Below are positions 1-64,000 of a stretch of 64,000 nt of DNA, piece after piece (positions within the stretch are counted from its first letter, which is position 1; every line of letters starts with the position of its first letter). A model generated the notes under the pieces. The model was given only the letters and a program-made list of their open reading frames with translations, made no database searches and was not told the DNA's origin. Source of the DNA: an uncultured virus (IMG/VR IMGVR_UViG_3300011906_000002). Taxonomy: Duplodnaviria > Heunggongvirae > Uroviricota > Caudoviricetes. The position numbers and the translations under genes were made by a program. The stretch covers positions 124,001 to 188,000 of the IMG/VR virus record IMGVR_UViG_3300011906_000002; one strand, written 5' to 3'.

Positions 1-1
1 T

Positions 2-118
2 GGGGTGAAGTATCCCAACTACAGTCGCGCTGCTAAAGCTACAGGTTTGAGCCCACGTTCAATCAAACGCTACGTGTTGTCGGATAAACCTGAGCACGAA
101 ACGTACCGTCTGGGGTAA
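2..118 (+). CDS. 3' end of a gene entering the window; NUMOD1/IENR1-like HTH tail typical of homing endonucleases (partial)
   Basis: Frame 2 reads GVKYPNYSRAAKATGLSPRSIKRYVLSDKPEHETYRLG* (G-x-x-Y-x-x-x-x-x-AA-x-x-x-G pattern), followed by a terminator. Confidence 0.5.
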   Translation, partial: GVKYPNYSRAAKATGLSPRSIKRYVLSDKPEHETYRLG

Positions 119-120
119 CA

Positions 121-158
121 AGAAAGAAAGGGGGCTTCGGCTCCCTTTCTTTTTTTTT
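121..158 (+). terminator. Intrinsic terminator
   Basis: AAGAAAGGGGGC-TTCG-GCTCCCTTTCTT stem followed by a long T tract. Confidence 0.85.
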
Positions 159-221
159 GCCGTCTAGGGCTGGAAATCCTATGAAAGCTAAGCTTTAAAC
201 CTAACGTACGGTGGATTGGAT

Positions 222-932
222 ATGAAAGTTAAAGCAGGGGGGGCTTGGCGGTGGTCACACCTTCGAGTGAAATGGGGTGGGTTGTGGAAAACACCTCAGC
301 GGATACTGACGAAGGTCAACGGGGTCTGGCAAGGCATCCAACACCTCCTCTCGGTAATGAATGGACTTACCCGTTGGTGGTTGTCGGAAAGCAAAACCGT
401 TGATCCGATCACCGGAACTTCACTGACCGTTTCATCGGGGGCGAGCTTTGCGGCTGTGTTGGGTCGGATGTCTCTGCGCGTTTATGGGGGTCGGTATGCA
501 TTGGTTCCTAGCGTAAGCCTAAGTGGGAACTGGACCATTAACCTGTGGTATTACCCATTGGGGTATGCGACCTATAGTCATTTGCTAACACATCTAAGTG
601 GTCAGGTCAACTTCGCACTCAAGTTGACCGTTACGGATGGTCGACCTTATCTCCATTACAAAGGTGTTAGTTACGGACTGTCAAGTGCTGGACTGTCTCT
701 GAACCAATGGTCAATGGTTACGGTTACTCATGAAGCAGGGGTCTTGAAGATCTATTTGAATAAGGTTTTGCAAACCACCGCTAATGTCACTGTGTCTCAA
801 GCGGCTGTGAACATGTACGTGGGGCGTGGTCATGAGGAGGAATATTCCAACGGTTATCAACGTGATCTGTTGTTTTATAATCGAGCGTTAAGTCAAGCTG
901 AGATCAACACCGTTTATCAAGAACAGGCGTAA
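222..932 (+). CDS. LamG/concanavalin-A-like domain protein, putative tail-fibre-associated adhesin
   Basis: C-terminal WTINLWYYP, NQWSMVTVTH, LKIYLN, YNRALSQAEI are LamG_3 signatures; Trp/Gly/Lys N-terminus (KAGGAW, KWGGLW, KVNGVW); ATG at 222 preferred. Confidence 0.75.
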   Translation: MKVKAGGAWRWSHLRVKWGGLWKTPQRILTKVNGVWQGIQHLLSVMNGLTRWWLSESKTVDPITGTSLTVSSGASFAAVLGRMSLRVYGGRYALVPSVSLSGNWTINLWYYPLGYATYSHLLTHLSGQVNFALKLTVTDGRPYLHYKGVSYGLSSAGLSLNQWSMVTVTHEAGVLKIYLNKVLQTTANVTVSQAAVNMYVGRGHEEEYSNGYQRDLLFYNRALSQAEINTVYQEQA

Positions 933-971
933 AGGCGGCATACAGGGAGGCTCATGCCTCCCTGTAGGCTT

Positions 972-1301
972 TTATGCCAGCAGTGTCCAACCATGTGTAG
1001 GGCGGCGAGCATAGCACTTTTCGACCATTGCATCTAACCGAGCGTGGGGGATGTTGTGGGCGGTTACACCACCGACGCTACCGTCCGTGAATTCATGAAA
1101 CAGGAAGATAGAGAAACTCTCCCCTTCACGACGCACCTTCCACGAGAACCACCCAAGGTGAGCATAGATCTGCGTGTACTGTTTCTTGATCAAGAACCGG
1201 CTGCGCTTAACTCCACGAAACTCCTCCTCTCGACCAAAAGGTAGGCGCACATACTCTTGGTAGTGTTCCCAACGATCCGCCCGACTGAAGAGTTTCTTCA
1301 T
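972..1301 (-). CDS. Hypothetical protein
   Basis: 109-aa ORF coupled by a 4-nt overlap to the 1298..2521 gene. Confidence 0.7.
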   Translation of the reverse strand: MKKLFSRADRWEHYQEYVRLPFGREEEFRGVKRSRFLIKKQYTQIYAHLGWFSWKVRREGESFSIFLFHEFTDGSVGGVTAHNIPHARLDAMVEKCYARRPTHGWTLLA

Positions 1302-2521
1302 GAGTAGTACTCCATCGTGAACGTACGCAGTACGATGTACAGTTGCAAACCTGTACGCAGACTCGCTTGAACCGAACTGGACTTGGTGGTAGCCGACTTA
1401 GAGACGATCTCTTCAGCCAAGCCTTTCATCTTGAGCAGGACCGGGTCATTCATCTTCGAGGCCATGTACAGGTTACGCAGACGGCTGACCAGGGAGGACA
1501 GGTTCGACTGGTTCCGGATCAAGGCGCGGTTCTGCGACAGGTACTCAAACGCATGCAACAAAGTCTCATCACACAGCTCACCAATGCCTTCATGGCGTGC
1601 TTTGCCGTAGTTCGCTGAACAATGCTCCAAGACCTCGACCAAAAGCTTCGGAGGCATGGTGTGCATGGCATCGTTGATCACCGAGAGCACTTCACTGCGG
1701 ATGAAGGTGTCGCGGTCAGTGATGATCGTGTGGATGTACCGCTTGTAGTTACTGATGCTGCGTTGGCGATCTTTGAGGATACTCTCCCCGTCGATGGCTA
1801 CGGTACTGGAGGTGGAGGAGATGCGTTGCTTGTCATCCTTCAACTCAATCATCACCGCATACATCTTTTTGACCACTTCACGGATGCGCCCTTGCACGTC
1901 TGTAATTAGGTACAAAATAGCGTCATCGTCTGTGAAGTCTTTGATCGTCTTGTGGTGAATCCCGGTGCGCGAGACAATGTCTTGCGACCGTGCCGTGAAC
2001 AAGGCGTGCCAGCTCCCGTGTTGCTTCAAGGCGTATTTCTTGCTCAGTGACTCGTAAACCGCTTGAGCCAACTCTTTGTCCGCCGGGAATTTGAAGTAGT
2101 GTGCAAAGATGCTGGTAATGAACTTCACCTGCAACATATACGCCACGTCTACCATCGCCTGCTCCTTCTCCCGAGCAGTCAGCTTGGAGGAGGTGTAGAG
2201 TGCATGGAGCAACCAGGCACTGGTCAGGTTGACCACATCGGAGGTACGCTTGTATTCTTCGTTGATCACCTCAAGGGAGTACAACGCTTCGGTCAGGCCG
2301 TCATCGTCAATGTCGAGGACTTCGCCAAACCAGGTGTCACGGTCAGCTTGGAGGTACCGCACCACTTCTACGCCTAAGAGGTTCCCACCAAAGAACTTGA
2401 TGTGATCTTCGTTGCGGTTCATGAAGGTGTGCTTAAAGCTCGCCAGCCGCTTCACCAACTTACTGTCGATCTCAAGGTAGGACAGTTGTTTCTTGAACGT
2501 GTCCTTGATTGTGGAGGCCAT
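1298..2521 (-). CDS. Conserved phiKZ-like virion structural protein (probably gp32-like)
   Basis: 407-aa ORF with FFGGNLLGV motif; position upstream of phuZ; assignment by recalled synteny. Confidence 0.6.
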   Translation of the reverse strand: MASTIKDTFKKQLSYLEIDSKLVKRLASFKHTFMNRNEDHIKFFGGNLLGVEVVRYLQADRDTWFGEVLDIDDDGLTEALYSLEVINEEYKRTSDVVNLTSAWLLHALYTSSKLTAREKEQAMVDVAYMLQVKFITSIFAHYFKFPADKELAQAVYESLSKKYALKQHGSWHALFTARSQDIVSRTGIHHKTIKDFTDDDAILYLITDVQGRIREVVKKMYAVMIELKDDKQRISSTSSTVAIDGESILKDRQRSISNYKRYIHTIITDRDTFIRSEVLSVINDAMHTMPPKLLVEVLEHCSANYGKARHEGIGELCDETLLHAFEYLSQNRALIRNQSNLSSLVSRLRNLYMASKMNDPVLLKMKGLAEEIVSKSATTKSSSVQASLRTGLQLYIVLRTFTMEYYS

Positions 2522-2578
2522 AAGAAGAGGTCCTAAAAAGCGGGGTTGTCACAAGATACCAAATAAAAAATTCTTAAA

Positions 2579-2597
2579 TACATATTACCCAAGTGAA
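2579..2597 (+). promoter_or_regulatory. Early (virion RNAP) promoter, TATATTAC-like
   Basis: TACATATTACCCAAGTGAA with an A-rich upstream element, followed by CTAAGGAGG RBS. Confidence 0.65.
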
Positions 2598-2647
2598 TAG
2601 ACTCTGAAGTCTTTTTGTTTAACGCGTAGCCCTAAGGAGGGTAAAGC

Positions 2648-2908
2648 ATGCTTGAGGTGATGGAGCAACTATACGCTGCTGAACTGGCGTTGTGTGAGCT
2701 GTGGTTTGATTTCTTCCGCCGGTTCCCTATGGTTGAGGATTCAGAGTTCTACTTCGAAGAAGCCACGTTCTACGCAAACGCAGCACGTGAGACCTTCAAA
2801 GGCATGGGTGAGATGGCCGAGATGTTTAACGAGATCGAAAAACACCTTGGCAAAGAAGGGTTACAAGAGTTACAACACTTTATCGAAGCCGGGCGCCAGC
2901 CCAACTAA
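2648..2908 (+). CDS. Hypothetical early protein
   Basis: 86-aa ORF with strong AAGGAGG RBS. Confidence 0.8.
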   Translation: MLEVMEQLYAAELALCELWFDFFRRFPMVEDSEFYFEEATFYANAARETFKGMGEMAEMFNEIEKHLGKEGLQELQHFIEAGRQPN

Positions 2909-2937
2909 ACTTGTCTGACTTTTAAGGAAAAGTACCC

Positions 2938-3462
2938 ATGAGCACTATCAACCGCATTGACTTCAACACCTTTGATGAATTGGACATGGACACCTTGAAT
3001 AAGAACCTTCAAGCGTTCCTCGACAGTGACATCAAACCACCCGTGGTATCGTCCAGCAACTCAACCTCGACCTTGGTAGCCGACATGATTGAAGAACGTC
3101 CTCGCCGTCCCTTGGAGCACTACTTGCTGACTGATGCGATTCGTCCGACGTTCAAGACCGACGAGATTGGAAAACTGATCCTGCGCTTTGATGTCCTCAA
3201 GACGGCACTGTTGGGCAACGACACTCTGGAGCTGCGTAAGGAGTTGTCCAGTCATGTCAACGCGATGATGACCACGGCTCGTATCCTGTTGGTCAGCGAC
3301 CGTGGGTTGATCGAGAAGAACATCAAACGGTTGGAAGCGGCTGGGGTTCATGTGTCGCTCTGCCCTTCGCAGGATGGGGAAGGTTACCTGTTGGTGCTCA
3401 ATGCCCAAGGGGTTGGCTTTAGTCGTCGGTTGTATCTGAACAACTATTGGCCAATTCGTTAA
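2938..3462 (+). CDS. Hypothetical early protein
   Basis: 174-aa ORF, TAAGGA RBS. Confidence 0.8.
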   Translation: MSTINRIDFNTFDELDMDTLNKNLQAFLDSDIKPPVVSSSNSTSTLVADMIEERPRRPLEHYLLTDAIRPTFKTDEIGKLILRFDVLKTALLGNDTLELRKELSSHVNAMMTTARILLVSDRGLIEKNIKRLEAAGVHVSLCPSQDGEGYLLVLNAQGVGFSRRLYLNNYWPIR

Positions 3463-3551
3463 TAACTATGAAGTCGAGTGCATCCACCTGGGTGTGCTCG
3501 GCTGATCCTTTATTTTTTATCCACTTCTTAGCCAAAGCTGAGGTACCGACA

Positions 3552-4040
3552 ATGGGCGTCCGTGGCATCTTCCAATACAGTCTGGAAAATCGCGAAGAGA
3601 ACGTGGTGGACGACGACAGTGTCGAACACCCACTATTCGATGGCTTTGAGCCTGAACGTAATGTCATCCTCCATGGGTCGATTGAAGGAGGTGAGTGGGA
3701 GGAGATCCTACAGGAGTCCTTTAAGGAGTTCCGTGTATGGAATCTACCAGGCCGAGGTGTGACCGTGCCGTCGTTGGAGACCATCCAACTGCAAGACCAC
3801 GCGCAAGACCTGACCGAAGACCTGTTGCGTGAAGCAACCCAGGTGTACGTACTACCCGAAGACGATCTCGGACAGGCAGTGCAAAAGCAGTTCCTCGAGG
3901 CTGCCATGAACAACCCCGAGAACTCCGTACTGGTTGCCAAGCGTCCAGAAGACCTGGCGGTCGATGTACTGCGTAAGAAAGGGATTGCTGTAGTGGCCTC
4001 CTTGGAAGACGCGGCACTGTACATAGCCACAGCGTGCTAA
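3552..4040 (+). CDS. Nucleoside 2-deoxyribosyltransferase-like protein (degenerate)
   Basis: NVILHGSIEGGEW...VWN resembles the NDT-like family start; GAGGT RBS before ATG 3552; N-terminal YSLE motif. Confidence 0.45.
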   Translation: MGVRGIFQYSLENREENVVDDDSVEHPLFDGFEPERNVILHGSIEGGEWEEILQESFKEFRVWNLPGRGVTVPSLETIQLQDHAQDLTEDLLREATQVYVLPEDDLGQAVQKQFLEAAMNNPENSVLVAKRPEDLAVDVLRKKGIAVVASLEDAALYIATAC

Positions 4041-4520
4041 GCAGACTGGGCGGGCGGCTTCGGCCGTTGCGCCCGGTTATGCCAGCGCGGGCCGGCGGGC
4101 GGCGGGGCATAGATAAATGTTTGCTTTTTAGATCCCCTCTGGGGTATCTCTAGGGTTTAAGCTTATCTGTTTTCCTATGTCAATATTATTTTACAGATCT
4201 CAGGTATGGGTTTGTAGATACAAGCGGAAGGAATGAAGGAGTAGTTACTACGCACAAAGCGGAGGAACTAGGACGGAATGACTGACAGCTGAACCAATCC
4301 CACTCATTCCTACGGATCGTGGTCTTGGAGCGTAGCGTAAAGGCCTAAGAGGCGTGGGGGTGAGGGGGGTAAACAGCAGGAATCGAAGATTCCTTCCTTA
4401 TTGCTTTTGGTGTAACCTCTATCGCTACTAGAATAAACAACCTTATGAAACTCACGCACCTACCAACGTAACCCTCAGTGGAGTTGGGGTGTACTCTATC
4501 AATCCCGAGCCAACACTATA
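4041..4520. other. 480-bp ORF-poor region with nested inverted and direct repeats (possible origin, packaging signal or ncRNA)
   Basis: AGATAA/TTATCT, GGAATGA/TCATTCC and AGGAATC/GATTCCT inverted repeats; two AAGCGGA(A)GGAA direct repeats; GC-rich block next to an AT-rich block. Confidence 0.35.
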
Positions 4521-4850
4521 ATGAACAACACAGTCTGGAAAAACAACCAAGCCGCTTGTGTCCAATACGCACAAGCCTTACGAGCCATCCGTGAAGAGGT
4601 TGGGGAGAACCCTGCACGTGATTTGGAACGTACTGCACGCATTGATCCAAAGACCTTGGGTGCCTTAGTTGACGCAGTACAACGTCATCACGAGATCCTG
4701 GTGCAGCTGAATGACCCTGAGTTCTTTACTCGGGCGCATAACCCTAAGGGTACCGCGCACCGCTACCAGGCGTCTACGCCAGTGGGGACTTTTCTGTTTG
4801 ACATGGACTACTCCCAAGTTGAAATAGCTGCACGCAATATCTGTTACTGA
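4521..4850 (+). CDS. Hypothetical protein
   Basis: 109-aa ORF followed by a UUCG hairpin. Confidence 0.75.
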   Translation: MNNTVWKNNQAACVQYAQALRAIREEVGENPARDLERTARIDPKTLGALVDAVQRHHEILVQLNDPEFFTRAHNPKGTAHRYQASTPVGTFLFDMDYSQVEIAARNICY

Positions 4851-4940
4851 GTAGAGTCCTGTCTCCCTTCGGGGAGGCAGGGCTTTATGCTCGGGTATCC
4901 TATGAAAGCAGGCTGGGCTTTTTTTTTCTTGGGGTGGAGC

Positions 4941-5495
4941 ATGAAACAACGTATCTTGGGTTTGTGGCGACAAATCCTACCCAAAGTGAAAGTAGGTGGG
5001 GTTTGGAAGGATGTAGACGTTGGATGGATTAAACAGAATGGTGTATTTCGTAAGTTCAAATACCCTTTTGTAACGGCTGGGGAAACCCTTAGCTTGTATC
5101 GTGGGATCAACACTCGTCCTGACGGTAGTCAGTTTGAACGACGTTCGTTTATACGAGGCGGTAACGGGCCTGCAGTGGGTGGAGTACCTGGCGCTGCTAT
5201 CCAAGGTAGCCTGACTACGTTTAAGTACAACGTTGATGGCCTTGTGTGGGACATCCGTGGTATTGAGACCGGTTCTGATGTGGTAGGGGGCGTTGCAGCT
5301 TGGAAGTGGGTGTCACTACAATGGTTCGGGTCATTAGACTCCAATAAGCTGGCTCGGGTCATTTATTTGAATGGTCACACTGCCATCTTTAAGACCGGTG
5401 GGTACAATCCAGACTTTGACATGACGTTCTTAACGTACGAGCTGATTGAGGCACGCCAGTTCCCGTTTAATACCAACTTGTCTATTCGGTTCTAA
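4941..5495 (+). CDS. Putative tail-fibre-associated/adhesin-like protein
   Basis: GGAG RBS before ATG 4941; N-terminal ILGLW..KVKVGGVWK..WIKQNGVF module shared with 222..932; Gly-rich internal loop. Confidence 0.55.
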   Translation: MKQRILGLWRQILPKVKVGGVWKDVDVGWIKQNGVFRKFKYPFVTAGETLSLYRGINTRPDGSQFERRSFIRGGNGPAVGGVPGAAIQGSLTTFKYNVDGLVWDIRGIETGSDVVGGVAAWKWVSLQWFGSLDSNKLARVIYLNGHTAIFKTGGYNPDFDMTFLTYELIEARQFPFNTNLSIRF

Positions 5496-5535
5496 GACAG
5501 CATACGGCGAGGGTTACCCCTCGCCTGTTATGCCG

Positions 5536-6279
5536 TTACTGAATGGATAGGAACTGTGAGGCGCTGTGGTGCTTGCGATACAAGTTGAACTTCACCAAGG
5601 GCTCGGTTAACCGGTAACCTGCATGTTTGAGCAGACCGTTTAAGGTTTCATCCTCCACACGGGCTAACACTTGACCGACCCGTACTGAGTTGAGCAACAC
5701 ACTCCCTACTGTGAAATAGTCGACCTCAGGGTTAGTAGAGAGTCCTACGAAGTCATTGTGTAACGTGGTGGTGATCAGAATCCCAACCGGTTGTTCGTTC
5801 TGGTACGCAAAGGTGTACTGGTGGGGGACGTCACTGTAGTTAATCGCTCCCATAGCCGGTAAGCTGTAGGAGATCCCTAGAGCCGCCAGGAAGCTCTGTG
5901 CTTGATCTAAGGTAGCTCGGCCTACCGTTACAGGTGAATCGCTCTCCAGAGACACCCTGTAGCGTTTGAGCCACTCTCTGGGAATGATCCGTACCGAACA
6001 AGTAGTGCGTTTTTGTTCGATCAGTTTACAGAAGCGGTGAAAGCCGTCAAGGATCACCCAACCAAACCGAGGTTCTTCGGTGATGATGATTGGGTATCGG
6101 GTATCAGCCTCTTTCAAGCGGATGGGGTCTGGTTCCCCGAAACGTAAGTTCCATTCCAATTTGTTGGTATGGACTTGTTTGACAGGTAACTTCGCAGCAT
6201 CGGCTAGTAGAGGGTCGAGTTGGTAATCTTTGTCCATATGACGGAAGGTGCTGTCTGGGCCTTCTTGATAAGGGGTCAT
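5536..6279 (-). CDS. ParB/Srx N-terminal-like domain fused to a possible GNAT-like domain
   Basis: YPIIIT...ILDGFHR is the ParB-N motif; VSLES linker; C-terminal FAYQNEQPVG...LLKHAGY resembles an acetyltransferase fold. Confidence 0.5.
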   Translation of the reverse strand: MTPYQEGPDSTFRHMDKDYQLDPLLADAAKLPVKQVHTNKLEWNLRFGEPDPIRLKEADTRYPIIITEEPRFGWVILDGFHRFCKLIEQKRTTCSVRIIPREWLKRYRVSLESDSPVTVGRATLDQAQSFLAALGISYSLPAMGAINYSDVPHQYTFAYQNEQPVGILITTTLHNDFVGLSTNPEVDYFTVGSVLLNSVRVGQVLARVEDETLNGLLKHAGYRLTEPLVKFNLYRKHHSASQFLSIQ

Positions 6280-6323
6280 AAAAAGAATCCTTAAAGGAGA
6301 GGTTACCCTCTCCTCTGGTTAGG

Positions 6324-7139
6324 TTACCACCGTCCGCCAGTCAGCAGACCAAGGTGACGTTTGTGTTGTTCCGGATCGCTCAATATTGCAATTTTTCGCC
6401 AGCGTTCATCGAACATGGTTTGGTATTGCTCGTGCGCATCGGAGTACCCGTCTACCACTTCACGGAAACGACCAATGGCCATACCACCCATCAACTGAGC
6501 CTGGTCCATGGAGATGTTGATGTTGTTGTAGATATAGCCCTTACACGCCAACACACACATCTTGCCGAAGACCAACACTGCAGCAGGCAAGAACCCGTTC
6601 AGTTCAGCGTCTGATTCAATCACACAGCGCAGGTAAGGATTACCTGGCATGGCGATGTTCTCTTTCACCAGTACAGTGTTCTCACCCATCAACTCGATGT
6701 TGGCTGTGGACACAATGGGGATCGAGCTATGTGAAGCTAAAACCCCTTGGGCCTTACTCAAGATCTCTGAGCGCCCTTGCAAGCCCATATTCAACGAGCC
6801 TGCTATACCGCCGTCACCGAAGGTAATGTGCAGGACGCGGATAATGCTGCGCTGTTGGGTAAGGTGTTTCGGGACTCGATATACGAGGTTATACGAGTTA
6901 ACGTACTCGGGACGTACTGTGGCAAGCGGTACAGTAACTTCAGTACCGCCGACAAGATGACAATCCGGCAAAACAATACCATCGATCACGGCCTCACGAA
7001 TACGCTGATCCAGCGATAAGGGTTGGAAGTTGTGGCGTCCACCGAAGGCAGACATGGTTTCAGTCAAGAACGTTTGTTCCAGGATCTGTTTGGGGATACT
7101 GGTCCGAATGTCCTTGAGGGCTTTTTGAATGGCGTTCAT
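6324..7139 (-). CDS. Conserved phiKZ-like core protein (probably gp42-like)
   Basis: 271-aa ORF with AAGG RBS; assignment by recalled similarity and synteny. Confidence 0.55.
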   Translation of the reverse strand: MNAIQKALKDIRTSIPKQILEQTFLTETMSAFGGRHNFQPLSLDQRIREAVIDGIVLPDCHLVGGTEVTVPLATVRPEYVNSYNLVYRVPKHLTQQRSIIRVLHITFGDGGIAGSLNMGLQGRSEILSKAQGVLASHSSIPIVSTANIELMGENTVLVKENIAMPGNPYLRCVIESDAELNGFLPAAVLVFGKMCVLACKGYIYNNINISMDQAQLMGGMAIGRFREVVDGYSDAHEQYQTMFDERWRKIAILSDPEQHKRHLGLLTGGRW

Positions 7140-7215
7140 AGTTAAGGTCCTACGTTAGTTTCCCCTTCTATAAAATTGCGTAACTCTTAAAGGGTAATGT
7201 AAATAAAATCAGATG

Positions 7216-7230
7216 TATACTATCTACTGG
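7216..7230 (+). promoter_or_regulatory. Early promoter variant
   Basis: AAATAAAATCAGATG-TATACTATCTACTGG, nearly identical to the 29633 site. Confidence 0.55.
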
Positions 7231-7268
7231 CAATACAACAAGGAACCTAATTTCTGTGGAGTTGCATC

Positions 7269-7481
7269 ATGCTTAAATGGATTAACCCTTGCTATTGGGG
7301 AGAGCGTGCAGCACAAGCAACCATTCGTTGGGAAAACCGCCGCCGCGCAGAACAGCTGTTTAACCAAGCCGACCTACTGATTCAGGAAGCCGCACACTAC
7401 CACCCAGGTCCGCTTAAAGACGCCTGCATTAGCCATGCACAAGAGTTGGCTAACAAGGCCTTTGCTTTGTGCGATAAATAA
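7269..7481 (+). CDS. Hypothetical protein
   Basis: 70-aa ORF, GGAG RBS. Confidence 0.7.
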   Translation: MLKWINPCYWGERAAQATIRWENRRRAEQLFNQADLLIQEAAHYHPGPLKDACISHAQELANKAFALCDK

Positions 7482-7508
7482 GTCCCCGTAATTCTAAGGA
7501 GAATATCA

Positions 7509-8117
7509 ATGCCTCTAATGCGTGCAAATCCTGAAGTCGATGAGTTGCGTGAACAAGTCATCGGTGATTTCTTTCAAGTGTGGGAACTCAATGATCCTGC
7601 ACATCGTGTTAAGCATTTTGAAGAAGTAGAACATTGTGCTAACCACATCAATGATTCGCTGCGGTTGGGTTATGACCCTAAGCTGATCATGCTCGTGGCG
7701 TATTTCCATGATATGTTTGCATGGTCCCGCGATAACCATCACTTGATGTCAGGTGAGTGGATCATGACCACAAGCTACCCTGTCATCGCGGCCCTTGATC
7801 CTGAGGAGCGTTTAATGGTAGCGGCTGGGTGTCGTGAACACCGGGCTTCAAATACTCAACCGTTCACCTGTGGTTTTGCTCAACTGATGTCGTCTGCCGA
7901 CCGAGGCTTTCCTGACCTCTCGCTGAGACACATGACCCAACGAGCAATCGAATACCGTCTCCATAAAGGACTAGGCACGACCGAAGCTCGTAAGGGTGCC
8001 ATTAGACACCTCAAGGAGAAATTCGGCACCAACGGATATGCTAACTATCCGGCCTACTACCAAGCGGTGTTTAAAGCAGAGTTACAAAAGCAACGAGAGC
8101 TGGTTGACGTACTCTGA
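7509..8117 (+). CDS. HD-domain phosphohydrolase
   Basis: AHRVKH...AYFHD...H...EHRAS...SADRG HD motifs. Confidence 0.85.
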   Translation: MPLMRANPEVDELREQVIGDFFQVWELNDPAHRVKHFEEVEHCANHINDSLRLGYDPKLIMLVAYFHDMFAWSRDNHHLMSGEWIMTTSYPVIAALDPEERLMVAAGCREHRASNTQPFTCGFAQLMSSADRGFPDLSLRHMTQRAIEYRLHKGLGTTEARKGAIRHLKEKFGTNGYANYPAYYQAVFKAELQKQRELVDVL

Positions 8118-8244
8118 GTAAAAAAAGACACGTGCTCGGTATTTCTGTGAAGAAGTGTCAGCACAAACCAATGTAGGGGTTTGCTCAACCAAACCCAAGC
8201 CAACCCCTATGTGCTAAACTTAACCTGAACAAAAGGTGAATCAA

Positions 8245-9207
8245 ATGGAAGTTGGAAAAGTAAGGTTGTATGGCTGTGGCGGTCTCGGGGTCAACTTCGC
8301 GGCTCGTTATCTGAATAGCAAAAGCGGAGATGGCTTCGCTGCGATCGATCCTGCGTTCATCGATACCAGCCGTTCCAATCTCACCCCGGAAATCCCCGAG
8401 GAGAAGGTTTACATCCTCGAGAATACCGACGGCTCCGGTAAAGTGCGTCGTGAGAACCACGCACAGATCTCCAGCTCCATCAAGCACATCCTGCAATCGC
8501 AGCAGCCTGGTGAGTTCAACATCGTCGTGTTCTCGGCCTCCGGTGGCTCGGGTTCGGTGCTGGGTCCGCTCATCGTTTCGGAACTGTTGGTTCGTGGTCT
8601 GCCGGTTGTGGTTCTGGTTGCCGGTTCTTCGGAATCGAACATCACAGCCAACAACACCGTCAACACCCTGAAGTCACTGGCTGCGATCAGTAAGAAGGAA
8701 TCGGCTCCGGTCGTAACCTACTACTTGCACAACGGTGGCGACAACACCCGTTCGGCAGTGGACAAGAAGCTGGCGTTCGCTACCTCCTGCCTGTCGTACC
8801 TGGCGTCTCGCCAGAATGCTGAGCTGGATACCAAGGACGTTAGCCACTGGCTGCGTTACAACCACTCGACCGAAGTGGCTCCACAGCTCTCGCTGCTGGA
8901 CATCTTCATCGACCAGAAGTCGGCCAAGAGCATCACCGATCCGATCTCGGTGGCCAGCCTCTACGCTGATCGTGACCAACCGCACCTGACTGATCCGGTT
9001 CCGGACTACTCGTGCGCCGGTTACTTCCAGCACAAGGTACAGGACATCGAAGAAATCCACTTCGTGATCTCCACCCAACACCTCGGCGCGACTTACGAGA
9101 AGCTCGAGGAAACCCGCAACGACTACAACGCTCGTCGTGACAGCCGCGTACAGACCCGCAAGATCGTGGATCTGGACGAAGCACAAGACGATGGTTTGGT
9201 TCTGTAA
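8245..9207 (+). CDS. phuZ: Phage tubulin PhuZ
   Basis: GCGGLG, DGSGK, SASGGSGSVLG tubulin signature, acidic DDGLVL C-terminal tail. Confidence 0.95.
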   Translation: MEVGKVRLYGCGGLGVNFAARYLNSKSGDGFAAIDPAFIDTSRSNLTPEIPEEKVYILENTDGSGKVRRENHAQISSSIKHILQSQQPGEFNIVVFSASGGSGSVLGPLIVSELLVRGLPVVVLVAGSSESNITANNTVNTLKSLAAISKKESAPVVTYYLHNGGDNTRSAVDKKLAFATSCLSYLASRQNAELDTKDVSHWLRYNHSTEVAPQLSLLDIFIDQKSAKSITDPISVASLYADRDQPHLTDPVPDYSCAGYFQHKVQDIEEIHFVISTQHLGATYEKLEETRNDYNARRDSRVQTRKIVDLDEAQDDGLVL

Positions 9208-9217
9208 GAGGTAATAT

Positions 9218-9418
9218 ATGAGCCACTTCTTTGCATGTGACACCTGCGATACGGTAGACCTCGATGAGTTGTCACCGTTGCCGCAACCTTGCCCGTCAGG
9301 CAAGTGGCTCTGTACCTGCTGCATGAGCCAGCCCTGGCACAATCAGTTCCCCAAAGAGAAGTACAACCCCGAGAAGCATCTGGTGGTTAATCGTCCTTCT
9401 GGAATTGGCCTGGGTTAA
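9218..9418 (+). CDS. Small Cys-rich (zinc-binding) protein
   Basis: CDTC...LCTCC...WHNQFP; GAGG RBS. Confidence 0.75.
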   Translation: MSHFFACDTCDTVDLDELSPLPQPCPSGKWLCTCCMSQPWHNQFPKEKYNPEKHLVVNRPSGIGLG

Positions 9419-9449
9419 TCCACTGTCGTTGAAATAGGACTTCGCCATC

Positions 9450-9665
9450 GTGACGCAAGAGCAAAAAGAGTATGTGGTGCTGCGGGTGATCTTCGTAGGT
9501 TTTGCTACGTTGATCGGTTTTGCCATCGGGATGTTGTTCTCGTGGCCTGCGGCAGTGGGACTGGCAATCTTCCAGTTCGTGTTGTGTATGGGGTTGACGC
9601 GAAAACGCATTGCGTTCAGTGAACGCTATCCATATGAGGAAGTAACCACATGCTCCGCCCAATAA
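9450..9665 (+). CDS. Small membrane protein
   Basis: Two hydrophobic segments in 71 aa. Confidence 0.7.
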   Translation: MTQEQKEYVVLRVIFVGFATLIGFAIGMLFSWPAAVGLAIFQFVLCMGLTRKRIAFSERYPYEEVTTCSAQ

Positions 9666-9811
9666 GGCTGAGTGAGTTGAAGCTACCACCACCAGACCCT
9701 AATGCTCGACAAAAGAGCCTGGATGCGGTTAAAGAGTTTCGACAAGCCCAAGCTGAATTGGAAAAACGGTGCGAAGAGTTGGGCATCCCGGTTCCCGAGA
9801 TGGTCTGCTAA
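9650..9811 (+). CDS. 53-aa hypothetical protein (below the ORF-track cutoff)
   Basis: GAGGA RBS, then MLRPIRLSELKLPPPDPNARQKSLDAVKEFRQAQAELEKRCEELGIPVPEMVC*. Confidence 0.65.
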   Translation: MLRPIRLSELKLPPPDPNARQKSLDAVKEFRQAQAELEKRCEELGIPVPEMVC

Positions 9812-10262
9812 AGGTTTTGGTGGGGTTGGAGCCTAGAGCGATACCTTTTCCTGGTCGCTCTACCAGCCCACCATTTTAAATAAGGGGCTTTGTATAAGGG
9901 TCTTGATTATCGGTGGTATGGGTGCATTGGTGTTGGCGCACTTATTGAATCATGGAATCCCGGCGGGGGTTGAAGTTCAGGGTGTGGATGCCGGCTACTA
10001 TACTACCGCCGACGGCTGGTCGCAGCAGGCTTACGCTTTGCGGACATTCGAACACGAGGAGGCCACACGAGAAGGAATTGATTTCCTCCGTGCACGCGCA
10101 GCTTACGGGTTCGGACTGTCTGGGAGTTGGCCTAGGCGACACTACATTGCAGGGGCGTCGAGCCACACCCATAGGGCGGGTGTAAGGTTCAGACGTCTCC
10201 TATTTCTCATTAACCGTTCATGTGAGTCTTAAAGGAATCTTTTTCTTTCTGCTTCTCTACAT

Positions 10263-10697
10263 GCTGGCCCTTTGCTATGAATGGCAACTGTGGCTGGCGC
10301 TGGCGGTCAACGGAGCGTCTATCTTAGAACTTAGACTGAGGGTAAGTCCGCACCCTGAGAGTTTGCGGCATAAAACCTTCCCCGTGTTCGCAGGGCCCAG
10401 GACCCTGTCTTAAGATAGAAGCGCCTATTGACGCGCTATATATATGAACCGATTAAGTTCGGCATTAAGGGTTTGCCAACCCAGCAGTCGTTAATAGTAA
10501 CACACCTAGGACGAACGGCCTCTATCAGCTGTCCACCCCCCTAGGGTTTGCTTGATAGCTTCAAAAGCAGTAAAGAACACCCCCCTCGGCCGCAGCCCAG
10601 GCATCGTACAATGGTCACTTCCCATGGCGGGAGTTGGTGACGCGGAGTCGATTAGACCTGACTCGAGTCGAGACGGGGGCGTTTCCTACTTATGCCG
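10263..10697 (+). ncRNA. Putative large structured non-coding RNA (about 435 nt)
   Basis: Many nested helices, e.g. TCTATCTTA 10318-26/TAAGATAGA 10411-19 and CCCCC-CTCGGC 10580-90/GTCGAG-GGGGG 10667-79; G-U pairs favour the + strand; no credible ORF. Confidence 0.55.
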
Positions 10698-10698
10698 T

Positions 10699-11310
10699 CT
10701 AATTGATTTTGCCTCGTCTTACAAATTTCAGCAGCTTAGAGCGTACCAGGTCGTAAGGCCGAATGGTGCTACCTATTCTGCCTTTAAGGAGTTCTATGCC
10801 GCCAAAGCGCAGGACCTCAACGATGAACTCAGAACAGATAGAGATCTGACCATCGGTTGAGGAGAAGATGTTCTTACGAAAGATGGCGTTAAAGAGTCCC
10901 AAGTGGTTGTAACGAGTCTGGTCAGGGTTTGCAGCCAGAAACTCCACGCGCTCCTTGATTTGATCGAACGCTGCGTCTGTTACTTTTAACTCGTAAAGCG
11001 AATAAAATGAACCGAACAGATTTGCGCGGTCTTCCACCATGAAACCACCCTTAACGGAACTGATGCCGTTGTTAAGCGCGTAGGTATAGATGGGGTCGTC
11101 GAAACTGTCGGTGAGCATCAAGGATACGTGGTTATACGGATCGCCTGTGATCAGTCGGCTGACTTTGCTAAACTGGGTCTTGGTGTCTGTTAGCAATACG
11201 TAGATTGATTTGGCGTCGCGGTTCTTAGCCGCATTGACCAACTCTATGCCCTCTTCACTGTAGACCAGGCCCAGACCTGGCTCAATGAGGGCAGATAACT
11301 TCGCCGCCAT
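10699..11310 (-). CDS. Permuted papain-like (NlpC/P60, YiiX/YebB-type) amidase
   Basis: PYNHVSL (His) precedes SICSEFIVEVL (Cys); RYNHLGL and IRPYDL motifs. Confidence 0.75.
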   Translation of the reverse strand: MAAKLSALIEPGLGLVYSEEGIELVNAAKNRDAKSIYVLLTDTKTQFSKVSRLITGDPYNHVSLMLTDSFDDPIYTYALNNGISSVKGGFMVEDRANLFGSFYSLYELKVTDAAFDQIKERVEFLAANPDQTRYNHLGLFNAIFRKNIFSSTDGQISICSEFIVEVLRFGGIELLKGRIGSTIRPYDLVRSKLLKFVRRGKIN

Positions 11311-11367
11311 GGAGTGACGCTCCTGTAGTGGGTGAGTAGAAGTGATAAACTTAAAGAAGTAGCCAAC

Positions 11368-11745
11368 ATGAAATCTTACAAGGTTGTAGTACCTTTAGTG
11401 ATCTACCTCATCATAGCAGTAGGGATGCTGGGGATATATAAATGGGTAGGCGATCGCACTACCTACATGATCGCGATGGCATGGACTTTCTATGCAGGCT
11501 TTAGGGCGTTATATCTAACGGTGTTGGGGGGAAAAGCCGCTGAGCAGATGTTGGTTGGAAATTATAATCAACAAAGCTTAGTGTTCATGACCATTGTGGT
11601 GGGTGTCATCCCTTTCCTGTTCCTAGGATGGATGGGTCCTCTGGCGTTCGGGTGCGTAAGCTTTGCATTCGAATACCAATCCTACCTGATTATCCGGAAA
11701 TATACGTGGAGTAAAAACCATGGTAGACATTACCATCAACGCTGA
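11368..11745 (+). CDS. Membrane protein (about 4 TM helices)
   Basis: Four hydrophobic stretches. Confidence 0.7.
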   Translation: MKSYKVVVPLVIYLIIAVGMLGIYKWVGDRTTYMIAMAWTFYAGFRALYLTVLGGKAAEQMLVGNYNQQSLVFMTIVVGVIPFLFLGWMGPLAFGCVSFAFEYQSYLIIRKYTWSKNHGRHYHQR

Positions 11746-12142
11746 CCACTCGTTTGTTAAGTTGAACAACGGCAACACCATCGAGCACGATGAAGAAGGG
11801 ACTGTGTTCATTCGCAACATCTCCCCACAAACTGACGACCCTGCCCGTACCCATACCCACTACGCTAACATCCAGTGCCTGGCTAACGAAGGGGCGCAGA
11901 TGATCGAGCTGATTCGACAGGGTATTGAGACCGGTCATTGGGAAGGGCGTTCACGCCATGCGTTGGTACGTTCCGGTACACCGGGGTGCTACCGTTACTT
12001 CCCTGTCCCTCTGCTCTTTGAGAAGGATGAGACTATTCGCAAGTCCAGCCAAGAAGCCGGACAGCACACCCACCCAGACGGTTGGTACAAGTATCGCCGT
12101 AACTTGGTGTCGCAACTCGTTGGCCTACCTCAGATACCTTGA
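11720..12142 (+). CDS. Hypothetical protein
   Basis: 140-aa ORF, GGAG RBS, followed by a terminator. Confidence 0.8.
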   Translation: MVDITINADHSFVKLNNGNTIEHDEEGTVFIRNISPQTDDPARTHTHYANIQCLANEGAQMIELIRQGIETGHWEGRSRHALVRSGTPGCYRYFPVPLLFEKDETIRKSSQEAGQHTHPDGWYKYRRNLVSQLVGLPQIP

Positions 12143-12158
12143 GGTGGGGCTTTACTTT

Positions 12159-12184
12159 AGGAGGCTTCGGCCTCCTTTTTTTTT
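12159..12184 (+). terminator. Intrinsic terminator
   Basis: AGGAGGC-TTCG-GCCTCCT plus T tract. Confidence 0.9.
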
Positions 12185-12207
12185 CGCTGGGGTTTACACT
12201 ATAATAT

Positions 12208-12651
12208 GCGATTTAGTGTCACTGGTAAAAAATCCGTTGCTTTCACGGTCAATGGATTAACACCGATGTCGGTCTGTTGAGCATTGTCTATGGCAGTGCA
12301 CTGGTTGTCCAGATAGCTGAGTTATGGGTCTCGGTGAAAGAGTAGTCAGATTCGTATTGAGGTGACCCGGATTCTGCCACCGTTCATTTGTTTGTTTGCG
12401 CACGGTGGAGCGAGCAGAATTATTACATTCCGTAGGTCGGGGTAGCGGTTTAACAGTGGACAGGAGCGGTCGGATTGTGCTCTGGCGTGGCAACGACTCG
12501 GGAACGGCACCACGCCGTACAGAGAGTGCCGCTGGTGGGCATCGGAGTTGCTAAAGGGGAAACCTCGGTGCGTCACCAGGATGGTTGCCCTGTCCCTTTC
12601 CACCCTGGGGGTGGGGTGTAGAAGGAGGACTTCGGTCCTCCTTCTATGCCG
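12208..12651 (+). ncRNA. Putative large structured non-coding RNA (about 440 nt)
   Basis: Follows a terminator; TATG at 12205-08; at least 9 helices with + strand G-U pairs; ends in a 12-bp UUCG hairpin plus TATGCCG; no credible ORF. Confidence 0.65.
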
Positions 12652-12773
12652 CCATTCAACCATAGTTCTAAAAACGCATAGGAAGCTCGTGACAAGGTTT
12701 TCGTCTGTTAAACAATACCTACCCGCGTATTTTATAGAGAGCTTGTCTGGCGCATCCTAAGATGTTTCAGACC

Positions 12774-12790
12774 TATATCATCTTAGTGAA
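12774..12790 (+). promoter_or_regulatory. Early promoter variant
   Basis: TTTCAGACC-TATATCATCTTAGTGAA. Confidence 0.6.
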
Positions 12791-12822
12791 GTGGTAGACC
12801 CCTTTAAAGAAAGGATTAAACT

Positions 12823-13344
12823 GTGAAATATGTCATACCCACCCGTGATTGGGTTGAGTTCCTTAAAATGCGTTTGACTGACATCATCAGTGAAGGTCAG
12901 ATCCCGAAAGAAGAACTGCGTTTTAGTGACTCTGTTTGTATCCACGTGGTGCGGCATCTTCTGATCATGCGCCTGCGCGACATGATGTTTTGGTTCCATG
13001 ATGAACTGGAACTGAAGCTGGCTGACCCCACGGATTTGCTGATGACCATGGTAGTGGAAGAAGAAGAAGGTTTGATCGCCAGGATCTTCCCAGCCTTTGT
13101 CAATGTAGTGGGTGAAACACGCAATGTTAACTCAGTACTTGAGACCTGGGGCGACCTTTTGGAAGACGAGGTAATCGATCCACTGGACCGGTGCATCTTG
13201 GACTACCTGACTACCACGCTGTCAATCGAACCGACCTGGGACCATTGTACAGTTAAACAATTGGGCAACAGCTACATTATCACTCGCGGGGAAGACTACC
13301 GTGCATTATTCTGGGACAAGTACCGAAACACCGTCAAGCCCTAG
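12823..13344 (+). CDS. Hypothetical protein
   Basis: 173-aa ORF, AAGGA RBS, first gene of a tightly coupled operon. Confidence 0.8.
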   Translation: MKYVIPTRDWVEFLKMRLTDIISEGQIPKEELRFSDSVCIHVVRHLLIMRLRDMMFWFHDELELKLADPTDLLMTMVVEEEEGLIARIFPAFVNVVGETRNVNSVLETWGDLLEDEVIDPLDRCILDYLTTTLSIEPTWDHCTVKQLGNSYIITRGEDYRALFWDKYRNTVKP

Positions 13345-13801
13345 ACGGGTGGTGGTGGAAACCTCACGGGTGTTGGGGTTCATGGAAACAGCGCTAAACG
13401 ATCACTTCGGTGCAGCAGCTCAGTATCTGAACCTACAGTCGATCCTCTACCAACTGGTGGAGAACCGTATTAGTGGGAATGTGATGGCCTCGTGTGAGGT
13501 GATCAAGAAACTAATTGGTGAATACGGGTTGGATGAAACCTTGTTGGACGAGGTCTTTGACGCAGTGCGCGATCAGATGAACCAAGTCTTTAACCTGTCC
13601 TTCCCTTATGACATCAGCGAGTACGTGTGTAACTTCCGTTTGATTAGCCGAGGTGATACCTTGGTTGAAATCTTGCGTGAGCATGACGAACCGAGTGCAG
13701 TGCATTTGGAAGATCGTGTCCACGAATACTTAGAAGAAGCAGACGAGAACTTCGACTACGTCCCCGAACGTGTACGCCGAGCCTTGGAAGCAATGCGATG
13801 A
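13301..13801 (+). CDS. Hypothetical protein (start uncertain)
   Basis: 166-aa acidic ORF overlapping both neighbours. Confidence 0.75.
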   Translation: MHYSGTSTETPSSPRRVVVETSRVLGFMETALNDHFGAAAQYLNLQSILYQLVENRISGNVMASCEVIKKLIGEYGLDETLLDEVFDAVRDQMNQVFNLSFPYDISEYVCNFRLISRGDTLVEILREHDEPSAVHLEDRVHEYLEEADENFDYVPERVRRALEAMR

Positions 13802-14169
13802 GCCCTGTGGTGGTACTGGCCCTCCCGACCAGTGAACTGCCACAGGCTTCCCCTAAACTACTGACGTACCTTTGTGAGTCGTCAGAAAGCTTGCGTTGGT
13901 TGGCTGTAGAGATACTCGGTAATCGAGGCGATGGTCATCATCAAGAAGACCTGTTTTACGAACGGGTGTTAGGCGATGAAGGGGTGCAGTATACAGAGAC
14001 TGTCACCATGTTGCATCAAGACTACCTCGATTACCTGAACTCAGTTGAACAGGTGTTGTTCCAGTACCTAGGAAAGCACCTTAGTAATTGCTGGTTTAGG
14101 AGTGTCGCACAATCACACGCAGTCCTTGTTGTGGAATGTCATTATGATCCTATTGATCCCCCTGAATGA
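13798..14169 (+). CDS. Hypothetical protein
   Basis: ATGA overlap coupling. Confidence 0.75.
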   Translation: MSPVVVLALPTSELPQASPKLLTYLCESSESLRWLAVEILGNRGDGHHQEDLFYERVLGDEGVQYTETVTMLHQDYLDYLNSVEQVLFQYLGKHLSNCWFRSVAQSHAVLVVECHYDPIDPPE

Positions 14170-14560
14170 CTTGTTTGAAAATTACCGCCACATCGAGCCG
14201 CATCTACACGAGAACAAAACCTCACTCAAGGAGTTTGCCGAAGCCTCGGTGGCCATCCTAGATAAGGTTGAGTTGGCCGATAGCCGTAACTACAGCAGCA
14301 ACCCCGAGTACTACCTAGACTACACTAACCCCCTTGCCGAGTTTGAACAAAAAATACAAGGGGCCAATCCAACGAATTGTTATGAAGATATGAATGCAGC
14401 TCTGGTTCATCATCAACTTACAGCGTTGGCTTTAGAAGTGTATTATGAGCTAGTAAACTCCTTAGCGGTTTACAAAATCGTCGATCATCCAGCATTGTTT
14501 CGCGCTGTGGTGGGTTGGCGCGGTCAGAATATGCTACTCAAAGTCTACCGCAGATTCTAG
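14144..14560 (+). CDS. Hypothetical protein
   Basis: ATG 14144 in frame with track ORF 14102. Confidence 0.75.
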   Translation: MILLIPLNDLFENYRHIEPHLHENKTSLKEFAEASVAILDKVELADSRNYSSNPEYYLDYTNPLAEFEQKIQGANPTNCYEDMNAALVHHQLTALALEVYYELVNSLAVYKIVDHPALFRAVVGWRGQNMLLKVYRRF

Positions 14561-14598
14561 GGGGCTCCGGCCCTCTAGTATGCCGGAGATTTTTACTA

Positions 14599-15015
14599 AT
14601 GAACCTAGTCATTGACTTGCGTGATGCGATATCGGATTTCACGGGAGCAACACAAGCCATGACTAACATGGACTACGACATTGCTGAGATCGTAGTCAGT
14701 CTCACCGACATCATGTTGCACCGTTATGATCCTATGGCGGTTAATAGTTACGTGTTCTCCTATCAGGTGTATGGACAATCACCAACCACCACTAATAATG
14801 ACGGCATGATCTTGTCTACGGCAATTTCTATGTTCGCCAACCACATACAAAACCAATTGTCAACAATGCTGGTGTATACCTCAGATGGCCAGAGCTTGTT
14901 TCAACTGGACCGCTTTGAGAGGGAACTTCTGGTGTTGAAACCTAAACTGCTGGGTGGTCCCAGTCTCAAGGTTCGTCCCAATCATGAAACTAATCAACGT
15001 CTCGACCACCTCTGA
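14599..15015 (+). CDS. Hypothetical protein
   Basis: GGAG RBS before ATG 14599. Confidence 0.75.
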   Translation: MNLVIDLRDAISDFTGATQAMTNMDYDIAEIVVSLTDIMLHRYDPMAVNSYVFSYQVYGQSPTTTNNDGMILSTAISMFANHIQNQLSTMLVYTSDGQSLFQLDRFERELLVLKPKLLGGPSLKVRPNHETNQRLDHL

Positions 15016-15388
15016 GGACATCGCAGACGCTTTGCGCCTGGTGGCGTCTCATCTGGATCAGCATGACTCCGTTGATGCGCCTTGCTTAAGCCTGGCAGTT
15101 AAACGGCTGTTAAGTTACATCATCCAATCCATCTACGAAGCCATTGACCCATTTGATGAACCGGTCATGGCAGGTGAGGTGGAACAGTTTGACGCGGAGC
15201 TGCTCGATCAAGTGATCTTGCATGTCCAACGTTTAGCCGAAGACCCGCTGCTCAAACCCCTGTTGCTTCAGGGTAAGATCCGCGACATCACTTTCCTTAA
15301 TGATGAAGGCATGGTCCTTATCGAACTGGAGTCCAAATACCATGGCCACGCAAGATCAATTCCCACTCTCAAAGCAAGTTTCTTTTGA
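14984..15388 (+). CDS. Hypothetical protein
   Basis: AAGG RBS, ATG 14984. Confidence 0.75.
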   Translation: MKLINVSTTSEDIADALRLVASHLDQHDSVDAPCLSLAVKRLLSYIIQSIYEAIDPFDEPVMAGEVEQFDAELLDQVILHVQRLAEDPLLKPLLLQGKIRDITFLNDEGMVLIELESKYHGHARSIPTLKASFF

Positions 15389-15761
15389 AGTCTATCCCAG
15401 TCTGATTCTGGGTAACAACTTCAAGAATGTCAAGGTGATGGGTATCGTTGATGCGGACACTGCTCGCATGCTGGGTCTGGATGCTGCGGCAATGCACGCC
15501 AACGTTTATCCGACCTTGCCAGCGGGAACCGTCGATGCGTATGACGAATACCTCTACGTCCGGGTGAAGAACAGCAATGGACAACAATCCATTCTGGGAT
15601 TACCGTGGATCAAGGCTTCTTCAGTCACGGTGTTGGATTATACCAACCTGATGGTTCGCATCGGGAACGTCAATCCGGGTGAGGCTGAAAAGGTTCTGCA
15701 GGCTTTGGCGGCCAACGGATTCAACCAAGTAGAAATCGTAAAGCAGTCTTCCGTTATTTAA
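15342..15761 (+). CDS. Conserved phiKZ-like protein (probably gp49-like)
   Basis: GGAG RBS; H.NVYP.LP.G and GLPWIK motifs; lies upstream of the DNA polymerase. Confidence 0.6.
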   Translation: MATQDQFPLSKQVSFEVYPSLILGNNFKNVKVMGIVDADTARMLGLDAAAMHANVYPTLPAGTVDAYDEYLYVRVKNSNGQQSILGLPWIKASSVTVLDYTNLMVRIGNVNPGEAEKVLQALAANGFNQVEIVKQSSVI

Positions 15762-15846
15762 TGACGTTCGACTGATAGGCAGTCGCACTCAAGCTCACGC
15801 TTGAGTGCACTGTCTTCTTTCTTTTTTCTATTTTTTGGGTGGTTCC

Positions 15847-16437
15847 ATGTTGAAACTACGGCGCCTTGTAATTAGCTTGGAGGAACTCGCAGAAAGCGAA
15901 GGTAAGGCCAAGCAAGAAATCGAGTACACCTTCTTTGCTCGTGTAGAGAACTTTGACTGGCTCAACGCTGAACTCCTCAAAGAGCAGCAAGAGCAGGCTG
16001 AGATCCACGTGGACAAGGGTGAGAAAGGCTTTGGTCAGATTCGGGTGCGGGCAGTTAATGACCGTGACTATGAACTGTGTCTGAAGTTCAAGACCCCAGG
16101 TGAGTTGGGTAAGAAAGAAGCAGAGACGCGTGTCACCCAAGACATGTTCGAACTCATGTTGTTGATGGCACCCCACTCGCTGCGCAAGAAGCGTTACTGT
16201 TACCCCATCGAAGGCACCGACTACCAGTGGGAAGTGGATGTCTTTGAAAATGCCGAGGGTAAGCCTTACGACTGGATCAAGATTGATCTGGAAGTTAAGA
16301 TCGAAGACAAGGACATGGAAATTCCACCCTTGCCTATCCCAACGGTTGAGACCATCATGAGTCAGTCCTCCCAACGTACTCCTGAAGAGTACAAGAAGGT
16401 GGGTGAGCTGTTCGAGGAGTGGGCGATCAAACGCTAA
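15847..16437 (+). CDS. CYTH/triphosphate-tunnel-like enzyme
   Basis: EIEYTFF (ExExKF-like), IRVR, KKRY, WEVDVF motifs; N-terminal ISLEE. Confidence 0.8.
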   Translation: MLKLRRLVISLEELAESEGKAKQEIEYTFFARVENFDWLNAELLKEQQEQAEIHVDKGEKGFGQIRVRAVNDRDYELCLKFKTPGELGKKEAETRVTQDMFELMLLMAPHSLRKKRYCYPIEGTDYQWEVDVFENAEGKPYDWIKIDLEVKIEDKDMEIPPLPIPTVETIMSQSSQRTPEEYKKVGELFEEWAIKR

Positions 16438-16531
16438 AAAAGCTACCCCGCCTTCGGGCGGGTGTATGCCCCCTGTAAATAAATCTTAGTTTGACCTATC
16501 TGATAAGAGCGAGCTAAAACAGGTAACCGTC

Positions 16532-18703
16532 GTGAATAATTCATTCTTAAAACCCGCCAACCATTACAGCCGTGATCTGGATGTGCTGGGTAACTATCGT
16601 AACGATATGGCCCTGTATTTGTCCAAGCGCACAGGTAAGCCGTTGGAACAATGTCAAGCCTGGGTTCAACAAGTCACCTCCGCCGGTGGTCGTTTGGAAA
16701 TCAAAGACCCCGAAGTCCTGCACCTGGCCCGTAACAAGTCAGGGGATCGGGAACAAAAGGTGTTAACCTACACCGAGTATCTCAATAACATCAAAGACCG
16801 TAAACTGTTGTTCTCCCCAGCGATGACCGTTTACGAGAACCCTAACCGTCGTGAGTCCCTGCTCTCTATCTACGTTACCGGTAACATTGAGGGGCGTGCT
16901 AAGGTGAAAGCCGAAGCCTTTGATGCCCAGATGGCGGGTAACCACGTCGTAGCCGACATTAAAGAGAACGAGCAGTCCACGTACAAGATTGCCAATAACT
17001 CGATCTCAGGCGGCCAAGCGTCAGCGTCTACGATCTTCTACAACAAGTCTGCACACTCCAGCCTGACTTCCACCTGCCGTGTAGCAACCAGTTATGGAAA
17101 CTCGAACAACGAGAAGTTCCTCGCAGGTAACCGACACTACTGGGCACCGGATGTGGTATTGGCGAATATCACCTCGATCATCGGACACGTTGACTACAAC
17201 ATGATCGGCAAAGCTGTCCAGACCTACAACCTACACATCCCAACTGTGGATGAAGTGATGGAGGTGATTCTTTATAGTACCCACCACTACTGGCGCAATA
17301 AGGGAAAGGAAGGAGAGATCCGTAAACTGGTTGAAGGCCTGGAGCCCTTGGAACGTGTAGCCTTTGTGTATGTCGGCGATATGTGGCACTTGGGCAAATA
17401 CAACACAGGGTTCGTTCGTACCTTCTTGCAGGTTCTGTCTAGCAAGACTGCAGGGCAGACCTTGGCGTATGAGGATGCTAAGGTCTACGTTAAAGGGATG
17501 GATAACGACCTTAAAGCGTACGTGAGCTTGATCTGTGCACAAGAGTTGGCAGGCCGTACCCTGAAGAAGCTTCAAGAATCGGCAGACAAAGGAGAAGCGG
17601 AAGCCATTCACGGTATGCGGGTCATGGGTGAGTTTGCCAAGAAGACCATCGAGACACTGGAGCAGTTCGCCTTGTTGATCGAAGCCTTCTGGGTAACCGA
17701 CAACGTTCCGGCCTCTGTAGCTCGTATTCGTAACTCGGTGCGTCACGTTGCGATCACCTCCGACACTGACTCAACGATCTTTACTGTTGAGAATTGGGTG
17801 GAGTGGTACCAAGGTAAGGTGGACTTTAGCGATGAAGCCTTTGCTATCAACTACACAATGGTGTACCTGGCGTCCCAATCGATCATCCACGTCTTGGCTA
17901 AACTCTCAACAATCCTTGGGGTAATTCCTGAGAAGTTGAACGTGTTGGCGATGAAGAACGAGTTCGCCTTCTCAGTGTTTGGTTTGACGTCAATGGCCAA
18001 GCACTACTTTGCCTACAAGGCTGCTCGTGAAGGTAACGTCTTTAAGCACCTGGAGGAAGAAATCAAAGGGGTGTACCTGAAGGACTCCAACTGTCCGCCT
18101 GAGATTATGGCGGTGGTGACTGAGACCATTAAGGAAGTTATGGATACGGTGATTGCGGATAAGCAAATCTCCATGGTCGATCTGTACCGTAAGATCGCAG
18201 CCATCGAGTTTGACATCATTGAGTCGGTGATCAAAGGGCGGTCTCGCTATTTGGCCCGTGCTTCTGTGAAGTCAGCTAACTCCTACACCAACCCCCATCA
18301 GTCCCCGTATCAGCACTACGTGTATTGGCAGGATATCTTTGCACCTGAGTATGGTGATGCCCCTGAAGCCCCTTACGCGGCTATCAAGGTATCGCTTGAC
18401 CTTCCGAACAAGACGGCCATTGCAGAATGGATCGCCAGCATTGAAAACCCGGAAGTGGCAGCTAAGGTTGCAAAGTACTTTGCCAACAAGCCTGGGATGA
18501 CCACCTTACTGCTGCCGAAGGATAACGTGGAACGCCACGGACTCCCGAAAGAAGTGGTTCAAGCGATGAACATCCGCAAGCTTGTGTATTCGACGGTTCG
18601 GCCGTTCTATCTCATCCTTGAAGCCCTTGGCATTTTCTTGGTGAATGGTAACAACACCAAGCTGGTCAGTGACTTCGTGAGGGAATGGGAAACAGCGGCA
18701 TAA
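16532..18703 (+). CDS. Split family-B DNA polymerase, palm/thumb subunit (phiKZ gp50-like)
   Basis: Q..YKIANNS.SG (motif B), SDTDS (motif C), KGVYLK. Confidence 0.85.
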   Translation: MNNSFLKPANHYSRDLDVLGNYRNDMALYLSKRTGKPLEQCQAWVQQVTSAGGRLEIKDPEVLHLARNKSGDREQKVLTYTEYLNNIKDRKLLFSPAMTVYENPNRRESLLSIYVTGNIEGRAKVKAEAFDAQMAGNHVVADIKENEQSTYKIANNSISGGQASASTIFYNKSAHSSLTSTCRVATSYGNSNNEKFLAGNRHYWAPDVVLANITSIIGHVDYNMIGKAVQTYNLHIPTVDEVMEVILYSTHHYWRNKGKEGEIRKLVEGLEPLERVAFVYVGDMWHLGKYNTGFVRTFLQVLSSKTAGQTLAYEDAKVYVKGMDNDLKAYVSLICAQELAGRTLKKLQESADKGEAEAIHGMRVMGEFAKKTIETLEQFALLIEAFWVTDNVPASVARIRNSVRHVAITSDTDSTIFTVENWVEWYQGKVDFSDEAFAINYTMVYLASQSIIHVLAKLSTILGVIPEKLNVLAMKNEFAFSVFGLTSMAKHYFAYKAAREGNVFKHLEEEIKGVYLKDSNCPPEIMAVVTETIKEVMDTVIADKQISMVDLYRKIAAIEFDIIESVIKGRSRYLARASVKSANSYTNPHQSPYQHYVYWQDIFAPEYGDAPEAPYAAIKVSLDLPNKTAIAEWIASIENPEVAAKVAKYFANKPGMTTLLLPKDNVERHGLPKEVVQAMNIRKLVYSTVRPFYLILEALGIFLVNGNNTKLVSDFVREWETAA

Positions 18704-18738
18704 AAGGCTAGGGAGGCGCAAGCCTCCCTAGTTAACCT

Positions 18739-19830
18739 TTATGACGTAAGGTCGATCAGTTCTTTGAAGCGCTGTTCCCAATAGGGTACCGCCTTTTTCG
18801 GAACGGACCCACGCAACACATTGTCGTTGTGAAAGCGCACCAACTCCTGACGAATCTTGATCAATTGAGCCCGGTTCTTTTTGTTCCCCGTCTCATTGTT
18901 CCAATCCACCAGAAAGCGCACCAACGGTTCCCGTGCCAACATCAACGCCCACTTCACTTGACGGGTTGCCAGTAACGAAGGTAACGCTACCCGATCTAAC
19001 GCAGAGGGCACACCCAACAGCTGTATGCTGTCTAGCAGCTGCTCCATGGTAAAACTACGGGTACGGTAGTCATGAACCATCTGGTCAATGGCCACCTGAA
19101 GGCGATCGGAGTAGTCAGTCAACTGAAACGACTTACTCACCTGACTGGTTGAAGTAGGTAGCCCCCGGTAGGTATGGATGATCCGGTTAAGGATTGCCCA
19201 ATCCACTTGAGAGTACAGGAGGTTGTTCAACGGATAAGACGCGATGAACTGCATGACGTTACGTTGGTTGTCTGGATTGAATGACCACTCACGTTGACGC
19301 CACTGTTGGTATTGAAAGGCTAACATCGGTACGTTGATGCGCAAAACCGCTAAGCCTGTTTCCTCGTTGTTCTGCATTCCCCAAGGCAGATCCATTCCCA
19401 GATCCGTTTTAGGGTGGTACAAGAACTCCAACGGTCGTAGGCTTTCCCAGTCGTCCTCGTATTGACGCACGTCAAAATAGGCAGAGTCGGCAATCAGGAT
19501 TTCCTGAGACCCTTCCCCGTACATGACCCCTGGATGAAAGACCCTTCCTTTATTAAGCGGAGAGGTGATGTTCATCGCCATGCCCACGCCCTCAGTGCGT
19601 TCGGAGATCAAATCGACCATCCGTTGGGAGTCCATGGTAACAGGGATGTTTAAGGAGTGAATCAGACGCACCAAGAAATGGTTAGGTTTGACAGCTCGCG
19701 GATAGATTCGGTTATAGTGAATCACCCGCTCCAGGTTACTCCGCAAACCCTTCAAGGAGTAGCGATAATTCAAGTAGGTTGGAGCACCCCCTCGGTTACC
19801 CCACTCCCCTTTGCTAAACAGGGAATACAT
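18739..19830 (-). CDS. Conserved phiKZ-like virion protein (probably gp52-like)
   Basis: 363-aa ORF between the DNA polymerase and chimallin; synteny. Confidence 0.6.
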   Translation of the reverse strand: MYSLFSKGEWGNRGGAPTYLNYRYSLKGLRSNLERVIHYNRIYPRAVKPNHFLVRLIHSLNIPVTMDSQRMVDLISERTEGVGMAMNITSPLNKGRVFHPGVMYGEGSQEILIADSAYFDVRQYEDDWESLRPLEFLYHPKTDLGMDLPWGMQNNEETGLAVLRINVPMLAFQYQQWRQREWSFNPDNQRNVMQFIASYPLNNLLYSQVDWAILNRIIHTYRGLPTSTSQVSKSFQLTDYSDRLQVAIDQMVHDYRTRSFTMEQLLDSIQLLGVPSALDRVALPSLLATRQVKWALMLAREPLVRFLVDWNNETGNKKNRAQLIKIRQELVRFHNDNVLRGSVPKKAVPYWEQRFKELIDLTS

Positions 19831-19921
19831 AGAAGCCCCCTAGGAATACGATTTAAAAGAAATTGGACCACATACTATCCACGTGAATTGGTACCGCTAA
19901 CCCACCTTATAAGGAAACCCC

Positions 19922-20239
19922 ATGTCATCTAAAGCGATGCAGGATCTTGAACAAGCTCTGGCGTACTCTATTAAGAAGCACGCGAATCCAACTGGCCTTG
20001 TAAATAAAAACCCAAAAGGCCAAGGGTATGTGAAAGAACGGCAGTACGTCAGACTGAAAGTCCGACTGCTCCACGGTGGTGCAGCCCATGGTCCGGTACA
20101 GGACTTTGAGTTCTACAGCACTGAGTTGTCCGCACTCGGGGCTGAATGCGAAGCGAAGAAGGCTGCTAAGAAAGCAGGCTGGGTCTTTTGGTTAACTGCC
20201 GAGAACCATCGCGTCGAAGTACAGTCTGGCCGTGGTTGA
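19922..20239 (+). CDS. Hypothetical basic protein
   Basis: TAAGGA RBS; early-promoter variant CATACTATCCACGTGAA at 19871. Confidence 0.75.
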   Translation: MSSKAMQDLEQALAYSIKKHANPTGLVNKNPKGQGYVKERQYVRLKVRLLHGGAAHGPVQDFEFYSTELSALGAECEAKKAAKKAGWVFWLTAENHRVEVQSGRG

Positions 20240-20384
20240 GAATGGATTTCGATATTTAAATACTTTCTCACCTATGGTATAGACGAATACAACTTGGCGG
20301 AATTTCCGCTAAGGGATTTAGGATGCATGATCGCTATTGGCGAATATCAGGCAGAATAGATCGTATTCGAAAAAGAATCGGGTA

Positions 20385-20401
20385 TATATTACCTACATGA
20401 A
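20385..20401 (+). promoter_or_regulatory. Early promoter of chimallin
   Basis: Perfect TATATTAC-CTACATGAA, matching the phiKZ early consensus. Confidence 0.75.
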
Positions 20402-20457
20402 TACTCACCTCGAGTGGGTTGTTTGCGCAAACAAACGTTAACGAAGGAAATAAACTC

Positions 20458-22464
20458 ATGAGTGTTAATAAAGACAGCGGTAAGTCCAGCGGTTCTCTGG
20501 CCGACGCCATGCGTCAAGCCGGCCTCGGCGCCCAAGACCAGCAGCAGGCTGCCCCTGCTCTGCAACCTCAATCAACCCCAACACCCGAAACCAACCTGGG
20601 TGGGAGCCCTAACATGAACACCAACCCCAACGCTCGTGTAGGTCAGCCTGGCCGTTCCATCATGAACGTCAACAGCCAGCACCGTGGTCTGGTTTCCCGC
20701 AACATGAGCGGTGAGACCGTCCAGAAGATCCATGACGGCCTCATGGAGCGCGCTAAGCGCGTGATGGATGCCAAGACCCTCGAAGCCTTCCGCTTCCTGG
20801 TTCTGGACAGCAATCAGCTGCAGGTCAACTACAGCTCGATCCTGGTGTGCATGAAAGAAGTCCATCAGGGCCAAACCCACATCGGCGTCTACGATCTGCT
20901 GATCGAAGGTTCCGGTCGTCCGCTACAGCCGAACATCGCCACCATCGATGGCCACACCATCGAAACGATCTTCGCTGCCAGCGACATCTACAACCACAAG
21001 TCCCACTGGGACACCGTGAAGAAGTTCGTAGTGGACACCTTCGGCGTTAACGCCCAGGTACACGACGCCGGCTGCACCGTGATCCCGACTGAGCTGGACA
21101 AGGACATCCCGGTCGAGCGTTTCCAAGACTGGCTGCACAACAGCGTTCAGGCTGTGTGGGCGGTTCTGGATATCAAGTTGGGCGCTGAAGCTCCTGCATT
21201 CACTCTGGCCGAGTTCGGCGAGAAGGACGTCCTGACTGCTCGTTCCGAGTACGGCAGTGTCCACGGCACCAACATTGTTGGCCTGCCGGTGCGTGAAGAC
21301 ATCGAGCTGACTGTTTCGGCCAGCAACAACGCCGAGACTCAGGGTCTGGACATGCGTCCTCCGCGTGAACTGACTCGCGTCACTGGTTACGTCGACATCA
21401 TGTACAACCCGGTGCAGGTGCAACAGCAGCAGCAGTTCGGGATGTTCGGCATGCAGCAACAGCCGATGATGCCGGGCATCATGTATCAGCCGCGTCTGGT
21501 ACTGACCAACGTCGAGTCGATGACTGACGTCGTGAGCATGGAGCTTCAGCTTCTGGCTCTGTCGACTGCTGTTCAGCTCGGCCGTAACGGCAACTGGTGG
21601 AATGCGTTCCGTCGTCCGCTGAAGACCTACAGCGAAGGTGCCAATGCTCGCAAGGGCATCAACCTGCGTGACGTAGGTGCGATTGGTTACGAGATCAAGG
21701 ACCCGGCCAACCCTGGCCAGCCTGGCAACAAGATCGACACCAGCGCTGCCAACTTCGGCGATCAGCAGTTTGCACAGATGATGGGCATGTTCTTCAGCCA
21801 GCAGCTGCTGTACACGCTGGACATCGAAGAAGCGGGCGAACTGAGCTGGTTGCAGCAGACGTTCATCGCTGCGGCGAACAAGAACGAAGACGCGCGTAAG
21901 AGCATCCTGCTGGCGGCCAACCGCCTGACGCTGGGTCGCTTCGAGAAGCACTTCCCGTTCGATGCGCCGGTCTGCTTCGACGACCAAGACCGTATCCACC
22001 TCGGGTACTACACCAACAGCGACGGTCACCTGCGTGACCTGCGTGAGCTGGACTACCTCGCCATCCTGAACCTGGCTGGCAAGGACGATCCGACTCTGTT
22101 GGAGAAGTGGGAGCGTACTCACCTCGATCGCAGCATCCCGCTGTCCGTGCGTCTGCATGAGCGTAAGACCATCATCGACCGCCTGCTGTCGGGCTCCGTT
22201 GTGGTCAAGGGCTTCGCACGTCGCGTCACTTTCTCCGAGCAGTTCATCAAGGCTCTGAGCGACTCGATCGAAGAAGCCGGCCTGTCCGTCCGTCCGGGCA
22301 ACATGGTCGACAGCTTCAACCAGGGCGCCACTCGTGGCGGCTACTCCTTCCAGGGTCAGCTGGTCAATCCTGGTCTGGGTAACTGGATGTCGAGCGGTGC
22401 GATCCAGCCGAACTACGGGAACCGTTTCGGTAACCAGCAGTTCAACGGCGTGTGGGGTCGCTAA
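20458..22464 (+). CDS. chmA: Chimallin, major nuclear shell protein
   Basis: About 668 aa, strongly biased codon usage, immediately upstream of the gp55-like RNAP subunit; GLPVREDI, RIHLGYY, LRDLRELDYLA.LN motifs; AAGGA RBS at ATG 20458. Confidence 0.9.
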   Translation: MSVNKDSGKSSGSLADAMRQAGLGAQDQQQAAPALQPQSTPTPETNLGGSPNMNTNPNARVGQPGRSIMNVNSQHRGLVSRNMSGETVQKIHDGLMERAKRVMDAKTLEAFRFLVLDSNQLQVNYSSILVCMKEVHQGQTHIGVYDLLIEGSGRPLQPNIATIDGHTIETIFAASDIYNHKSHWDTVKKFVVDTFGVNAQVHDAGCTVIPTELDKDIPVERFQDWLHNSVQAVWAVLDIKLGAEAPAFTLAEFGEKDVLTARSEYGSVHGTNIVGLPVREDIELTVSASNNAETQGLDMRPPRELTRVTGYVDIMYNPVQVQQQQQFGMFGMQQQPMMPGIMYQPRLVLTNVESMTDVVSMELQLLALSTAVQLGRNGNWWNAFRRPLKTYSEGANARKGINLRDVGAIGYEIKDPANPGQPGNKIDTSAANFGDQQFAQMMGMFFSQQLLYTLDIEEAGELSWLQQTFIAAANKNEDARKSILLAANRLTLGRFEKHFPFDAPVCFDDQDRIHLGYYTNSDGHLRDLRELDYLAILNLAGKDDPTLLEKWERTHLDRSIPLSVRLHERKTIIDRLLSGSVVVKGFARRVTFSEQFIKALSDSIEEAGLSVRPGNMVDSFNQGATRGGYSFQGQLVNPGLGNWMSSGAIQPNYGNRFGNQQFNGVWGR

Positions 22465-22480
22465 TCTAGCGGCCTAACGG

Positions 22481-22510
22481 AAAAGGGGGGGCATTGCCTC
22501 CCCTTTTTTA
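22481..22510 (+). terminator. Intrinsic terminator after chmA
   Basis: AAAAGGGGGGGC-ATT-GCCTCCCCTTTTTT. Confidence 0.8.
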
Positions 22511-22543
22511 TTTTTATGTCAGCCACAATGGGAGTCTCGAAAG

Positions 22544-23974
22544 ATGGGTGTCTGTGCAGAGATCGTTAACCACGATCAGCTCTTCGATTCACTGACCAGC
22601 GTACCGCTCATCATTAACGATTATCAAATCGACAGTAAAGAGGACCGAGACGCTCTTCACAACCTCGCGATTACCAAGTACACAGGGGAATCCCTTGACA
22701 TCGTACCGTCGTGCGATTGTGGATACCTCAAGTACCAGTACAACGTCGGCGTACGTTGTCCGATATGCAACCACTTCTGTTTGCCGTCTACCGAAAGGCC
22801 TCTCGAGGCACTTTTGTGGATAGCAGCACCAGAAGGGGTAGATCGTTTGATCAACCCGTGGGTGTATGTGATCCTCAAGTCGGAGATGACCGTCAAGAGC
22901 GTAAGCTTGTTAGACTGGCTTATCAATCCTGGGTACCGACCCAATAACAAGAAGATGGAGTTCTTCACCCAAGCGCTAACGGCTCAAGGCTACAAGCGTG
23001 GGCTGAATTCCTTCTACCGTAACTTCGACAGCATCATGCAACTGATGTGCTCGGAGGAAGGACCGTTGTATGACAATAAGAAGAAGCGTAAGGTGGAATA
23101 CCTGCGTACCTTCATTGCGTTGTATCGCGATCTGATCTTCAGCCATAAGGTGCCGATCCCGTCGAAAGCGGCCTTTATCATCGAGAAGGCTGCGACTGGT
23201 CTGTATGGTGATCTCACTATGCGGCCCGCCATTGATGCGATCTACACCATCAGTGGTATCGTGCACAGCCAAACCAAGCTGAGCCAAGAGGAAATCGAGA
23301 AGCGTACCGTTACCGCGGTCACCATGCTGTCTGAGTACTATGCGCCGTTCATCGGTTCACAGTTGGGTAGTAAGACTGGTTGGTGGCGTAAGCATGTGTT
23401 TGGATCACGTGACCACTTCAGCTTCCGGGCTGTTATCACGTCCCGTTCTGAGCAGCATCATCACGAGGAACTCGAGCTGCCTTGGTCGTTGTCGATCATG
23501 GTCTTTAAGACCCACTTGACGGCGAAACTGTTGCACCGAGGGATGTCGCCTAAGCAGATCAACAAGCTGCTGTTCGAACATACCCTGCGTTATCACCCCC
23601 TGATCGATGAGATCTTCAAGGAGATGATTGCGGAATCGCCCCGTAAGGGTATTCCAGTAATCTTCCAACGTAACCCTACGTTGACCCGCCTATCGGCCCA
23701 ACGCCTGTATGTCACCCGTATCAAGAGTGAAGACACACGGATTAACACTGTGAGTCTCTCGGTACTGGTACTGCCGGGCATGAACGCTGACTATGACGGT
23801 GATGCCTTGAACGGGATCATTATCCTCGACCACCAGATGTTGGAGGCGTTGGATGAGTTGGCCCCAAGGAACGGTGTGTACGACACCCGAAAACCCCGCA
23901 GCATCTCTAGCCACATTGCAATCCCTGCACCTGTGGTGACCACGATCTCGAACTACATACACCGAGGCCGTTAA
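22544..23974 (+). CDS. Non-virion RNA polymerase beta' N-terminal subunit (phiKZ gp55-like)
   Basis: CDCG...CPIC zinc finger, FSFRAVIT, QRNPTL, catalytic NADYDGD. Confidence 0.92.
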   Translation: MGVCAEIVNHDQLFDSLTSVPLIINDYQIDSKEDRDALHNLAITKYTGESLDIVPSCDCGYLKYQYNVGVRCPICNHFCLPSTERPLEALLWIAAPEGVDRLINPWVYVILKSEMTVKSVSLLDWLINPGYRPNNKKMEFFTQALTAQGYKRGLNSFYRNFDSIMQLMCSEEGPLYDNKKKRKVEYLRTFIALYRDLIFSHKVPIPSKAAFIIEKAATGLYGDLTMRPAIDAIYTISGIVHSQTKLSQEEIEKRTVTAVTMLSEYYAPFIGSQLGSKTGWWRKHVFGSRDHFSFRAVITSRSEQHHHEELELPWSLSIMVFKTHLTAKLLHRGMSPKQINKLLFEHTLRYHPLIDEIFKEMIAESPRKGIPVIFQRNPTLTRLSAQRLYVTRIKSEDTRINTVSLSVLVLPGMNADYDGDALNGIIILDHQMLEALDELAPRNGVYDTRKPRSISSHIAIPAPVVTTISNYIHRGR

Positions 23975-24021
23975 ATAAACTTGAGGGGGCTTGCAGTCCC
24001 CTCTCACGGAGGAATCTTTGC

Positions 24022-24333
24022 ATGAACAAGGCACGAGAGATACTCGAGCTGGCCCAGAATAACCAGCTCAATACATCGAGTGTTTACCTGTTGGTGGTTA
24101 AGTCCACTCCAGCCGAATTTATCAAGATGCGAGAAGAACTGGTTAAGCACCAGTACACTTTCAGCTTGGTCCCCGATGAAGTCAAGGAACACAAGCAAGT
24201 TGTCAACGGCGTCCCGCAGCCCCAAACCGCACAAACCTACTCGCTGTATCTGACCAACCCACAAGGGCTTTACCTGGTGGCCAAGAAGGGAACAGAGAAG
24301 TGGTATGCGGAGCGTGGCATATTCGCGATCTAA
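24022..24333 (+). CDS. Hypothetical protein
   Basis: GGAGG RBS, 103 aa. Confidence 0.8.
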   Translation: MNKAREILELAQNNQLNTSSVYLLVVKSTPAEFIKMREELVKHQYTFSLVPDEVKEHKQVVNGVPQPQTAQTYSLYLTNPQGLYLVAKKGTEKWYAERGIFAI

Positions 24334-24373
24334 AATTACCATCAGCCACTACTTTATGTAGAAAGGAGTTATC

Positions 24374-24997
24374 ATGGCCCAAATGGTAATTGGTGGTACG
24401 AATACGTTTGACCACTTGATGTATGGTGCACCGAATCCCGAGGTGCAGCAATTCGTTACAAACTTGCAGCAGCAGATTACCCCTATGTTGACTCAAGAAG
24501 GCTTGAACTTCGTCCAGCAAACGCGCAACGAATGGTCCAGGTTCTTCGGTGAGGATGCAGCTCGACTCGCGCGAGCCGGGGCACGACGCGTTGCCAGTCT
24601 CTGGGATGACGAGGGCATTCGTCAGCTGGTAGGCATTGCTGCGTTGCAGCATGCACCAGTAGTCATGCAGCCGTTCCTGATGGCCCAACCCGAGATCCGC
24701 CAAGCGTATCTGGACCAGAAGATCGACGGCTACAGCGAAACCTATGTGAACGAACATGGTACTGACGTGGGTGAGCAACACTACCACTACAAGTGCGTCA
24801 TGTCCGGAATCGTAGCAGAAGACGAGGACGGTGAAGAGTGGAAGGCCGTAACGTACTTCTTGGATCATGAGAAGCCTGAAGACCAGCTGAACTTTGATCA
24901 GAAGGTTGATGTGCTTTGCAGTTGGTCTGAGTTGTTGATGCGGTACCGTACTGGGCGGGATGATCCTACCAGTCGTTTCAATTCCTCACTGTGGTGA
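24374..24997 (+). CDS. Conserved nucleus-block protein (probably gp59-like)
   Basis: AAGGAG RBS; M..FLMAQP.IR...IDGYS and DPTS motifs; synteny. Confidence 0.6.
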   Translation: MAQMVIGGTNTFDHLMYGAPNPEVQQFVTNLQQQITPMLTQEGLNFVQQTRNEWSRFFGEDAARLARAGARRVASLWDDEGIRQLVGIAALQHAPVVMQPFLMAQPEIRQAYLDQKIDGYSETYVNEHGTDVGEQHYHYKCVMSGIVAEDEDGEEWKAVTYFLDHEKPEDQLNFDQKVDVLCSWSELLMRYRTGRDDPTSRFNSSLW

Positions 24998-25075
24998 TAG
25001 GTGAGGGGGCATTTGTCCCCTCACCCGTTCCCTTTAATATGAAGCCTTATTTTTTGTCCCCCTGCCGAGGTTCCT

Positions 25076-25477
25076 ATGAACGTTGAGATTCCCTCCCTAA
25101 GTGCGTCTGGTTGGGTCGGTGATGTCCCTGAGAAGTTGGACAAGCTGTTGGGCTACTTCTTGGTGAGTGAGAAGTCTCAGTCGTTCTTTTTCGTAGGTTC
25201 TATTGCCTCGTTCCCTGCGATCATCCAAAACAACACTGAACAACCTGAACGCTTGGCCACTGAAACCCGTACTACGCTGGTATCCCTGTTGTCGCGTTAC
25301 TTTGACGCAGCAGAGGTGGATGCCGAGGCGACCACACCCGATCCAGATCGCCCCGACCTGATTAACCTGACCTTGGACATCCGAGTGATGGTTGAAGGTA
25401 AGCAATACTACGCCGGTCGTGAATTGTCTGTAATCAATTCGAAAGTAGCCAGCATCGCCGAAATCAACAACGGTTAA
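25076..25477 (+). CDS. Conserved hypothetical protein
   Basis: GAGG RBS; IPSLS..GW N-terminus. Confidence 0.7.
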   Translation: MNVEIPSLSASGWVGDVPEKLDKLLGYFLVSEKSQSFFFVGSIASFPAIIQNNTEQPERLATETRTTLVSLLSRYFDAAEVDAEATTPDPDRPDLINLTLDIRVMVEGKQYYAGRELSVINSKVASIAEINNG

Positions 25478-26148
25478 TGAAGGATATAAACTTAATGAAC
25501 TCGCCCCTGAACGACAACTCGCAAAAAGACCTCACCCCGCCACTCGGTGAACAGTCCTTCCGCGATCATCTACAAAAGCATACCTTCCCCCAAGGGCAAA
25601 ACAAGGCTGATCAGTTGTGGATCATGCACAACCAGCTGATCGACACGCTCGAAGTGGTGATGACCGAACAGAACCGTAAGATCTCCCGCTTGGCTGAACT
25701 CTTGGGCGAGAAAGCCAACCGCAAGCAGGTAGAAGACCTCGTTCACAAGGTCGATGACGTGTTGCGTGAACTGCGCACCCGCATGAGTAACCTGCCAGGA
25801 CACGATCACCACCACCCAACCACTCCACCCACGGTCCTCGAGATGGTTGCCGCTGGTACGGCTACCCTGAAATCTTCCCTCGAGTACAATGACAATGTTT
25901 TGGTTATGTGTGTTCTGCGTGACGATGGGCTCCATCTCTTCGATGTACTTCGTGATGAGTTTGGACTCCCGCGTTATGAAATATTCAACAAAAGCTCAGA
26001 TGAGCGACAGCTCGCAGCAGCCGTCCTCGCCGAACACCGAGCGGGTGGCTACAAACCCAATCAATTGGTTTACATCACTGTTAACCTGATTACCACAGAA
26101 CCCCTGGATGAAACATCGGTCCAGGTGCCGGCTACAAAGCAATCGTAA
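25477..26148 (+). CDS. Hypothetical protein
   Basis: TAATG coupling, coiled-coil-like segment. Confidence 0.75.
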   Translation: MKDINLMNSPLNDNSQKDLTPPLGEQSFRDHLQKHTFPQGQNKADQLWIMHNQLIDTLEVVMTEQNRKISRLAELLGEKANRKQVEDLVHKVDDVLRELRTRMSNLPGHDHHHPTTPPTVLEMVAAGTATLKSSLEYNDNVLVMCVLRDDGLHLFDVLRDEFGLPRYEIFNKSSDERQLAAAVLAEHRAGGYKPNQLVYITVNLITTEPLDETSVQVPATKQS

Positions 26149-26220
26149 AAGCGCACTAAGTAACTCTTTATACACAACGGCTAGGGTATGACCCTAGTCG
26201 TTTGTGTTGAGGACCAGACC

Positions 26221-26769
26221 ATGACGAATAAAGAACCGATTGTAAAGAACAGCGCCGCGGTTAAAGAAGCCATTACCGATCTCAGCGCATTGTTTGATAA
26301 TGATGTCCCCCGTTGCAGTGAGGAGTACTTCCAGTCTGCTATTTTGCCGATGTTGTTAAGTCGCGAAGAACGCCCAAGCCTTGCCCCTTGGTTAGCAGTG
26401 TCGGATAACGTTAAGCGTCCGTTGGATGTGTACCGTGGTAGTGAGTTGTTGTTCCGTTGTCCACCGATCTCTCGGCGATTTAACTTCAAGCCTGCCCGAC
26501 ACCGGGGCGATACCATGTTCGAACACGTAGCCAAAGCGCTGCAAAAGGACGACGTGGTCCCAACCCTCGGTCAACGGTATATCGGCAACGCAGTGAAGTC
26601 CAAAACCCAATTGGTGGGTTTGAGTGAGAGTGAGAAAGAACAATGGCGGGTGGTGTTGCGTCACTTCGGGGTAATCAAAGACCCTAATGCAACCTCAGAG
26701 GCTACACCGGCTTCTGAAACCAAACCGTCATCTGATGGGGACTTCATTGATGACTTCGAACTTGCCTGA
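26221..26769 (+). CDS. Conserved hypothetical protein
   Basis: GAGGA RBS, LLFRCPP motif, acidic tail. Confidence 0.75.
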   Translation: MTNKEPIVKNSAAVKEAITDLSALFDNDVPRCSEEYFQSAILPMLLSREERPSLAPWLAVSDNVKRPLDVYRGSELLFRCPPISRRFNFKPARHRGDTMFEHVAKALQKDDVVPTLGQRYIGNAVKSKTQLVGLSESEKEQWRVVLRHFGVIKDPNATSEATPASETKPSSDGDFIDDFELA

Positions 26770-27889
26770 ACTGACGATCGCAGAGATTGGCGACGTACAC
26801 CTAGGTCACCACAACACAGATACAGCCCACATCATCGCTAACTTGTACCGGGAGTTCCCTGACAACGAAGCCTTTGGTGAGCTGGATTTGTTCATCATTG
26901 CAGGTGACTTGTTTGACCGCCAGATCGACTATTCCGACCCCAACGTTGAGTTGATCGACAAGTGGATGAACGACTTCCTCTTACAATGTAAGAAGCACAA
27001 CGTTATTCTGCGGGTGTTGGAAGGTACGCCGTCTCACGATTGGCAACAAAGCGCTAACATGGTCTACGCCAACCACACCATCGGGGCTAACCTCAAGTAC
27101 ACAGATGTCCTGTCGATCGAGTACATTGCAGAACTTGGCATCCATGTGTTGTACGTACCGGATGAATGGAAACACGAACCGGATGACGTTTGGTTGGATG
27201 TCCAACGGGTAATGGCTGAACACCAGTTGGAGCAGGTGGACTTTACCGTCTTGCACGGTGCGTTCGAACACCAGCTGCCCGATCATGTCCCGGCGCCTAA
27301 GCACAGCTGTGAACGATACCAGAACATCACCCGGTGTTTTGTATTTGGGGGACACATCCACAAGCGCTCACAAAATGGCAACATCCTCGCTGCCGGGTCG
27401 TTTGATCGACTCTCACACGGGGAAGAAGAAGCCAAGGGTCATTTGTGGGTCAGAACCAAAGCGGATGGTCGTCATGAAATCAAATTCGTGGAGAACCGCA
27501 ACGCCAAGCAGTACGTCTCTGTGGAGTGTTCAGGCGACAGCCTAGACCTTGCCACCGATAAGATCCAACAAACGGTCCTGAGGCTTCCTGTGGGCTCCCA
27601 CGTACGGGTTCTGGCTAACAAGACCGATCCGATCATCCTGAGTTTGAATGAACTTAAAACAAGGTTCACCGAACACTTCATTACCACCAAGGTGATGGAT
27701 CAGGACAAAGGTAAACGTGAAGCGGTGGATCGTATTATCACCCCATTCACCCCAGCGGCGATCACCCCGGATAACATCTTTAGTCTGATGATGACCAGGT
27801 TTAAAGAAGAAGTCCACGACCCCTTTTATCATCAACTTGCCGAGAACCTGCTAAATGACCAGAAGATATTCTCCTCTGGCCGAACGTGA
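26750..27889 (+). CDS. sbcD: SbcD/Mre11-like metallophosphoesterase nuclease (gp65-like)
   Basis: GDVHLGH, AGDLFD, GTPSHD, GHIH, GSFDRL.HGEEE.KG. Confidence 0.88.
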   Translation: MTSNLPELTIAEIGDVHLGHHNTDTAHIIANLYREFPDNEAFGELDLFIIAGDLFDRQIDYSDPNVELIDKWMNDFLLQCKKHNVILRVLEGTPSHDWQQSANMVYANHTIGANLKYTDVLSIEYIAELGIHVLYVPDEWKHEPDDVWLDVQRVMAEHQLEQVDFTVLHGAFEHQLPDHVPAPKHSCERYQNITRCFVFGGHIHKRSQNGNILAAGSFDRLSHGEEEAKGHLWVRTKADGRHEIKFVENRNAKQYVSVECSGDSLDLATDKIQQTVLRLPVGSHVRVLANKTDPIILSLNELKTRFTEHFITTKVMDQDKGKREAVDRIITPFTPAAITPDNIFSLMMTRFKEEVHDPFYHQLAENLLNDQKIFSSGRT

Positions 27890-28709
27890 ACTGGGTAGCT
27901 ACGCTCCGATCTCCATTGCTACGGCATTAGCACTGGAGAGTGCGTTCGGGGTGTCAGCCGATCACCCGGAACATCAGGCCAAGCCCCCGATCAACAACTA
28001 TCGTGCCATCTGGTTCAACGTACGCACCCTGCTACGGAACCTGATCGGCGCGGTAGCGCGCGATCGAAAGGACGCTATAAAAGACGATGACCTGTACGAT
28101 GCCCTCACTGCAGAAATTCAAGTTATCGTTGGGTCCTTGGAGTCTGTCACCCGAGGGTTGTGTGTACCCTACTTCTATGTCCAAAGCTACAAAGGGTTGG
28201 AGAAGAAGTATCAACACTGTTTTTTGAAGACCCCTAAAACGGATCTGCAAAAAGCAATGATGTCTCAGGAAGACTTTGTGCTTTCTGCATTAACCACCAG
28301 TGCGGCGGTTGATTTGCAACACAGTGATTTGACGCTTAAAGGTTGTCCTCAAAACAGCCTGATCGTGACGCACATGCCGATCGATTTGTTGTCACGCTAC
28401 GAATTCCAAAAGCTTGATCTATTGGAGTCCCACACCGGGAAAATAAAACCGCATACCCAGTGGTCGTCAAAGCTAACGGGTGGTGCTGGATTGGACTTGA
28501 CCCGGATGCCTTTTAACCATGTCACGCTTCAACTGTTTGGGGATGGTGTCCACTTTCAGACGTTCCCTATAAAGGAAAAGCGTCAGTTTGTGGATATGGC
28601 GACTAAGTACCTTTGGTCACCAACCACGACATTGGGTCGGATGAAACAGTGTATCAACAGCTACCCGTTTCATCCTGAATTCAAACTCATTTTGTTGAAG
28701 ATGTTTTAA
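27855..28709 (+). CDS. Conserved protein (probably gp66-like; possible PIN/5'-nuclease-like fold)
   Basis: NVRTLLRN, THMPIDLL, LLESHTG motifs; synteny. Confidence 0.6.
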   Translation: MTRRYSPLAERELGSYAPISIATALALESAFGVSADHPEHQAKPPINNYRAIWFNVRTLLRNLIGAVARDRKDAIKDDDLYDALTAEIQVIVGSLESVTRGLCVPYFYVQSYKGLEKKYQHCFLKTPKTDLQKAMMSQEDFVLSALTTSAAVDLQHSDLTLKGCPQNSLIVTHMPIDLLSRYEFQKLDLLESHTGKIKPHTQWSSKLTGGAGLDLTRMPFNHVTLQLFGDGVHFQTFPIKEKRQFVDMATKYLWSPTTTLGRMKQCINSYPFHPEFKLILLKMF

Positions 28710-28772
28710 AGGCAAAAGGTAAAAAACTACCTTTTTGTCCCATTATGTGAAGAACCGAGGAGTATACAAATC

Positions 28773-29537
28773 ATGGCTGGTAACAACAACTTTCGTCCGG
28801 CACCGCGTAAGAAAAACGCCCTGGATGAGTACAAGCTTCGACTGAACGGTCCTGTGTTGGCCGATCAAGGCGCGAAGTTTCCAGGTGCGCTTGCTGTAAG
28901 CGTGGTTAAGAACCAGATTCATCTGGATGTCTACACCAACGTCCCGAACGACAAGAACAACGGCAACATTCGTGCAGCCATGGATCAGATCACCTTTGGT
29001 GCGTTCCTGGAACTGTTTGATGCCGTTCTCAAGTCGCCGGCGGACACTGCGTACAAGATCACCAACAAGAACCACACCTTCTTCGAAGGCAAGCGTTCTG
29101 AAGAACCTCGTCTGGTGTCGACCACCATTCTGGGTCGCGACAAAGAAGGCGTGATGTTCATCGCGCTGGTGGCTAAGGATCGTCCTTACCTGAAGTTCGA
29201 CTTCCTGGGTACGAGCTACCATGCCATCATGGGTCCGGATGGTAACCCACTGTCCAAGGCTGAAGCGTCCAACTTCTTCGCTCGTGGCTGGCGTCGGACC
29301 ATCACCGGTCTGGTGGCTGCGGTAGCGACTGCTGAATACGTTGCACCGGAACCGAAGAACAAAGACGGTGGCGGTAACAGCGGCGGTGGTTACAACGGCG
29401 GTGGTAACCGCAATGGTGGCGGTAACAGTAACGGTGGCGGCGGCTATAATGGCGGCGGCAACCGTAGCGGCGGTGGTGGTGGTGCTCCAAGCGGCGGTAA
29501 CGGTGACTGGGGTAACGACGACGATTACAACATGTAA
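28773..29537 (+). CDS. chmC: Probable ChmC, nucleus-associated RNA-binding protein
   Basis: Directly upstream of the gp68-like subunit; globular N-terminus plus G/N-rich disordered tail ending DDDYNM; assignment by synteny and architecture. Confidence 0.6.
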   Translation: MAGNNNFRPAPRKKNALDEYKLRLNGPVLADQGAKFPGALAVSVVKNQIHLDVYTNVPNDKNNGNIRAAMDQITFGAFLELFDAVLKSPADTAYKITNKNHTFFEGKRSEEPRLVSTTILGRDKEGVMFIALVAKDRPYLKFDFLGTSYHAIMGPDGNPLSKAEASNFFARGWRRTITGLVAAVATAEYVAPEPKNKDGGGNSGGGYNGGGNRNGGGNSNGGGGYNGGGNRSGGGGGAPSGGNGDWGNDDDYNM

Positions 29538-29632
29538 CGCCCCACGTGTCCTGCTGTCGGCCTGTCCGGCAGCAGGCATCCCGACCCTGTAGTCCCGCCA
29601 ACACGCCATGGGATTGAAAGCATTTTTGGATG

Positions 29633-29647
29633 TATAATATCTACTGG
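29633..29647 (+). promoter_or_regulatory. Early promoter variant
   Basis: GATG-TATAATATCTACTGG followed by CTAAGGAG. Confidence 0.55.
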
Positions 29648-29673
29648 CAACCAAGTACTAAGGAGTACCTGCT

Positions 29674-31236
29674 ATGAAGATTGCCGGCGTTCGTTCAAAA
29701 GAGAATCAATCGGCTCAGATGATCGGTTCCTTTGTGACGAGCCATCAGGGGCAGGAGTTGGAGTGGAGTGGGTCGATGTTGAATCGTACCAGCTTCAAGA
29801 ACTTGGACAACCTGTTCAACCCAATCAATGGGTTCGTGGCCTCGTGGCCCGCTGATAAGCAACAAGCACTATGGGAGTGCTACGTTGAAGCTTACGAGCT
29901 GATGCGTACACAGGGGGAGCTTCGACTGCTGTTCGGCAAGCTGAAGAAAGTTGTAAAGAAGATGTATGCCCTGTTCAACTACGAGCAGTTGCGTTACTGG
30001 GTGCTGGGTTATGGCAACATCTATATCCCGGAGAACATCTACGACCAGTACGATGGTAATCCAGAAGACCGGACGTATCTGATCAATGACTACAAAGAGT
30101 TGGCTGTGCTAGCAGTTGGTCTGGAGTTGATGGTCCCGATCTTCTACCAGTTCATCTTCATCAACAAGAATGTGGGGAACAACCACAAAGAACAATACGC
30201 CTACGGGCTATTGTCGGACACCTGGATCGAAACCACCATTGGGGCTCAACGTCTTCGGGCGTATGTTGAGGCAAACATTGCACGTGAAGCCATCTCTGTG
30301 GCATCGGTGTGCTTTGGCTTGAGTTCAACTGAGCTACCTGACCACCTGTACTGTCGAGCAATCGTCAAGAAGGTGGCGCTGTCTGAAGTCACGGTGCTGG
30401 ATATCAACTCCAGTATCATCAGTAACGTGTACCACTACCTGCGCAATACCTACAAGTCCTTGGACCGTAGCTTTACCGCAGGCGATGGCAAACTCAACCC
30501 GAAACATAACCCGACGGATCGGGGCGGTGATGAAGACAACATGTCCATCGCTGAGACTTATAAGGTCAAGCAAGAGATTTCGGATGGTGACCTGATTCCT
30601 CAGAGCATCTATACCGAGAACTACATGCAGATGACACATGCGGTAGACCCGACGGTTCCTCCCGAGTTGGTCGAGATGTGTATCCGCAATGCATGGAAGC
30701 TGGAACTGGACCCGATCTCTGCTCACCAAATGACACTGGTGCAGTGGGTGATGTCCAAAGTCTTGTCTCCTCGGGCCATCCCGAACTTGGACAAGCCGTC
30801 TCTCCTGCGCACCATTGGTGCCACTCAAGCGCTAATGTTTCATTGGCAGTTTAAAGAGTTGGCGGTTCTACTGACTGCGACGCCCTATGTTTGGGAAGAA
30901 GAGTCAGCCATGTTTACCGTGGACAGCCGTAGCCGGATTACATCCGATGCGGTGCAAAAGCTGGTGGGTCTGTACCCCTACAGCACACGCCAAAGCGGTA
31001 AGACTTCTGATCGCCAAACCAATGCGGCCTGCCGTGCTATCGATGCCCTTGCGCTGGAAATGTCCAAGAACTATTGGGCAGTCTACGTACCGGCTGAGAA
31101 AGTGGTCGACTTCCGCTTTGAGTTTGATAACGTGATCATGGTACCAGCCGATGTTAAAACCCAATTGGTTCGCTTGCTGATGGATCACATCCTGACGCCT
31201 GTTGACCACGGACTGGCTGCTGCCCGCCTAATCTAA
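29674..31236 (+). CDS. Non-virion RNAP promoter-specificity subunit (gp68-like)
   Basis: 520 aa, position in the gp67-gp74 block, DNMS.AE.YKVKQ motif. Confidence 0.7.
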   Translation: MKIAGVRSKENQSAQMIGSFVTSHQGQELEWSGSMLNRTSFKNLDNLFNPINGFVASWPADKQQALWECYVEAYELMRTQGELRLLFGKLKKVVKKMYALFNYEQLRYWVLGYGNIYIPENIYDQYDGNPEDRTYLINDYKELAVLAVGLELMVPIFYQFIFINKNVGNNHKEQYAYGLLSDTWIETTIGAQRLRAYVEANIAREAISVASVCFGLSSTELPDHLYCRAIVKKVALSEVTVLDINSSIISNVYHYLRNTYKSLDRSFTAGDGKLNPKHNPTDRGGDEDNMSIAETYKVKQEISDGDLIPQSIYTENYMQMTHAVDPTVPPELVEMCIRNAWKLELDPISAHQMTLVQWVMSKVLSPRAIPNLDKPSLLRTIGATQALMFHWQFKELAVLLTATPYVWEEESAMFTVDSRSRITSDAVQKLVGLYPYSTRQSGKTSDRQTNAACRAIDALALEMSKNYWAVYVPAEKVVDFRFEFDNVIMVPADVKTQLVRLLMDHILTPVDHGLAAARLI

Positions 31237-31262
31237 TCCCTTGTTAGTAAGAGGAACCCCTT

Positions 31263-32741
31263 ATGCTCCCGAGTTACGTCAAAATCATCCGAGTCCTGTT
31301 CACCCCCGTTGGGACTCATAACCCGCAATTCCAGCGCCCGTACCACATGACCAGTAACGTTGACCAGACCATGGTTGACTCGATTCGTCATGCTACCCAA
31401 GAAGGCCAGAACATCACCGCTGGTGTCTTGGCCCCATACGCCGGTGCACTCCTACGTCCTTCGGCGGATGTCTACTGGGATAGCAACATCCTGGCAGGTT
31501 GGGATCAGTCTCGTCTGCGCTTCATGATGGAAGTGGAAATTCAGAATCAGACGGGTATCGTTAAACAGTACCTCTCGGGTTACACCAACTATCAAGGGTA
31601 CAGTGCCAATCACGGCAATGTGGTCTTTGACCCCGACATGCAACTGGTGGTGAACCGTGTACTGAGTCTGAACATCGGCGGACAGAACGGGATTCGCTTG
31701 GCCGGCTCCGATCGTTTGTTGGTCGGGGAGTATCAGCCGAACTTCGGCATGCAAGGCAATGAACCTGTTGCGGTGGGCCTGCGCCCTGAAGACGTGTTCA
31801 GCATCATGCAGACCGGTGGTCCGGGTGGTTACGCAGAGCCGGTCATTGATGGACGGACGGTCTTTGCAGGCCACACCCCGAAGTTCTCCACCATCGCCAA
31901 CGACCTACCCAACCAGTACTTGTCTCGGGTACTCAAAGGGTCGATCCCGCTGAACAACTTCTCAGCACAAGACAGCATGGCAACTCCTTACGGCGATGTC
32001 ATGGATCGTGCGATTGGTCACTACGCTGAACAAGGCGTGAACCAGAACCGCATCTTGCACCAGATCATTCAGAATGGAGGATTCCAAGAAGGTAGCTCGT
32101 TCTCCTACAAGTGTCTCATGGAGATCGGTTCCAACCACGGCAACCTCGACGATCGGGTTAACCTGATCGAACCGTCCGGTGTGTCGGGCTTTGAGATGCC
32201 GCTACACCAGACAGGCATGACTGCCAACTGGAACGCAGCGAACACTGAGGCCATCATCGCTCAGGTGATCAGTCAGCAAGTACCTGCGCTGATGTCCGAC
32301 CACTTCTTGACCAAGATCGCGTTCTCGGCGACTAACCGTACGATTAACCGCGAATTCCTCGTTGATGTCCAAGGCGCTCCAGCATCCTGGCTACCTACGG
32401 TGGAAATGATCAAGTTTGCCATCACCAGTTTCATAAACCGGTTGATCCATGAGATTCTGGTAGGGCTCTCAATCAACAATGCCGTGGACTTCAACATCCG
32501 TGTCATCGTGGACATGTATGGCGAGACCCACATCTTTGTTTCTGTGTCGGGTGGACCTGAAATGCATTTCTGCGCACCGTCCTTTGCAGATTCTCTGACC
32601 ACGCCACTGTTGTCTCAGAACGTGAACTACGCCATGAGCTACGTGAGTGACATCGAGACATTGGCAAACAACACGGTTACCAGCGTTGCATCCAACAATC
32701 AATCCTTTGGGGGTATGAACTATGCTAATTCCACTATATGA
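31263..32741 (+). CDS. picA: Probable nuclear-shell import factor PicA/Imp1 (gp69-like)
   Basis: RPY, GW...RLRFMM, GYT, LRPEDVF, PSFADSL motifs; synteny. Confidence 0.65.
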   Translation: MLPSYVKIIRVLFTPVGTHNPQFQRPYHMTSNVDQTMVDSIRHATQEGQNITAGVLAPYAGALLRPSADVYWDSNILAGWDQSRLRFMMEVEIQNQTGIVKQYLSGYTNYQGYSANHGNVVFDPDMQLVVNRVLSLNIGGQNGIRLAGSDRLLVGEYQPNFGMQGNEPVAVGLRPEDVFSIMQTGGPGGYAEPVIDGRTVFAGHTPKFSTIANDLPNQYLSRVLKGSIPLNNFSAQDSMATPYGDVMDRAIGHYAEQGVNQNRILHQIIQNGGFQEGSSFSYKCLMEIGSNHGNLDDRVNLIEPSGVSGFEMPLHQTGMTANWNAANTEAIIAQVISQQVPALMSDHFLTKIAFSATNRTINREFLVDVQGAPASWLPTVEMIKFAITSFINRLIHEILVGLSINNAVDFNIRVIVDMYGETHIFVSVSGGPEMHFCAPSFADSLTTPLLSQNVNYAMSYVSDIETLANNTVTSVASNNQSFGGMNYANSTI

Positions 32742-34074
32742 GTCTGTGCTGGCAGCTGCCGGTCTGGTAGCGAACAAGGAAGGTCTGATCAGTATGGACC
32801 TGGATGGGATTCACGCCCCCTGTACGGTAGGTAAAGATCCGGCTAAGCGTCTGGTCCTGCCGATCCCTGAAGTGTTGGCGAATCCGAACTGGCAGTCCAC
32901 CATTGCATTCCACCCGATGGCCGAAAGCCTGTTGCGTGGTGAGTCAGAAGTGCTGCGTAAGCTTAAGGGCTTGCTGATGGTGCGGGTGTTGTCGGTGACG
33001 GCTGATCTGGCGACCCAACTGATGGCGATTGCTGTCAATGTGGATGCGCAGAAGAAGCTGACTCCAGACCAGCACGAGTTCCTCTCCACCGTGGGCGCTG
33101 TGAGCGAGAACACGTTCAAGGATCTGACCAAGATCGTAGAATCGCTCGGCATCGACAAGAACCAGCTGTGCAACATGTACCTGAAGCGGGCTGGTCAGTG
33201 GAAAGGTAAAGGTTACTCCCGCGTGGCGGTGACCACCTTCCCATTGATCGAGCAATTGGGATCGCAGGGCAAGGAAGTGTTCAACTTCTCCTTGCACAGT
33301 CAGAAGAACAAGAAAGCCATCAAGGCTCTGTTCGACTACATCCTCCCAGAAGCTGACAACGTCGACAAGTACAGCTACGGCACTAACAGTGACGTGGCCC
33401 CGTATTTCCATGCGATGATGTCCTCGTTTGCCAAGATCGCCAAGCAGCTCAATGGCGTCACCCGCAAGTTCAAGAAACATCTGGACGAAGCGGACAAGCT
33501 GTTGATCAATCTCGAGTTCGATAAAGAGCTAAACGATCTGGGAAAGTTCCGCGATTTGATCCCGAGTCTCTCGGGTAACGAAGGCGTGCTCCTGGACAAG
33601 TCCGGTGCTGAAACTAAGCCGCAGCAGAATGGTAACAAGGTGGTTGTGCTCGACACTAGCGTTTCCAAGCAAGCGGCTCACCATGCGTTGGCCAGCATCG
33701 AGAATGCCGAAGTTCCCCTTCAGCAAACTCAAACACCGCAGCAAACCCTTCCCTGGGAAGCGCAGCAACAGGCTCCGCAACATCAAGCCGGTCAGTGGCA
33801 GCCACCGCAGCAACAACCTACCCAAGCACCTCGCGAGTCCGGGGTTATCAGCTTTGATAGCTTGCTTCAAAACCGCATGGGTATCCAACCACCACCTGTC
33901 CAGCAGCCGATGTACCAGCAGCCCCAGCAGTACATGCAACAACCCATGGGTCAGCCGGTACTCACGCCGCAGCAGATGTTCGTACAACAGTTCCAACACC
34001 CGCAACAGAGCATGATGGGTTATCCCGCTCAGCAGCCGATGTATCAGCAGCCGATGTATCCCACCGGGATCTAA
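32722..34074 (+). CDS. Conserved nucleus-block protein (gp70-like) with Q/P-rich tail
   Basis: FHPMAES..RGES, APYFHA, IPSL.GNEG; low-complexity C-terminus. Confidence 0.7.
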   Translation: MLIPLYESVLAAAGLVANKEGLISMDLDGIHAPCTVGKDPAKRLVLPIPEVLANPNWQSTIAFHPMAESLLRGESEVLRKLKGLLMVRVLSVTADLATQLMAIAVNVDAQKKLTPDQHEFLSTVGAVSENTFKDLTKIVESLGIDKNQLCNMYLKRAGQWKGKGYSRVAVTTFPLIEQLGSQGKEVFNFSLHSQKNKKAIKALFDYILPEADNVDKYSYGTNSDVAPYFHAMMSSFAKIAKQLNGVTRKFKKHLDEADKLLINLEFDKELNDLGKFRDLIPSLSGNEGVLLDKSGAETKPQQNGNKVVVLDTSVSKQAAHHALASIENAEVPLQQTQTPQQTLPWEAQQQAPQHQAGQWQPPQQQPTQAPRESGVISFDSLLQNRMGIQPPPVQQPMYQQPQQYMQQPMGQPVLTPQQMFVQQFQHPQQSMMGYPAQQPMYQQPMYPTGI

Positions 34075-34088
34075 GGCGGCATAAAAGC

Positions 34089-34120
34089 AACAGGGGACTT
34101 CGGTCCCCTGTTTTTTTTTT
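34089..34120. terminator. Bidirectional terminator
   Basis: CAGGGGAC-TTCG-GTCCCCTG plus T10; CGGCATAAAA on the other side. Confidence 0.9.
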
Positions 34121-34464
34121 CAAACTATGCCCTTACGGGTCTTGTACATCCGGCGAACATAGGTGATGTCGTCCTCAGTAGGTACGACCAGTTCCACCTG
34201 ATGGTGCAAGTAATCCCGTGGATCACGGTATCCATTCACCCGCAGGGTTAACCAGTGCAAACTGGTGGGAATCCCTAGGTGAGCGAGCAATCCATAAAAG
34301 TCATATTCGTATTTATAGGCTGTGCCAGGCTCTACAGAGACCGCACGGTTGTTGGGGTTAGCCTTGATGATGCTGAGCACCGACTCGACCGTATCACGAA
34401 ACCCCTGGTCGCAGTAGACTTGCGCTACTTGGTTAGTAAGCAGGTCATTGATGGGCATGGTCAT
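34120..34464 (-). CDS. Small conserved protein (LysM-like/baseplate-like)
   Basis: YKYEYDFYGLL...HWLTLRVNG pattern. Confidence 0.6.
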   Translation of the reverse strand: MTMPINDLLTNQVAQVYCDQGFRDTVESVLSIIKANPNNRAVSVEPGTAYKYEYDFYGLLAHLGIPTSLHWLTLRVNGYRDPRDYLHHQVELVVPTEDDITYVRRMYKTRKGIV

Positions 34465-34499
34465 TTGGGTGTCCGTCCGCAGTAAAGAAAATACAAACC

Positions 34500-34516
34500 T
34501 ATATTATTAAGGTGAA
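34500..34516 (+). promoter_or_regulatory. Early promoter
   Basis: AAAATACAAACC-TATATTATTAAGGTGAA. Confidence 0.65.
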
Positions 34517-34573
34517 TACTCGGTGAGTACATACACCTCTGCCCCTCTAAACTGAAAGACTAAGGAGTCTGTC

Positions 34574-36838
34574 GTGTCTGATGAAGTAGTTGAAGTCTTC
34601 AAACATAACACGGTGCCTCACTACAGCGAAGTCGACCCGATGACGGCCGATTGCCAGCTGTTTCCCGAACTGATCGGTGTGAGTAACCTGAACTCTCACC
34701 TGCGTGGCGACAGTTCGCCGCGTGTCCAAATGGCCAACTCGGCATTGGGCTCGAGCCTGGTTATTAAAGGTAGTACCCTGCGTCGTCAACAAACCGGTAC
34801 CGAGCGTGAATTTGCGAAGTACACCTTCTCTAAGAAGTTTGACAACAACGTAACGATTCTCGCGGTCGTTCCACGTTACGATCAGACCGTGGGGATTGAT
34901 GCCATTGCCTTCTCCCCAGAGACGGCCTACATCTACGAAGACGCCGACACTGGCATCGTGGATGTCATGGTGTTACCGCTTTACAACTGTAACCACCAGC
35001 ACTTCGGCTTCAGCTACAAGAAAGATCCTGAGGTGATGAACAAACTCACAGCCACGGCTCGTATCCCTGCCGGTACTAAAGTGGCAGACTCCCCAAGCGT
35101 AACACCCGAAGGAGACTACAAGTACGGCCTTGAACTGAACATGATCCTGATGTCGGTTGAAGGGGTGATTGAAGACGGTGCGATCTTTGCCGACGACGTG
35201 CTTCCTAAACTCACAGCCGAAGGCTTTGAGAAGCGCGTAGAAAGCTGTGGTCAGCACTACTACATGATCAACCTGTACGGCGATCCGTCACGTCCTGATG
35301 AATACAAACCCGTGCCTGACATTGGCGAGAAGATCCGTGATGACGGGTTGCTCTATGCCTTGCGTAAGTACGATCCCTTGTTGGCTCCGATCGAGATGTC
35401 CCCAACAGCTCTGCGTGAGCCAGACTACATCTACGACCGACTGGTCTATGCAACACCTGGCGCTACCGTGATCGACATTGCGGTACAGCACAACCACATG
35501 CTGCGCAACTGCAACACCCCCTCAGGAATGGATCGTCAACTGCGTAAGTACCACACTGCAGCGACGACCTATTACAAGCGTATCTGGGCCGAATACGAGA
35601 AAGTCTCGCGTCGTCCCGGTGGTCGCCCAACCTTGGGGTATGAATTCAACCGTTTGCTAGTCGAAGCCCGGACATTCCTGAACGAACGTCATCGCGACAG
35701 TCGTCAAGGCAGTATGGATGTCAACAAGACCTACCGGCGTAACGAGTTGGACGAATGGCGTATTGAGGTGACTTATCAATACGACATGGTGCCCACCATC
35801 GGTAACAAGATCACCGGTACTCACGGCGACAAGGCGGTAATCTGTGGGATCTGGCCACGAGCCAACATGCCAGTGGATGCTGACGGTAACTCTGCCGATT
35901 ACATCATGGACGCTGACTCGAACATCAAACGGATGAACTTGGGTCGTTTGTACGAGCAGTACTTTAACGCAGCCAGTCGGGATGTCACCAAGAAGGTTCG
36001 CCAGATGTTTGGCTTCAAGCCTGATGGTTCAGACGTACCTGCTAAACCGAAACCCACCTTTAACCTACAGAACGCATTGTTCGGTACTCGGGAAAGCAAC
36101 ACAATCCAAGGACCTGACATTCAGTTGGACCCAGCGATTGTCGAGCAAGCCTGGCAATACCTGTTTGGGTACTACGACATCATCAGTCCGTGGATGGCGC
36201 AGATGTTTGTGCGGGGTGAATACAAAGCCCCTATCAACGACCACCTGCTCTCGGTATTGCGTGATGGCATTTACCTGTGGCTTCCTACTCACAACCCGAT
36301 TGACTATGTCGAGACGGTACAACAGATCCAAGCCAAGTACCCACCGTGCTATGGTCCGGTCAGCTACATTGGCCAAAACGGCATCCGTGTGGTAACCGAT
36401 TCACCTATCATGATCGGTAGCGTGTATGTGATCGAGCTGGAAAAGACCGGTAGTGAATGGTCAGGTGTGGCGTCTGCGAAGTTGCAGCACCACGGCATCC
36501 CTGCCAAGATTACCAAGATGGACAAGTACGCCTACCCAGGACGTGCCTCTCCTATCCGTCTAACCGGTGAAGGTGAAGTACGTTTGCTGGCCAGTACTGC
36601 TGGTGGTTACGTAGCAGCTGACCTGGTAGACCAGTCCAACAACCCAACCGTACACAAGGAGATCACTGCGAATATCCTGCGTGCGAAAACCCCAACCAAC
36701 ATCCCGAAGGTGATTGATCGTAAGAACTTCCCCTTGGGTCAAGGTCGTAACATCCTGTTTGTGACACACGTGTTGGAGTGTGCAGGCATCCGGTTTGTCT
36801 ATAAACCTGAGAAGCCACAACTCCCAGGAAGCCTGTAA
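34574..36838 (+). CDS. Non-virion RNAP beta C-terminal subunit (gp71-73-like, uninterrupted)
   Basis: SSPR..M, IEDG, GNKITGTHGDKAVI, KRMNLGRLYE, GEGEVR. Confidence 0.92.
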   Translation: MSDEVVEVFKHNTVPHYSEVDPMTADCQLFPELIGVSNLNSHLRGDSSPRVQMANSALGSSLVIKGSTLRRQQTGTEREFAKYTFSKKFDNNVTILAVVPRYDQTVGIDAIAFSPETAYIYEDADTGIVDVMVLPLYNCNHQHFGFSYKKDPEVMNKLTATARIPAGTKVADSPSVTPEGDYKYGLELNMILMSVEGVIEDGAIFADDVLPKLTAEGFEKRVESCGQHYYMINLYGDPSRPDEYKPVPDIGEKIRDDGLLYALRKYDPLLAPIEMSPTALREPDYIYDRLVYATPGATVIDIAVQHNHMLRNCNTPSGMDRQLRKYHTAATTYYKRIWAEYEKVSRRPGGRPTLGYEFNRLLVEARTFLNERHRDSRQGSMDVNKTYRRNELDEWRIEVTYQYDMVPTIGNKITGTHGDKAVICGIWPRANMPVDADGNSADYIMDADSNIKRMNLGRLYEQYFNAASRDVTKKVRQMFGFKPDGSDVPAKPKPTFNLQNALFGTRESNTIQGPDIQLDPAIVEQAWQYLFGYYDIISPWMAQMFVRGEYKAPINDHLLSVLRDGIYLWLPTHNPIDYVETVQQIQAKYPPCYGPVSYIGQNGIRVVTDSPIMIGSVYVIELEKTGSEWSGVASAKLQHHGIPAKITKMDKYAYPGRASPIRLTGEGEVRLLASTAGGYVAADLVDQSNNPTVHKEITANILRAKTPTNIPKVIDRKNFPLGQGRNILFVTHVLECAGIRFVYKPEKPQLPGSL

Positions 36839-36896
36839 GGCTCATCATAAACTTCGCTGTGGGGAAACCCACAGCCGTCTTTCTAGGAGGTTCCTA

Positions 36897-38873
36897 GTGG
36901 AACGTATTCCCGTTCGCCAGATCCTTGCTATGTCCGCCGCACAAGTGTGGGCCATGCCTGATCGCCCTTTCATTCTGGAATTCGATGATGGGGACCTTGA
37001 AACTGATACCCGCTTGACGCAGTACAGCTGGTACACCATGGTGTTTAACCGGTTGCATCCCCAAGCACCGGTGTACAAACGCTACCACATTGGTAAAGCC
37101 CGACTCGGCATGCGCACCACCGCTGAGTTGATTGAAATCTCGTTGTTCGAAACCAAAGACTGGTTCGATGAGCGCGGTGAAGCCAACCAACTGGATCTGG
37201 ATGAAGCACGGCAGATCGTGTATGACACCTTCCAGGACATCTACAACGACTTCACCTACAATGTCCCACAGTCGGTCAGCAGCATTTGCATTCTCGACTT
37301 CATCGACATCGTTACCCACCCCAAGATCAAGGAGATCAACGAGAACACCAAACCGTCCCCCAACTCCATTGAGCACACCTACACTGCAGTTAAGGGTGTA
37401 TTGCTCGATGAGAACGAGCTGGTGGGCAACCCAGTGGCGAAGGTGGCTAAGTCAGGTCTGGTCAGTATGGGTCAGATTCTACAGTGCGTCTCGGTACGAG
37501 GGTACCTCACCGATATCAACTCACGGATCTTCCACACCCCGGTACTACAAGGCTACACCCACGGCATTACCAAGCTGTATGAATCCATGGTCGAGTCACG
37601 TTCTGCATCTAAGGCATTGTGGTTTGCCAAGGACCCGGTAGCAGACTCGGAATACTTCAACCGTCGGATGCAGTTGGTGTGTGAAACCCTGAAACACATC
37701 CATCCTGGCGATTGCGGTAGTCAGCATTACATCGAGTGGACCCTCACGGCGTCTAACTTCGAGAACCTGTTGGGTAAGGTGTATTTGGACGATGATGGTA
37801 AGTTGCGCCCGATTATTAAGCGCAACCGTAACCAGCTGATTGGCAAAACCTTGAAGACGCGCAGCATCTTGAAGTGTCAGCATCCTGATGCTTACGGTGT
37901 CTGTGCTACCTGCTTTGGGGAATTGTCGCACGCCATCCCGGCTAAGACGGTGCTCGGCCACATCAGTGCCACCACGCTCTGTGAGATCCTTTCGCAGCGC
38001 GTATTGTCGACCAAACACTTGGACGGCAGTACCAGTGTGGAATCGTTCAAGATCAGTGAGCATGACCAGTACTACATCCGTGAAGGGAGTGATGAATCTA
38101 AACTACGCCTGATGGCTGAGTTGAAAATCGCAGATGAGATTCGTCTGATCGTCCCTCACCAGTACGCCCCACGCCTGACAGACCTACACCGGGTACGTCA
38201 TGTACGGGAGCTACCGATGGAGCGTTTGGCTGAATTGGTAGAGGTCCAGCTGGAGATTATTAATGACGGCATGATCAATACTGTGACAGTCTCTGTCTCG
38301 ATGGGCTCTCGGCGTGCTTACTTTGGTGAGCTGTTCTTGAGCTTTCTTAAGGAAGTCGGTTGGTCAACCACCCCACGGGGTGACTTCTCCATCGACCTGT
38401 CAGATTGGGACTTTGAGGACGATGTCTTCGAACTGCCGCAGCGTCACCTGAACACTGTGGAATACATGACCATGATTGAGAACTTCATCAAGGCCTCGCC
38501 TAGTGCGAACAAGGCTCGTGATAAGTCCTCCAAGCGCATGAACTCAGGCTCCTACAGCACCACCGAAGAAGCCCTGATTGCGTTTGACGATCTGATCAAC
38601 TCCAAGTTGAGTGTGAACATTGCTCACTTGGAAGCGATTCTGTTGTCGACCATGGCAATTGATCCTGAGAACCATGACCATCGGATGCCGGTTGACCGGT
38701 TGAATGGGGTTGTGGGGTATTACGAGGACAACATGTGGTTCCGTAGCTTGTCGGCCACCATGGCCTATGAGAAGCAGGGTGCGGTGCTGAGTGACATCAG
38801 AACCTTCATCTTGGATAATCGACCAGACCATCCCCTCGACTATTTGGTCGTGGGCAAATCCGGCGTAAGTTAA
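36897..38873 (+). CDS. Non-virion RNAP beta' C-terminal subunit (gp74-like)
   Basis: AGGAGG RBS at GTG 36897; ESRSASKAL..SEYFNRR bridge helix, DCGS, CATCFG, SQRVLSTKH trigger loop. Confidence 0.9.
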   Translation: MERIPVRQILAMSAAQVWAMPDRPFILEFDDGDLETDTRLTQYSWYTMVFNRLHPQAPVYKRYHIGKARLGMRTTAELIEISLFETKDWFDERGEANQLDLDEARQIVYDTFQDIYNDFTYNVPQSVSSICILDFIDIVTHPKIKEINENTKPSPNSIEHTYTAVKGVLLDENELVGNPVAKVAKSGLVSMGQILQCVSVRGYLTDINSRIFHTPVLQGYTHGITKLYESMVESRSASKALWFAKDPVADSEYFNRRMQLVCETLKHIHPGDCGSQHYIEWTLTASNFENLLGKVYLDDDGKLRPIIKRNRNQLIGKTLKTRSILKCQHPDAYGVCATCFGELSHAIPAKTVLGHISATTLCEILSQRVLSTKHLDGSTSVESFKISEHDQYYIREGSDESKLRLMAELKIADEIRLIVPHQYAPRLTDLHRVRHVRELPMERLAELVEVQLEIINDGMINTVTVSVSMGSRRAYFGELFLSFLKEVGWSTTPRGDFSIDLSDWDFEDDVFELPQRHLNTVEYMTMIENFIKASPSANKARDKSSKRMNSGSYSTTEEALIAFDDLINSKLSVNIAHLEAILLSTMAIDPENHDHRMPVDRLNGVVGYYEDNMWFRSLSATMAYEKQGAVLSDIRTFILDNRPDHPLDYLVVGKSGVS

Positions 38874-38887
38874 ATAGGAGCAGCATT

Positions 38888-40705
38888 GTGCCTACGAGAC
38901 CTACCCCGGTTATACCCAAAGTAGGCACAGAGTTGACCTTAGAGTTGGGAAGCCATTTCGTGCGGGTGTCGAACTTCGGACCACGTGTCCGTCCGGCCCT
39001 GTTCGAAATGTGCGACCGGCTCGCGCAGTTTGGGTTCACCCGAAGTCCACATGGGCGTTTCGTGCGAACAATGCTGCGTGTCTTTGTGGGTGTAACACGG
39101 GACCGTACCGTTTTCAATTTTCACCGTAACCTCCTGCCAGAGCTATACGTGGTGCTTGAACGCCACGGGTATGGTAAGGGTAAGATTAATGTGGTGGAGT
39201 TGCCTAAAAACGAAGGCGACGACATCGAGCTGGAACTGATTGACCTGCGTGAGCCACGCGACTACCAAGTCGAACTCGTGGAGTACATCATCGCTGAAGG
39301 CGTAACGAAGGTGGCAACCATTGACCCTGGTCGTGGCAAAACCTTTACCGCGTTACTGGCCATCAGTAAGTTGAAGAAGCGCACCTTCGTGTGCATCAAA
39401 GCGATGTACGTGGAGAAGTGGATCAGCGACATCAAGAAAGCCTTTAAGATCAAGAAGGGCGACATCATCGTTGTCAAGGGGTCGGCCTCACTCAAGGCAG
39501 TTACCCAGATGGCGGTAGATGGTACGTTGGACGCCAAGTTTGTCATCTGTTCGAACATGACGTTTTATAACTACCTCAAAGAGTACGAAATCCATAAGGA
39601 CGCCATATTGGAGATGGGCTACGCCTGTCTACCCCATGAGTTCTATGACGTCTGTGGGTTTGGGATTCGACTGATCGACGAGGTGCACCAAGACTTCCAT
39701 CTGAACTACCGACAGGACTTGTATACGAACGTTGAGAAGACGATCTCGTTGTCAGGTACCTTGGAGGGAGATGATCCGTTTGTCAATTCACGGGTGGCGG
39801 AGATGTTCCCGCCGCATTGGCGCATCAAGCCTAAAGGGCGTGTGGTGTACGCCGAAGCCGTGGGACTGGAATACCGGTTGCGATTAGGACACAGGCTGCG
39901 CTGGTTGAACCACAGTCGTAAGTCCTACTCACATGTTCTGTTCGAGCAATCGATCATGAAACAACCGGACGTGCTACGCGCCTACTTGGATCTGGTGGCA
40001 ATGGTCATCAGTGAAACGTACATACAGGAGTTTAAGCGAGGTCAGAAGTGTTTGATCTACGCAGCCACTGTTGAGATGTGTACCAAGATGCAGCAGCATT
40101 TTGTTCGGGCCTTCCCTGAGCACAAGGTGGTGTTGCATGTCCAAGGGGTGAGTATCGAGGACACCTTTAAAGGCGAGATCATCGTCTCCACCTTGAAGTC
40201 TTTGGGTACTGCTCAAGACATTCCCGATTTGCTGACCGTCGTAATGACTGATGCATTGGGTTCGTCCACGGCAAACCTGCAGGCGTTTGGGCGGTTGCGT
40301 GAACTCTTGTCGTGGGAAGGGTCCGTGCCGAAGTTCTACTACCTGGTCTGTGCAGACATTGACAAACACGTCGAATACCACAATCGGAAAAAAGAGGCTT
40401 TCACCGGTCGCGTACTCAGTCACAAGTACACCCCAACAGGTGTAACCATTGAGGACGATCCAATCGAGTGGGAGGTTTATCTACCGTCTATCGATATGGG
40501 GGAGGCGTCGGGCCAAGACCTGGACGACTTTGAACTATGGAACTACAACCAGTCCCTGAGAGGGTCTTGCAATACTTTGGCGCCAATTCGACAAGTCACG
40601 CTGAGCGACTACGCGTGGCCAACGTCGTTGATGTTAGTCAACTGCTCCTCGACCACCCCTTGGCCTTACGAGACGCACGATTCCTATACCCCTCAATCAA
40701 ATTGA
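38888..40705 (+). CDS. SF2 DEAD/DEAH-like helicase (gp75-like)
   Basis: PRDYQ, PGRGKT, IDEVH, LSGT, QAFGRLR. Confidence 0.9.
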   Translation: MPTRPTPVIPKVGTELTLELGSHFVRVSNFGPRVRPALFEMCDRLAQFGFTRSPHGRFVRTMLRVFVGVTRDRTVFNFHRNLLPELYVVLERHGYGKGKINVVELPKNEGDDIELELIDLREPRDYQVELVEYIIAEGVTKVATIDPGRGKTFTALLAISKLKKRTFVCIKAMYVEKWISDIKKAFKIKKGDIIVVKGSASLKAVTQMAVDGTLDAKFVICSNMTFYNYLKEYEIHKDAILEMGYACLPHEFYDVCGFGIRLIDEVHQDFHLNYRQDLYTNVEKTISLSGTLEGDDPFVNSRVAEMFPPHWRIKPKGRVVYAEAVGLEYRLRLGHRLRWLNHSRKSYSHVLFEQSIMKQPDVLRAYLDLVAMVISETYIQEFKRGQKCLIYAATVEMCTKMQQHFVRAFPEHKVVLHVQGVSIEDTFKGEIIVSTLKSLGTAQDIPDLLTVVMTDALGSSTANLQAFGRLRELLSWEGSVPKFYYLVCADIDKHVEYHNRKKEAFTGRVLSHKYTPTGVTIEDDPIEWEVYLPSIDMGEASGQDLDDFELWNYNQSLRGSCNTLAPIRQVTLSDYAWPTSLMLVNCSSTTPWPYETHDSYTPQSN

Positions 40706-41079
40706 GCGACGTGGAATTTCTGAGCGCCGCGCTTGGCTTTGCAACCGAGATCATGGGGATGGTGGATGTACGAATGTTTCTCAAGCGCTTTCCTGAAATG
40801 TTCGTGTTCTCCACGCTGTGTTGTTGGGCGTATTACCAACACCAACTCGAACACAAAAGCCAAGATGTCTACTACGCTCAGCGTCAATACAACACGATGA
40901 TCAACACGTTGCTGTCGGTGGGTCATAGTGAGGCTGAGTGCGTACAGGTGATCGAAAGCTTGAGTGTTCCGGCCCACGCCAAACCCCTACTCCTTCGAGA
41001 CCTGAAAGCTTGGATTGAGGAGAAAGATTTGGTGGTGTATCCCCTAAACGCAAACGCTCAAGGGGCAACTGTTCATTAA
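40537..41079 (+). CDS. Hypothetical protein
   Basis: 180-aa protein-like ORF filling the gap to the terminator; overlaps the helicase 3' end. Confidence 0.6.
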   Translation: MELQPVPERVLQYFGANSTSHAERLRVANVVDVSQLLLDHPLALRDARFLYPSIKLSDVEFLSAALGFATEIMGMVDVRMFLKRFPEMFVFSTLCCWAYYQHQLEHKSQDVYYAQRQYNTMINTLLSVGHSEAECVQVIESLSVPAHAKPLLLRDLKAWIEEKDLVVYPLNANAQGATVH

Positions 41080-41090
41080 CAGCATAAAGG

Positions 41091-41134
41091 CTCTAGGACT
41101 CCTTCGGGAGTCCTAGAGTACCTTTTTTTTTTTT
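41091..41134. terminator. Bidirectional terminator
   Basis: CTCTAGGACTCC-TTCG-GGAGTCCTAGAG plus T tract. Confidence 0.9.
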
Positions 41135-41139
41135 GCCGC

Positions 41140-42009
41140 TTAGATCGAGTAGTACTCGGTCACGCGTTGTTGCATGTCAGCATCCAGGCCTTGCAGGGTG
41201 CGAGGCAGGTCAACTTGACGCAGCGCCATAGCACGGGTTTCTTTCGCCGCTGTACCGATGAACAGGTTCAGCAAGCGCTCGAAGTTCTTACGCTCGTTAG
41301 CCGGCAGGCGCACGGTTTCCATTTCGCGGTACGCACGGGCTTCGGTGAACAGGGTTTGACGATGAGCGTTGATGAACGCCAACAGCAGATCCATGTTCTT
41401 GAAGAAGTCCTGACCGGTCGCACGCAGTACGATCTGGAAGGTGCGGTACAACATCAGTTGCTTAGTGGCCGCTTGTTCCTGGGAGACCGGAACGTTAGGT
41501 GCCATGGACTTGGCGTAAGAGGCCAGGTTGTTTTCGATGATTTCACGCGACATGTTTGCTTGGCTCAACAGTGCAGGGGTGGGTTTGACCAGAACGACTT
41601 CGTCTGGTATTTCAGGTTCGCCACTTTCTTCAACAACCGGTGCTTCAGGAGCAGGAGTCGGTTGTGGTGCCGGAGCCGCAGGTGCGGTAGTTTCGGCTGC
41701 TTCACCTACGCCTTCGTTGGCATCGGGTTCGTCGGCCGGTGGTTCATCACCGAGTTCGTCCGAAAGTTCGTCAGCGCTTTCGTCTACACCCTCACCCTCG
41801 GCTTCTGCATCAGCAGCAGCGACAAACTTGGCGATCACGTAGGCTTTGATCGTGTCGATGTCGTCAGTGGCTTCAAAACCAAAACGAGTGACACATTCTT
41901 TAGCAACGGTGCGATTGCTGGCTTGTCCACTAGGGCTGGCTTCGCCACGCGCCCACGCCAACAGTTCGGCATCGGTCCACTGTGCAGCAGGTTTGTTGAT
42001 ACTGGTCAT
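41140..42009 (-). CDS. Hypothetical protein with acidic/Pro-rich linker
   Basis: 289 aa, GGAG RBS, co-oriented with the vRNAP subunit. Confidence 0.8.
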   Translation of the reverse strand: MTSINKPAAQWTDAELLAWARGEASPSGQASNRTVAKECVTRFGFEATDDIDTIKAYVIAKFVAAADAEAEGEGVDESADELSDELGDEPPADEPDANEGVGEAAETTAPAAPAPQPTPAPEAPVVEESGEPEIPDEVVLVKPTPALLSQANMSREIIENNLASYAKSMAPNVPVSQEQAATKQLMLYRTFQIVLRATGQDFFKNMDLLLAFINAHRQTLFTEARAYREMETVRLPANERKNFERLLNLFIGTAAKETRAMALRQVDLPRTLQGLDADMQQRVTEYYSI

Positions 42010-42026
42010 CAGGGGGTCTCTCCAGA

Positions 42027-43325
42027 TTACGTGATGGAATGTTTGAAGTCGTATTTGGCTACACTTAGCACTTTACCGTGCATGGCACCCATGAAGATGT
42101 ACATCATCTGACTGCCCAAGTCGGCTGCAAGCAAACCCAATGCGGTTGGGTTGATGGCGTTAGGGTTGCCCATGCAATGCTGGCAGAAACCCGTCTTAGG
42201 TGTCTTGCACAACATTGGTGAACGCACCACGACTTTTTTGCCGATCTGTGAACGAGCGTAGTCTTCGGTGATTTCCTCCGAACCGTTAGGAGTGACTCGG
42301 TAGAACCCTACAAACTTCTTGTGGTTGGTCTCAGTAAAGAGTTTATCCCAACCGAGTTTACTCCCGCAGTCATTTTCAGTGATGGTGGTGTTCTGGAACA
42401 CTCGGCCCAAGAACTTCACCGCTTCCCCACCCAAGGCTGTGTCTCGACCCCGGTTGTAGGAACCTTCACGTAGGGAGTTGATCATGTCAGGCATCTTATC
42501 GACGTCCCAACCTTCTTCCAAGCTGTTCACTACGAGGGTTGCTCGGGTACCGTCCTGGAAGCCCATCTCAGCACCGTGCATCAAGTGCATACGCTTACGC
42601 ACCACACCGTAGGCCTTAGACTCTTTGACGTAGAAACCGTCTCCACCGTCCGGATCAGACTTCATCCACTCTTTATCGAGCGCAATGAGTTCGGCTTCAA
42701 TCTTGGCAATCACCGCAGGGTCCCACAGCCGGTCCTTGTGCTTCTCCAGCAATTCAGCCCGTAGCTTTTTGGCGTCAGGGTGAGTGGTCAACATCCGCTT
42801 AGTCGCGGAGGGAACGCACAGCTGAGTAAAGCCTGAGATTCCAAAGATGGCTTTGTTGAACTTACGATAATCAACCGGGTAGATCAACTTCGGGTCGCGT
42901 TCTTGCCCTTCAGGTGGGTAGTCAGCCATCAATGGACGGATCTTGTTCATCACCGCACCCGGTGTGATCTTTCCAGACATGAACTCAAGCCGATCACCTA
43001 AGGCGTAAATCAACACGTAGAAGTTAAAGAACACATTCCCAATCGGAACATTCATAGCCTTTTTGCAGTTGGGTACCAACGCAGGCGTGATGTCCACCCG
43101 ATCCATAAACCGGAACAACGGCTCCTGCGGTTTAGCATCTTCGATAGTGATGAGGTTTTCACGGTTTTCAGGGTCGACAAACACGGTGTTCTTTTCACTG
43201 CGAATCAGTGCGTAGGGGTAGTGTTCTTCAGGCTCTTGGGTCACGCTGAACACCGACAGCGCCCACGACTTCTTGCGGTACGCTCCAGCATTTAACGCCG
43301 CAAACAAGTAATCAATCTTTTTCAT
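42027..43325 (-). CDS. Virion RNA polymerase beta' fragment (gp80-like)
   Basis: GSYNRG.DT.LGGE..K, ENDCGS, VRSPMLC...FCQHCMG, MHG. Confidence 0.88.
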   Translation of the reverse strand: MKKIDYLFAALNAGAYRKKSWALSVFSVTQEPEEHYPYALIRSEKNTVFVDPENRENLITIEDAKPQEPLFRFMDRVDITPALVPNCKKAMNVPIGNVFFNFYVLIYALGDRLEFMSGKITPGAVMNKIRPLMADYPPEGQERDPKLIYPVDYRKFNKAIFGISGFTQLCVPSATKRMLTTHPDAKKLRAELLEKHKDRLWDPAVIAKIEAELIALDKEWMKSDPDGGDGFYVKESKAYGVVRKRMHLMHGAEMGFQDGTRATLVVNSLEEGWDVDKMPDMINSLREGSYNRGRDTALGGEAVKFLGRVFQNTTITENDCGSKLGWDKLFTETNHKKFVGFYRVTPNGSEEITEDYARSQIGKKVVVRSPMLCKTPKTGFCQHCMGNPNAINPTALGLLAADLGSQMMYIFMGAMHGKVLSVAKYDFKHSIT

Positions 43326-44166
43326 GTGGTACCGCCGCCAGAATGGTCCGCACCTGTTCCATTACACGAATGATCAGGGGTAATTTAAGGAAGGTCTCTT
43401 CGACCGCTTCTTCACTGACGCGCAGTAGATCAGCGTCTTCGGTGTTTGAGGCCAGGACAAAGGCCATCATTTGCAAGGCCAACTGAGCCACATCGTGATT
43501 CAGCATCGCATCCTTAGCTAGGCGTTCCTCGTATATCGCTCTGAAGGCCTCCATAAGGTCCTTCACGGGACGATTGATTGTTCCGCCAGCGTCTATGTAC
43601 TCAAGCAACCACGGCGTCTCTAGCTGCTCTGTGCAGCTTTTAATGCGTAGGATCTTGCCGGTACGTTCAACAGGCATCTCAGACAGACCATCGTCTACGG
43701 TCTCGATGGTTTCCACCAAGCGCTTGAGAAGCGCCGGATTTACCCGCTCCAATTGCATCAGGATGTCTTCTACGGTGAATTCAGAAGTCAGCTCGACCAA
43801 TGCAGACAACCGCTCTTCAGGTGATTCTTCAGACAGACAGATGGATTCAATGGTTTCCACGTCATCGAAGTTGTCCAACGTATTGATACTGCGATAGATC
43901 GCTGTAGCCTGCTTAAGACCAAAGGTCTCATTCAAAAACACGCCGTACTGATTGAGCGTCGAATCCAATACGTTTTTCAAATACGCATCGATCTCGTTGA
44001 CCACCTGATCACGTCCGAGGTTCTCTTCCTCGTCAATCAAAACTTCCAACTGAACCACATGGGTAGTGACACCAGACTCCAATACTGCACGGGCAGCATC
44101 AACGTACACCTCGGTCAATTCGGGCGAGACGACAGTTTGTAGAAAACCCTCAATTTCTTCTAACAC
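43312..44166 (-). CDS. Conserved hypothetical protein (gp79-like)
   Basis: 284-aa acidic ORF with GGAGG RBS, coupled to the vRNAP gene. Confidence 0.7.
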   Translation of the reverse strand: MLEEIEGFLQTVVSPELTEVYVDAARAVLESGVTTHVVQLEVLIDEEENLGRDQVVNEIDAYLKNVLDSTLNQYGVFLNETFGLKQATAIYRSINTLDNFDDVETIESICLSEESPEERLSALVELTSEFTVEDILMQLERVNPALLKRLVETIETVDDGLSEMPVERTGKILRIKSCTEQLETPWLLEYIDAGGTINRPVKDLMEAFRAIYEERLAKDAMLNHDVAQLALQMMAFVLASNTEDADLLRVSEEAVEETFLKLPLIIRVMEQVRTILAAVPHEKD

Positions 44167-44269
44167 AGTAACCTCCGGTTAAATAATACGATCGTCCCAA
44201 ATTATACGAGACCATGCTCACAATACATGTAGAGCCCACGAATTTCTTTTCATCAAGGCAGAATCTGTT

Positions 44270-44728
44270 ATGACCCGTAAGCACAATCCTACCTACGTTA
44301 AGCGTGGGCCGAACAGCTTGAAAGAGCTGGTACAACAGCGTAACGACCTGGCCGAACAAGGTTCGATCTGGGACGACCTGACCCAACTGCAGGTTCAGTG
44401 CACACAGCTGAATCAATCACCCAGCCAAGTTGTAGCATTGCTGCGCAACCGCGAGCTGGTGGCGCAGATCAAAGACCAAGCATCGCTGTTGCAATTGGCC
44501 AACACCCTCAACCGCGACATTCAAGACTTCAGCAACCGCTTGGTTCAATTGAACCAGTCTGCTGAGCAATATCGCAACCAACCCTTGGGTCCACAGGTGT
44601 TGGGTGTGTTGATGGATCTGGCACAAGCCTACGATCAATGGATCACGTCATATCAATTGGTCGTGGTTCCTACTGCTATCCAGATCACTGATCTGTTCAA
44701 TCAAATCAATCAAGCGCCACAGGTGTAA
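44270..44728 (+). CDS. Hypothetical coiled-coil protein
   Basis: 152 aa, Q/L-rich. Confidence 0.75.
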   Translation: MTRKHNPTYVKRGPNSLKELVQQRNDLAEQGSIWDDLTQLQVQCTQLNQSPSQVVALLRNRELVAQIKDQASLLQLANTLNRDIQDFSNRLVQLNQSAEQYRNQPLGPQVLGVLMDLAQAYDQWITSYQLVVVPTAIQITDLFNQINQAPQV

Positions 44729-44729
44729 G

Positions 44730-46271
44730 ATGTCCGATAAAGAACTGCCAACAACAGCAACCGAAGTACCCCCAGAAGGTATCGAACAAAAAGTCGTGCC
44801 GACTGAAGCCGACATGGGCGACAAGTCAATCAGTGACTACAAGCCTAAGGCTATCAACCTGAACGTCAAACTTCAGTACCCGGTCGATAAGCCTTACACC
44901 CTAGGCGATGCCAAAGCAGTCTTCGGCGATCCGAACCTGCACATGACCTTCATTAACGGAACCCTGGGCGACTTGCAGGAAACCACCACCAACCACCCCA
45001 ACGTAGAAGTGTCAGACGATGCTGGTACCATGCGTTGGATTGAAGCACTGAACCGAGGTTCTGCTAACCTGATCCGCAACGAACCTTTCCAAGACAGTTT
45101 GGAAGCCGAGGGCGGTGATTGGCAACAGACCGTCGACTACGCTGGTCAGCCACTGGGCATCTCTCGTCCGCGTTTTGCAGAAGCCGGTACTGTGTTGACC
45201 GGTGAGCGTGCCGTCATGCGCATGACTGCTGCGCTGGGTCTGGGTACGATCCACCAAGTTCCGCTTTGGCACACTGGTATCTGGGTCAGCTTTAAAGCCC
45301 CAAGTGAAGCCGCCATCCTCGAACTCGAGCGTCGCGCAGGACAACGTAAAACCTCCTTGGGTCGCATGACCAACGGTTTGGTGTTCTCCAACACCTCGGT
45401 ACATCTGATCAACGACCTGCTCGACTTTGCGTTGCAGCATGTCTACGACACCAACGCCAAAGAGATGTCGCCACAGTATCTGGAGAGCATCGTGTTGGTC
45501 ACTGACATCCCCCTGATCCTCTGGGGTCTGGCGTCAGCGATTTACCCGAACGGTTATCCGTACTCGCGCGGTTGCATCAGCACCGATAAGGTCTGTAACC
45601 ACATCTTCGAAGCACTGCTGAACCTCAGTAAGCTGATGTGGACCGATCGTTCCAAGCTGAGCGAGTGGCAAACCAAGCGCATGTCTCAACGCAAGACGCG
45701 GATGTCTGATGAAGACCTCAAGCGTTACGCTGAAGAGCACAAGTACAACCAAGAGCGTACGGTGCCGATCACTGACAACATTCGTATCTCCTTGGCGGTA
45801 CCGACCATCGAGCAGTACTACAACTCGGGTAATGCGTGGATTGCCAACATCATCAAGGTGATGGAAGGTGCGTTCGGTGAGAAGATCGGTGGCGATGAGC
45901 GTGATGCGTACATCACCAACCAAGGGCGTCTGACCAACCTGCGTCAATACGGTCACTGGGTCAAGCAGATCCACATCGAAGACGCTGAGATCGGCACCGA
46001 CCGTGACACCGTTGAAAACCTGATGGGTGTGTTGACAGCTGACGAAGAGTCGCGTGACCTCACGCTCAAAGCGGTGACCGAGTACATCAACTCGGTAACG
46101 ATCTCGTTGATTGGTCTGCCGAAGCACGAGTGTCCGGTCTGCCACGCCAACCAGGTCAGCAAAGACGAAGAACGCTTCAGTCCGTACGTGGTGCCGCTTG
46201 ATGTGGCGCAGGCTTTTTTTACCCTGCTCAACCAACGCATCTACAAGGTACTCATAAAGTCCTCCCTTTAA
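44730..46271 (+). CDS. Conserved protein (gp77-like); possible baseplate-hub/tail assembly chaperone
   Basis: PLWHTG.W, IYPNG.P..R.C....C, CPVC and terminal AFF motifs. Confidence 0.65.
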   Translation: MSDKELPTTATEVPPEGIEQKVVPTEADMGDKSISDYKPKAINLNVKLQYPVDKPYTLGDAKAVFGDPNLHMTFINGTLGDLQETTTNHPNVEVSDDAGTMRWIEALNRGSANLIRNEPFQDSLEAEGGDWQQTVDYAGQPLGISRPRFAEAGTVLTGERAVMRMTAALGLGTIHQVPLWHTGIWVSFKAPSEAAILELERRAGQRKTSLGRMTNGLVFSNTSVHLINDLLDFALQHVYDTNAKEMSPQYLESIVLVTDIPLILWGLASAIYPNGYPYSRGCISTDKVCNHIFEALLNLSKLMWTDRSKLSEWQTKRMSQRKTRMSDEDLKRYAEEHKYNQERTVPITDNIRISLAVPTIEQYYNSGNAWIANIIKVMEGAFGEKIGGDERDAYITNQGRLTNLRQYGHWVKQIHIEDAEIGTDRDTVENLMGVLTADEESRDLTLKAVTEYINSVTISLIGLPKHECPVCHANQVSKDEERFSPYVVPLDVAQAFFTLLNQRIYKVLIKSSL

Positions 46272-46300
46272 CCGTTGACCCTGAAGACCAAGACAGCCAT

Positions 46301-46741
46301 GTGTTGTTGCCAGGCTTCGGGGTGCGGTTTTATAACAAGCCGACCATACTTGAGAGTATTCTTGAGAAAGGTAAGCAGTTGGACAATATTGCCGCGCAGC
46401 TGGTGATTCGTGACGCGTATGAAACCCAATACGGGATCTTCGATCACGGGTCAGCAGAAGCCGGACCTTTAGCGTTGGTTGAGCATCGTCCCAAAGAGGA
46501 CGTGACGGAATACGGCAGCCTCTATCGCACCTTCTATCAGTACCATCTGTACGAGGTGCATAAAGAGTGGGGTTTGTCTGTCACTGACTTTCTAAACCTG
46601 CCGCGTGAGTATTGTGCGTTGATCTTACGGATTTCTTCAGAACGGGCTGCTCGGTTGACGAAAGAAACCAATGAACAGATTCGCAAGACCAAACAAGCAC
46701 AGCAACAAACCGGTACAGGATTAGGTGGAGCAAAGCGATGA
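46301..46741 (+). CDS. Hypothetical protein, tail-chaperone 'T'-like segment
   Basis: WGLSVTDFLNLP motif; weak start; frame open back to 46202. Confidence 0.65.
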   Translation: MLLPGFGVRFYNKPTILESILEKGKQLDNIAAQLVIRDAYETQYGIFDHGSAEAGPLALVEHRPKEDVTEYGSLYRTFYQYHLYEVHKEWGLSVTDFLNLPREYCALILRISSERAARLTKETNEQIRKTKQAQQQTGTGLGGAKR

Positions 46742-47196
46742 TCGTGTACGAAGGCGAAGGGTCGTTATTCGACACCCGGTTACAAACCATCACAGCTCCT
46801 GTGAACACAGTGGGTACGATGGGTAATGGGCTGGCGTTGGCCATGAAGAAACGGGTACGAGGACTCTTTGACTTCTATAAGGACCTGTGTGACCGAGGAG
46901 AGCTGAAAGTTGGTGAACCTCGGTTATACAAGATCCCTAACTCCCGACATCAAGTATTGTTGTTTCCAACCAAACAGGACTGGAAGAACCCCAGCAAACC
47001 TGAGTACGTGTTAGACGGCTTGGATTATCTGGTGAACCATTATAAAGAGATGGGGATCACAGAACTGGGGTTGCCTCCCTTAGGCTGTGGGTATGGGGGA
47101 CTCGATTATATCAAATTTCTCCGACCTGCGCTTTATGAGAAGTTGGCCGACATTGATCTACCGGTCAGCATCTACCTCTACAACCGCATAGTGTGA
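46738..47196 (+). CDS. Macrodomain ADP-ribose glycohydrolase (DarG/TARG1-like)
   Basis: PVNTVGTMGNGLA, LFPTK.DW..PS, LPPLGCGYGGL. Confidence 0.88.
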   Translation: MIVYEGEGSLFDTRLQTITAPVNTVGTMGNGLALAMKKRVRGLFDFYKDLCDRGELKVGEPRLYKIPNSRHQVLLFPTKQDWKNPSKPEYVLDGLDYLVNHYKEMGITELGLPPLGCGYGGLDYIKFLRPALYEKLADIDLPVSIYLYNRIV

Positions 47197-47253
47197 CAGA
47201 GCAGGCGGGTTACCGCTCGCTCTGTTGTATGCCGTGCAAAAAGCTTTCAAACC

Positions 47254-47268
47254 TATATTACCTAAGAG
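47254..47268 (+). promoter_or_regulatory. Early promoter
   Basis: TTTCAAACC-TATATTACCTAAGAG. Confidence 0.7.
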
Positions 47269-47311
47269 CAAGTACCCTACTTGTTTAAACGCAGTGAGGA
47301 TTAAAACATCC

Positions 47312-47782
47312 ATGTACGTGTTAGTTCGCTGTAAAGTAGACTTCCTTACCACCGTTCCCGAACCGGTCTTGGTTAACCCCATCCTACCCTTCCCGCATTA
47401 CTTAGCACGTGCCAGTGCTGGCTCGGTTGAGTTTGTGTGTGACGTCCCTGAAACCTTTAACGTCATCGAACACTTCGCCCACCCCGTCGCTATTTCAGGC
47501 ATCACACCTGAGATGTACGAAGCCATCGTAACGCGTTACCGTGGCTGGGGTTTGGGTCAACCACTTAACCAACAAGAAGAACTCATCCGTAACCGAGATT
47601 TGATCTTCTTTGTCGCCAGTGAAGATTGTCGACCCATTCGAGTGGAAGCCAGCACACCCCAATACGAAAAACTCCCCTTCCTCTTTTTCGAAGGAGTGTC
47701 GTTGGTACGTGCCAAGTCCACCACCGTTTCAGCCGTTGCTCACTACTGGCCTGATTCGTTCTGCCACCAAAGCCCCCTTTAA
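47312..47782 (+). CDS. Hypothetical protein
   Basis: GAGGA RBS before ATG 47312. Confidence 0.75.
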   Translation: MYVLVRCKVDFLTTVPEPVLVNPILPFPHYLARASAGSVEFVCDVPETFNVIEHFAHPVAISGITPEMYEAIVTRYRGWGLGQPLNQQEELIRNRDLIFFVASEDCRPIRVEASTPQYEKLPFLFFEGVSLVRAKSTTVSAVAHYWPDSFCHQSPL

Positions 47783-47794
47783 GAGGTACCCCCC

Positions 47795-48550
47795 ATGATC
47801 AAACTCGCACTTGAAACTCTGTTCAGCCAAGCCCTGGTCTATGACCGCAACCCACACGATCCGCGTGAAATCTCCGCCGACCGCAAACCGTTGAAATTCA
47901 CCCACTGTCTGGTTGACGAAGACGGTGCTGAGATGCTGTACAACGAGAAGACCGGTACCTTGCACTGCGAGTTGTTGCGCTCGGATATCGATCCCCGCTA
48001 TCCAGAACTCAGTCACTCGTTCAGCGTCGTCCCAGTAGTGCGCGGTAACGTGTTGGCCCGTGGTCTACACGGCTGGTTGTTTAATCAAGGTGCTCGTGCA
48101 TTTCGATTGGACTATTCGGTACCACGTGTGCAGTTCTACTTTAACGACCTCTTGGAAGAGATCAAGAAAGACCGCTCCATGGTAGAAGGTGTCAAGCTGA
48201 TTGTGCGAGCGGGCGAGAAAGCCGAACAGGTGTTTTACGTCTATGAGAACTACGAAGTGCGTGAGGTGTTGTATAACCCCGTCACTGATGAGTTTGCACC
48301 GAACATGGAAGGTGAAGCCGTCGTCTTCGCAGGTCCCGACGCCGAACAGAACTACACACGCTTTGCCCAGAAGCTTTCAAAAGGTCGGTTGAACTTTTAC
48401 GGGCGGGATACCTTTGCCCCACAGGTAGCGTCTGCTGATACAGCCGACTACATCATCCGTCCTAACGATGGCAAGAGTGCCAATCCCTCCGCCTCTAATC
48501 CATTCCCACACCTTGCTGATGCCACCAAGGCGCCAACCGATCAGTCATAA
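47795..48550 (+). CDS. Hypothetical protein
   Basis: GAGG RBS, 251 aa. Confidence 0.8.
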   Translation: MIKLALETLFSQALVYDRNPHDPREISADRKPLKFTHCLVDEDGAEMLYNEKTGTLHCELLRSDIDPRYPELSHSFSVVPVVRGNVLARGLHGWLFNQGARAFRLDYSVPRVQFYFNDLLEEIKKDRSMVEGVKLIVRAGEKAEQVFYVYENYEVREVLYNPVTDEFAPNMEGEAVVFAGPDAEQNYTRFAQKLSKGRLNFYGRDTFAPQVASADTADYIIRPNDGKSANPSASNPFPHLADATKAPTDQS

Positions 48551-48781
48551 GCAGCATAAAGCCCCTACCCGAAGGTAGGGGCTTTAGAGGCTGAAGTCAT
48601 GGCTGTTTCACAACAGTCACTATACAGGCGCTGGTACCGGACTGGTTGGTGCCTCTCGGCAGGACTCAGACCCCTCAGTGGATCACCTCCTCGTGAGCAA
48701 TGAATGTTCATTGCCTGTAGTCATAGTAATATCGTACTTTTTTGAACTATCTCTTGAATGAACTTAAACTAAGGATGTCGC

Positions 48782-49210
48782 ATGCATTTCCCGACTAATC
48801 TGTTGACGGCATTGGGTTTTATGGAACCTAAGCCTGAACGCCCTCTCGTCTTTATGCGTGCAGGTTACACCAAAGATTCTCGTGTCCGTCGAGTGAAGCC
48901 CGATGGTAGCAACGCATACTCGATACGTGCCTACCTTAAGAACCCGAACGATGCAGGCTCAGTAGCCCGTCGGGTCTTTCGTCAAGCGATTATCTTGCGG
49001 GCGATCAATGGTCAGCTACGACATTACCCCCTGTGGTTATTGTTCTCCACTCCCGAGGTGCGTGAACAATCGGCAATCAAACATAACCAACAACCGCCTA
49101 CCGAAGCCTGGGTTAGAGCCAAACGCAAACAGGTTGGTCATTTTCTAAAAGTGCAACCTAACATTAAACTTCTGGAGCAGACGGACAGTCTAGCCCAACC
49201 TAAAGATTAG
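48782..49210 (+). CDS. Hypothetical basic protein
   Basis: TAAGGA RBS. Confidence 0.75.
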   Translation: MHFPTNLLTALGFMEPKPERPLVFMRAGYTKDSRVRRVKPDGSNAYSIRAYLKNPNDAGSVARRVFRQAIILRAINGQLRHYPLWLLFSTPEVREQSAIKHNQQPPTEAWVRAKRKQVGHFLKVQPNIKLLEQTDSLAQPKD

Positions 49211-49218
49211 GAGCTTAC

Positions 49219-49704
49219 ATGGCGAGTGTGATCAGGTACCTAGTTCTTGAAATTGACAATCATGACATCACCGACCTTGATCGGTTTGTGACCCGCGTCG
49301 CACCCCGAACCCCACACCTCAACATGCCTGTAGATTGTCTCTATCATTACGAAGGTCTCGTTATCCCAATCGAAGCCATGGAAGACGTCGGCGCTAAGTT
49401 GTATCTGGCCGAAGTGATTGTCCACGACTTAGATGGAGACCAAGAACATCCCTACCTTGTGATCTACCGTGAAACGGTTGACACCACACACGAGGAAACT
49501 GAGTTCTTAATGCGCAGGATCGTGAGGGTCTTTAACAAATTGCTTAAGCTTACCACCATCGACATGATGTGTTTGGAAGCCAGTCAGTACTGGAACGTGA
49601 TGTACATCAAAGGCTGGATGGATGAGTTCAACCGAGAGTTCGCTGAAGTCTTGAATGTCCTGCACCGAAATGAAAAAAATCTCAGATCTATATTACCTAG
49701 GTGA
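49219..49704 (+). CDS. Hypothetical protein
   Basis: AGGAG RBS. Confidence 0.8.
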   Translation: MASVIRYLVLEIDNHDITDLDRFVTRVAPRTPHLNMPVDCLYHYEGLVIPIEAMEDVGAKLYLAEVIVHDLDGDQEHPYLVIYRETVDTTHEETEFLMRRIVRVFNKLLKLTTIDMMCLEASQYWNVMYIKGWMDEFNREFAEVLNVLHRNEKNLRSILPR

Positions 49705-49705
49705 G
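49689..49705 (+). promoter_or_regulatory. Early promoter
   Basis: AAAAAAATCTCAGATC-TATATTACCTAGGTGAG. Confidence 0.75.
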
Positions 49706-49755
49706 TGGATTAACCAATCCTCTTATCCCCCCCCCCTGTTCTAAGGAGAACAACT

Positions 49756-50223
49756 ATGTTTGGTAATTTGCCTGGTCGTGTTTCAACAGTTCGTGAAGCC
49801 ACTGTTTGTGAGTTTGAACAGTCTGGATATTTCGAACAGATGAAAGAGATGATCGATGCAGCTAAAGCATCTGATGATCTGAAGCTCCAGTATGCCAAAG
49901 GTGAGGACTGGCAGTGTAATGAAACTGCGACGGTTCGGGTGCAGGGTGAGACTGATAGCTTCGGTTGTGAGTACAGTCACTACTGCGAAGCCTGTCATAA
50001 ACTGAGTGAAGAGCTTAATGACTACTACACCAAGAAGCACGAGGACGATGAATCTCAGTGCGATTGGTGTAAGAAAGCAGTCCCTCAGAAAAGCCTTCGC
50101 CACACGCGTGACATCGATGAAGGTTCGAGTGGTCCCGTTTACGAAGTCTGTTCTGAATGTCGGACTAAGCAAAACGACTACATCAATGATGAGTTGGATT
50201 TTCTAGCCGAACAAGGTTATTGA
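49756..50223 (+). CDS. Cys-rich zinc-finger early protein
   Basis: GETDSFG.E...CEAC, CDWC, RD.DEG..GPVY.VC..C. Confidence 0.8.
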   Translation: MFGNLPGRVSTVREATVCEFEQSGYFEQMKEMIDAAKASDDLKLQYAKGEDWQCNETATVRVQGETDSFGCEYSHYCEACHKLSEELNDYYTKKHEDDESQCDWCKKAVPQKSLRHTRDIDEGSSGPVYEVCSECRTKQNDYINDELDFLAEQGY

Positions 50224-50274
50224 TCGCACCACCCCTCTTCGGAGGGGTACCCCTTTATTCTTAGGAGAGTAAAC

Positions 50275-50514
50275 GTGATCCTTGATTACCTTAACCTGCT
50301 ACCAACGTCCGATAACGTTGATGTACAAGAGACGCTTCAGCTTATTCGTGAAGCTTTGGATCGCCGGCGAGCTAAGAAAGCTTTGTGGCGTAAACGACGT
50401 TACAACAACTTATCTTTGAGTCGTAAGGTTCGTCAAATGCAAGTCGATCGTGTGATCAATCAGATGCGTGAGGAAAGCCAACCTAAGAAAATAGTGTTGC
50501 TTAACCTCGACTAA
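50275..50514 (+). CDS. Small basic hypothetical protein
   Basis: TAGGAG RBS. Confidence 0.7.
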   Translation: MILDYLNLLPTSDNVDVQETLQLIREALDRRRAKKALWRKRRYNNLSLSRKVRQMQVDRVINQMREESQPKKIVLLNLD

Positions 50515-50575
50515 CCCAGAGGGCCCTCCATTTATGAGGGGTACTCCTGCCCTGTAATCCTAAGGAGGATACACC

Positions 50576-50806
50576 ATGTGTCACAATGAGTTCCAAGAGT
50601 CTCGTAGGAAATACATCATTCGCTTATCGGCCCTTGTCGCGAACGAACGTCATCTGGAACAAGACTTAGAGGTCGCCATTAATAACGGTCACCGGATTTA
50701 TGTCGAACGTTCCTTAGAACGCACCCGCAGCGCTATAGAAGCCTTGCACACCCAATATATCCGCACCGTCATTAAGAGCGGACACACAGAACGAGGCCAC
50801 CTATGA
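50576..50806 (+). CDS. Small hypothetical protein
   Basis: TAAGGAGG RBS. Confidence 0.75.
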   Translation: MCHNEFQESRRKYIIRLSALVANERHLEQDLEVAINNGHRIYVERSLERTRSAIEALHTQYIRTVIKSGHTERGHL

Positions 50807-51198
50807 ATGTTCAGAATGTTGTTCAGGAAGAACCTACTTCCTATTTGTTTCACAAGAACGAACCCCTTTCCGATGAAGAGCGGGAGTTGATTCGTCAGTA
50901 CCACTTAGGAAACATCACGCAGGAGAATGAAAAACTTTTCCAGAGCATTCATGTGCGTCGCGGCAGTGGTCCGGTGTATTGGTACATTCCGTATCACTAC
51001 CTGTTCATGGAGCGTAACCTTCAATACAAGTACAAGAAGTTGAATGGTGGTAAGGTTCCTTCTGCCTATTGGGTTAGACGGAAAATCAAGCACGCATTTC
51101 AAGAACTAGGACTAGGAGAAGAGGATGCACAAAAACATATGCAGTACGATTCTAAGCACTTCGAGCGTATCTCCCAGACGTTCAATGACCCCAGCTGA
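50803..51198 (+). CDS. Hypothetical protein
   Basis: ATGA coupling, GAGG RBS. Confidence 0.75.
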   Translation: MNVQNVVQEEPTSYLFHKNEPLSDEERELIRQYHLGNITQENEKLFQSIHVRRGSGPVYWYIPYHYLFMERNLQYKYKKLNGGKVPSAYWVRRKIKHAFQELGLGEEDAQKHMQYDSKHFERISQTFNDPS

Positions 51199-51403
51199 AC
51201 AACAACTGGTTCGCCGTCAAGGCATCCTGATTCGTTACTTGACGGCGTTGTTCTTGGTTCTCTTGGTCATCAGTGTAGCTACCGACCCGTTGTTCGTCAA
51301 AGAAGACCAGGCTGAAGCCACCCAATCCTGTACCTATGGTCAGTTGGTCAGTGATGGATACAATGTACAACGTTATTCCGCTCAACAACTCTGTCGCCGT
51401 TAA
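51185..51403 (+). CDS. Small single-pass membrane protein
   Basis: Hydrophobic LTALFLVLLVISVA segment; two Cys in the C-terminal domain. Confidence 0.65.
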   Translation: MTPAEQQLVRRQGILIRYLTALFLVLLVISVATDPLFVKEDQAEATQSCTYGQLVSDGYNVQRYSAQQLCRR

Positions 51404-51431
51404 CCCCATGTAGTTCTAAGGAGAACCTGTC

Positions 51432-51749
51432 ATGAATGGTACCAGAGCGTTGAAGATCATGCAGGACGTCGCCATTAAAGGTGCCGATACCATGAGCGTG
51501 ATCAGTAGTTACATAGTCCGTACCAGTGACGGTGAGTACCATGTAGTGGTTGTAGATCGCATGGAAGACTTGCGAGACGAAGTAGGGTTCTACACAGTGG
51601 ACGACATCAGCGGTACCTATAAGTTGCTCAACTTCATTGGGTTGAGTAAAGATAAGGGTCCTGAAGAAGACTACAGTACCTACCTTGAGCGTCAAGGGTA
51701 TAAGGTTGTCGCGCGGTTTCGACCGTGTCTACAACTGGCAAGTGCTTAG
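51432..51749 (+). CDS. Hypothetical protein
   Basis: TAAGGAG RBS. Confidence 0.75.
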   Translation: MNGTRALKIMQDVAIKGADTMSVISSYIVRTSDGEYHVVVVDRMEDLRDEVGFYTVDDISGTYKLLNFIGLSKDKGPEEDYSTYLERQGYKVVARFRPCLQLASA

Positions 51750-51808
51750 TAAAGGGGTCCGAAGACCCCCTTTCTTATTTTATGCTGATTTTAGAAGGGC
51801 TTAAACTC

Positions 51809-52810
51809 ATGATGGTATCTCACCCCTCCGAATCGCTGATGACGTGGTTCAAGACCCAACAGATGCTCACCCCTGAACTTGGGGACTTGGACTTGCGTCC
51901 TTGTCGCGTGAGTACCTTTCGACATGCCCACGAGATCACTTTCACCGACCATCCTCGGTACGGTAATCCCATGATTCTCTCATGCTTCGAGTCTAAGATT
52001 GCGGCCTTTAACGAACCCACTTTACATGACGTCGATGATCCCTTGCGAGAACTGGCTGTGGTACACGCCTACAACATGGTGCAGATGTTTGAAGATTTGG
52101 TGGATACGGCAATAAAGCATCACCCCCAACATGCCAGCTTCTTTAAGCAACACATCAACATGGTGATTGAGGCAGCGGTGGAAGTGTCGGTACTCAGTGC
52201 CGATCGCAACCACTTAACCCTTCTGGCATGGTATCAAGGTGAACGGGGTCTTATACCTACCACCCACACCTACGACTTGGACCGACTGCGGTGTCAAGAA
52301 AACCTTTACATCCGTAAAATGAATCCACCCAAACCAGAGGATGAACTCGATCCCTCCGAGGAAATGAAAGCAGGTCTGGTGAAACTGTTACAGACTAAGT
52401 TTTCAAACCGTAGAACATTGCCTCACATCTCTTTACTGGCCTTTTGTGCACGCATGTTGGGTTACTCGCCACCCGCTCGCGCACGTGAACTCACCACGGT
52501 CTTTGAGGATGAAACATTTAAGGTCGACTACCCAGAAAAAGGTGTGGCAATTCACTTCAACCTGTTGGATTGGATTGACCCCTCTCACACCGGTAACTAC
52601 GATACCTTAAAGTCCTACCAAGACTTGGATGATGCACTTACCCAGAAGGGCAAACAAGACCACGATAAAGTCTGGCACTTCTTGAGGCTACCTACACGCT
52701 TTAATGACAAGCCCTCCAAGCGTGCTTTGGCTTACGAAGTAAAGCCCGACATGGCGGTGTTTTACCACCGTATGGGTAGTCATTACCTAGCCATCACCTT
52801 ACACTACTAA
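51809..52810 (+). CDS. Hypothetical protein
   Basis: About 333-aa ORF following a hairpin. Confidence 0.75.
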   Translation: MMVSHPSESLMTWFKTQQMLTPELGDLDLRPCRVSTFRHAHEITFTDHPRYGNPMILSCFESKIAAFNEPTLHDVDDPLRELAVVHAYNMVQMFEDLVDTAIKHHPQHASFFKQHINMVIEAAVEVSVLSADRNHLTLLAWYQGERGLIPTTHTYDLDRLRCQENLYIRKMNPPKPEDELDPSEEMKAGLVKLLQTKFSNRRTLPHISLLAFCARMLGYSPPARARELTTVFEDETFKVDYPEKGVAIHFNLLDWIDPSHTGNYDTLKSYQDLDDALTQKGKQDHDKVWHFLRLPTRFNDKPSKRALAYEVKPDMAVFYHRMGSHYLAITLHY

Positions 52811-52919
52811 GGCAAACCTCACTCCCCTCCCGAGAAATGGTATGACCCAAGGCACTCAGTCACTTCGGTGGCTGGGTGTTAAAGGCTTTACTGTTTCTTT
52901 TTTTTTGGTGAGGTGGAGT

Positions 52920-53375
52920 ATGCGTTCTCTTTTCATGTGTGTAGTCTTTTTCTGTACGCTGATACTCCCAGCTCCTACGTGGGCTGTTGAGGTCATTCGA
53001 ATGCCTTCTGCTAATGTCGTTGAAGTATACGACGGCGACACCTTCAAAGTTCAACTGCCTGGGATGTTGGAGGTCTTCGGTCGTGACTTGTCTGTGCGTA
53101 TCAATGGGATTGATACCCCAGAGATTCGCAGCAGTTGTAGTACTGATGTTCTAAGGGCTGCTGAACGCCACAAGGGAGGTCTGGCCAAAGACTTCTTGTT
53201 AGGAGCAATCAAGGGTGGTCAAAAGGTTGAACTCCATAACCTGGCGCGGGATAAGTACTTCCGACTGCTGGCCGATGTTTATATCGATGACATTAATATC
53301 GGTACCACGATGATAGAGCGCGGTCACGCTGTAGCCTATGACGGGGGTGCCAAATACGACTGGTGTGGGAAGTAA
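52920..53375 (+). CDS. Thermonuclease (SNase-like) with signal peptide
   Basis: VYDGDT, VRINGIDTPE, DKYFRLLA.VY; N-terminal hydrophobic signal ending AWA-like (TWA). Confidence 0.9.
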   Translation: MRSLFMCVVFFCTLILPAPTWAVEVIRMPSANVVEVYDGDTFKVQLPGMLEVFGRDLSVRINGIDTPEIRSSCSTDVLRAAERHKGGLAKDFLLGAIKGGQKVELHNLARDKYFRLLADVYIDDINIGTTMIERGHAVAYDGGAKYDWCGK

Positions 53376-53429
53376 CGGCATAAAAGGCGGTAGGGGCGCC
53401 CGCAGGAGCCCCTACTCTTGAAAAACCTT

Positions 53430-55124
53430 TTATGCTGCGTCTGGGTGGTCCGTAAGGAACTCTGCCAGCATCCGATCAAAGCTCGGGGCTTTCATGATAT
53501 CTACCGCAATTTCTACCGCGTTAACGTGTCCGCCTGTCAGGTTAATGCCAGCCATCCGCACTTGGTATTCATTGCACCCCTTGATCTTGAAGATCTCATA
53601 CAGAGTGGTTTCACGGGAGATGTTCAGAATCACCTGAACGTTTGGATAGGTCGATACGATGTCCAAGTCTGCAACATGTCGACGCAGATACGTCCTGATG
53701 TCAGGCAGCTCTTTAATCGCACGCACCCCGTTGTCCACAGTCTGGTGAGACGGTAGGGTGACAATCCATTGGTTCATTCCCACGACATACGCATCGAGTT
53801 CATGGACCATTTCGTTACTACAGGACCCTAGGATGAAGCCTCGTTCACGACAGAAGAAGTAGAAGTCATCCACCAACCGACGTGGTTGCGAGTTATAGAT
53901 GGTGTACTCAGAAGCCCGTGACTGCGTGCTGATTACCAACTGCAAGTCTTTAGTCTTCTCATCGAGCAACTCTACACCGATACAGTCGAAGATGTTGTAC
54001 ACCGCGTACTCGATCTTGTAATTGGACTGCATGAACACGTGCCATTCGAGCCCTGAGTACATGTCCGCTTCGGTGAACTTGAGTTTACCAAGACCTGACA
54101 GCTCCTCCTTCATCACAAAGTCCAAGCTGTAGGACGGTAGGTTTTGCTTAGCCATCCGAATTCGCTTGTAGACGCACATGCTGTCGATCAAGAAGAAAGT
54201 CGCAGGACACTCAGCAACGTGCCAACGTTCGGCAGGGTGAATCGAATCAATCCGACCCGAGGCAGTCTTCTTAGTCGCATTGCCTTGCTTGTAACGGAAG
54301 AACTTGTAACGCTCAGGTACAGACGGGTCACTGAACACTTGAGCAGGATCAATCCCTTCTTTCTCAAGCACCTTGACACACTTGGGAATATCGAAGTCGA
54401 TGTTCCAGATCGTGACGAACTCAGGCTTCCATTCGTGGGCTTTCTGGAAACAACGGATTACCCCTTGACCGGGAGTATCCACAATCTCTAGGGTGTAATG
54501 GATGTTGCGCTCTTCGGTGTACTTGCTTAAGTGCTTGTTGACCGCAACTTGTAGCTTTTCAATGAAGCGAACGTCTTGTCCCACGTAGAACTTGGTCGCA
54601 CACATGTAGACCTGGTCTTTAAACGTCAGGGCCATCAAGATAGGCTCTTCAGTCCCATGAACCACGTCCGTCTCGATGTCGAACACCGCTACGCCATTGG
54701 GTGACAAGCAATCTGGGGAACGCTGCTGATACTCACGCTTGAGCAACGTCGGAGTGGTGATGTCGCACCCGTACAGATACGGATCACGTGCAATCTGACG
54801 CAAACCGCCACGCAAGGTACCGACACCCTTAGCCCGCGCAATCTGACGCAGCAGGTTACGTTGCGTGCAGGTGTACTTTTGCAGGTTTTTAATCTTTTCT
54901 TGAGTTTTCTTTTCTTTGTAGTTGCGCTGACCTTCTCGAGCATAGAAAAAGTCACGCTTATAATTCTCGATGATCTTTAAGTTCGGGATCAACTGACCGT
55001 CTTTGGTATGGATAACTTCTTTGACAATGAGGGCATCGCCATCACCGTCATCATTGGGCAACGTGTAGACAGCATGTTTGCACTCAATGCCTTTAATATT
55101 TTCATTCGCAACTGGCAGTGCCAT
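53430..55124 (-). CDS. Split family-B DNA polymerase, exonuclease plus motif-A subunit (gp82-like)
   Basis: FDIETD (ExoI), WNIDFD (ExoII), YNIFD (ExoIII), DLDIVSTYP (motif A). Confidence 0.88.
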   Translation of the reverse strand: MALPVANENIKGIECKHAVYTLPNDDGDGDALIVKEVIHTKDGQLIPNLKIIENYKRDFFYAREGQRNYKEKKTQEKIKNLQKYTCTQRNLLRQIARAKGVGTLRGGLRQIARDPYLYGCDITTPTLLKREYQQRSPDCLSPNGVAVFDIETDVVHGTEEPILMALTFKDQVYMCATKFYVGQDVRFIEKLQVAVNKHLSKYTEERNIHYTLEIVDTPGQGVIRCFQKAHEWKPEFVTIWNIDFDIPKCVKVLEKEGIDPAQVFSDPSVPERYKFFRYKQGNATKKTASGRIDSIHPAERWHVAECPATFFLIDSMCVYKRIRMAKQNLPSYSLDFVMKEELSGLGKLKFTEADMYSGLEWHVFMQSNYKIEYAVYNIFDCIGVELLDEKTKDLQLVISTQSRASEYTIYNSQPRRLVDDFYFFCRERGFILGSCSNEMVHELDAYVVGMNQWIVTLPSHQTVDNGVRAIKELPDIRTYLRRHVADLDIVSTYPNVQVILNISRETTLYEIFKIKGCNEYQVRMAGINLTGGHVNAVEIAVDIMKAPSFDRMLAEFLTDHPDAA

Positions 55125-55218
55125 GGCTGACTTCCTTTACTAGCGCTTAAGACATAACATCGTCTCGTTTGTCAATTTTAACAGGACAGTAAATAACTAC
55201 TTTCCTGACCTTATGTAT

Positions 55219-55385
55219 GAGAGGTATTTAGCCCAGTATCTCTCAGGGAAGGTTCATCAGGACCTTGCGACATGTTTTAGGTATCCCCCAACCTGGATGG
55301 TGTGGTAGGGTCGATATCTGTTGTGCCTTTCCGTTTCCTCCTACCCCCTCCAGCCCTTCGGGGCTGGAGTCGGGTTCTTATGCCC
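55219..55385 (+). ncRNA. Putative small structured RNA (about 165 nt)
   Basis: TATGTATG start, five tandem hairpins, last one with UUCG loop, followed by TTATGCC. Confidence 0.45.
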
Positions 55386-55447
55386 TCTGGTCGTTATCAA
55401 TATGAGTGATCTTTTCCTTAGGCCCTCTATTTGGTTCCGGAGCTGTC

Positions 55448-56710
55448 ATGCAAACCCCACGAAAACTCAACCTTGGACTAGAGGCCATTCAGGTCATGTC
55501 CGATTTGCTCTATAAAGAGCTGACCCTTGCTTTCCAACGTATCCGCGACGAGAAGGCCTATAAAGGGAAAGCTCTTAAGGCCATCGATATTCCTGGTCTG
55601 ATCTTTGCACGTACAGGTGTACGCCTGGAGTTCGAAGTTGAAGACTCCTCGGATCTCAACGCCTACGTTCACATTCCCACCGTGGATAAGAACAACCCAT
55701 TGGTCTACAACTTCTTCAAACCCTATTTGGGCAGTGACGATTTTGACGGCCTGATCAAGAACAAAAAGATGGACCAAGTGCTCGGTTGGGTAGACCTGGC
55801 TCACGGTCGTCTGGGCGGCGCGTTCTCAGAAGTCAAACACAAGTCGGCGGTCCTGCGCGGGATGTTCGAAAGCAAGCTAGTCACAGCTGAAGAAATTGCT
55901 GCGATCATGCTTCACGAGCTAGGCCACCTCTTCACCTATTACGAATTCTTGGGTCATATCTTGACCACGAACGTGATCCTGCACGCGGCTACGCAGCAGT
56001 TCTTCAAGTCCGATGACAAGGTTCGTAAAGTGCGCCTGGTTCACGAAACCTGCAAAGCACTGGATGTTGAGATCGACGATGTTGAATCGTTGGTTCAGTG
56101 TACGGACAAAGAAGTCTTCCAGACAGTGTTCGTACGCAAGAAGATCCTCAACACCCGTAGCTCGCTCGGTACGCCTATTTATGACCTCACCGCTACCGAG
56201 GCCTTGGCTGACCAGTTTGCAGTGCGTATGGGTGCTGGACGGGCGCTAGCGACCGGTCTGGATAAGGTCATGCGTTACTACGGTGGCGGTAGCTCGTATC
56301 GCACCTCTGCAGGCCATGTGATTGCAACTGTGTTTAACGTGGCGTTGTTCATGTTCTTCACTGCACTCACCTTCGGTCTGTTCCTGTTGATCCTGTTCAT
56401 CAACCCGGCTGAGAAGACCTACGATCCGCCAGAGGCTCGTCTGCGTCGCATCCGTAACGAGATGATGGTCGCGATCAAGTCGCAGAAACTGACCGCTGAG
56501 CGTAAAGCTGAAACCATGGCGGACATCAAAGCTGTGGATCTGTTGCTCAAGCAGGTCGATGACAAGCGCGGTCTGATCGAGATGTTCTACACCTCGGTGT
56601 TGCCTTCGGGACGTCAGCAGTATCAACAGCTGAAGTTCCAAGTGGAGTTGGAGAAGCTGGTTAACAACGACCTGTTCCTCGCCCACGAACGCCTCAAACA
56701 ACTTTCTTAA
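55448..56710 (+). CDS. Virion (head) protein with zincin HEXXH motif and hydrophobic C-terminal segment
   Basis: LGLEA processing-like site, AAIMLHELGH, EALADQFAVRMG. Confidence 0.75.
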   Translation: MQTPRKLNLGLEAIQVMSDLLYKELTLAFQRIRDEKAYKGKALKAIDIPGLIFARTGVRLEFEVEDSSDLNAYVHIPTVDKNNPLVYNFFKPYLGSDDFDGLIKNKKMDQVLGWVDLAHGRLGGAFSEVKHKSAVLRGMFESKLVTAEEIAAIMLHELGHLFTYYEFLGHILTTNVILHAATQQFFKSDDKVRKVRLVHETCKALDVEIDDVESLVQCTDKEVFQTVFVRKKILNTRSSLGTPIYDLTATEALADQFAVRMGAGRALATGLDKVMRYYGGGSSYRTSAGHVIATVFNVALFMFFTALTFGLFLLILFINPAEKTYDPPEARLRRIRNEMMVAIKSQKLTAERKAETMADIKAVDLLLKQVDDKRGLIEMFYTSVLPSGRQQYQQLKFQVELEKLVNNDLFLAHERLKQLS

Positions 56711-56726
56711 ATAGCGAGACTCACCC

Positions 56727-57161
56727 ATGGACAACCTGCGCCAACTCTCCCAACAGTTCACCGATCAGCTCAACAGTTGCAACATTGGTCTGTATGACCG
56801 TGCCCGTGCAACTGCTGTACTGGCAGCCTCTGTGGTCGGTCGTGACTTGATCCTACCGTCTGCTCGTGTGGACAATGCGCGTAGTTACTACCGCACCACC
56901 GTTAAGATGGCGGTGTACGATCGCCTGAACGAAATCAACGAAGCAGTGCCGCTGGACATGGACGTCGCCGAAGACATGATCTTCCGCGTCTGGTACACCC
57001 GTTACCTGCTGGTACACGAGCCGGCTCATCCGCTGGGTCAACAACTGCTGGGCATGGCCATCTGTGTCGGCGTCTCGGAAGTAGACAACGGGATGGTCGA
57101 TTTCCTCAAAGCCAACCCCACACTGCTCAATGGTATTCAATACCTCTCTGACGCGGAGTAA
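56727..57161 (+). CDS. Putative virion protein
   Basis: 144 aa in the head-protein operon. Confidence 0.7.
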   Translation: MDNLRQLSQQFTDQLNSCNIGLYDRARATAVLAASVVGRDLILPSARVDNARSYYRTTVKMAVYDRLNEINEAVPLDMDVAEDMIFRVWYTRYLLVHEPAHPLGQQLLGMAICVGVSEVDNGMVDFLKANPTLLNGIQYLSDAE

Positions 57162-57166
57162 GGGTC

Positions 57167-58345
57167 ATGGATGAGAATGAAATCGAAGTACCGGACCTAG
57201 GCGATACCGAGGATGCTTTCGTTTCCTTGGAATCGGTGGCCGTGGATATCGATGCGTTCCTGAGCAACGTTCGGGAAACCGGCGGTGTGTCACGGACGAT
57301 GGCTGAGAAAGCGGCTCACCTGCTCCCAGCTGACACCAACTACGCCTACTACAGCGCAACCCCTACGCAGACTCAACTGAAAGTCACCCTCGAGGCGATT
57401 GATGTTAAGCAGGCGTTGTTGATTGTGGCTGCGGTAGCTGCAGTGGCAGCACTGGCTGTCAAAGTGTTTCAGTACATCAAGAAGTCACGTGAGAAAGTCG
57501 ATTTCGCCATCAAGTGGGTAGACTCTCGGATCGTGGCCATTGAGCGCTGTTTCACTGTCACCGAGCGCCTGATCGGCAAACTCGATGCAGACGGCAAGCA
57601 GAAGGCCAAAGAGATCCACAAGGAACTCACAGACAAATACACCGGACAGATGAACGAGATCCATACGGTGTTGGTCATGGATGTGATCTCCAACGGTAAG
57701 GTCTCTCACGCGCTACACGGCGCTGATCAGTTGGCCACCAAGCTCTATTCCCGACTCAAGTATTGCGTCGGAGAATTGGATTCGTTGACCAATGGTCACG
57801 AATCGGACATCAAAGAAAACTTGATGATCGATGTCGCTGACATGGCGTTGCCTAACAGCTTGTCGGCTATTCATACGTCGAATGCAGATAAAGCAGGTCC
57901 GGCGATGTCGGAGATTGCAACGGCACATGCCAAACTGCAAGAGACCAAGGTCAAGTTCCACGGCACCTTCGAAGAAGTCTTCAAGAAGTATGGTGGCAAC
58001 ACCGGTAGCAACTCCAAGATGTTCAAGACCAGTGCACTGCCACATGGCGGCGAACTTCAGGCCAAACTGGAAGCTATCGACAAGCGTGTCGCCAAGAAGA
58101 AAGACTTCGATCCGGAACAGCGGCGGGAACTGAACAAGGTTTCCTACGCGTTGCGCAGCGGTGTTCAACAGCTGATGGCCTACAGTCGTATGGTCACCAA
58201 GATGGCGTACGAAAGTCGCATGTATTGGTCGATCGTTGATGCTTACGCCACCGCGTACCTTAAGCGCATTTCTGCATTGGCTTTGGAGACGGATAACCAA
58301 GACGTTAAAGAAGCTTTGAGTCAGGCGGCTAAGAACCGAGTGTGA
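57167..58345 (+). CDS. Putative internal head protein
   Basis: Acidic N-terminus with VSLES and VTLEA motifs, then a hydrophobic helix. Confidence 0.7.
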   Translation: MDENEIEVPDLGDTEDAFVSLESVAVDIDAFLSNVRETGGVSRTMAEKAAHLLPADTNYAYYSATPTQTQLKVTLEAIDVKQALLIVAAVAAVAALAVKVFQYIKKSREKVDFAIKWVDSRIVAIERCFTVTERLIGKLDADGKQKAKEIHKELTDKYTGQMNEIHTVLVMDVISNGKVSHALHGADQLATKLYSRLKYCVGELDSLTNGHESDIKENLMIDVADMALPNSLSAIHTSNADKAGPAMSEIATAHAKLQETKVKFHGTFEEVFKKYGGNTGSNSKMFKTSALPHGGELQAKLEAIDKRVAKKKDFDPEQRRELNKVSYALRSGVQQLMAYSRMVTKMAYESRMYWSIVDAYATAYLKRISALALETDNQDVKEALSQAAKNRV

Positions 58346-58388
58346 CGGCATAAAAGTACAGGGCGGGGTGACCCGCCCTGTATGCCGC

Positions 58389-61298
58389 TTATGCGTTGGT
58401 GTGACGCAAGAACGTAATGGTGACGTCATCTACCACTGAGTAGGTCCCATCAGCCAAAGCTTGTAGCTTCTTACGAATGCCAAAACGTGCAGACTGGTCC
58501 ATCAAGGTCACTACTCGGTAGTTGTTAGAACCACCCAACCCCGATACTGCTGAGGTTATTACCTGGTCTTTCGCCGACTCGATGATGCGGTTCTCGATGT
58601 CGATGCAGCGTACCGTGTCTTTGGTAAACTCATCTGCCAGAATCTCCAAGATACTGGTTTCAATCGAAGCCCGCAGTGGCAAGTCTTCGTACCCCGACTT
58701 GGTCATATACAACTCAATGACCATGGCCTGTTCCACCGGCAAGCGAACTTCAAAGCCTTCCAACACCAACGCATCCACGTAACCGGTTGTGCGTTGTGGG
58801 TAGAAGTACAGATCTGTCAGCTCAAGCATCTTCTTAGACGCCATCGCAATGTCGTTTTCCAACCAACCCACCACCGTATTCGGAATCGAACGGGTATAGG
58901 CTTGGGTGGTGTCGTCATCAGCGAAGTAGTACAGTCCATCGACCAAGAACAAGTCAACTTGTCGCACCACTTTACGCGGACTGGCGACAATTGGATTGCC
59001 ATCTGAGTCCAGCACCAAGTCACCCTTTTGATGCAGATACTGCTGTACCCCGTTCTCCAACACAGGGTCTCCGATGTTGTGGAGGATTTCAAAGACCGGC
59101 TTACCTTCCTCCATCGTAATCACGTAAGAACCTGTGATCGGATCACGAGTGTAGACAGTGCTGGTATAGACGGCAGGGACGTCGGTCTCATACGTCAGAT
59201 ACCCTTCACTACCCACCACGCTGCGACTGTTCGTCCACAACCGATCCAGTGCATGACCCAACACGAAGTTGAGTTCTTCTTGGATGATTGCGTAGTGTGT
59301 AGCAGGCACTACGGTGGTGTCCGTCAACTTATCCATCTCAGAGAACTGCATGTCTTGGGTCAAGTAGTTACTCACCCCATAGATCAAGGTGAACTTGTCC
59401 TTAAGCCGAATCCCGCACGGTTGGACTTGTCCAAAGATGGTGAAGTTATTGACGATCAATCGGTCTTCGCTGTCGATGTCGTAATTGGTTTGCACCAAGA
59501 ACTCATAAGCCGCTTCACCGGTGTCCTCATTGACGTACAACAAGGTTCCTTCAAGTGAGGCGCGACCGTTCTCCTCTGGAGCTTCAAAGCTCAACACTAC
59601 GTGTCGTTGGGCCAAGTCCAACCCTTTATACACAGGACCGGAACTCGTTGTGATCACGACTCGATACCCAGCCGCCACTTTCTCAATGGCGTAGGAACTG
59701 GTTGAGACCACCAACCCTAAGCTTGCGTTTTCTTCCACGAACGCTTTTGAGGTGATGTCCGGACTGTCTAGATGGTAAGCCCGTGTGGTGAAGTAATCCC
59801 CTTCCAGGTCCCAGACGTAGTAGAACGGCGACCACAGGTAGTTCTTGCCGCTGACTTCCTGGGCAAAGACGTCGGTGTTACGCAACGCTTCGAGACCCAG
59901 AATAGAGGCTTCGGGCAATACCTTTAACAAGGAGTCGTTGTTCTGGTACAACACCTTCGGCGTCAACGTTAAGCGGTTAGTGTTGTCCCACACCCCGTGT
60001 AAGCTACGCAGCTCATCTGCCGTGGATTGAAGCATCCCCATGGTAGACGCCATCCCGGTATAGACACTCAAGTCATCGGGCGTGGGGAGTGTGCGTGTTG
60101 CCAGAATCTGCCGGTTGGTTACGTAGTCCGTGTTGACCACCGTACTGAAGCCTGCATTCTCAAGCGTCGCCCCCAGCTGAACACTGGTGATCGGCAATTG
60201 TTGATCGCCCATCGCGGTACTGATCAGACGCTCACGGACCTTATCAAAAGGCATCGCATTCTGACCACCGGTGACAGTTGATTCTGAATAGACAGAGATG
60301 GCATTGAAGGTCTTCAGCGGCGCGGCGTAGTACCCATCGTCATCGTTGTCATAATCCAACCACGTCGCCCCGTACGCATTCGGTGGGTAGTTGTCGAGGA
60401 TCAGATTGATCTCGCCCTGAGTGCTGTAGATCTCCACCCGTAGCTCGCGTGTGACCATCCCATTGGCTTGGTACACCAACGGCACACTGACTTTCACAGA
60501 GCCCTCGTAGACCTTTAGAACGGCAGTGGGTGTGGTGACGTCAAAGACCTGCTCACTGTGCGTGGTCTTCATCTCCTCCCAGGTACCGTCTTCCAGAGAA
60601 CGATACACTCGAGCGAAATGGAACTGACCACTGAAACCGTACGTCGCTTCCGTCAACAGACCCATGCTGACTTTCGGGTAGTACACTTCCGAGACCAGTT
60701 GCAACACAGGAATCTGCAGACAGATAAATACGGTACCGTCAATGTTAACGATCTCGTGATCCACCACGTTGGTTTCCAAGCTTAAGAACGGCGACTTACG
60801 ACTCACGTCGTGCAATACGTTCAAACCGCCATGGCTCATCACCCGCAACTCGATCGGGTACTGCATCATGAAACTGTAACCGGCTACCGTAAAGGTGGTG
60901 TGACGCGGGATCACCAGTTTCTTCATGTTGGTCAGAGGCGTCGGCAGTGCTTTAGAACGCACCTCCTCCAAACTCAACAACATGACCATGGTAGTAGAGG
61001 ACGGTGTCCCGAAACGCCCCAAGAAGTCCTTATCCGACATGTGCATGTAGATTTCGTCTTCGTCTTGAGCCATCACCCCGTATTGCTTACGGGAGTAGTC
61101 TGCAAAACTGGACATTGCTGCCGAGGCATTCACTGCACTGGCTTCGAGCAGGAACATAAACGGGTTCGTGGGGTCCACAACCAACCGGGTCCCTGCGTTA
61201 ACTTCCTCCAACACATCCAGTGCCACTTGGCAAATGGCTGAAGGGTTAAACCGAACGAGGTCGATCTGTGCCTTCATCTCTTCAATCGACAGTGGCAT
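58389..61298 (-). CDS. Large virion structural/baseplate protein (gp87-like)
   Basis: 969 aa; DPTNPF.FLLE, HMSDKD motifs; synteny. Confidence 0.7.
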   Translation of the reverse strand: MPLSIEEMKAQIDLVRFNPSAICQVALDVLEEVNAGTRLVVDPTNPFMFLLEASAVNASAAMSSFADYSRKQYGVMAQDEDEIYMHMSDKDFLGRFGTPSSTTMVMLLSLEEVRSKALPTPLTNMKKLVIPRHTTFTVAGYSFMMQYPIELRVMSHGGLNVLHDVSRKSPFLSLETNVVDHEIVNIDGTVFICLQIPVLQLVSEVYYPKVSMGLLTEATYGFSGQFHFARVYRSLEDGTWEEMKTTHSEQVFDVTTPTAVLKVYEGSVKVSVPLVYQANGMVTRELRVEIYSTQGEINLILDNYPPNAYGATWLDYDNDDDGYYAAPLKTFNAISVYSESTVTGGQNAMPFDKVRERLISTAMGDQQLPITSVQLGATLENAGFSTVVNTDYVTNRQILATRTLPTPDDLSVYTGMASTMGMLQSTADELRSLHGVWDNTNRLTLTPKVLYQNNDSLLKVLPEASILGLEALRNTDVFAQEVSGKNYLWSPFYYVWDLEGDYFTTRAYHLDSPDITSKAFVEENASLGLVVSTSSYAIEKVAAGYRVVITTSSGPVYKGLDLAQRHVVLSFEAPEENGRASLEGTLLYVNEDTGEAAYEFLVQTNYDIDSEDRLIVNNFTIFGQVQPCGIRLKDKFTLIYGVSNYLTQDMQFSEMDKLTDTTVVPATHYAIIQEELNFVLGHALDRLWTNSRSVVGSEGYLTYETDVPAVYTSTVYTRDPITGSYVITMEEGKPVFEILHNIGDPVLENGVQQYLHQKGDLVLDSDGNPIVASPRKVVRQVDLFLVDGLYYFADDDTTQAYTRSIPNTVVGWLENDIAMASKKMLELTDLYFYPQRTTGYVDALVLEGFEVRLPVEQAMVIELYMTKSGYEDLPLRASIETSILEILADEFTKDTVRCIDIENRIIESAKDQVITSAVSGLGGSNNYRVVTLMDQSARFGIRKKLQALADGTYSVVDDVTITFLRHTNA

Positions 61299-61312
61299 TG
61301 TAGCCCCCTTAT

Positions 61313-61714
61313 TTAGTTAATGTGTTCTGGTAGTTCTACGTGCAAGCCAAACTTACACGCAACCAACAACTGCGCAACCGCAGTGCCTAAATCTTCATGG
61401 GTGTGAGCAAACCCGCTCTTACTGACCCGAGCAGACCCGCATTCCCACTTCACACTCACCCGGTGGTCAATCATCAGTTGTAAAATGACGTACTTCAATC
61501 GAGTGGGTACCCACTGCGTGTAGTGATTGAAGTGGTGCGGTTCGGTACACTCATTTTCATTTGGATCAGGCTCGTCCATGGTCATGTAACCATCGTCTTC
61601 ATGGTAACGAATCTGTCCTACCCCATAGATCGGTTCAATCCAATCCAACGCCATTGCGAGGGCATAATCCAATGGCAATCCGGTGAGGCTAAAACTGCGA
61701 TGTTTGCGGGTCAT
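61313..61714 (-). CDS. DUF2591/NinX-like phage protein
   Basis: LTG..LDYA.A N-terminal motif. Confidence 0.6.
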   Translation of the reverse strand: MTRKHRSFSLTGLPLDYALAMALDWIEPIYGVGQIRYHEDDGYMTMDEPDPNENECTEPHHFNHYTQWVPTRLKYVILQLMIDHRVSVKWECGSARVSKSGFAHTHEDLGTAVAQLLVACKFGLHVELPEHIN

Positions 61715-61735
61715 AAACGGGTGCTCCAGAAAGGG

Positions 61736-62860
61736 TTACATCTTCAAAGGATCGAACTCGGTGTTTTTATCTGACCCGAGGTCCTCGACGCCAAAGTTGA
61801 AACGGTTCTCGTACTCAGCGTACAGCTCACGCGGTACCCACCATTGCAACTCATGCGACTCCTGATCGATGTAGGGGTAGCCGTGGTAATTGAAATAGTC
61901 CAACTCATCAGTGGTTACTTTACGGTAGTACTTTGAACGATCGGCATCACTGCCTTTCATCTTACCGTTAAAGATCGCCACCACTGCGTTGAATTCAGCA
62001 ATGATGATCGGGTCATTGTAATCGGCCCCCATTGCTTTAAAGCGAATGCTCAACTGATCATTGTCGCCGTTGTACACACCCTCGTTGGTGAAGTTAAACG
62101 CATTACCCAACGGACTGTTTAACGGAAAGGCTGCGCCACAACACGCAATCTTTTGAACGTACTGGCGCTTGTGATCCAAGATCAAACGGTAGATCCGTGT
62201 CTGGTAATCGATGCGCCGTTCAACAATGTTCTCAGGATATGGCACCATTACGCCTTGGTAAACCGAGGACATATAGTGGAGCCATACGAAAAACAGCAAT
62301 GATATAGGGTCGCCTTCAATATTTTTGAAGGTCGCGTTGAGTTCAAACGTCTCAAAGAAACGCGAGTGGCTATCAACCATGCTCCAAGCTTCTTGGAAAA
62401 GACCCGGTGTGGAGGTGAAAGTCTCGACACCAACATCTGGCCAACCACTGAGGGAAATCAGATTGTTGCTAAGTAGTGGTATGAATGCGCTGTCCTGATC
62501 AATCAGCGGACATGCCAATGGGACTCCACTGCCACCTAGGGTGGGGTCATCAAACTTAGCCGGACTCCCAAGGTAAGGGTCTAGCAGCATACGTACTGCA
62601 CGCTGTAAAGTGTTCACCCCACCGCCGTTGCCATCGAGCAGCGGTGTCAGGACGCGCACAGGCGTTATGTTATCGTATGTTAGGTTGAGATTAGGCCGCG
62701 TAAAAAAGGTCAGGCCCACATTGTCTTTGTTGTTCGGTACGGGGTTTCCGTAGCCGCGGTGGTTGATCCCAAAAAGCGTGTTCAACGCCGCCTGGGAAAT
62801 GTCACCTCGACCGACTGACCGTGAGATCTGTCCTAGGACATCCTTAATCGTTTTGCTCAT
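61736..62860 (-). CDS. Virion structural protein (gp88-like)
   Basis: GLTFFTRP.LNL, FIPLLSN..SLSGWPD, IDY.TRIYR motifs; AAGG RBS at ATG 62860. Confidence 0.7.
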   Translation of the reverse strand: MSKTIKDVLGQISRSVGRGDISQAALNTLFGINHRGYGNPVPNNKDNVGLTFFTRPNLNLTYDNITPVRVLTPLLDGNGGGVNTLQRAVRMLLDPYLGSPAKFDDPTLGGSGVPLACPLIDQDSAFIPLLSNNLISLSGWPDVGVETFTSTPGLFQEAWSMVDSHSRFFETFELNATFKNIEGDPISLLFFVWLHYMSSVYQGVMVPYPENIVERRIDYQTRIYRLILDHKRQYVQKIACCGAAFPLNSPLGNAFNFTNEGVYNGDNDQLSIRFKAMGADYNDPIIIAEFNAVVAIFNGKMKGSDADRSKYYRKVTTDELDYFNYHGYPYIDQESHELQWWVPRELYAEYENRFNFGVEDLGSDKNTEFDPLKM

Positions 62861-62886
62861 GAAACACCTTCGAAGGATTTGCAACC

Positions 62887-64000
62887 ATGATGAATGACGT
62901 CGTCACCGGCCTTGCGCTGGCCGGTAAGCTCACGGAGGTTATGCGTAACAGCACCTCCGACTCGTTGATCGAGTACACCAAGCCCACTCGCGTTGAACCG
63001 CTTGTGTTGATGGATGCTCGTGTTACCAAACTCGATGTCGCTCCTGACATCATGCAGTCGTTGACTTCATTGTTCAGCGGCTATTACCTACAGGCTGTTG
63101 CACTGTCGGTAAACGTGGGCCGGGTCGATGTAGTAAAGCTGCTCGACAAACTCAACCCACAACGCAGCGTCAAAGACAACGTTGCCAACGGCATCAGTGA
63201 CGGCGTATCGCTTGTCCTGGAAGATGCTCGCTCATATAGTTTCCGTCTCCCGGTACCGGGTCAGGGAAGCGGGCTGGAAAAGTTCGGCATCTCCATGGAA
63301 GCGGCAACTGTGCGTGAGATGGCACGTGCTGCAGGCAACGGTGAAACTGTACCTGGCGGTGAAGAAACCGCAGGCTTTGGTCGTGACACGGTAGCCTCGC
63401 TCCAAGACCTGACTAACCTTTCGGTTGGTAAGATGTTGGAAGTACAGATTGAGTCGGATGGTCAGCGTGCTACCTTCCCGATTAACGTGCGCCTAATCTG
63501 CACAGGCATCGGTTCTAGTGAACTGGTTCATATCCTATCGGTGGGAAGCAAGAAAATCACCGTGAAGGAACGATTCCATGCTTGGCGTTCAGGCCAACTC
63601 GAGTTCATTCGTGACCTCGTAATGTGCCAAGACCTGATCGATGCCCACAAGAAAACCCTCGCCAAAGACAACTCCGGTCTGTACGAGGAAATCCGCAATC
63701 GTCGTCGTGGTAACAGCATCTCGGCAATCTTCTCCGGTCAACCGTCCGTGGCCACAGCCTCGAACCTGATCGTTGTGGGTGCACCGACTGCCCGTGAACT
63801 GGAACGCGCTGTAGGCGGCCGTCTGAAGGACCTGCGGGTGCGTGACAAGATCTTCAACGAGACCTACTGCATGATCCTCTGTGTAGTGGACCCGGACTAC
63901 GAGATCGTAACCTTCTATCATCGGGGTATTGCTATCCCGACTGAGCTGTCGTTCAAGGAGCTGAAAGTCTCCAACGGCAAGAAGGGGCCTGATGTGGCCG
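62887..64000 (+). CDS. Head protein (gp89-like), runs off the window
   Basis: Open from ATG 62887 to the end of the window: MMNDVVTG...SL.EYTKPTRVEP...NLSVGK; internal GLE and SME motifs. Confidence 0.8.
   Translation, partial: MMNDVVTGLALAGKLTEVMRNSTSDSLIEYTKPTRVEPLVLMDARVTKLDVAPDIMQSLTSLFSGYYLQAVALSVNVGRVDVVKLLDKLNPQRSVKDNVANGISDGVSLVLEDARSYSFRLPVPGQGSGLEKFGISMEAATVREMARAAGNGETVPGGEETAGFGRDTVASLQDLTNLSVGKMLEVQIESDGQRATFPINVRLICTGIGSSELVHILSVGSKKITVKERFHAWRSGQLEFIRDLVMCQDLIDAHKKTLAKDNSGLYEEIRNRRRGNSISAIFSGQPSVATASNLIVVGAPTARELERAVGGRLKDLRVRDKIFNETYCMILCVVDPDYEIVTFYHRGIAIPTELSFKELKVSNGKKGPDVA

Follow-up and report, generated by a model that had tools for sequence, protein, structure and literature searches.

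What do the long gaps between genes hold in the genome of a nucleus-forming phage? We addressed this question in a window of 64,000 nucleotides (the whole stretch of DNA analysed here), part of the 223-kb genome of an uncultured chimallivirus. A sequence-only reading of this window had proposed that nearly every long gap is filled with stacked helices, and that these form one set of structured noncoding RNAs tied to the phage nucleus. The identification of the phage as nucleus-forming was borne out by its genes for PhuZ, ChmA and split RNA polymerases, as was that of a probable ChmC homologue at 28773, the ORF 28773-29537 matching PhiPA3 gene 061 (E 5e-10), which PMC11077065 describes as ChmC. 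As to the gaps themselves, we see about an even chance that they hold separate noncoding elements, namely leader RNAs that lie next to promoters and stop at terminators, together with a single RNA standing by itself.

A simple map of ORFs contains all four gaps named in that reading, but they are not nearly all of the long ones: a genome-wide list holds 25 gaps of at least 180 nt, and further gaps within the window, absent from the earlier account, lie at 4031-4520, 13802-14101 and 15016-15299. The sequencing runs that hold the relatives used for comparison are assembled contigs, in which coding and noncoding parts are covered alike at a depth of ~5, and covariation within the window's clade draws on three lineages only. 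The first gap (9818-10697) did not hold up as noncoding throughout, since half of this largest gap is a protein gene, ORF A; its noncoding status stands only for 10233-10698.

9650..9811, + strand: small conserved protein gene, 53 aa, stopping just before the first gap
9812..9902, + strand: conserved long hairpin (9818-9873) with a T-rich tail, between the 53-aa gene and ORF A; probably a terminator/promoter spacer
9903..10232, + strand: ORF A, protein gene of 109 aa with a TTG start, conserved and with a coding pattern
10233..10698, tentatively + strand: RNA1 region, noncoding, 466 nt, meeting the gene 10699-11310 (- strand) at a convergent junction
10425..10600, tentatively + strand: ultra-conserved core of RNA1, with the promoter-like box TTGACGCGCTATATATATG (10428-10446) at its start
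10690..10698, + strand: terminator-motif tail of RNA1, TTATGCCGT, after a long irregular hairpin at ~10580-10680

Coding potential was judged from the synonymous share of differing codons, which is 0.61-0.75 in well-conserved genes and 0.34-0.39 in two faster-evolving ones. This share is 0.61 in frame for the 53-aa gene (0.10 and 0.07 out of frame) and 0.39 for ORF A (0.19 and 0.09). ORF A is open in all five genomes compared, with an in-frame 3-nt indel and third-position periodicity, and has a homologous ORF in the sister clade; searches against Pfam and PHROGs returned no match for it. The hairpin spacer is conserved as well, 9800-9899 having a mean identity of 93% to four relative contigs and a fold z-score of -2.3. 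By the same measure, no coding signal was seen in any frame of the RNA1 region (0.20/0.25/0.15 and 0.18/0.21/0.11), which carries 1- and 2-nt indels; its frame 10222-10413 is open yet unlike coding sequence. The core of RNA1 is 92-98% identical over three lineages whose overall divergence is 21% (phuZ is ~90% conserved), and the box that opens it resembles the one before RNA2, reading TATAATG rather than TATG in lineage L005. Because RNA1 ends at a convergent junction with no gene downstream, it would either be an RNA in its own right or extend ORF A by a long 3' tail.

The second gap gave the clearest evidence for an RNA.

12160..12184, + strand: intrinsic terminator (hairpin plus T9) of the gene 11720-12142, retained by relatives and by the sister clade
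12193..12208, + strand: AT-rich promoter-like box, TTTACACTATAATATG, in which CTATARTATGCGAT is invariant in 5/5 sequences
12208..12650, + strand: RNA2, structured noncoding RNA of ~440 nt, between the promoter-like box and a terminator
12356..12451, + strand: RNA2 core, three-way junction of 96 nt, with GUGACCCG before and AUUACAUUCCGUAGGUCGGGGUAGCGG after a variable closing helix whose hairpin loop is U-rich
12453..12616, + strand: RNA2 3' domain
12621..12653, + strand: phiKZ-type terminator closing RNA2, made up of a hairpin of 10 bp and TTCG loop followed by TATGCCGCC

Judging by the box, RNA2 would start at the G of its TATG. Across the 153 predicted pairs of RNA2, 96.1% of cells are paired and 29 pairs have changed on both sides, a count reached by none of 500 shuffles (slid controls gave 2-6); helices 12-16, in the 3' domain, carry 16 of the 29, and compensated changes are also present in the terminator stem. 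The alifold energy favours the + strand (-271.9 forward, -215.6 reverse), no frame has a coding signal (synonymous share 0.20/0.17/0.22), and RNA2 has no match in Rfam even at E up to 10, nor any tRNA signal. These data bear on whether the gaps are missed or decayed protein genes (10222-10413, or the minus frame 12346-12663) or what remains of a tRNA cluster since lost. The frame 10222-10413 is indeed open in 5/5 genomes, including one 15-nt in-frame insertion, and would give a membrane-helix-like product of 63 aa, while no tRNA remains in the window's clade (0 in 223 kb, as against 4-13 at the same place in the sister clade). However, its synonymous shares and those of RNA2 are as given above, that of the minus frame is 0.09, substitutions lack 3-base periodicity, no tRNA or other Rfam signal was found, and decay would not keep 96% pairing with 29 compensated pairs; we regard such an origin as highly improbable.

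The RNA2 core represents a new RNA family, of which it is the conserved part, and has no Rfam match. A model built from seven sister-clade sequences only (R2) finds the window's core at 42.7 bits (E 2.7e-7) and that of a third clade at ~5e-4, and in the cross-clade alignment, which was fitted to this model, 17 of 31 pairs have changed on both sides. The closing helix forms in 13/13 single-sequence folds. In the sister clade the layout of RNA2 is alike, with the core heading a tRNA cluster; in the third clade the core is followed by a hairpin plus TTATTTTT and then a gene. In 16 chimallivirus records more remote than these the core motif was lacking, and the 3' domain (model R1) had no counterpart in nine sister- and third-clade loci searched, being seen in the window's clade only.

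Further downstream lie the two remaining elements.

48586..48781, + strand: E3, ultra-conserved leader before gene 48782, containing GGATCACCTCCT at 48680-48691
55216..55385, + strand: E4, structured leader RNA of ~170 nt, with start box TATGTATG, conserved 5' hairpin, variable middle and terminator
55386..55447, + strand: near-invariant short 5' UTR of the gene with ATG at 55448, 3' of the E4 terminator

Compensated changes are found in 15 of the 56 pairs of E4. Its + strand is favoured both by the G-U cells (37 vs 9) and by the alifold energy (-95.6 forward, -69.8 reverse), and the terminator hairpin at 55348-55369 is followed by TTATGCC at 55378-55384. At least two gaps (12208-12650 and 55216-55385) thus hold what had been proposed, conserved and covarying + strand RNA structures between promoter-like and terminator signals. 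The general claim of stacked helices fared less evenly. By energy alone only E4 stands out, with a fold z-score of -6.9 (-1.35 on the - strand); RNA1 (-2.6) and RNA2 (-2.5) fall inside the range of 30 coding windows (mean -1.06, sd 1.49, minimum -5.25), folds of larger stretches gave -3.40 and -4.31 (20 shuffles each), and E3 scored +0.9. The real support for structure is the covariation in RNA2 (29/153 pairs) and E4 (15/56 pairs), E3 having 2-3 covarying pairs and thus no usable covariation. E3 also lacks a terminator and is ~97% identical in three lineages, even though its upstream gene has been replaced and its downstream gene is only 67-84% identical.

This near-invariance of E3 (48586-48781) and of the RNA1 core (10425-10600), above that of neighbouring genes and with covariation almost absent, raises the possibility that the two act as DNA: as an origin, as a site of packaging or partition, or as densely arrayed protein-binding sites. 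Their folding has no strand preference (RNA1 alifold -146.2 forward and -157.1 reverse, with five compensated pairs on each strand in the window's clade), E3 folds no better than shuffled sequence, and a weak maximum of cumulative GC skew lies ~4-6 kb beyond RNA1 and RNA2. Against this, the skew signal is shallow and broad, reading the sequence disclosed no iteron array or long AT-rich tract (two-copy short repeats only), E3 occupies just the position at which one expects a promoter and 5' UTR, and the sister-clade stretch at the RNA1 position has 33 compensated pairs with G-U cells favouring the + strand (154 vs 93), which fits an RNA. We therefore consider a role as DNA improbable.

The elements might also be stand-alone trans-acting regulatory or sponge RNAs, in which conserved stretches of single-stranded, pyrimidine-rich sequence would pair with ribosome-binding sites or titrate a host protein that binds U-rich or GGA sequences. 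A U- or CU-rich loop of 13-20 nt is found in the RNA2 core of 11/11 sequences from the window's and sister clades, the E4 segment CCGTTTCCTCCT is invariant, no gene follows RNA1, and the 12-mer GGATCACCTCCT, which occurs exactly once in the window, inside the invariant block of E3, matches the anti-Shine-Dalgarno 3' end of 16S rRNA. This last match was, however, noticed after the fact; a plain U-rich loop is missing from the folded segment of the third clade (111 nt), and since the loop sequence of the core varies between clades, one fixed pairing target is unlikely. On balance, we think it unlikely that the elements act in this way.

The argument for a single system had rested in part on a shared TATG and on a hairpin plus TATGCC. 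Both are where they had been reported, with TATG at 12205-12208 and 55212-55219 and TATGCC at 10691, 12645 and 55379, but neither is specific to the gaps. TATGCC occurs at 96 sites genome-wide, 58 of which come immediately after a strong hairpin, a placement seen for 26 of 300 positions drawn at random, and such hairpin-TATGCC sites are found at 15/35 convergent, 21/166 tandem and 4/35 divergent junctions. As described for phiKZ, late promoters carry TATG with the G as +1 (PMC4666361), and the consensus of the intrinsic terminator ends in TTATKYYGT, with 61 sites reported in that phage by Putzeys et al. 2024 (PMC10914365). The signals common to the gaps, a start box of TATG type and a GC hairpin with TTATGCCGT after it, are those that this phage ordinarily uses to start and stop transcription. 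The terminators here share with that of phiKZ the GC-rich hairpin and then TTAT-G/T-YY-GT (here a tail of (T)TTATGCCGT/C), as well as the genome-wide use of the motif at gene ends, often bidirectionally; they differ in that their stem sequences are unlike the phiKZ consensus and that the tails of RNA1 and E4 lie ~10 nt past the hairpin, the phiKZ tail following directly (PMC10914365).

No similarity was seen among the four elements, and their distribution among relatives differs element by element: the RNA2 core is found in three clades and E3 in the window's own clade only, while for RNA1 a 1-kb search gave at best a weak similarity outside the clade (8.7 bits, E 0.077). Together with the generic nature of the motifs, this argues against one linked set, and we find it distinctly improbable that the gaps encode a coordinated, nucleus-tied group of trans-acting RNAs, whether these serve ChmC/ChmA as scaffolds or cargo, are packaged into virions or act as decoys for RNA-binding or immune proteins of the host. 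Such a role would fit the ChmC relative encoded at 28773-29537 and the position of RNA1 and RNA2, which do lie, as noted previously, less than 2 kb apart between phuZ and the DNA polymerase/chmA block; RNA1, lacking a downstream gene, could act in trans. Yet the ChmC of PhiPA3, as described in PMC11077065, showed little specificity among the phage mRNAs to which it bound, for the most part close to start codons.

We accordingly return to separate elements. RNA2, E4 and E3 lie directly upstream of co-directional genes and RNA2 and E4 end in a terminator, so that they look like leader RNAs. Polymerase would start at the TATG-type box, to go by the motifs, and transcribe the folded leader; at the leader's terminator it may either stop, releasing a discrete stable RNA, or read through into the operon, with the fold possibly setting the level of read-through. 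Sitting less easily with a leader model are the length of RNA2 (440 nt, against <250 nt for the 201phi2-1 leaders) and the lack of its 3' domain in other clades. RNA1 cannot be a leader, and E3 has neither terminator nor detectable fold.

Cis-acting leader RNAs that govern termination include riboswitches and processive antiterminators such as the HK022 put RNA. The resemblance here lies in a conserved junction-type fold placed just 3' of a promoter and ahead of a terminator and operon. Any ligand, alternative antiterminator pairing or effect on the polymerase would be hypothetical in the present case. Further differences are that transcription would fall to the phage's own non-canonical multisubunit polymerase, and that the window's terminator lies ~170 nt beyond the RNA2 core. 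GOLLD and ROOL are large multi-helix noncoding RNAs of phages and prophages, often adjoining tRNA genes and of unknown function (PMC5737381). The sister-clade homologue of the RNA2 core likewise heads a tRNA cluster, but there are no tRNAs in the window's own clade, no Rfam model gives a match to RNA2 even at E up to 10, and ROOL averages 581 nt (PMC5737381) against 440 nt for RNA2. Closer in layout are the 5' UTR-derived sRNAs of giant phages, such as sRNA005 of 201phi2-1 and the phiKZ sRNA upstream of gp182; in 201phi2-1, according to PMC11512511, 8/11 sRNAs arise from premature termination in 5' UTRs. Those sRNAs were defined by their transcript ends and are <250 nt, whereas the elements here are known from sequence alone and RNA2, at ~440 nt, has two domains. 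What the two share is a start and an early terminator upstream of a same-strand gene, which fits E4 and, by layout, RNA2, and a sequence and fold conserved among related jumbo phages (PMC11512511).

The four intergenic gaps that the sequence-only reading had brought together as a single set of structured non-coding RNA units resolve into four separate elements, RNA1, RNA2, E3 and E4, listed here with the landmark genes of the window.

8236-9207: PhuZ (PHROG profile, E 2.4e-101)
9903-10232: ORF A, a predicted gene in the first gap
10233-10698, strand uncertain: RNA1, with a core at 10425-10600 that starts with the box CTATATATATG, resembling the box ahead of RNA2, and an end formed by a long irregular hairpin plus TTATGCCGT at a convergent junction
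12208-12650, plus strand: RNA2, with its core at 12356-12451
20419-22464: nuclear shell protein (PHROG profile, E 2.1e-103)
28773-29537: putative ChmC relative
48586-48781: E3, the leader before the gene starting at 48782
55216-55385, plus strand: E4, a predicted folded leader in which a TATGTATG box is followed by a conserved hairpin on the 5' side, a variable central part, and the terminator hairpin with TTATGCC

The source record is 223,076 bp long with direct terminal repeats, measured at 99 bp, and the window corresponds to its bases 124001-188000. Since PHROG profiles identify PhuZ and the nuclear shell protein together with two DNA polymerase pieces and several split RNA polymerase beta-type subunits in the window, the phage is an uncultured chimallivirus, and one that is distant from known phages. 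Searches of phage records for DNA similarity to 9000-13500 using megablast and blastn returned no match; the closest cultured PhuZ proteins are those of Xanthomonas phages LucasX (45% identical) and RTH11 (44%), and the LucasX genome lacks a comparable gap downstream of phuZ. Two separate DNA-polymerase-type genes, at 16532-18703 and 53430-55124 on the minus strand (phrog_2927, phrog_3011), lie on opposite strands, 35 kb apart. The probable ChmC homologue that had been proposed at 28773 was borne out, in that ORF 28773-29537 matched 111 phage records by tblastn, including gene 061 of PhiPA3 (29.3% identity, E 5e-10), the product of which, gp61, is ChmC (Chimallin C) in the available text of PMC11077065. 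By homology this ORF is a ChmC relative, and, as PhiPA3 gene 061 is ChmC, the ChmC part of the earlier premise holds. The cumulative GC skew of the whole genome has a broad, shallow plateau at 140-142 kb (window 16-18 kb), 4-6 kb past RNA1 and RNA2, and the total over the record does not return to zero; GC skew was rejected as an origin marker because its maximum is shallow and lies that far away.

Relatives of the window's clade were collected through PhuZ-based and motif-based scans, yielding four viral and two metagenome contigs, each of which is about 79% identical to the window over 7.5 kb and which, with the window, represent three lineages. An alignment of more distant PhuZ proteins added seven contigs that make up a sister clade, with PhuZ 57-63% identical, as well as 20 loci that are further removed. 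A metagenome scan with the neighbouring 203-aa protein gave only two further loci, both from a lineage already sampled, and the intermediate lineages P0002-P0005 (PhuZ 82-89% identical) are present only in Logan/ENA assemblies.

Three of the gaps had been considered related because they share a TATG motif towards the 5' end and a hairpin followed by TATGCC at the 3' end. The motifs are indeed present in all three, but they do not constitute a gap-specific signature, as they correspond to ordinary stop marks and putative start marks of the phage. For TATGCC this emerged from a census of every site in the genome, in which the preceding 45 nt were folded and a hairpin of -14 kcal/mol or stronger was counted. 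The number of sites (96) is about equal to that expected from base composition (109), and a strong hairpin precedes 58 of the 96, compared with 26 of 300 random positions. Hairpin plus TATGCC is found at 15 of 35 convergent gene junctions, compared with 21 of 166 tandem and 4 of 35 divergent ones, and at the convergent pairs 932/972, 34074/34120 and 58345/58389 one hairpin is flanked by TATGCC on both strands. In phiKZ, the terminator consensus is a hairpin followed by TTATKYYGT, reported at 61 terminators in the accessible part of PMC10914365. Judged from sequence, the hairpin, the junction preference and the frequent bidirectionality of the motif in this genome all fit an intrinsic terminator of the phiKZ type. 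The hairpin association, the junction counts and the match to the phiKZ consensus together indicate that TATGCC behaves as a terminator, and hairpin plus TATGCC is the predicted generic terminator of this phage; our initial reading of TATGCC as a promoter was rejected, since the junction counts and the published consensus argue against it. The text available for PMC4666361 describes TATG as the late-promoter core of the phiKZ non-virion polymerase, with the G as the first transcribed base, and as necessary, not sufficient. Here a conserved TATG occurs at both 12205-12208 and 55216-55219, and one lineage reads TAATG at RNA1. With TATGCC as predicted terminator and TATG as putative late-promoter core, the features that made the three gaps look related are ordinary punctuation; recognising that such RNA-specific-looking signatures are generic should avoid the naming of false "systems" in other chimallivirus genomes.

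In front of RNA2, the gene at 11720-12142 ends in a classical hairpin-T9 terminator, which is followed by the invariant box CTATARTATGCGAT ahead of RNA2, and RNA2 itself ends in a 10-bp hairpin plus TATGCCGCC. RNAalifold predicts 153 pairs, with 96.1% of the cells of a five-sequence alignment paired, and in 29 pairs both sides have changed, a number reached by 0 of 500 shuffles and compared with 2-6 in slid controls. The plus strand is favoured (-271.9 versus -215.6 for the reverse), and the G-U pairs of several stems would be A-C on the other strand; no coding-like frame was found on either strand of RNA2. Together these data provide good support for RNA2 as a real, plus-strand structured RNA in a predicted leader position, closed by a predicted terminator. 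Folding energy as such was set aside as evidence of structure for RNA1, RNA2 and E3, being too weak. Rfam covariance models, those for GOLLD, ROOL, RNase P, tmRNA, 6S, introns, riboswitches and tRNA among them, found nothing at gathering score in the 64-kb window, and at E up to 10 the sole match in 9700-12850 was asX6, with 19 bits against a gathering score of 50.

Part of RNA2 recurs beyond the window's clade. The layout is similar in the sister clade, where gene 140 precedes a terminator of the same kind, and an AT-rich box then leads to an RNA about 300 nt long; the 30-nt word at the end of this RNA also ends the 5' domain of RNA2. An exact viral scan for this word identified 14 contigs, four from the window's clade, seven from the sister clade, two from a third clade and one, L051, which was rejected as a family member because it looks like a chance hairpin. 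The word was absent from 16 more distant chimallivirus records when up to three mismatches were allowed. A bacterial scan produced 22 exact matches in 596 Gb; a host origin of the motif was rejected, since the matches are confined to the word itself and our own chance estimate is a few tens. In 13 of 13 single-sequence folds a closing helix lies directly after GUGACCCG and directly before the conserved 3' word, and the sequence of this helix differs in each lineage. A covariance model of the core built from the seven sister sequences only (R2) recovered the window's own copy at 12356-12451 (42.7 bits, E 2.7e-7), five relatives from the window's clade with 38-42 bits and two third-clade loci with 28 bits, and nothing in 13 other loci. 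Across clades, 17 of 31 pairs have changed on both sides, compared with 3-6 in slid controls, in an alignment that is model-fitted and so favours structure somewhat. A common sequence motif, a shared predicted fold and detection with a model from which the window's clade was excluded define the RNA2 core as a new RNA family spanning three clades. Outside the window's clade no counterpart was found for the 3' domain of RNA2 (12453-12616), whose covariance model, R1, matched only the window among 10 sources; for this reason the proposal that two sister-clade modules had fused to give RNA2, with this domain as "module B", was dropped.

The surroundings of the core differ between clades. In the sister clade, tRNAs begin 10-20 nt past the RNA2-core homologue, in a cluster of 4-13. 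At the syntenic point, the same 4-13 tRNAs lie within 5 kb downstream in sister-clade phages where the window's phage has none; ARAGORN found 0 tRNA or tmRNA genes in the window and 0 in the whole 223-kb genome. The whole cluster has been either lost or gained between the window's phage and the sister clade. Directly after the RNA2-core homologue, two sister loci (L026:11543-11672 and L031:11575-11701) have, ahead of the tRNA cluster, a tRNA-like gene whose anticodon region carries about 63 nt of inserted sequence. It scores 41.2 and 35.9 bits with the Rfam tRNA model, was not called by ARAGORN, and may represent either a tRNA containing an intron or an element resembling a tRNA. A hydrophobic ORF of about 50-60 aa lies between the RNA core and the first tRNA, some 30 nt after the core, in four of the seven sister loci (L024, L025, L028 and L029), and is absent in L026, L027 and L031. 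On the third-clade contig G005, a homologue of the 203-aa neighbour gene (447-1013, 53% identity) lies about 42 kb from the copy of the RNA2 core, which implies that the RNA is not tied to that gene. The core would form an invariant three-way junction just after the putative promoter and, in the three clades, precede terminators, tRNA clusters or operons.

The first gap, which is flanked by a 53-aa gene ending at 9811 and had been read as RNA throughout 9818-10697, is about half coding. ORF A is open in five of five genomes, with an in-frame 3-nt indel and substitutions mostly at third positions, and the synonymous share of its differing codons is 0.39 in frame versus 0.19 and 0.09 out of frame (for comparison, 0.61-0.75 in well-conserved genes and 0.34 in the gene at 11332-11745). 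The sister clade encodes a homologue, and by these measures ORF A counts as coding. The frame at 10222-10413 is also open in five of five genomes, with synonymous shares of 0.20, 0.25 and 0.15, and is probably noncoding, with some doubt. Across RNA1, RNA2 and the frames 10222-10413 and 12346-12663 (minus strand), the share was 0.09-0.25 in all frames, and we saw neither synonymous excess nor third-position periodicity. With ORF A coding and 10222-10413 showing no coding signal, the noncoding stretch is 10233-10698. Its core is 92-98% identical across three lineages, above phuZ, with 1-nt indels present.

Within the window's clade the strands of RNA1 are indistinguishable because there is too little variation (alifold -146.2 forward versus -157.1 reverse, with five compensated pairs on each strand). 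A sister-clade stretch of about 600 nt at the same position favours the plus strand (-262.6 versus -235.7 for the reverse, 33 versus 31 compensated pairs and 154 versus 93 G-U cells). RNA1 and this stretch have short words in common; nhmmer gave no match between them, and R3, a model of the 3' part of the sister stretch, gave none at default filters. With filters off, R3 gave the window's RNA1 a weak score of 8.7 bits (E 0.077, search space of 1 kb), although both position and strand were as expected. Because synteny and the short words in common are what connects the two, we regard the proposed homology of RNA1 to the sister stretch as tentative. We read RNA1 as an ultra-conserved element that stands alone and whose strand is uncertain.

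E3 is likewise ultra-conserved, about 97% identical compared with 67-84% for the downstream gene, and was found only in the window's clade. Its fold is no better than shuffled (z +0.9), with almost no covariation, making it an unstructured leader. Similarity to relatives starts exactly at the stop codon of the upstream gene. In the three relatives that retain E3, that gene (47795-48550) has been replaced and its DNA shows no similarity, which suggests a swap of gene cassettes at a fixed boundary. At 48680-48691, inside E3, GGATCACCTCCT occurs once in the window, in an invariant block and predicted hairpin; it is identical to the anti-Shine-Dalgarno 3' end of 16S rRNA, a resemblance noticed post hoc and taken as a lead only. 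For the two invariant blocks, E3 and the RNA1 core, DNA-level roles are a live alternative to an RNA function.

E4 lies between divergent genes, and its 3' flank is a near-invariant 60-nt 5' UTR leading up to the ATG at 55448. Its fold lies far beyond shuffles on the plus strand only (z -6.9, versus -1.35 on the minus strand), with 15 of 56 pairs compensated and 37 versus 9 G-U cells in favour of the plus strand. These data support E4 well as a plus-strand structured RNA in a putative leader position, closed by a predicted terminator. The word CCGTTTCCTCCT is invariant at 55331-55342. Elsewhere in the window, the second-best tabulated fold (z -4.9, plus strand) is at 13802-14101, a region covered by ORF 13798-14169. 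A 490-nt divergent gap at 4031-4520, which the sequence-only reading had not named, has a strong hairpin plus TATGCC at 4078 (plus strand) and a plus-strand fold z of -2.55, and may hold small genes or another leader.

Part of the stretch was present in 20 of 24 public runs listed, of which we examined four, two metatranscriptomes and two probable DNA runs. These contain assembled contigs of relatives, which cover genes and gaps without distinction; in the two metatranscriptomes the depth is about 5. We infer the start sites, the termination events and every function discussed here. Nucleus-forming jumbo phages rely on unusual polymerases of their own for transcription, and to our knowledge little has been established about control of elongation or termination in them; small RNAs of the leader type have been observed in both phiKZ and 201phi2-1. 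Terminator-gated leader RNAs would be the most economical mechanism here, and if the RNA2 core governs read-through, it would give direct experimental access to how the non-virion polymerase is regulated. Trans-acting roles are a live alternative, under which phages might use the RNA2 core to manipulate host translation or RNA metabolism. Returning to leader RNAs acting in cis, we think it improbable, if worth stating, that the RNA2 core represents a cis-acting RNA of a new class, with the phage's non-canonical multisubunit RNA polymerase as its target. Such an RNA might be a processive antiterminator, allowing the polymerase to read through many strong phiKZ-type terminators, or a ligand- or protein-sensing switch. 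If either form is true, nucleus-forming phages would gain their first described case of transcription elongation controlled by an RNA.

In 201phi2-1, eight of 11 sRNAs derive from 5' UTRs by premature termination, according to the text available for PMC11512511. As far as sequence can tell, E4 has the layout of these sRNAs, and predicted start and termination sites of this type upstream of a same-strand CDS fit both E4 and RNA2; the filter of <250 nt given in the accessible part of that study would pass E4 (~170 nt) and exclude RNA2 (~440 nt). Large phage RNAs that adjoin tRNAs are, in the portion of PMC5737381 at hand, GOLLD and ROOL, a tRNA context that is present for the sister-clade homologue of the RNA2 core and absent in the window's own clade. 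Given these RNAs, and the ncRNAs already reported for phiKZ-like phages in the available parts of PMC13282480 and PMC11512511, the kind of RNA is known; what is new is the size and the RNA2-core family itself, supported by covariation and provided with a core, boundaries and a working search model, together with a placement rule for it, at the head of tRNA or gene blocks.

Follow-up and report, generated by a model that had tools for sequence, protein, structure and literature searches.

In nucleus-forming jumbo phages, transcription is walled off from the cytoplasm. Large ornate RNAs associated with phages are known from the Rfam families GOLLD and ROOL, and their function is not established. 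Little has been charted of the noncoding RNAs that nucleus-forming jumbo phages encode, and the candidates published for phiKZ and 201phi2-1 are shorter than 250 nt and mostly derived from 5' UTRs, that is from leaders, by premature termination (PMC10914365, PMC11512511). For phiKZ, published work describes a TATG late promoter whose G is the start site (PMC4666361) and a terminator consensus in which a stem-loop is followed by TTAT, BCCYCCCCHWWDGGGRRGGBYTTATKYYGT (Putzeys et al. 2024, PMC10914365). The same source places most phiKZ 3' UTRs below 100 nt and reports bidirectional terminators between convergent genes (PMC10914365), and a similar terminator motif has been reported for 201phi2-1 (PMC11512511). 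Literature searches on structured or noncoding RNA of jumbo phages, phiKZ noncoding RNAs and terminators, and Chimalliviridae noncoding RNAs turned up no account of an element of this kind in chimalliviruses, an absence that is not proof.

The window, a stretch of 64,000 nt, spans 124001-188000 of an IMG/VR virus record that is 223,076 bp long and carries direct terminal repeats. Because this genome encodes PhuZ, at 8236-9207 in the window (PHROG 4733, E = 2.4e-101), its source belongs to the nucleus-forming jumbo phages. Among cultured phages, the nearest PhuZ is only 45.1% identical, and all of the matching phage records (200/200) remain below 60%. No match was obtained among 50,697 phage records, either by blastn with 10200-10720 or by megablast with 7000-14500. 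The interval of interest is noncoding and sits between convergent genes, with the phuZ-side operon on the + strand and a 203-aa gene on the - strand. Here the preliminary description had placed a second large noncoding RNA, a structured and ORF-free element of about 435 nt (10263-10697). The features of the interval are the following, in window coordinates.

9903 to 10232, + strand: last ORF of the phuZ-side operon, 109 aa, N-terminus LIIGG
10151 to 10200, + strand: hairpin ACGUC..CCACACCC / GGGUGU..GACGU, upstream of the span first proposed
10222 to 10413: mechanical ORF of 63 aa from the open reading frame listing
10263 to 10298, + strand: hairpin CUGGCC/GGCUGG, with arms GCTGGCC (10263-69) and GGCTGGC (10292-98)
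10301 to 10438, + strand: branched 5' domain of module A (helices 8-13), closed by GUCAA/UUGAC and UCUAUCUU/AAGAUAGA
10306-10 and 10428-32, + strand: closing pair GTCAA/TTGAC
10318-26 and 10411-19, + strand: second closing pair TCTATCTTA/TAAGATAGA
10366 to 10389, - strand: terminator-like motif GGGAAGGTTTTATGCCGC with invariant core gcggcataaaacc (motif 10372-66, in 7/7 sequences)
10391-95 and 10404-08, + strand: arm CAGGG/CCCTG
10436 to 10446, + strand: CTATATATATG tract, candidate late-promoter-like start (G10446) or AU-rich processing site
10446 to 10578, no strand assigned: nearly invariant core, with hairpins 10449-62, 10469-82, 10483-92, 10496-10552 (inner 10515-32) and 10558-68
10469-73 and 10478-82: arm GGGTT/AACCC
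10505-10 and 10540-45: arm CCTAGG, on both sides
10522-27 and 10553-58: putative pseudoknot words CTATCA/TGATAG
10552 to 10860: mechanical ORF of 102 aa from the open reading frame listing
10569 to 10690, + strand: 3' branched stem AGUA..GAAC..CCCCCCUCGGC / GUCGAG..GGGGG..GUUU..UACU (helices 20 and 21)
10580-90 and 10667-79, + strand: 3' stem arms CCCCCCTCGGC / GTCGAG..GGGGG
10690 to 10698, + strand: phiKZ-type terminator motif TTATGCCGT, fitting TTATKYYGT (TTATGCCG at 10690-97)
10699 to 11310, - strand: convergent 203-aa gene (PHROG 1128, E = 7.6e-11), with strong codon periodicity

The 203-aa protein, which matched no Pfam family, served as the anchor for locating relatives. Group 1 consists of four viral contigs (L013-L016) and two metagenome near-copies (L025, L026); the whole region aligns across it, with 88-89% identity in the anchor protein and 94-96% in PhuZ. 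Group 2 comprises 13 distinct loci (L017-L023 and L027-L032) with an anchor protein 58-63% identical, and five farther loci are 47-52% identical in the same protein. The two farther loci that were inspected (L024, L035) have an ORF-free gap of 440-500 nt behind the gene and no recognizable counterpart of the element. A scan of viral contigs with a core motif recovered the four known relatives only, and a PhuZ-anchored scan returned the same four contigs. A gapped motif scan gave 26 stretches, 10 belonging to known relatives and 16 unrelated by inspection, and a scan of bacterial genomes for the motif found none. Relatives are also present in DNA runs X1-X9, which contain 35-76% of the sequence words of the stretch.

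The description of the region as ORF-free holds in substance, although the mechanical ORFs of 63 aa and 102 aa overlap the span. In a five-way alignment of the window and its relatives, codon periodicity is missing from the variable sites throughout 10125-10700, whereas in the 203-aa gene, for example, 21 of 27 variable sites fall at one codon position. The frames of both mechanical ORFs are also broken by 1-nt indels in relatives. Since periodicity is absent and such indels occur in both frames, the noncoding stretch is real and reaches upstream to about 10125, and the region contains no conserved reading frame. Small proteins from 10222-10413 or 10552-10860 were considered and rejected on the same grounds, together with the lack of a PHROG match. 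The 109-aa ORF is periodic over 9900-10120 and loses this signal after 10125, and its tail past about 10120 is free of coding constraint. Its counterparts in five relatives stop at varying points, from 105 to 147 aa; group 2 carries a homologous ORF, and no PHROG or Pfam family was matched by the 109-aa product.

Every helix arm listed in the preliminary description was found in the sequence at its given position, and so were the TATG sites at 10276 and 10443. In single-sequence folding, the excess over chance is weak: the predicted energy of the 466-nt gap is -160.7 kcal/mol on the + strand (z = -2.05, with 5 of 100 shuffles folding as well), and z is -1.99 on the opposite strand; the corresponding z values are -2.09 for module A and -2.04 for 10446-10697. 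Covariation was determined in an alignment of seven sequences, which represent five distinct lineages and two near-copies. The consensus fold contains 180 predicted pairs in 21 helices, with 96.4% paired versus 94.5% in shuffles. Compensatory change, which had been named as a check on the proposal, is present: 14 pairs changed on both sides, versus 5.1 ± 1.7 in column shuffles (none of 500 reached 14) and two to four in a slid-partner control. These pairs sit in the flanks and in the tip hairpin of the 3' stem, and the core has none. Compensatory or one-sided changes support the helices 10263-69/10292-98, 10301-10/10428-38, 10346-52/10364-71, 10610-42, and 10151-10200. Two of the proposed pairings are not supported by this comparison. 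The central pair of the CTATCA/TGATAG pseudoknot is lost by an uncompensated T to G change in two of the seven sequences (L014 and L016), and the AGGGT/ACCCT arm is outdone by a competing CCGCA/UGCGG hairpin with an A-U to G-C compensation.

An Rfam search had likewise been proposed; with Rfam 15 (4227 models), it gave no match at the gathering threshold in the 64-kb window. With E values up to 10, the only match in 9800-12900 was asX6 (19 bits vs 50), which lies outside the element, and none of the 24 matches in the loci of four relatives fell inside it. ARAGORN identified no tRNA or tmRNA gene in 9000-13500. The region is a genuine conserved, structured, noncoding element and falls outside every known RNA family. 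What did not stand is the outline given to it: the element is two modules with a boundary at 10432 rather than one 435-nt unit, its structure also extends upstream to about 10151, and, conserved and structured as it is, the "large ncRNA" may constitute the phuZ operon's 3' UTR instead of an independent RNA.

The upstream hairpin at 10151-10200 (helix 2) has 4 of its 18 pairs changed on both sides, as in L015 (CCAGGC/GCCUG). In the hairpin at 10263-10298 (helix 6), four of seven pairs vary on one side only and all are still paired; its tip is lengthened by a 15-nt insertion in five of the seven sequences (L013, L014, L015, L025, and L026), from which helix 7 arises. Module A, defined as 10233-10437, is a fast-evolving branched domain. 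Its helices 8, 10, 11, and 12 carry compensatory changes, its invariant fraction in the five-way alignment is 0.58 (10298-10431), and it folds at -99.1 kcal/mol on the + strand versus -83.1 on the - strand (alignment columns 114-340).

In module B (10438-10698), a core of about 170 nt leads into a branched stem whose tip is swappable. In the five-way alignment, the invariant fraction is 0.80 for phuZ, 0.89 for the core (10432-10605), 0.34 for the tip (10606-10655), and 0.93 for the 3' stem (10656-10698). The stretch from 10430 is the most conserved of all 174-nt stretches in 7500-11400, and the conservation boundary is sharp at 10432, where it coincides with GCGCTATATATATG. Three 1-nt indels among the relatives exclude coding in the core. 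None of its helices (10440-10578) varies on both sides in the seven sequences, and the loops and C-rich single strands are also invariant; this invariance is less striking than it appears, because only five distinct and close sequences underlie it (PhuZ 94-96% identical). The core is single-copy, its model finds only itself (170 bits), and the same model finds it absent from four group-2 records. The other long ORF-free stretches of the genome contain no paralogue, the terminator motif alone being common among them. Exact matches of 11-15 nt that could mark antisense targets in the phage genome occur at chance frequency only, and no target or partner emerged. Positions 10450-10469 are identical over 20 nt to part of a group-2 record; this match lies inside a 199-aa gene that has a homologue elsewhere in this genome, and we took it as chance. 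The short repeat CACCCCCCT(A/C)GG occurs three times.

The CTATATATATG tract at the head of module B contains TATG in six of the seven sequences, L016 having TAATG. Its pattern has 10 matches genome-wide, and three such tracts were singled out by eye. As an observation on its setting, the tract is an AU-rich single strand lying between two stable domains. In the RNase E-type processing of 3' UTRs, AU-rich single strands are typical places of cleavage. A promoter or a processing role may thus be assigned to the tract here by analogy, and a UTR-derived RNA could be cut out at this position.

The 3' branched stem is followed by TTATGCCGT, which is kept in all seven sequences (as TTATGTCG in L025 and L026) and in all 13 group-2 loci, and which directly abuts the stop codon of the 203-aa gene (10699-10701). 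Its tip (10606-10655) exists in two unrelated versions, one in the window and L016 and the other in L013-15, each of which forms a hairpin. Read on the - strand, the same stem forms and is then followed by a U-rich run. The spacer between stem and TTAT is 10 nt, versus 2 nt in the published phiKZ consensus, and the stem is about 100 nt long and branched. TTATGCCG occurs seven times in the window (1.04 expected), and TATGCCG, which is among the most enriched intergenic 7-mers, has 48 sites in the genome, nearly always directly after a G+C-rich hairpin. On a crude gene map, 19 of these follow a co-oriented gene without preceding one, 10 follow one gene and precede a second, and none merely precedes a gene; 8 are inside ORFs and 11 fit no class. 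Among the 29 sites behind a co-oriented gene, 27 are within 111 nt of the stop (most of them 16-53 nt) and the others at 180 and 196 nt; at 10690, the last + strand ORF ends 458 nt upstream. Because the motif matches the published phiKZ consensus and recurs at sites genome-wide, the 3' signal is the terminator motif of this clade and no mark of a special RNA class. The preliminary description was right that the element at 12208 ends in the same signal, though as a genome-wide phiKZ-type terminator motif it is not specific to these RNAs. A + strand terminator 460 nt past the last + strand ORF would imply that + strand transcription crosses the region.

For the - strand, the motif at 10372 reads GGGAAGG-TT-TTAT-GCCGC; it has the canonical 2-nt spacing and fits the 3' half of the phiKZ consensus, and the hairpin before it is weak (five pairs) and not conserved. 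The conserved motif suggests that the transcript of the 203-aa gene may also cross module B. The core alone folds about equally on both strands (-52.4 kcal/mol on + vs -55.8 on -), and the core with the 3' stem reaches -130.1 on + versus -139.4 on -, with 50 versus 88 G-U cells. Of the variable core pairs, the - strand model keeps 5/5 and the + strand model 4/6. Both strands may plausibly be transcribed over 10366-10698, and for the core, whose folds are ambiguous as to strand, the + strand is our tentative choice. Expression contigs came from four runs filed as RNA-Seq, three of them metatranscriptomic and one (X10) a metagenomic library that is probably DNA. Contigs from RNA libraries cover the region in parts at a depth of 3-5; they show neither strand nor ends and may derive from carried-over DNA, and we gave them no weight as evidence. 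In X20, pieces from relatives extend at low depth from phuZ as far as about 10581, and in X18 as far as 10188, again unstranded and possibly DNA. The 203-aa gene has no cover in the low-depth RNA-Seq contigs, which is uninformative at such depth.

Group 2 carries about 600 nt between the stop of the homologous ORF and TTTTATGCCGT, at the same syntenic position. Its consensus fold has 105 pairs, with 97.6% of cells paired and many invariant G-U pairs, and 25 pairs changed on both sides versus 17.0 ± 1.9 in shuffles (0/500) and 5-10 in slid controls. The predicted fold is -266.8 kcal/mol on the + strand versus -219.5 on the - strand, and that of the 5' domain -86.7 versus -56.7; by this modeling, the group-2 element clearly lies on the + strand. 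The element begins right at the ORF stop. There is no conserved internal TATG, and group 2 therefore seems to have an ordinary 3' UTR here. The same 203-aa gene has its own proximal terminator in group 2, and no proximal canonical terminator was found behind it in group 1. Covariance models of the group-2 3' domain (R1; 4.4 bits, E = 3.9) and 5' domain (R2; 8.3 bits, E = 0.11, a 43-nt piece) did not match the window significantly, nor did the core model of the window (R3) match four group-2 records (E above 5). Local alignments of the window with group 2 gave z values of -1.2 to 1.1 against shuffles in five of six comparisons and 2.8 in one. On these results, we treat the two elements as positional counterparts and not as one family.

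The reading that we prefer, with a probability of roughly 0.45, is a + strand RNA that provides the phuZ transcription unit with a structured 3' end and whose last ~250 nt are probably released at the CTATATATATG tract. The interval would be the noncoding, folded 3' end of the unit starting with phuZ, so that transcription passing the last ORF (stop at 10232) would traverse module A to 10437 and end at a phiKZ-type terminator composed of the ~100-nt branched stem and TTATGCCGT (10569-10698). Module B from about G10446, the last ~250 nt, would be the functional heart. The tract would either start a separate transcript, through its late-promoter-like TATG, or mark a cut in the UTR, and either route would give a stable, discrete RNA of ~250 nt with a hairpin at its 5' end and the terminator at its 3' end. 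Because the loops and C-rich strands are invariant, such an RNA would not simply be a stabilizer but would make sequence-specific contacts, either with a protein or with some other nucleic acid; contacts of this kind appear the most likely mode of action. Both the discrete 250-nt product and its role in trans are thus proposed from sequence comparison. Several observations count against this reading: the TAATG of L016, the missing internal TATG of group 2, the 10-nt spacer at the terminator, z values of only about -2, and the folding of the core and 3' stem, for which the - strand does equally well or slightly better.

It is possible, if on balance unlikely, that the interval is simply a long structured 3' UTR and a terminator or insulator zone between convergent units and gives no discrete RNA. 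Its structures would act in cis, shielding the phuZ-operon mRNA from 3' exonucleases and stopping polymerases from both sides, with the branched stem (10569-10690) as bidirectional terminator and the 10372 motif as back-stop. The conservation of both terminator motifs (+ at 10690, - at 10372) in 7/7 sequences agrees with this, and so do a 3' stem that folds on both strands with a U-rich run following on the -, a stem tip as freely replaceable as expected of a terminator hairpin, and the group-2 element, which starts at an ORF stop without an internal TATG. Bidirectional terminators between convergent genes are moreover common in this genome and described for phiKZ too (PMC10914365). Such a zone leaves unexplained why 130 nt (10446-10578), loops included, are the most conserved part while the adjoining domain evolves fast, and its length would be unusual, given that 27 of the 29 gene-following motif sites lie within 111 nt of the stop and that most phiKZ 3' UTRs are reported at under 100 nt (PMC10914365). 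A rather improbable alternative turns the RNA around: the 203-aa gene would have a 3' UTR from 10699 to 10372-10366 with the core inside it, or transcripts of both strands would overlap at their convergent 3' ends and pair, placing the two units under antisense control. The - strand is favored by the canonical 2-nt spacing and invariance of the 10372 motif, by the energy of the core with its 3' stem (-139.4 vs -130.1) and the G-U cells (88 vs 50), by the 5/5 variable core pairs kept, and by the lack of a proximal canonical terminator after the 203-aa gene in group 1. However, conservation falls at 10377-10431, a part of the supposed UTR that immediately precedes its terminator, and the hairpin ahead of the 10372 motif is weak and not conserved; module A favors the + strand; and in group 2, where the element clearly lies on the + strand, a proximal terminator of its own follows this gene.

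That the core is a DNA-level site beside phuZ, whether protein-binding or of a replication or partition type, with incidental RNA folds, we regard as very improbable. Invariant predicted loops, a core devoid of compensatory change, strand-symmetric folds, and the three short repeats of the CACCCCCCT(A/C)GG type would suit such a site, but the repeat array typical of them is missing, one-sided changes in the core mostly keep their pairs, and covarying RNA helices and terminators flank the core. Least credible of all is that the element is a self-cleaving or self-splicing ribozyme (an intron), for which the preliminary description had suggested an assay, or that it falls into a large RNA class already known; only size and a branched fold speak for this. 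No Rfam family reaches threshold in the window, relaxing E to 10 brings up none in the region, and the sequence holds no joinable exons: downstream there is no + strand frame that could be a second exon, since the next gene (10699-11310) is on the - strand. A broader proposal, which we consider doubtful, is that this clade keeps the end of the phuZ operon as a slot for large structured RNAs whose sequence turns over while selection maintains their structure. The slot would hold an invariant ~250-nt RNA and a branched domain in group 1, a nonhomologous ~600-nt RNA in group 2, and gaps of 440-500 nt farther out; here it would be an RNA gene with its own TATG-type start, one of at least two RNA genes flanking the 203-aa gene, and its invariant loops would bind in trans to a factor of phage or host, serving during infection as, for example, a decoy or a ribonucleoprotein scaffold.

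Beside the published candidates, the locus adds a much longer structured zone, with a ~250-nt core conserved at least as well as the neighboring phage tubulin gene, and related phages carry a different, equally structured RNA at the same position. If the core is a discrete RNA acting in trans, it would offer a handle on RNA-level control or host interference. If it is a UTR and terminator zone only, it would represent an unusually elaborate architecture for convergent termination, built on the phiKZ-type terminator motif.

Within the same genome, the nearest comparison is the element at 12208. It follows a classical hairpin and T-run terminator (12159-12185), begins with CTATA(A/G)TATG in 5/5 sequences, and has about 445 ORF-free nt with covariation and the same terminator motif at its end. 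The preceding terminator, the conserved TATG tract, the covariation, and the terminator motif give it the look of an independent RNA gene, which module B, by analogy, may be as well. Both elements are ORF-free, are kept in the same four relatives, and have a CTATA..TATG tract and the same terminator motif; as the preliminary description had noted, they share no obvious primary sequence, and we found no similarity beyond the terminator. However, the 12208 element is longer (~445 nt), and its independence is much clearer owing to the classical terminator that precedes it.

Compared with GOLLD and ROOL, the element is likewise a large structured RNA carried by phages, but it has no Rfam match, is smaller, is narrowly distributed (five phage lineages), and has no supported pseudoknot. 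The ~600-nt group-2 RNA resembles it in lying between the homologous last phuZ-side ORF and the homologous convergent 203-aa gene, and in the short motifs AGUAA(A)GAA(A)CA, GCCGCAG, and CUCGAG, which occur in the same order. With the phiKZ-type terminators the element shares TTATGCCGT, which fits TTATKYYGT, and its genome shares the hairpin-linked motif, at 48 sites, and the bidirectional pairs between convergent genes, whereas the ~100-nt branched stem, the replaceable tip, and the 10-nt spacer set it apart; such a terminator explains only the 3' end of the element and not its conserved core. Finally, the noncoding RNA candidates of phiKZ and 201phi2-1 also lie between a phage start and a phiKZ-type terminator and are conserved among giant phages (PMC10914365, PMC11512511). 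Unlike them, the element described here stands at the 3' end of an operon, within a structured zone of 460-570 nt.

Close to the main region lies an ORF-free element of ~445 nt that has the appearance of an independent RNA gene. It is conserved in the same four relatives as the main region, in the comparison among the group-1 loci (the closer viral contigs), and compensatory changes within it are clear, for example GGCGUGG/CCACGCC versus GAUGCAA/UUGUGUC. A conserved CTATA(A/G)TATG precedes the element, and its 3' end carries a hairpin and TCTATGCCG.

Window 12143-12660: the 12208 element, ORF-free, starting at G12208, ~445 nt
Window 12159-12185: classical hairpin and T9 terminator upstream of the element

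Between the main region and this element lies the gene for the 203-aa protein (window 10699-11310, minus strand), which is well conserved clade-wide, with the invariant His and Cys motifs NHVSLM and ICSEF. No Pfam family was found for the protein, and its PHROG match is a weak, enoyl-CoA hydratase-like one (E = 7.6e-11). On the phuZ side, the body of the last operon ORF (9903-10232) is conserved (LIIGG...), while its stop varies from 105 to 147 aa among close relatives. The end of this ORF and of its homologues overlaps a hairpin in which compensatory changes preserve pairing at the expense of the peptide sequence.

The group-2 phages, 13 more distant loci, carry a structured RNA of their own.

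L017-L023 and L027-L032: structured RNA of ~600 nt, from the ORF stop to TTTTATGCCGT (e.g., L022:3638-4245, minus strand of the locus)

Covariation in this RNA is strong (25 compensatory pairs), and its predicted fold comprises UUCG-capped hairpins and a three-way junction; it has no Rfam match. The support for it is better than that for the window's own element, and homology between the two is not detectable. One exact 20-nt identity joins the core 5' hairpin (window 10450-10469) to a group-2 phage sequence (L074:1501-1520; E = 3.5e-4 for that record). The matching segment lies in the interior of a 199-aa gene, and the 20-nt word is absent from the homologue of that gene in the window's own genome (G000 122170-122722); the identity is probably due to chance. 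Beyond the 203-aa gene, away from this RNA, group-2 phages also have tRNA gene arrays (L017, L019, and L022; locus positions ~250-2150), in the place held by the 12208 element in the window, where Rfam gave 0 tRNA matches across the 64 kb.

Outside the window, the sequence of the whole phage genome (G000) offers a possible third non-coding RNA, whose 3' end consists of two successive plus-strand terminator motifs, TTTTATGCCGTC and TCTATGCCGTC.

G000:C1:10584-11058: 475-nt stretch without a long ORF, between two minus-strand genes

Upstream of genes, CCTATAT(T/C)A(C) recurs behind an AT-rich tract (at window 12772, 34498, and 47252, plus further sites in the genome), and TATATTA and ATATTAC are the top enriched intergenic 7-mers. 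We take this arrangement to resemble the phiKZ early promoter element.

Across the genome, (T)TATGCCG follows a G+C-rich hairpin at 48 sites, and palindromic pairs of the form GGCATAAA-hairpin-TTTATGCC are frequent among them between convergent genes.

Window, plus strand: hairpin-(T)TATGCCG at 5529, 14579, 47228, 58381
Window, minus strand: hairpin-(T)TATGCCG at 942, 18702, 34083, 53382, 58352

The motif is of the phiKZ type, fitting the published phiKZ terminator consensus of a stem-loop and then TTATKYYGT (PMC10914365), and the phage that carries it has a PhuZ sharing <46% identity with its counterparts in cultured phages.

Follow-up and report, generated by a model that had tools for sequence, protein, structure and literature searches.

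A putative two-module structured RNA gene near core genes of a nucleus-forming jumbo phage, with a 5′ domain shared among related lineages

The 64-kb stretch of DNA analysed here (the window) carries genes for chimallin, PhuZ, nvRNAP beta, and DNA polymerase, and its source genome (223 kb, 0 tRNA genes) is that of a chimallivirus, i.e., a nucleus-forming jumbo phage. Positions 12205–12650 are intergenic, ORF-free, and strongly folding. Directly upstream lies a gene for a protein of 140 amino acid residues, an orthologue of which (47% identity) is found in a sister lineage (lineage 2); in both the gene is followed by a terminator. Neither a Pfam or PHROG family nor an Atlas lead could be assigned to this protein, tblastn against cultured phages returned nothing, and in Foldseek against the PDB nothing matched at E ≤ 0.001 and TM ≤ 0.2. 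One of its AlphaFold models has a pLDDT of 77.9 and four lie at 40–46, from which no inference was drawn.

A sequence-only reading of this region had proposed a large standalone structured RNA gene, preceded by a U-tract terminator and starting at TATG. The intrinsic terminator of the 140-aa gene is indeed present on the + strand at 12159–12184 as a stem (12159–12176) and a T8 run. It is kept in all relatives, an equivalent hairpin and T run precede the RNA in sister lineages, and it insulates the RNA unit. The TATG likewise lies at 12205–12208 and is conserved in relatives; it is contained in a candidate promoter and start, CTATAATATG (12199–12208, + strand), where relatives carry CTATAGTATG. 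The block CTATA(A/G)TATGCGAT is invariant in six sequences and the spacer upstream of it is variable; TATA[AG]TATG occurs once in the genome and CTATA[AG]TA three times. That TATG is the core of the phiKZ late promoter is in print (PMC4666361), where it is described as necessary, not sufficient, with its G as +1. If the window's TATG is read in the same way, G12208 would be a candidate +1, and use of the block as a promoter is predicted from its conservation. A sigma-70 promoter at TATAAT (12200–12205) was rejected as it lacks a −35 partner, and no sigma-70-type site is found on the + strand at the candidate start.

At the other end, a 13-bp UUCG hairpin (12618–12630/12635–12647) runs into TATGCCGCC (12645–12653), giving a phiKZ-type terminator at 12618–12653 on the + strand. 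The earlier reading had seen this hairpin as one of 12 bp with an additional TATGCCG; the hairpin stands, at 13 bp and 12618–12647, whereas TATGCCG belongs to a terminator motif used genome-wide and is no loose extra. Three of the hairpin's pairs are changed on both sides among six sequences, and approximately 45 hairpin+TATGCC sites, of which it is one, were counted by eye in the genome. The mapped phiKZ terminator motif, as given in PMC10914365, is a hairpin followed by YTTATKYYGT. In the window the GC-rich hairpin (12618–12647) is followed by C-TATGCCGC, two of the ten phiKZ motif positions being different, and relatives show CTTTATGCCGC at this place. The TATG of TATGCCGCC could also be where late transcription of the following gene begins. 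That gene (12823–13344) is served by an early-type promoter copy, TTTCAGACCTATATCATCTTAGTGAAG (12765–12790, + strand), which lies outside the RNA and thereby sets the right-hand limit of the unit. Its pattern, TTTCA[GA]A..TATAT, has seven strict copies in the genome and about 13 with a looser core, judged by eye to be all on the + strand and mostly upstream of an RBS and start codon. The ends of the RNA, deduced from these signals, would be 12208 and ~12650 (+ strand; about 440 nt), and the upstream terminator, the downstream terminator motif, and the separate promoter of the next gene support a unit of its own.

No sequencing run that matches the stretch is on record as RNA. Four wastewater runs labelled “RNA-Seq cDNA,” rated as probably DNA, contain contigs identical to the window at 12275–12440 (X16), 12461–12596 (X20, with adapter letters at both ends), 12728–12886 (X18), and 12739–12895 (X19), and no contig identical to the flanks 11000–12000 and 13000–14000; since the runs were picked using the RNA stretch itself, their contigs cannot rank its parts, and no inference was drawn from them.

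The + strand folds at −189 kcal/mol, whereas its shuffles average −162.6 (SD 5.6; z −4.75) and none of 100 is as good. The − strand (−153.5 kcal/mol, z −4.66) beats its shuffles alike, and z therefore does not tell the strand; absolute energy and many conserved G-U pairs point to the + strand, the latter being the ground on which it had been chosen before. Nor did a credible reading frame emerge: all ORFs of at least 40 residues differ among the six related sequences, one of 105 residues on the − strand (12346–12663) included, and frame-breaking single-base gaps occur at alignment columns 249, 257, 277, 344, and 399. The 110 proposed pairs are formed in 96.5% of cells across the six sequences, and 25 of them are changed on both sides with pairing kept (2–4 in slid controls; 0 of 500 shuffles as high), although many of these changes are single events, because the window clade consists of two sub-clades. 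This covariation supports the predicted fold. It also makes it scarcely credible that the region is a small protein gene, a DNA-level site (origin, packaging site, or binding array), or a neutral folding spacer: the minus-strand z score and the 105-residue ORF would suit such a reading, but the ORFs are unconserved, the both-side changes include G-U pairs valid on the + strand alone, and the RNA is kept across lineages whose chimallins are just 40–49% identical.

The 5′ part of the RNA begins with hairpin H1, AAUCCGUUG/CAAUGGAUU (12231–12258, + strand), which is specific to the window's clade; the helix AATCCGTTG/CAATGGATT postulated here has nine of nine pairs in all six sequences, with one one-sided change. 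A junction domain follows (12261–12364, + strand), in which the long-range helix P2 (12261–12276 with 12347–12364) encloses the hairpins P3 (12281–12299), P4 (12301–12312), and P5 (12317–12334), with a UGAAAG joiner after P5. Two pairs each are changed on both sides in P4 and in P3, the latter having been anticipated as GCATTGTC/GGCAGTGC. P2 forms in all six sequences with differing letters (−8.5 to −15.9 kcal/mol), its P2b columns being misaligned by MAFFT, and the layout of the domain covaries in a sister lineage too. P5 is a 5-bp hairpin, CTGAG/CTCGG (12317–12321/12330–12334). The helix GGGTC/GACCC had also been proposed, and its letters are in place, but it is no simple helix, as GGGT (12326–12329) sits in the P5 loop; pairing with ACCC (12365–12368) of GUGACCCGG would constitute a pseudoknot (12326–12368, + strand). 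This candidate pair shows no covariation, its letters never varying. ACCCG is invariant in all lineages, and CGGGG of the P7 loop is a possible alternative partner for it. P6 (12371–12420, + strand) consists of AUUCUGC/GCAGAAU closing CACCGU/ACGGUG and an 18-nt U-rich loop with (UUUG)3. It was correctly predicted, all 13 pairs being present in the six sequences and two changed on both sides; the closing stem covaries across lineages, and lineage 2 also has a pyrimidine-rich loop. The conserved domain has an invariant 3′ end, made up of the joiner UAUUACAUU and hairpin P7, CCG-[UAGGUCGGGGUAG]-CGG (12421–12450, + strand).

Beyond P7 a Y-shaped three-way junction, the 3′ domain (12458–12595, + strand), is closed by GGACAGG/CCUGUCC and carries two long arms, the tips of which are conserved 19-nt and 13-nt loops. 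Sixteen pairs in its helices 10–13 are changed on both sides. Its stems had been foreseen and hold: GGACAGG/CCTGTCC is paired at seven of seven positions and GCGTGG/CCACGC, within the suggested GGCGTGG/CCACGCC, at six of six, with four both-side changes in each, and CTGGTG../..CACCAG persists in relatives. The GAAA-capped tip drawn there is actually the conserved 13-nt loop UGCUAAAGGGGAA and no tetraloop. A small hairpin, T1 (CCACCC/GGGUGG, 12600–12614, + strand), is paired in 88.9% of cells with one one-sided change. The suggested longer form of the RNA does not hold up, in that TATGCG/CGCATA, TTAG/CTAA, and GTTTAACAG/CTGTTAAAC all pair in the window but keep only 3–4 of 6 and 1–2 of 4 pairs in relatives and, for the last, 7 of 9 in four of five relatives. 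Model R2, representing the 3′ domain, scores 176 bits in the window genome and has no match in three sister genomes and five cultured phages; as far as these genomes go, the domain is specific to the window's clade. In phage RTH11, R2 gave two weak matches, one of 13.5 bits (E 0.3) and one of 11.8 bits (E 0.87).

The 64-kb window has no match to Rfam 15 (4227 models) at the gathering threshold. At E ≤ 10, just eight matches of 13–19 bits, to hairpin-like miRNA and sRNA models, fall within 11900–13000, none falls within 12255–12460, and the window shows no hammerhead. A blastn search of 50,697 phage records returned no match to the RNA region or to its lineage-2 counterpart, and a 45-nt motif retrieved from them just 17-nt chance matches in Streptomyces phages. 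Suspected resemblances of ACCCGG to the RNase P P4 strand, and of the P7 region to a T-box sequence and the c-di-GMP-II aptamer (its 3′ part), were dropped, as no such Rfam model matches at E ≤ 10 and the topologies differ. Taken with the covariation and the bounds of the unit, these searches support the proposal of a large standalone phage ncRNA outside known families.

Comparison among relatives indicates that the RNA is composed of two modules, of which only the 5′ domain is widely conserved. The latter (~12260–12450; conserved part ~190–240 nt) is supported as a new RNA family, characterized by the P5 hairpin, ACCCG, the P6 closing stem, a UAUURCAUU joiner, and P7 with the loop UAG(G/A)NCGGGGUAG. 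The family test was a score above motif-only controls with R1, a covariance model built from lineage 2 only. R1 finds 12316–12450 of the window full length at 40.4 bits (E ~8e-10), three clade-1 relatives tested at 36.9–44 bits, and lineage 3 at 29.5–30.6 bits, while of 36 control loci sharing just the 19-nt pattern by chance 30 score 16.9–21.8 bits and six are unmatched. Within lineage 2, 63 pairs are 91.4% paired with 18 both-side changes (5–9 in slid controls; 0 of 500 shuffles); across lineages, in an alignment of 19 members fitted to the model, both sides are changed in 21 of 28 pairs (3–10 in slid controls). Members were first gathered via the 19-nt pattern, the invariance of which is therefore partly built in: CCGTAGGNCGGGGTAGCGG is by construction the same in all members that it retrieved, and two members recovered by the covariance model alone carry UAGAUCGGGGUAG. 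A sequence-only nhmmer profile of lineage 2 without this pattern missed the window RNA (best E 2.7, elsewhere) and the other lineages; the cross-lineage homology thus rests on the structure-aware model, short motifs, and synteny. Cross-lineage MAFFT alignments were wrong outside the motif and were left out of the counts.

R1 has no real match in five cultured chimalliviruses and no counterpart in phiKZ or 201phi2-1. A match in Xoo-sp14 (12 bits, E 0.2) lies inside a membrane-protein CDS and is therefore noise. All 14 loci from a pattern scan of prokaryote genomes score at the motif-only control level (16.9–21.6 bits), and the extra loci L022 and L024 retrieved with a second pattern, CAACGACTCGGGAACGG, are coding sequence.

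The 5′ domain is present once per genome in four of four genomes and in 11 of 12 retrieved chimallin-bearing viral contigs. It occurs in three chimallin-encoding lineages, 8–14 kb from the chimallin gene, and in two of them behind the same 140-aa gene; chimallin identity is 49% for lineage 2 and 40% for lineage 3. What lies 3′ of it varies. The window clade has the extra RNA domain and terminator, one context presents an RBS and a 50-aa ORF followed by tRNAs, and another a tRNA-like gene ~17 nt downstream. In lineage 2, tRNAs are found within 0.1–0.5 kb and the RNA heads a tRNA array. These varied contexts favour a module over a switch. The alternative would be a cis-acting leader in which the 5′ domain is a riboswitch-, T-box-, or attenuator-like sensor and the downstream part a regulated platform, in the window clade the 3′ domain and terminator. 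A conserved domain with a variable 3′ part is riboswitch-like, lineage 3 has a hairpin and U run directly after P7 and then an ORF, and lineage 2a has AAGGAG and a start codon within ~10–25 nt after the domain; an RBS and small ORF within ~10 nt, as in one sub-lineage, are what a cis leader would show. Moreover, premature termination in phiKZ and 201phi2-1 yields many short RNAs derived from 5′UTRs, including one that lies just 5′ of a tRNA. However, there is no common theme downstream (membrane peptide, tRNAs, P-loop ORF, or none), the following gene in the window lies beyond a terminator and is served by a separate promoter, and a platform would have no space where P7 is immediately followed by a tRNA-like gene or hammerhead. 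Inspection by eye showed no alternative pairing of P7 with the terminators, and no Rfam riboswitch or T-box matches at E ≤ 10. We consider a leader plausible but unlikely.

The hammerhead belongs to L048, a weak fourth candidate for the 5′ domain (23.1 bits, marginally above controls), which has tRNAs on both sides and a candidate type I hammerhead downstream of P7. The matches to RF00163 (26.2 bits, gathering 34) and RF03152 (35.9 bits, gathering 56.3) are both below gathering; the core letters CUGANGA...GAAA and the stems are intact in the alignment. Such neighbours, together with the tRNAs and intron-like tRNA inserts of related loci and a pseudoknot-type core with invariant unpaired nucleotides, might bring to mind a ribozyme, either self-cleaving or a phage-carried catalyst of RNA or tRNA processing. 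This is very improbable, in that the window matches no ribozyme family at E ≤ 10, the L048 hammerhead is a separate element 3′ of P7, the topology seems unlike RNase P, group I, and HDV-like cores, and the window genome offers no tRNA to process.

An RNA-only particle of the ROOL/GOLLD kind, self-assembling through conserved loops that mediate homo-oligomers and perhaps housing or displaying tRNAs or pieces of the ribosome, is also quite improbable. The RNA is phage-encoded, large, and ornate, has no protein partner in sight, adjoins tRNA arrays in sister lineages, and exposes long invariant loops (13, 13, and 19 nt) without an intramolecular partner; ROOL and GOLLD are also phage-borne, often near tRNA islands, and cage-forming, as described in 10.1101/2024.12.08.627333. 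On the other hand, the Rfam ROOL and GOLLD models do not match, no self-complementary loop pair was found, and at ~440 nt, with a conserved part of ~200 nt, the RNA is shorter.

We prefer, with about an even chance of its being right, a stable structured ncRNA gene at ~12208–12650 (+ strand), whose product is a trans-acting folded scaffold, over a cis-acting leader. Transcription would start at the conserved CTATA(A/G)TATG and end at the phiKZ-type terminator, and the folded RNA would act in trans. A conserved partner, either a protein or some RNA belonging to the translation or tRNA apparatus, would dock on the core that never varies, namely ACCCG, the UAUURCAUU joiner, and the 13-nt loop of P7. 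In the sister lineages the 5′ domain would be the first product of a tRNA-operon transcript, released as the 5′ end of the tRNA is processed or, at the weak candidate L048, by the hammerhead. The tRNA link is not general, given that the window genome is without tRNA genes. A bolder proposal, namely a new class of large structured RNA that is a fixed, single-copy member of the core genes in one nucleus-forming phage branch and works with the tRNA/translation module, is clearly unlikely. If true, such an RNA might, for example, form an assembly made of RNA only or serve as a chaperone or adaptor, and it could handle tRNAs or other RNAs bound to leave the phage nucleus; we know of no RNA component for such export in these phages.

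The protein machinery of nucleus-forming jumbo phages (chimallin shell, PhuZ spindle, and two RNA polymerases) has been studied intensely; to our knowledge, almost nothing is known of their structured RNAs. Here, a 27-nt segment shows hardly any change across phages whose shell proteins have diverged to 40–49% identity, and the position of the RNA, close to core genes of replication and transcription, is fixed. Constraint of this strength implies a function important to these phages. The link to tRNA operons in sister lineages sets the RNA beside ROOL and GOLLD, whose roles have long been sought, and an additional family that is smaller, independent of these two, and found in similar genomic surroundings would offer a new handle on that question, its conserved part of ~200 nt being tractable for probing and cryo-EM. 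The covariance model, the early-type promoter, and the hairpin+TATGCCG terminator signals are by-products of use in annotating this uncultured clade.

Several known phage RNAs bear comparison. The pRNA of phi29, from small phages with terminal-protein genomes, is ~120–170 nt long with a three-way junction and functional loops, and in the junction and the conserved or functional loops it resembles the window's 3′ domain; no complementary loop pair is seen in the window RNA, however, and homology is not expected. The stable RNAs C and D of T4 are small, co-transcribed with a tRNA cluster, and released by tRNA processing, an arrangement like that of lineage 2, although they are much smaller and their phage is unrelated. 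The short RNAs mapped in phiKZ and 201phi2-1 by ONT-cappable-seq are below 250 nt by filter and mostly 5′UTR fragments; one in 201phi2-1 lies just 5′ of a tRNA, and one is conserved in position among giant phages. Like the window RNA, they are chimallivirus ncRNAs with phage promoters and a hairpin+TTAT terminator motif, whereas the window RNA is larger and forms its own terminator-to-terminator unit. ROOL and GOLLD, both with profiles in Rfam, come from phage and prophage genomes, frequently lie beside tRNA islands, and form cages, according to 10.1101/2024.12.08.627333, where GOLLD has one conserved and one variable half. The window RNA differs in matching neither model, in its smaller size (~440 nt), in having its conserved half at the 5′ end, and in a family so far confined to chimallin-encoding jumbo phages, the window genome having no tRNA. 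It shares with both a phage origin, a length of hundreds of nucleotides, and an elaborate multi-helix fold, here with a candidate pseudoknot. Their tRNA islands have a parallel in its place at the head of tRNA arrays in sister lineages, and the division of GOLLD into a conserved and a variable half in its own two parts, the variable one being clade-specific.

PHROG assignments place genes for the nuclear-shell protein chimallin (20419-22464), the tubulin PhuZ (8236-9207), an nvRNAP beta-type subunit (22544-23974) and DNA polymerase (16532-18703) in the window, which identifies the virus as a chimallivirus, as had been guessed from the sequence alone. The virus record comprises 223,076 bases with direct terminal repeats, its bases 124001-188000 forming the window. 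The virus is far from cultured phages: its DNA polymerase shows no more than 44% identity to any of 290 phage records, the top match being Xanthomonas phage RTH11, and a blastn search of the RNA region against 50,697 phage records gave no match. This region is bounded by ORFs of 140 (11720-12142) and 173 (12823-13344) amino acid residues, for neither of which a PHROG or Pfam family was found. Neither the window nor its whole genome contains a tRNA or tmRNA. Four wastewater runs from one study, which carry the label RNA-Seq cDNA, contain short contigs identical to the window (12275-12440, 12461-12596 and 12728-12895), and DNA runs labelled soil, marine plankton, groundwater and marine metagenome (four studies) contain 68-86% of the sampled words.

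The + strand of the RNA folds with an energy of -189 kcal/mol against a mean of -162.6 (sd 5.6) for dinucleotide shuffles (z -4.75; 0 of 100 as good), a comparison which the sequence-only reading had proposed. The z of the - strand is similar (-4.66), and its energy (-153.5) is far weaker. Conserved G-U pairs would become A-C mismatches on the opposite strand, so the + orientation initially deduced from such pairs holds. Six related sequences share no ORF of at least 40 residues, and single-base gaps also separate them, in agreement with the first impression that no credible ORF was present. Rfam returned no match at the gathering threshold; at E<=10 only hairpin-level noise (13-19 bits) was seen, and a 206-nt core gave nothing at all, consistent with the earlier failure to place the RNA in a known family.

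Covariation, also proposed in that reading, was assessed in the window's clade (lineage 1). The two flanking proteins retrieved one and the same set of four viral contigs, identical in gene order, and a metagenome contig supplied the sixth distinct sequence; mean identity over the RNA region is 89%. The structure model, drawn partly from the helices first noted and partly from the alignment, contains 110 pairs in 15 helices, with 96.5% of cells paired. Twenty-five pairs are changed on both sides, many of them as single events since the six sequences amount to two sub-clades, whereas sliding the 3′ partners by 1-3 columns leaves 2-4 such pairs and 39-48% pairing; none of 500 column shuffles reached the observed values. 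The changes affect P3, P4 and P6, each of the four helices in the 3′ domain, and the terminal hairpin. The long-range helix P2 is misaligned by MAFFT, yet every one of the six sequences forms it, from letters that differ among them (-8.5 to -15.9 kcal/mol). Some details of the first model did not survive: two pairings suggesting a longer form are lost in relatives, and the supposed GAAA cap is actually a conserved 13-nt loop. The GGGTC/GACCC letters are present and invariant, and are better read as a candidate pseudoknot between a loop and a downstream strand than as the plain helix first noted. That this region is not an RNA gene is, with such pairing and no shared ORF, barely credible.

The U-tract terminator noted upstream is real (stem 12159-12176 plus T8, + strand). 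It is followed by a variable spacer and an invariant CTATA(A/G)TATGCGAT; TATA[AG]TATG occurs once in the genome, and no sigma-70 type site was found at the left end of the RNA. By analogy with the phiKZ late promoter rule, in which TATG is required though not enough by itself and its G is +1 (PMC4666361), a putative transcription start at G12208 is plausible. On the right, a 13-bp UUCG hairpin runs into TATGCCGCC (+ strand). The genome has 69 TATGCC[GC] sites, about 45 of which (by eye) lie directly 3′ of a GC-rich hairpin with a 4-5-nt loop, often as a two-way palindrome (CGGCATA-hairpin-TATGCCG); examples in the window are 942(-), 5529(+), 14579(+), 16465(+), 18702(-), 34083(-), 47228(+) and 58352(-)/58381(+). 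The phiKZ terminator mapped by ONT-cappable-seq is a stem-loop followed by YTTATKYYGT (PMC10914365, section 18), and a similar motif is reported for 201phi2-1; the hairpin-TATGCC sites are the counterpart of the phiKZ motif. They contain TATG and so could double as late starts, and several are situated 20-30 nt before an early-type promoter or an RBS.

Approximately 110 nt beyond the terminator lies a promoter-like motif copy, TTTCAGAYCTATATYAY (12765-12790). This early-promoter-like motif has seven strict copies in the genome, a number that rises to about 13 (by eye) if a looser core is allowed; every copy is on the + strand, and most precede an RBS and start codon. The layout is an A-rich tract followed by TTTCAGAYCTATATTACYT..GTGAATAG (window examples at 12765, 20385, 34499, 47245 and 49688). 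The motif is also seen upstream of the 140-aa gene in loci L011 and L017 of sister lineages. The copy at 12765-12790 suggests that the gene at 12823 has its own promoter and that the RNA is a separate unit of approximately 440 nt.

The most conserved stretch, a 19-nt sequence in P7, was used to scan three collections. Viral contigs yielded 12 loci (four close relatives, five from lineage 2, two from lineage 3 and one chance-like), metagenome contigs 36 (15 family members and 21 GC-rich chance matches), and prokaryote genomes 14, all chance-like. Lineages 2 and 3 are chimallin-encoding sisters of the window's clade. Only the 5′ part is common to the lineages and consists, in order, of the long-range helix P2; a set of hairpins of which the last, P5, has GGG in its loop; a joiner of the UGAAA type; the 3′ strand of P2; (GUG)ACCCG(G); the P6 domain, closed by 7-10 bp, its loop being rich in pyrimidines in lineages 1 and 2; the joiner UAUURCAUU; and P7, CCG-[UAGGNCGGGGUAG]-CGG. 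This layout is borne out by lineage 2 alone, which has 63 pairs, 91.4% paired; 18 show changes on both sides, compared with 5-9 after sliding (0 of 500 shuffles). A sequence-only profile of lineage 2 lacking the 19-nt pattern did not find the other lineages. A covariance model of the 5′ domain built from lineage 2 alone (R1; 162 positions, 28 pairs) matched the window at 12316-12450 over the full length of the model (40.4 bits), three tested clade-1 relatives at 36.9-44 bits and lineage 3 at 29.5-30.6 bits; among 36 loci carrying just the pattern, by chance, 30 scored 16.9-21.8 bits and six were unmatched. Locus L048, at only 23.1 bits, is a weak candidate member. In the R1-fitted alignment of 19 members, which leans to the model by construction, 93.4% of cells are paired and 21 of 28 pairs show changes on both sides, compared with 3-10 after sliding.

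Gene order points the same way. An orthologous 140-aa gene (47% identity) and its terminator precede the RNA in lineages 1 and 2, the chimallin gene lies 8-14 kb away in each lineage, and the RNA is single-copy in the four genomes searched; this synteny is independent support for homology of the shared 5′ part. Chimallin itself is 49% (lineage 2) and 40% (lineage 3) identical to that of the window. The lineage-3 match (G003:C1:30436-32358(-)) is reported with one in-frame TAA, while the ORF listing gives 631 residues, and its N-terminal part may be split or mis-started. Of 12 viral contigs retrieved by chimallin alignment, nine had already been found via the 19-nt pattern, and R1 located the RNA in two of the other three (82 and 69 bits). 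Both carry a variant P7 loop (UAGAU...), so the pattern is not absolutely fixed; the third contig, which gave no hit, has a completeness of 65%, and 4.4 kb separate its chimallin gene from the end of the contig. R1 found nothing real in phiKZ, 201phi2-1, RTH11, Xoo-sp14 or RP31. Comparative support for the fold and bounds is solid, and we conclude from it that this is a real, new predicted structured-RNA family in one branch of nucleus-forming jumbo phages. No account of this RNA was met in a general full-text search of the literature.

What follows P7 differs among lineages. In the window's clade the Y-shaped 3′ domain comes next, then a small hairpin and finally the terminator; a covariance model of that domain (R2; 149 positions, 36 pairs) matches the window's own genome only (176 bits), with nothing in three sister genomes and five cultured phages. 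Sister lineages have a tRNA array at the very locus of this extra domain (window genome versus G001, G002, G004 and G006). In lineage 2a, AAGGAG and a conserved hydrophobic ORF of 50 aa come between P7 and tRNA genes. This ORF (MMRAVFVFVPAL...), with its own AAGGAG, lies between RNA and tRNA array in L011 (oriented 942-1094), L012, L013, L019, L042 and L046, and synonymous differences between contigs suggest that it is translated. Lineages 2b and 2c have a tRNA-like gene about 17 nt on, then further tRNAs. Genes of this type with inserts of approximately 50-90 nt occur at L017 760-886(-) and at equivalent places in L011, L013, L019, L112 and L113; the Rfam tRNA model spans 127 nt (35.9 bits), and default-mode ARAGORN missed these genes. 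They are possibly intron-bearing tRNAs of jumbo phages. In lineage 3 the next element is a hairpin with a GAAA cap and a U run, after which comes a P-loop ORF. In L048, the P7-like hairpin is followed by a type I hammerhead (929-1031(-)) with intact core and stems, scoring 26.2 and 35.9 bits, under the Rfam gathering thresholds. Downstream of the hammerhead, some 750 nt with no obvious ORF extend as far as the next tRNA; L048 has tRNAs to either side and an HNH gene upstream. For the window's RNA itself, a ribozyme nature is highly improbable.

At the level of sequence, these comparisons show that the fold is conserved, single-copy and specific to one strand, that it has transcription signals of its own and an invariant core, and that its 3′ end is modular. 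The RNA would be made as a discrete species, since every context can end it after the conserved or added domain: by a terminator, by the 5′ end of a tRNA or, possibly, by a hammerhead. It would act in trans, because downstream sequences have no common theme and, in the window, a terminator and separate promoter isolate it from the next gene; a cis leader is accordingly placed as unlikely. The invariant unpaired segments (ACCCG, the joiner and the 13-nt P7 loop) are near-fixed while chimallin drifts to 40-49% identity, which suggests that they would contact a conserved partner. An RNA-only assembly is improbable. A trans-acting scaffold RNA is predicted, a reading to which we give even weight for and against. 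The leading guess is a role tied to tRNAs or translation, since the domain heads a tRNA operon in lineage 2, and the link is not obligatory because the window's genome is tRNA-free.

Among known RNAs, the phi29 pRNA and the T4 stable RNAs C and D provide analogies. ROOL and GOLLD, the closest in kind, are described as RNAs of phages or prophages whose function is unknown and which form cages and often lie by tRNA islands; one half of GOLLD is conserved and the other variable (10.1101/2024.12.08.627333). The window RNA is not a member of either, their Rfam models being unmatched, and is also smaller. R1 finds no counterpart of it in the genomes of phiKZ and 201phi2-1; the short RNAs mapped in these phages have transcription signals in common with it, and one of those described lies upstream of a tRNA.
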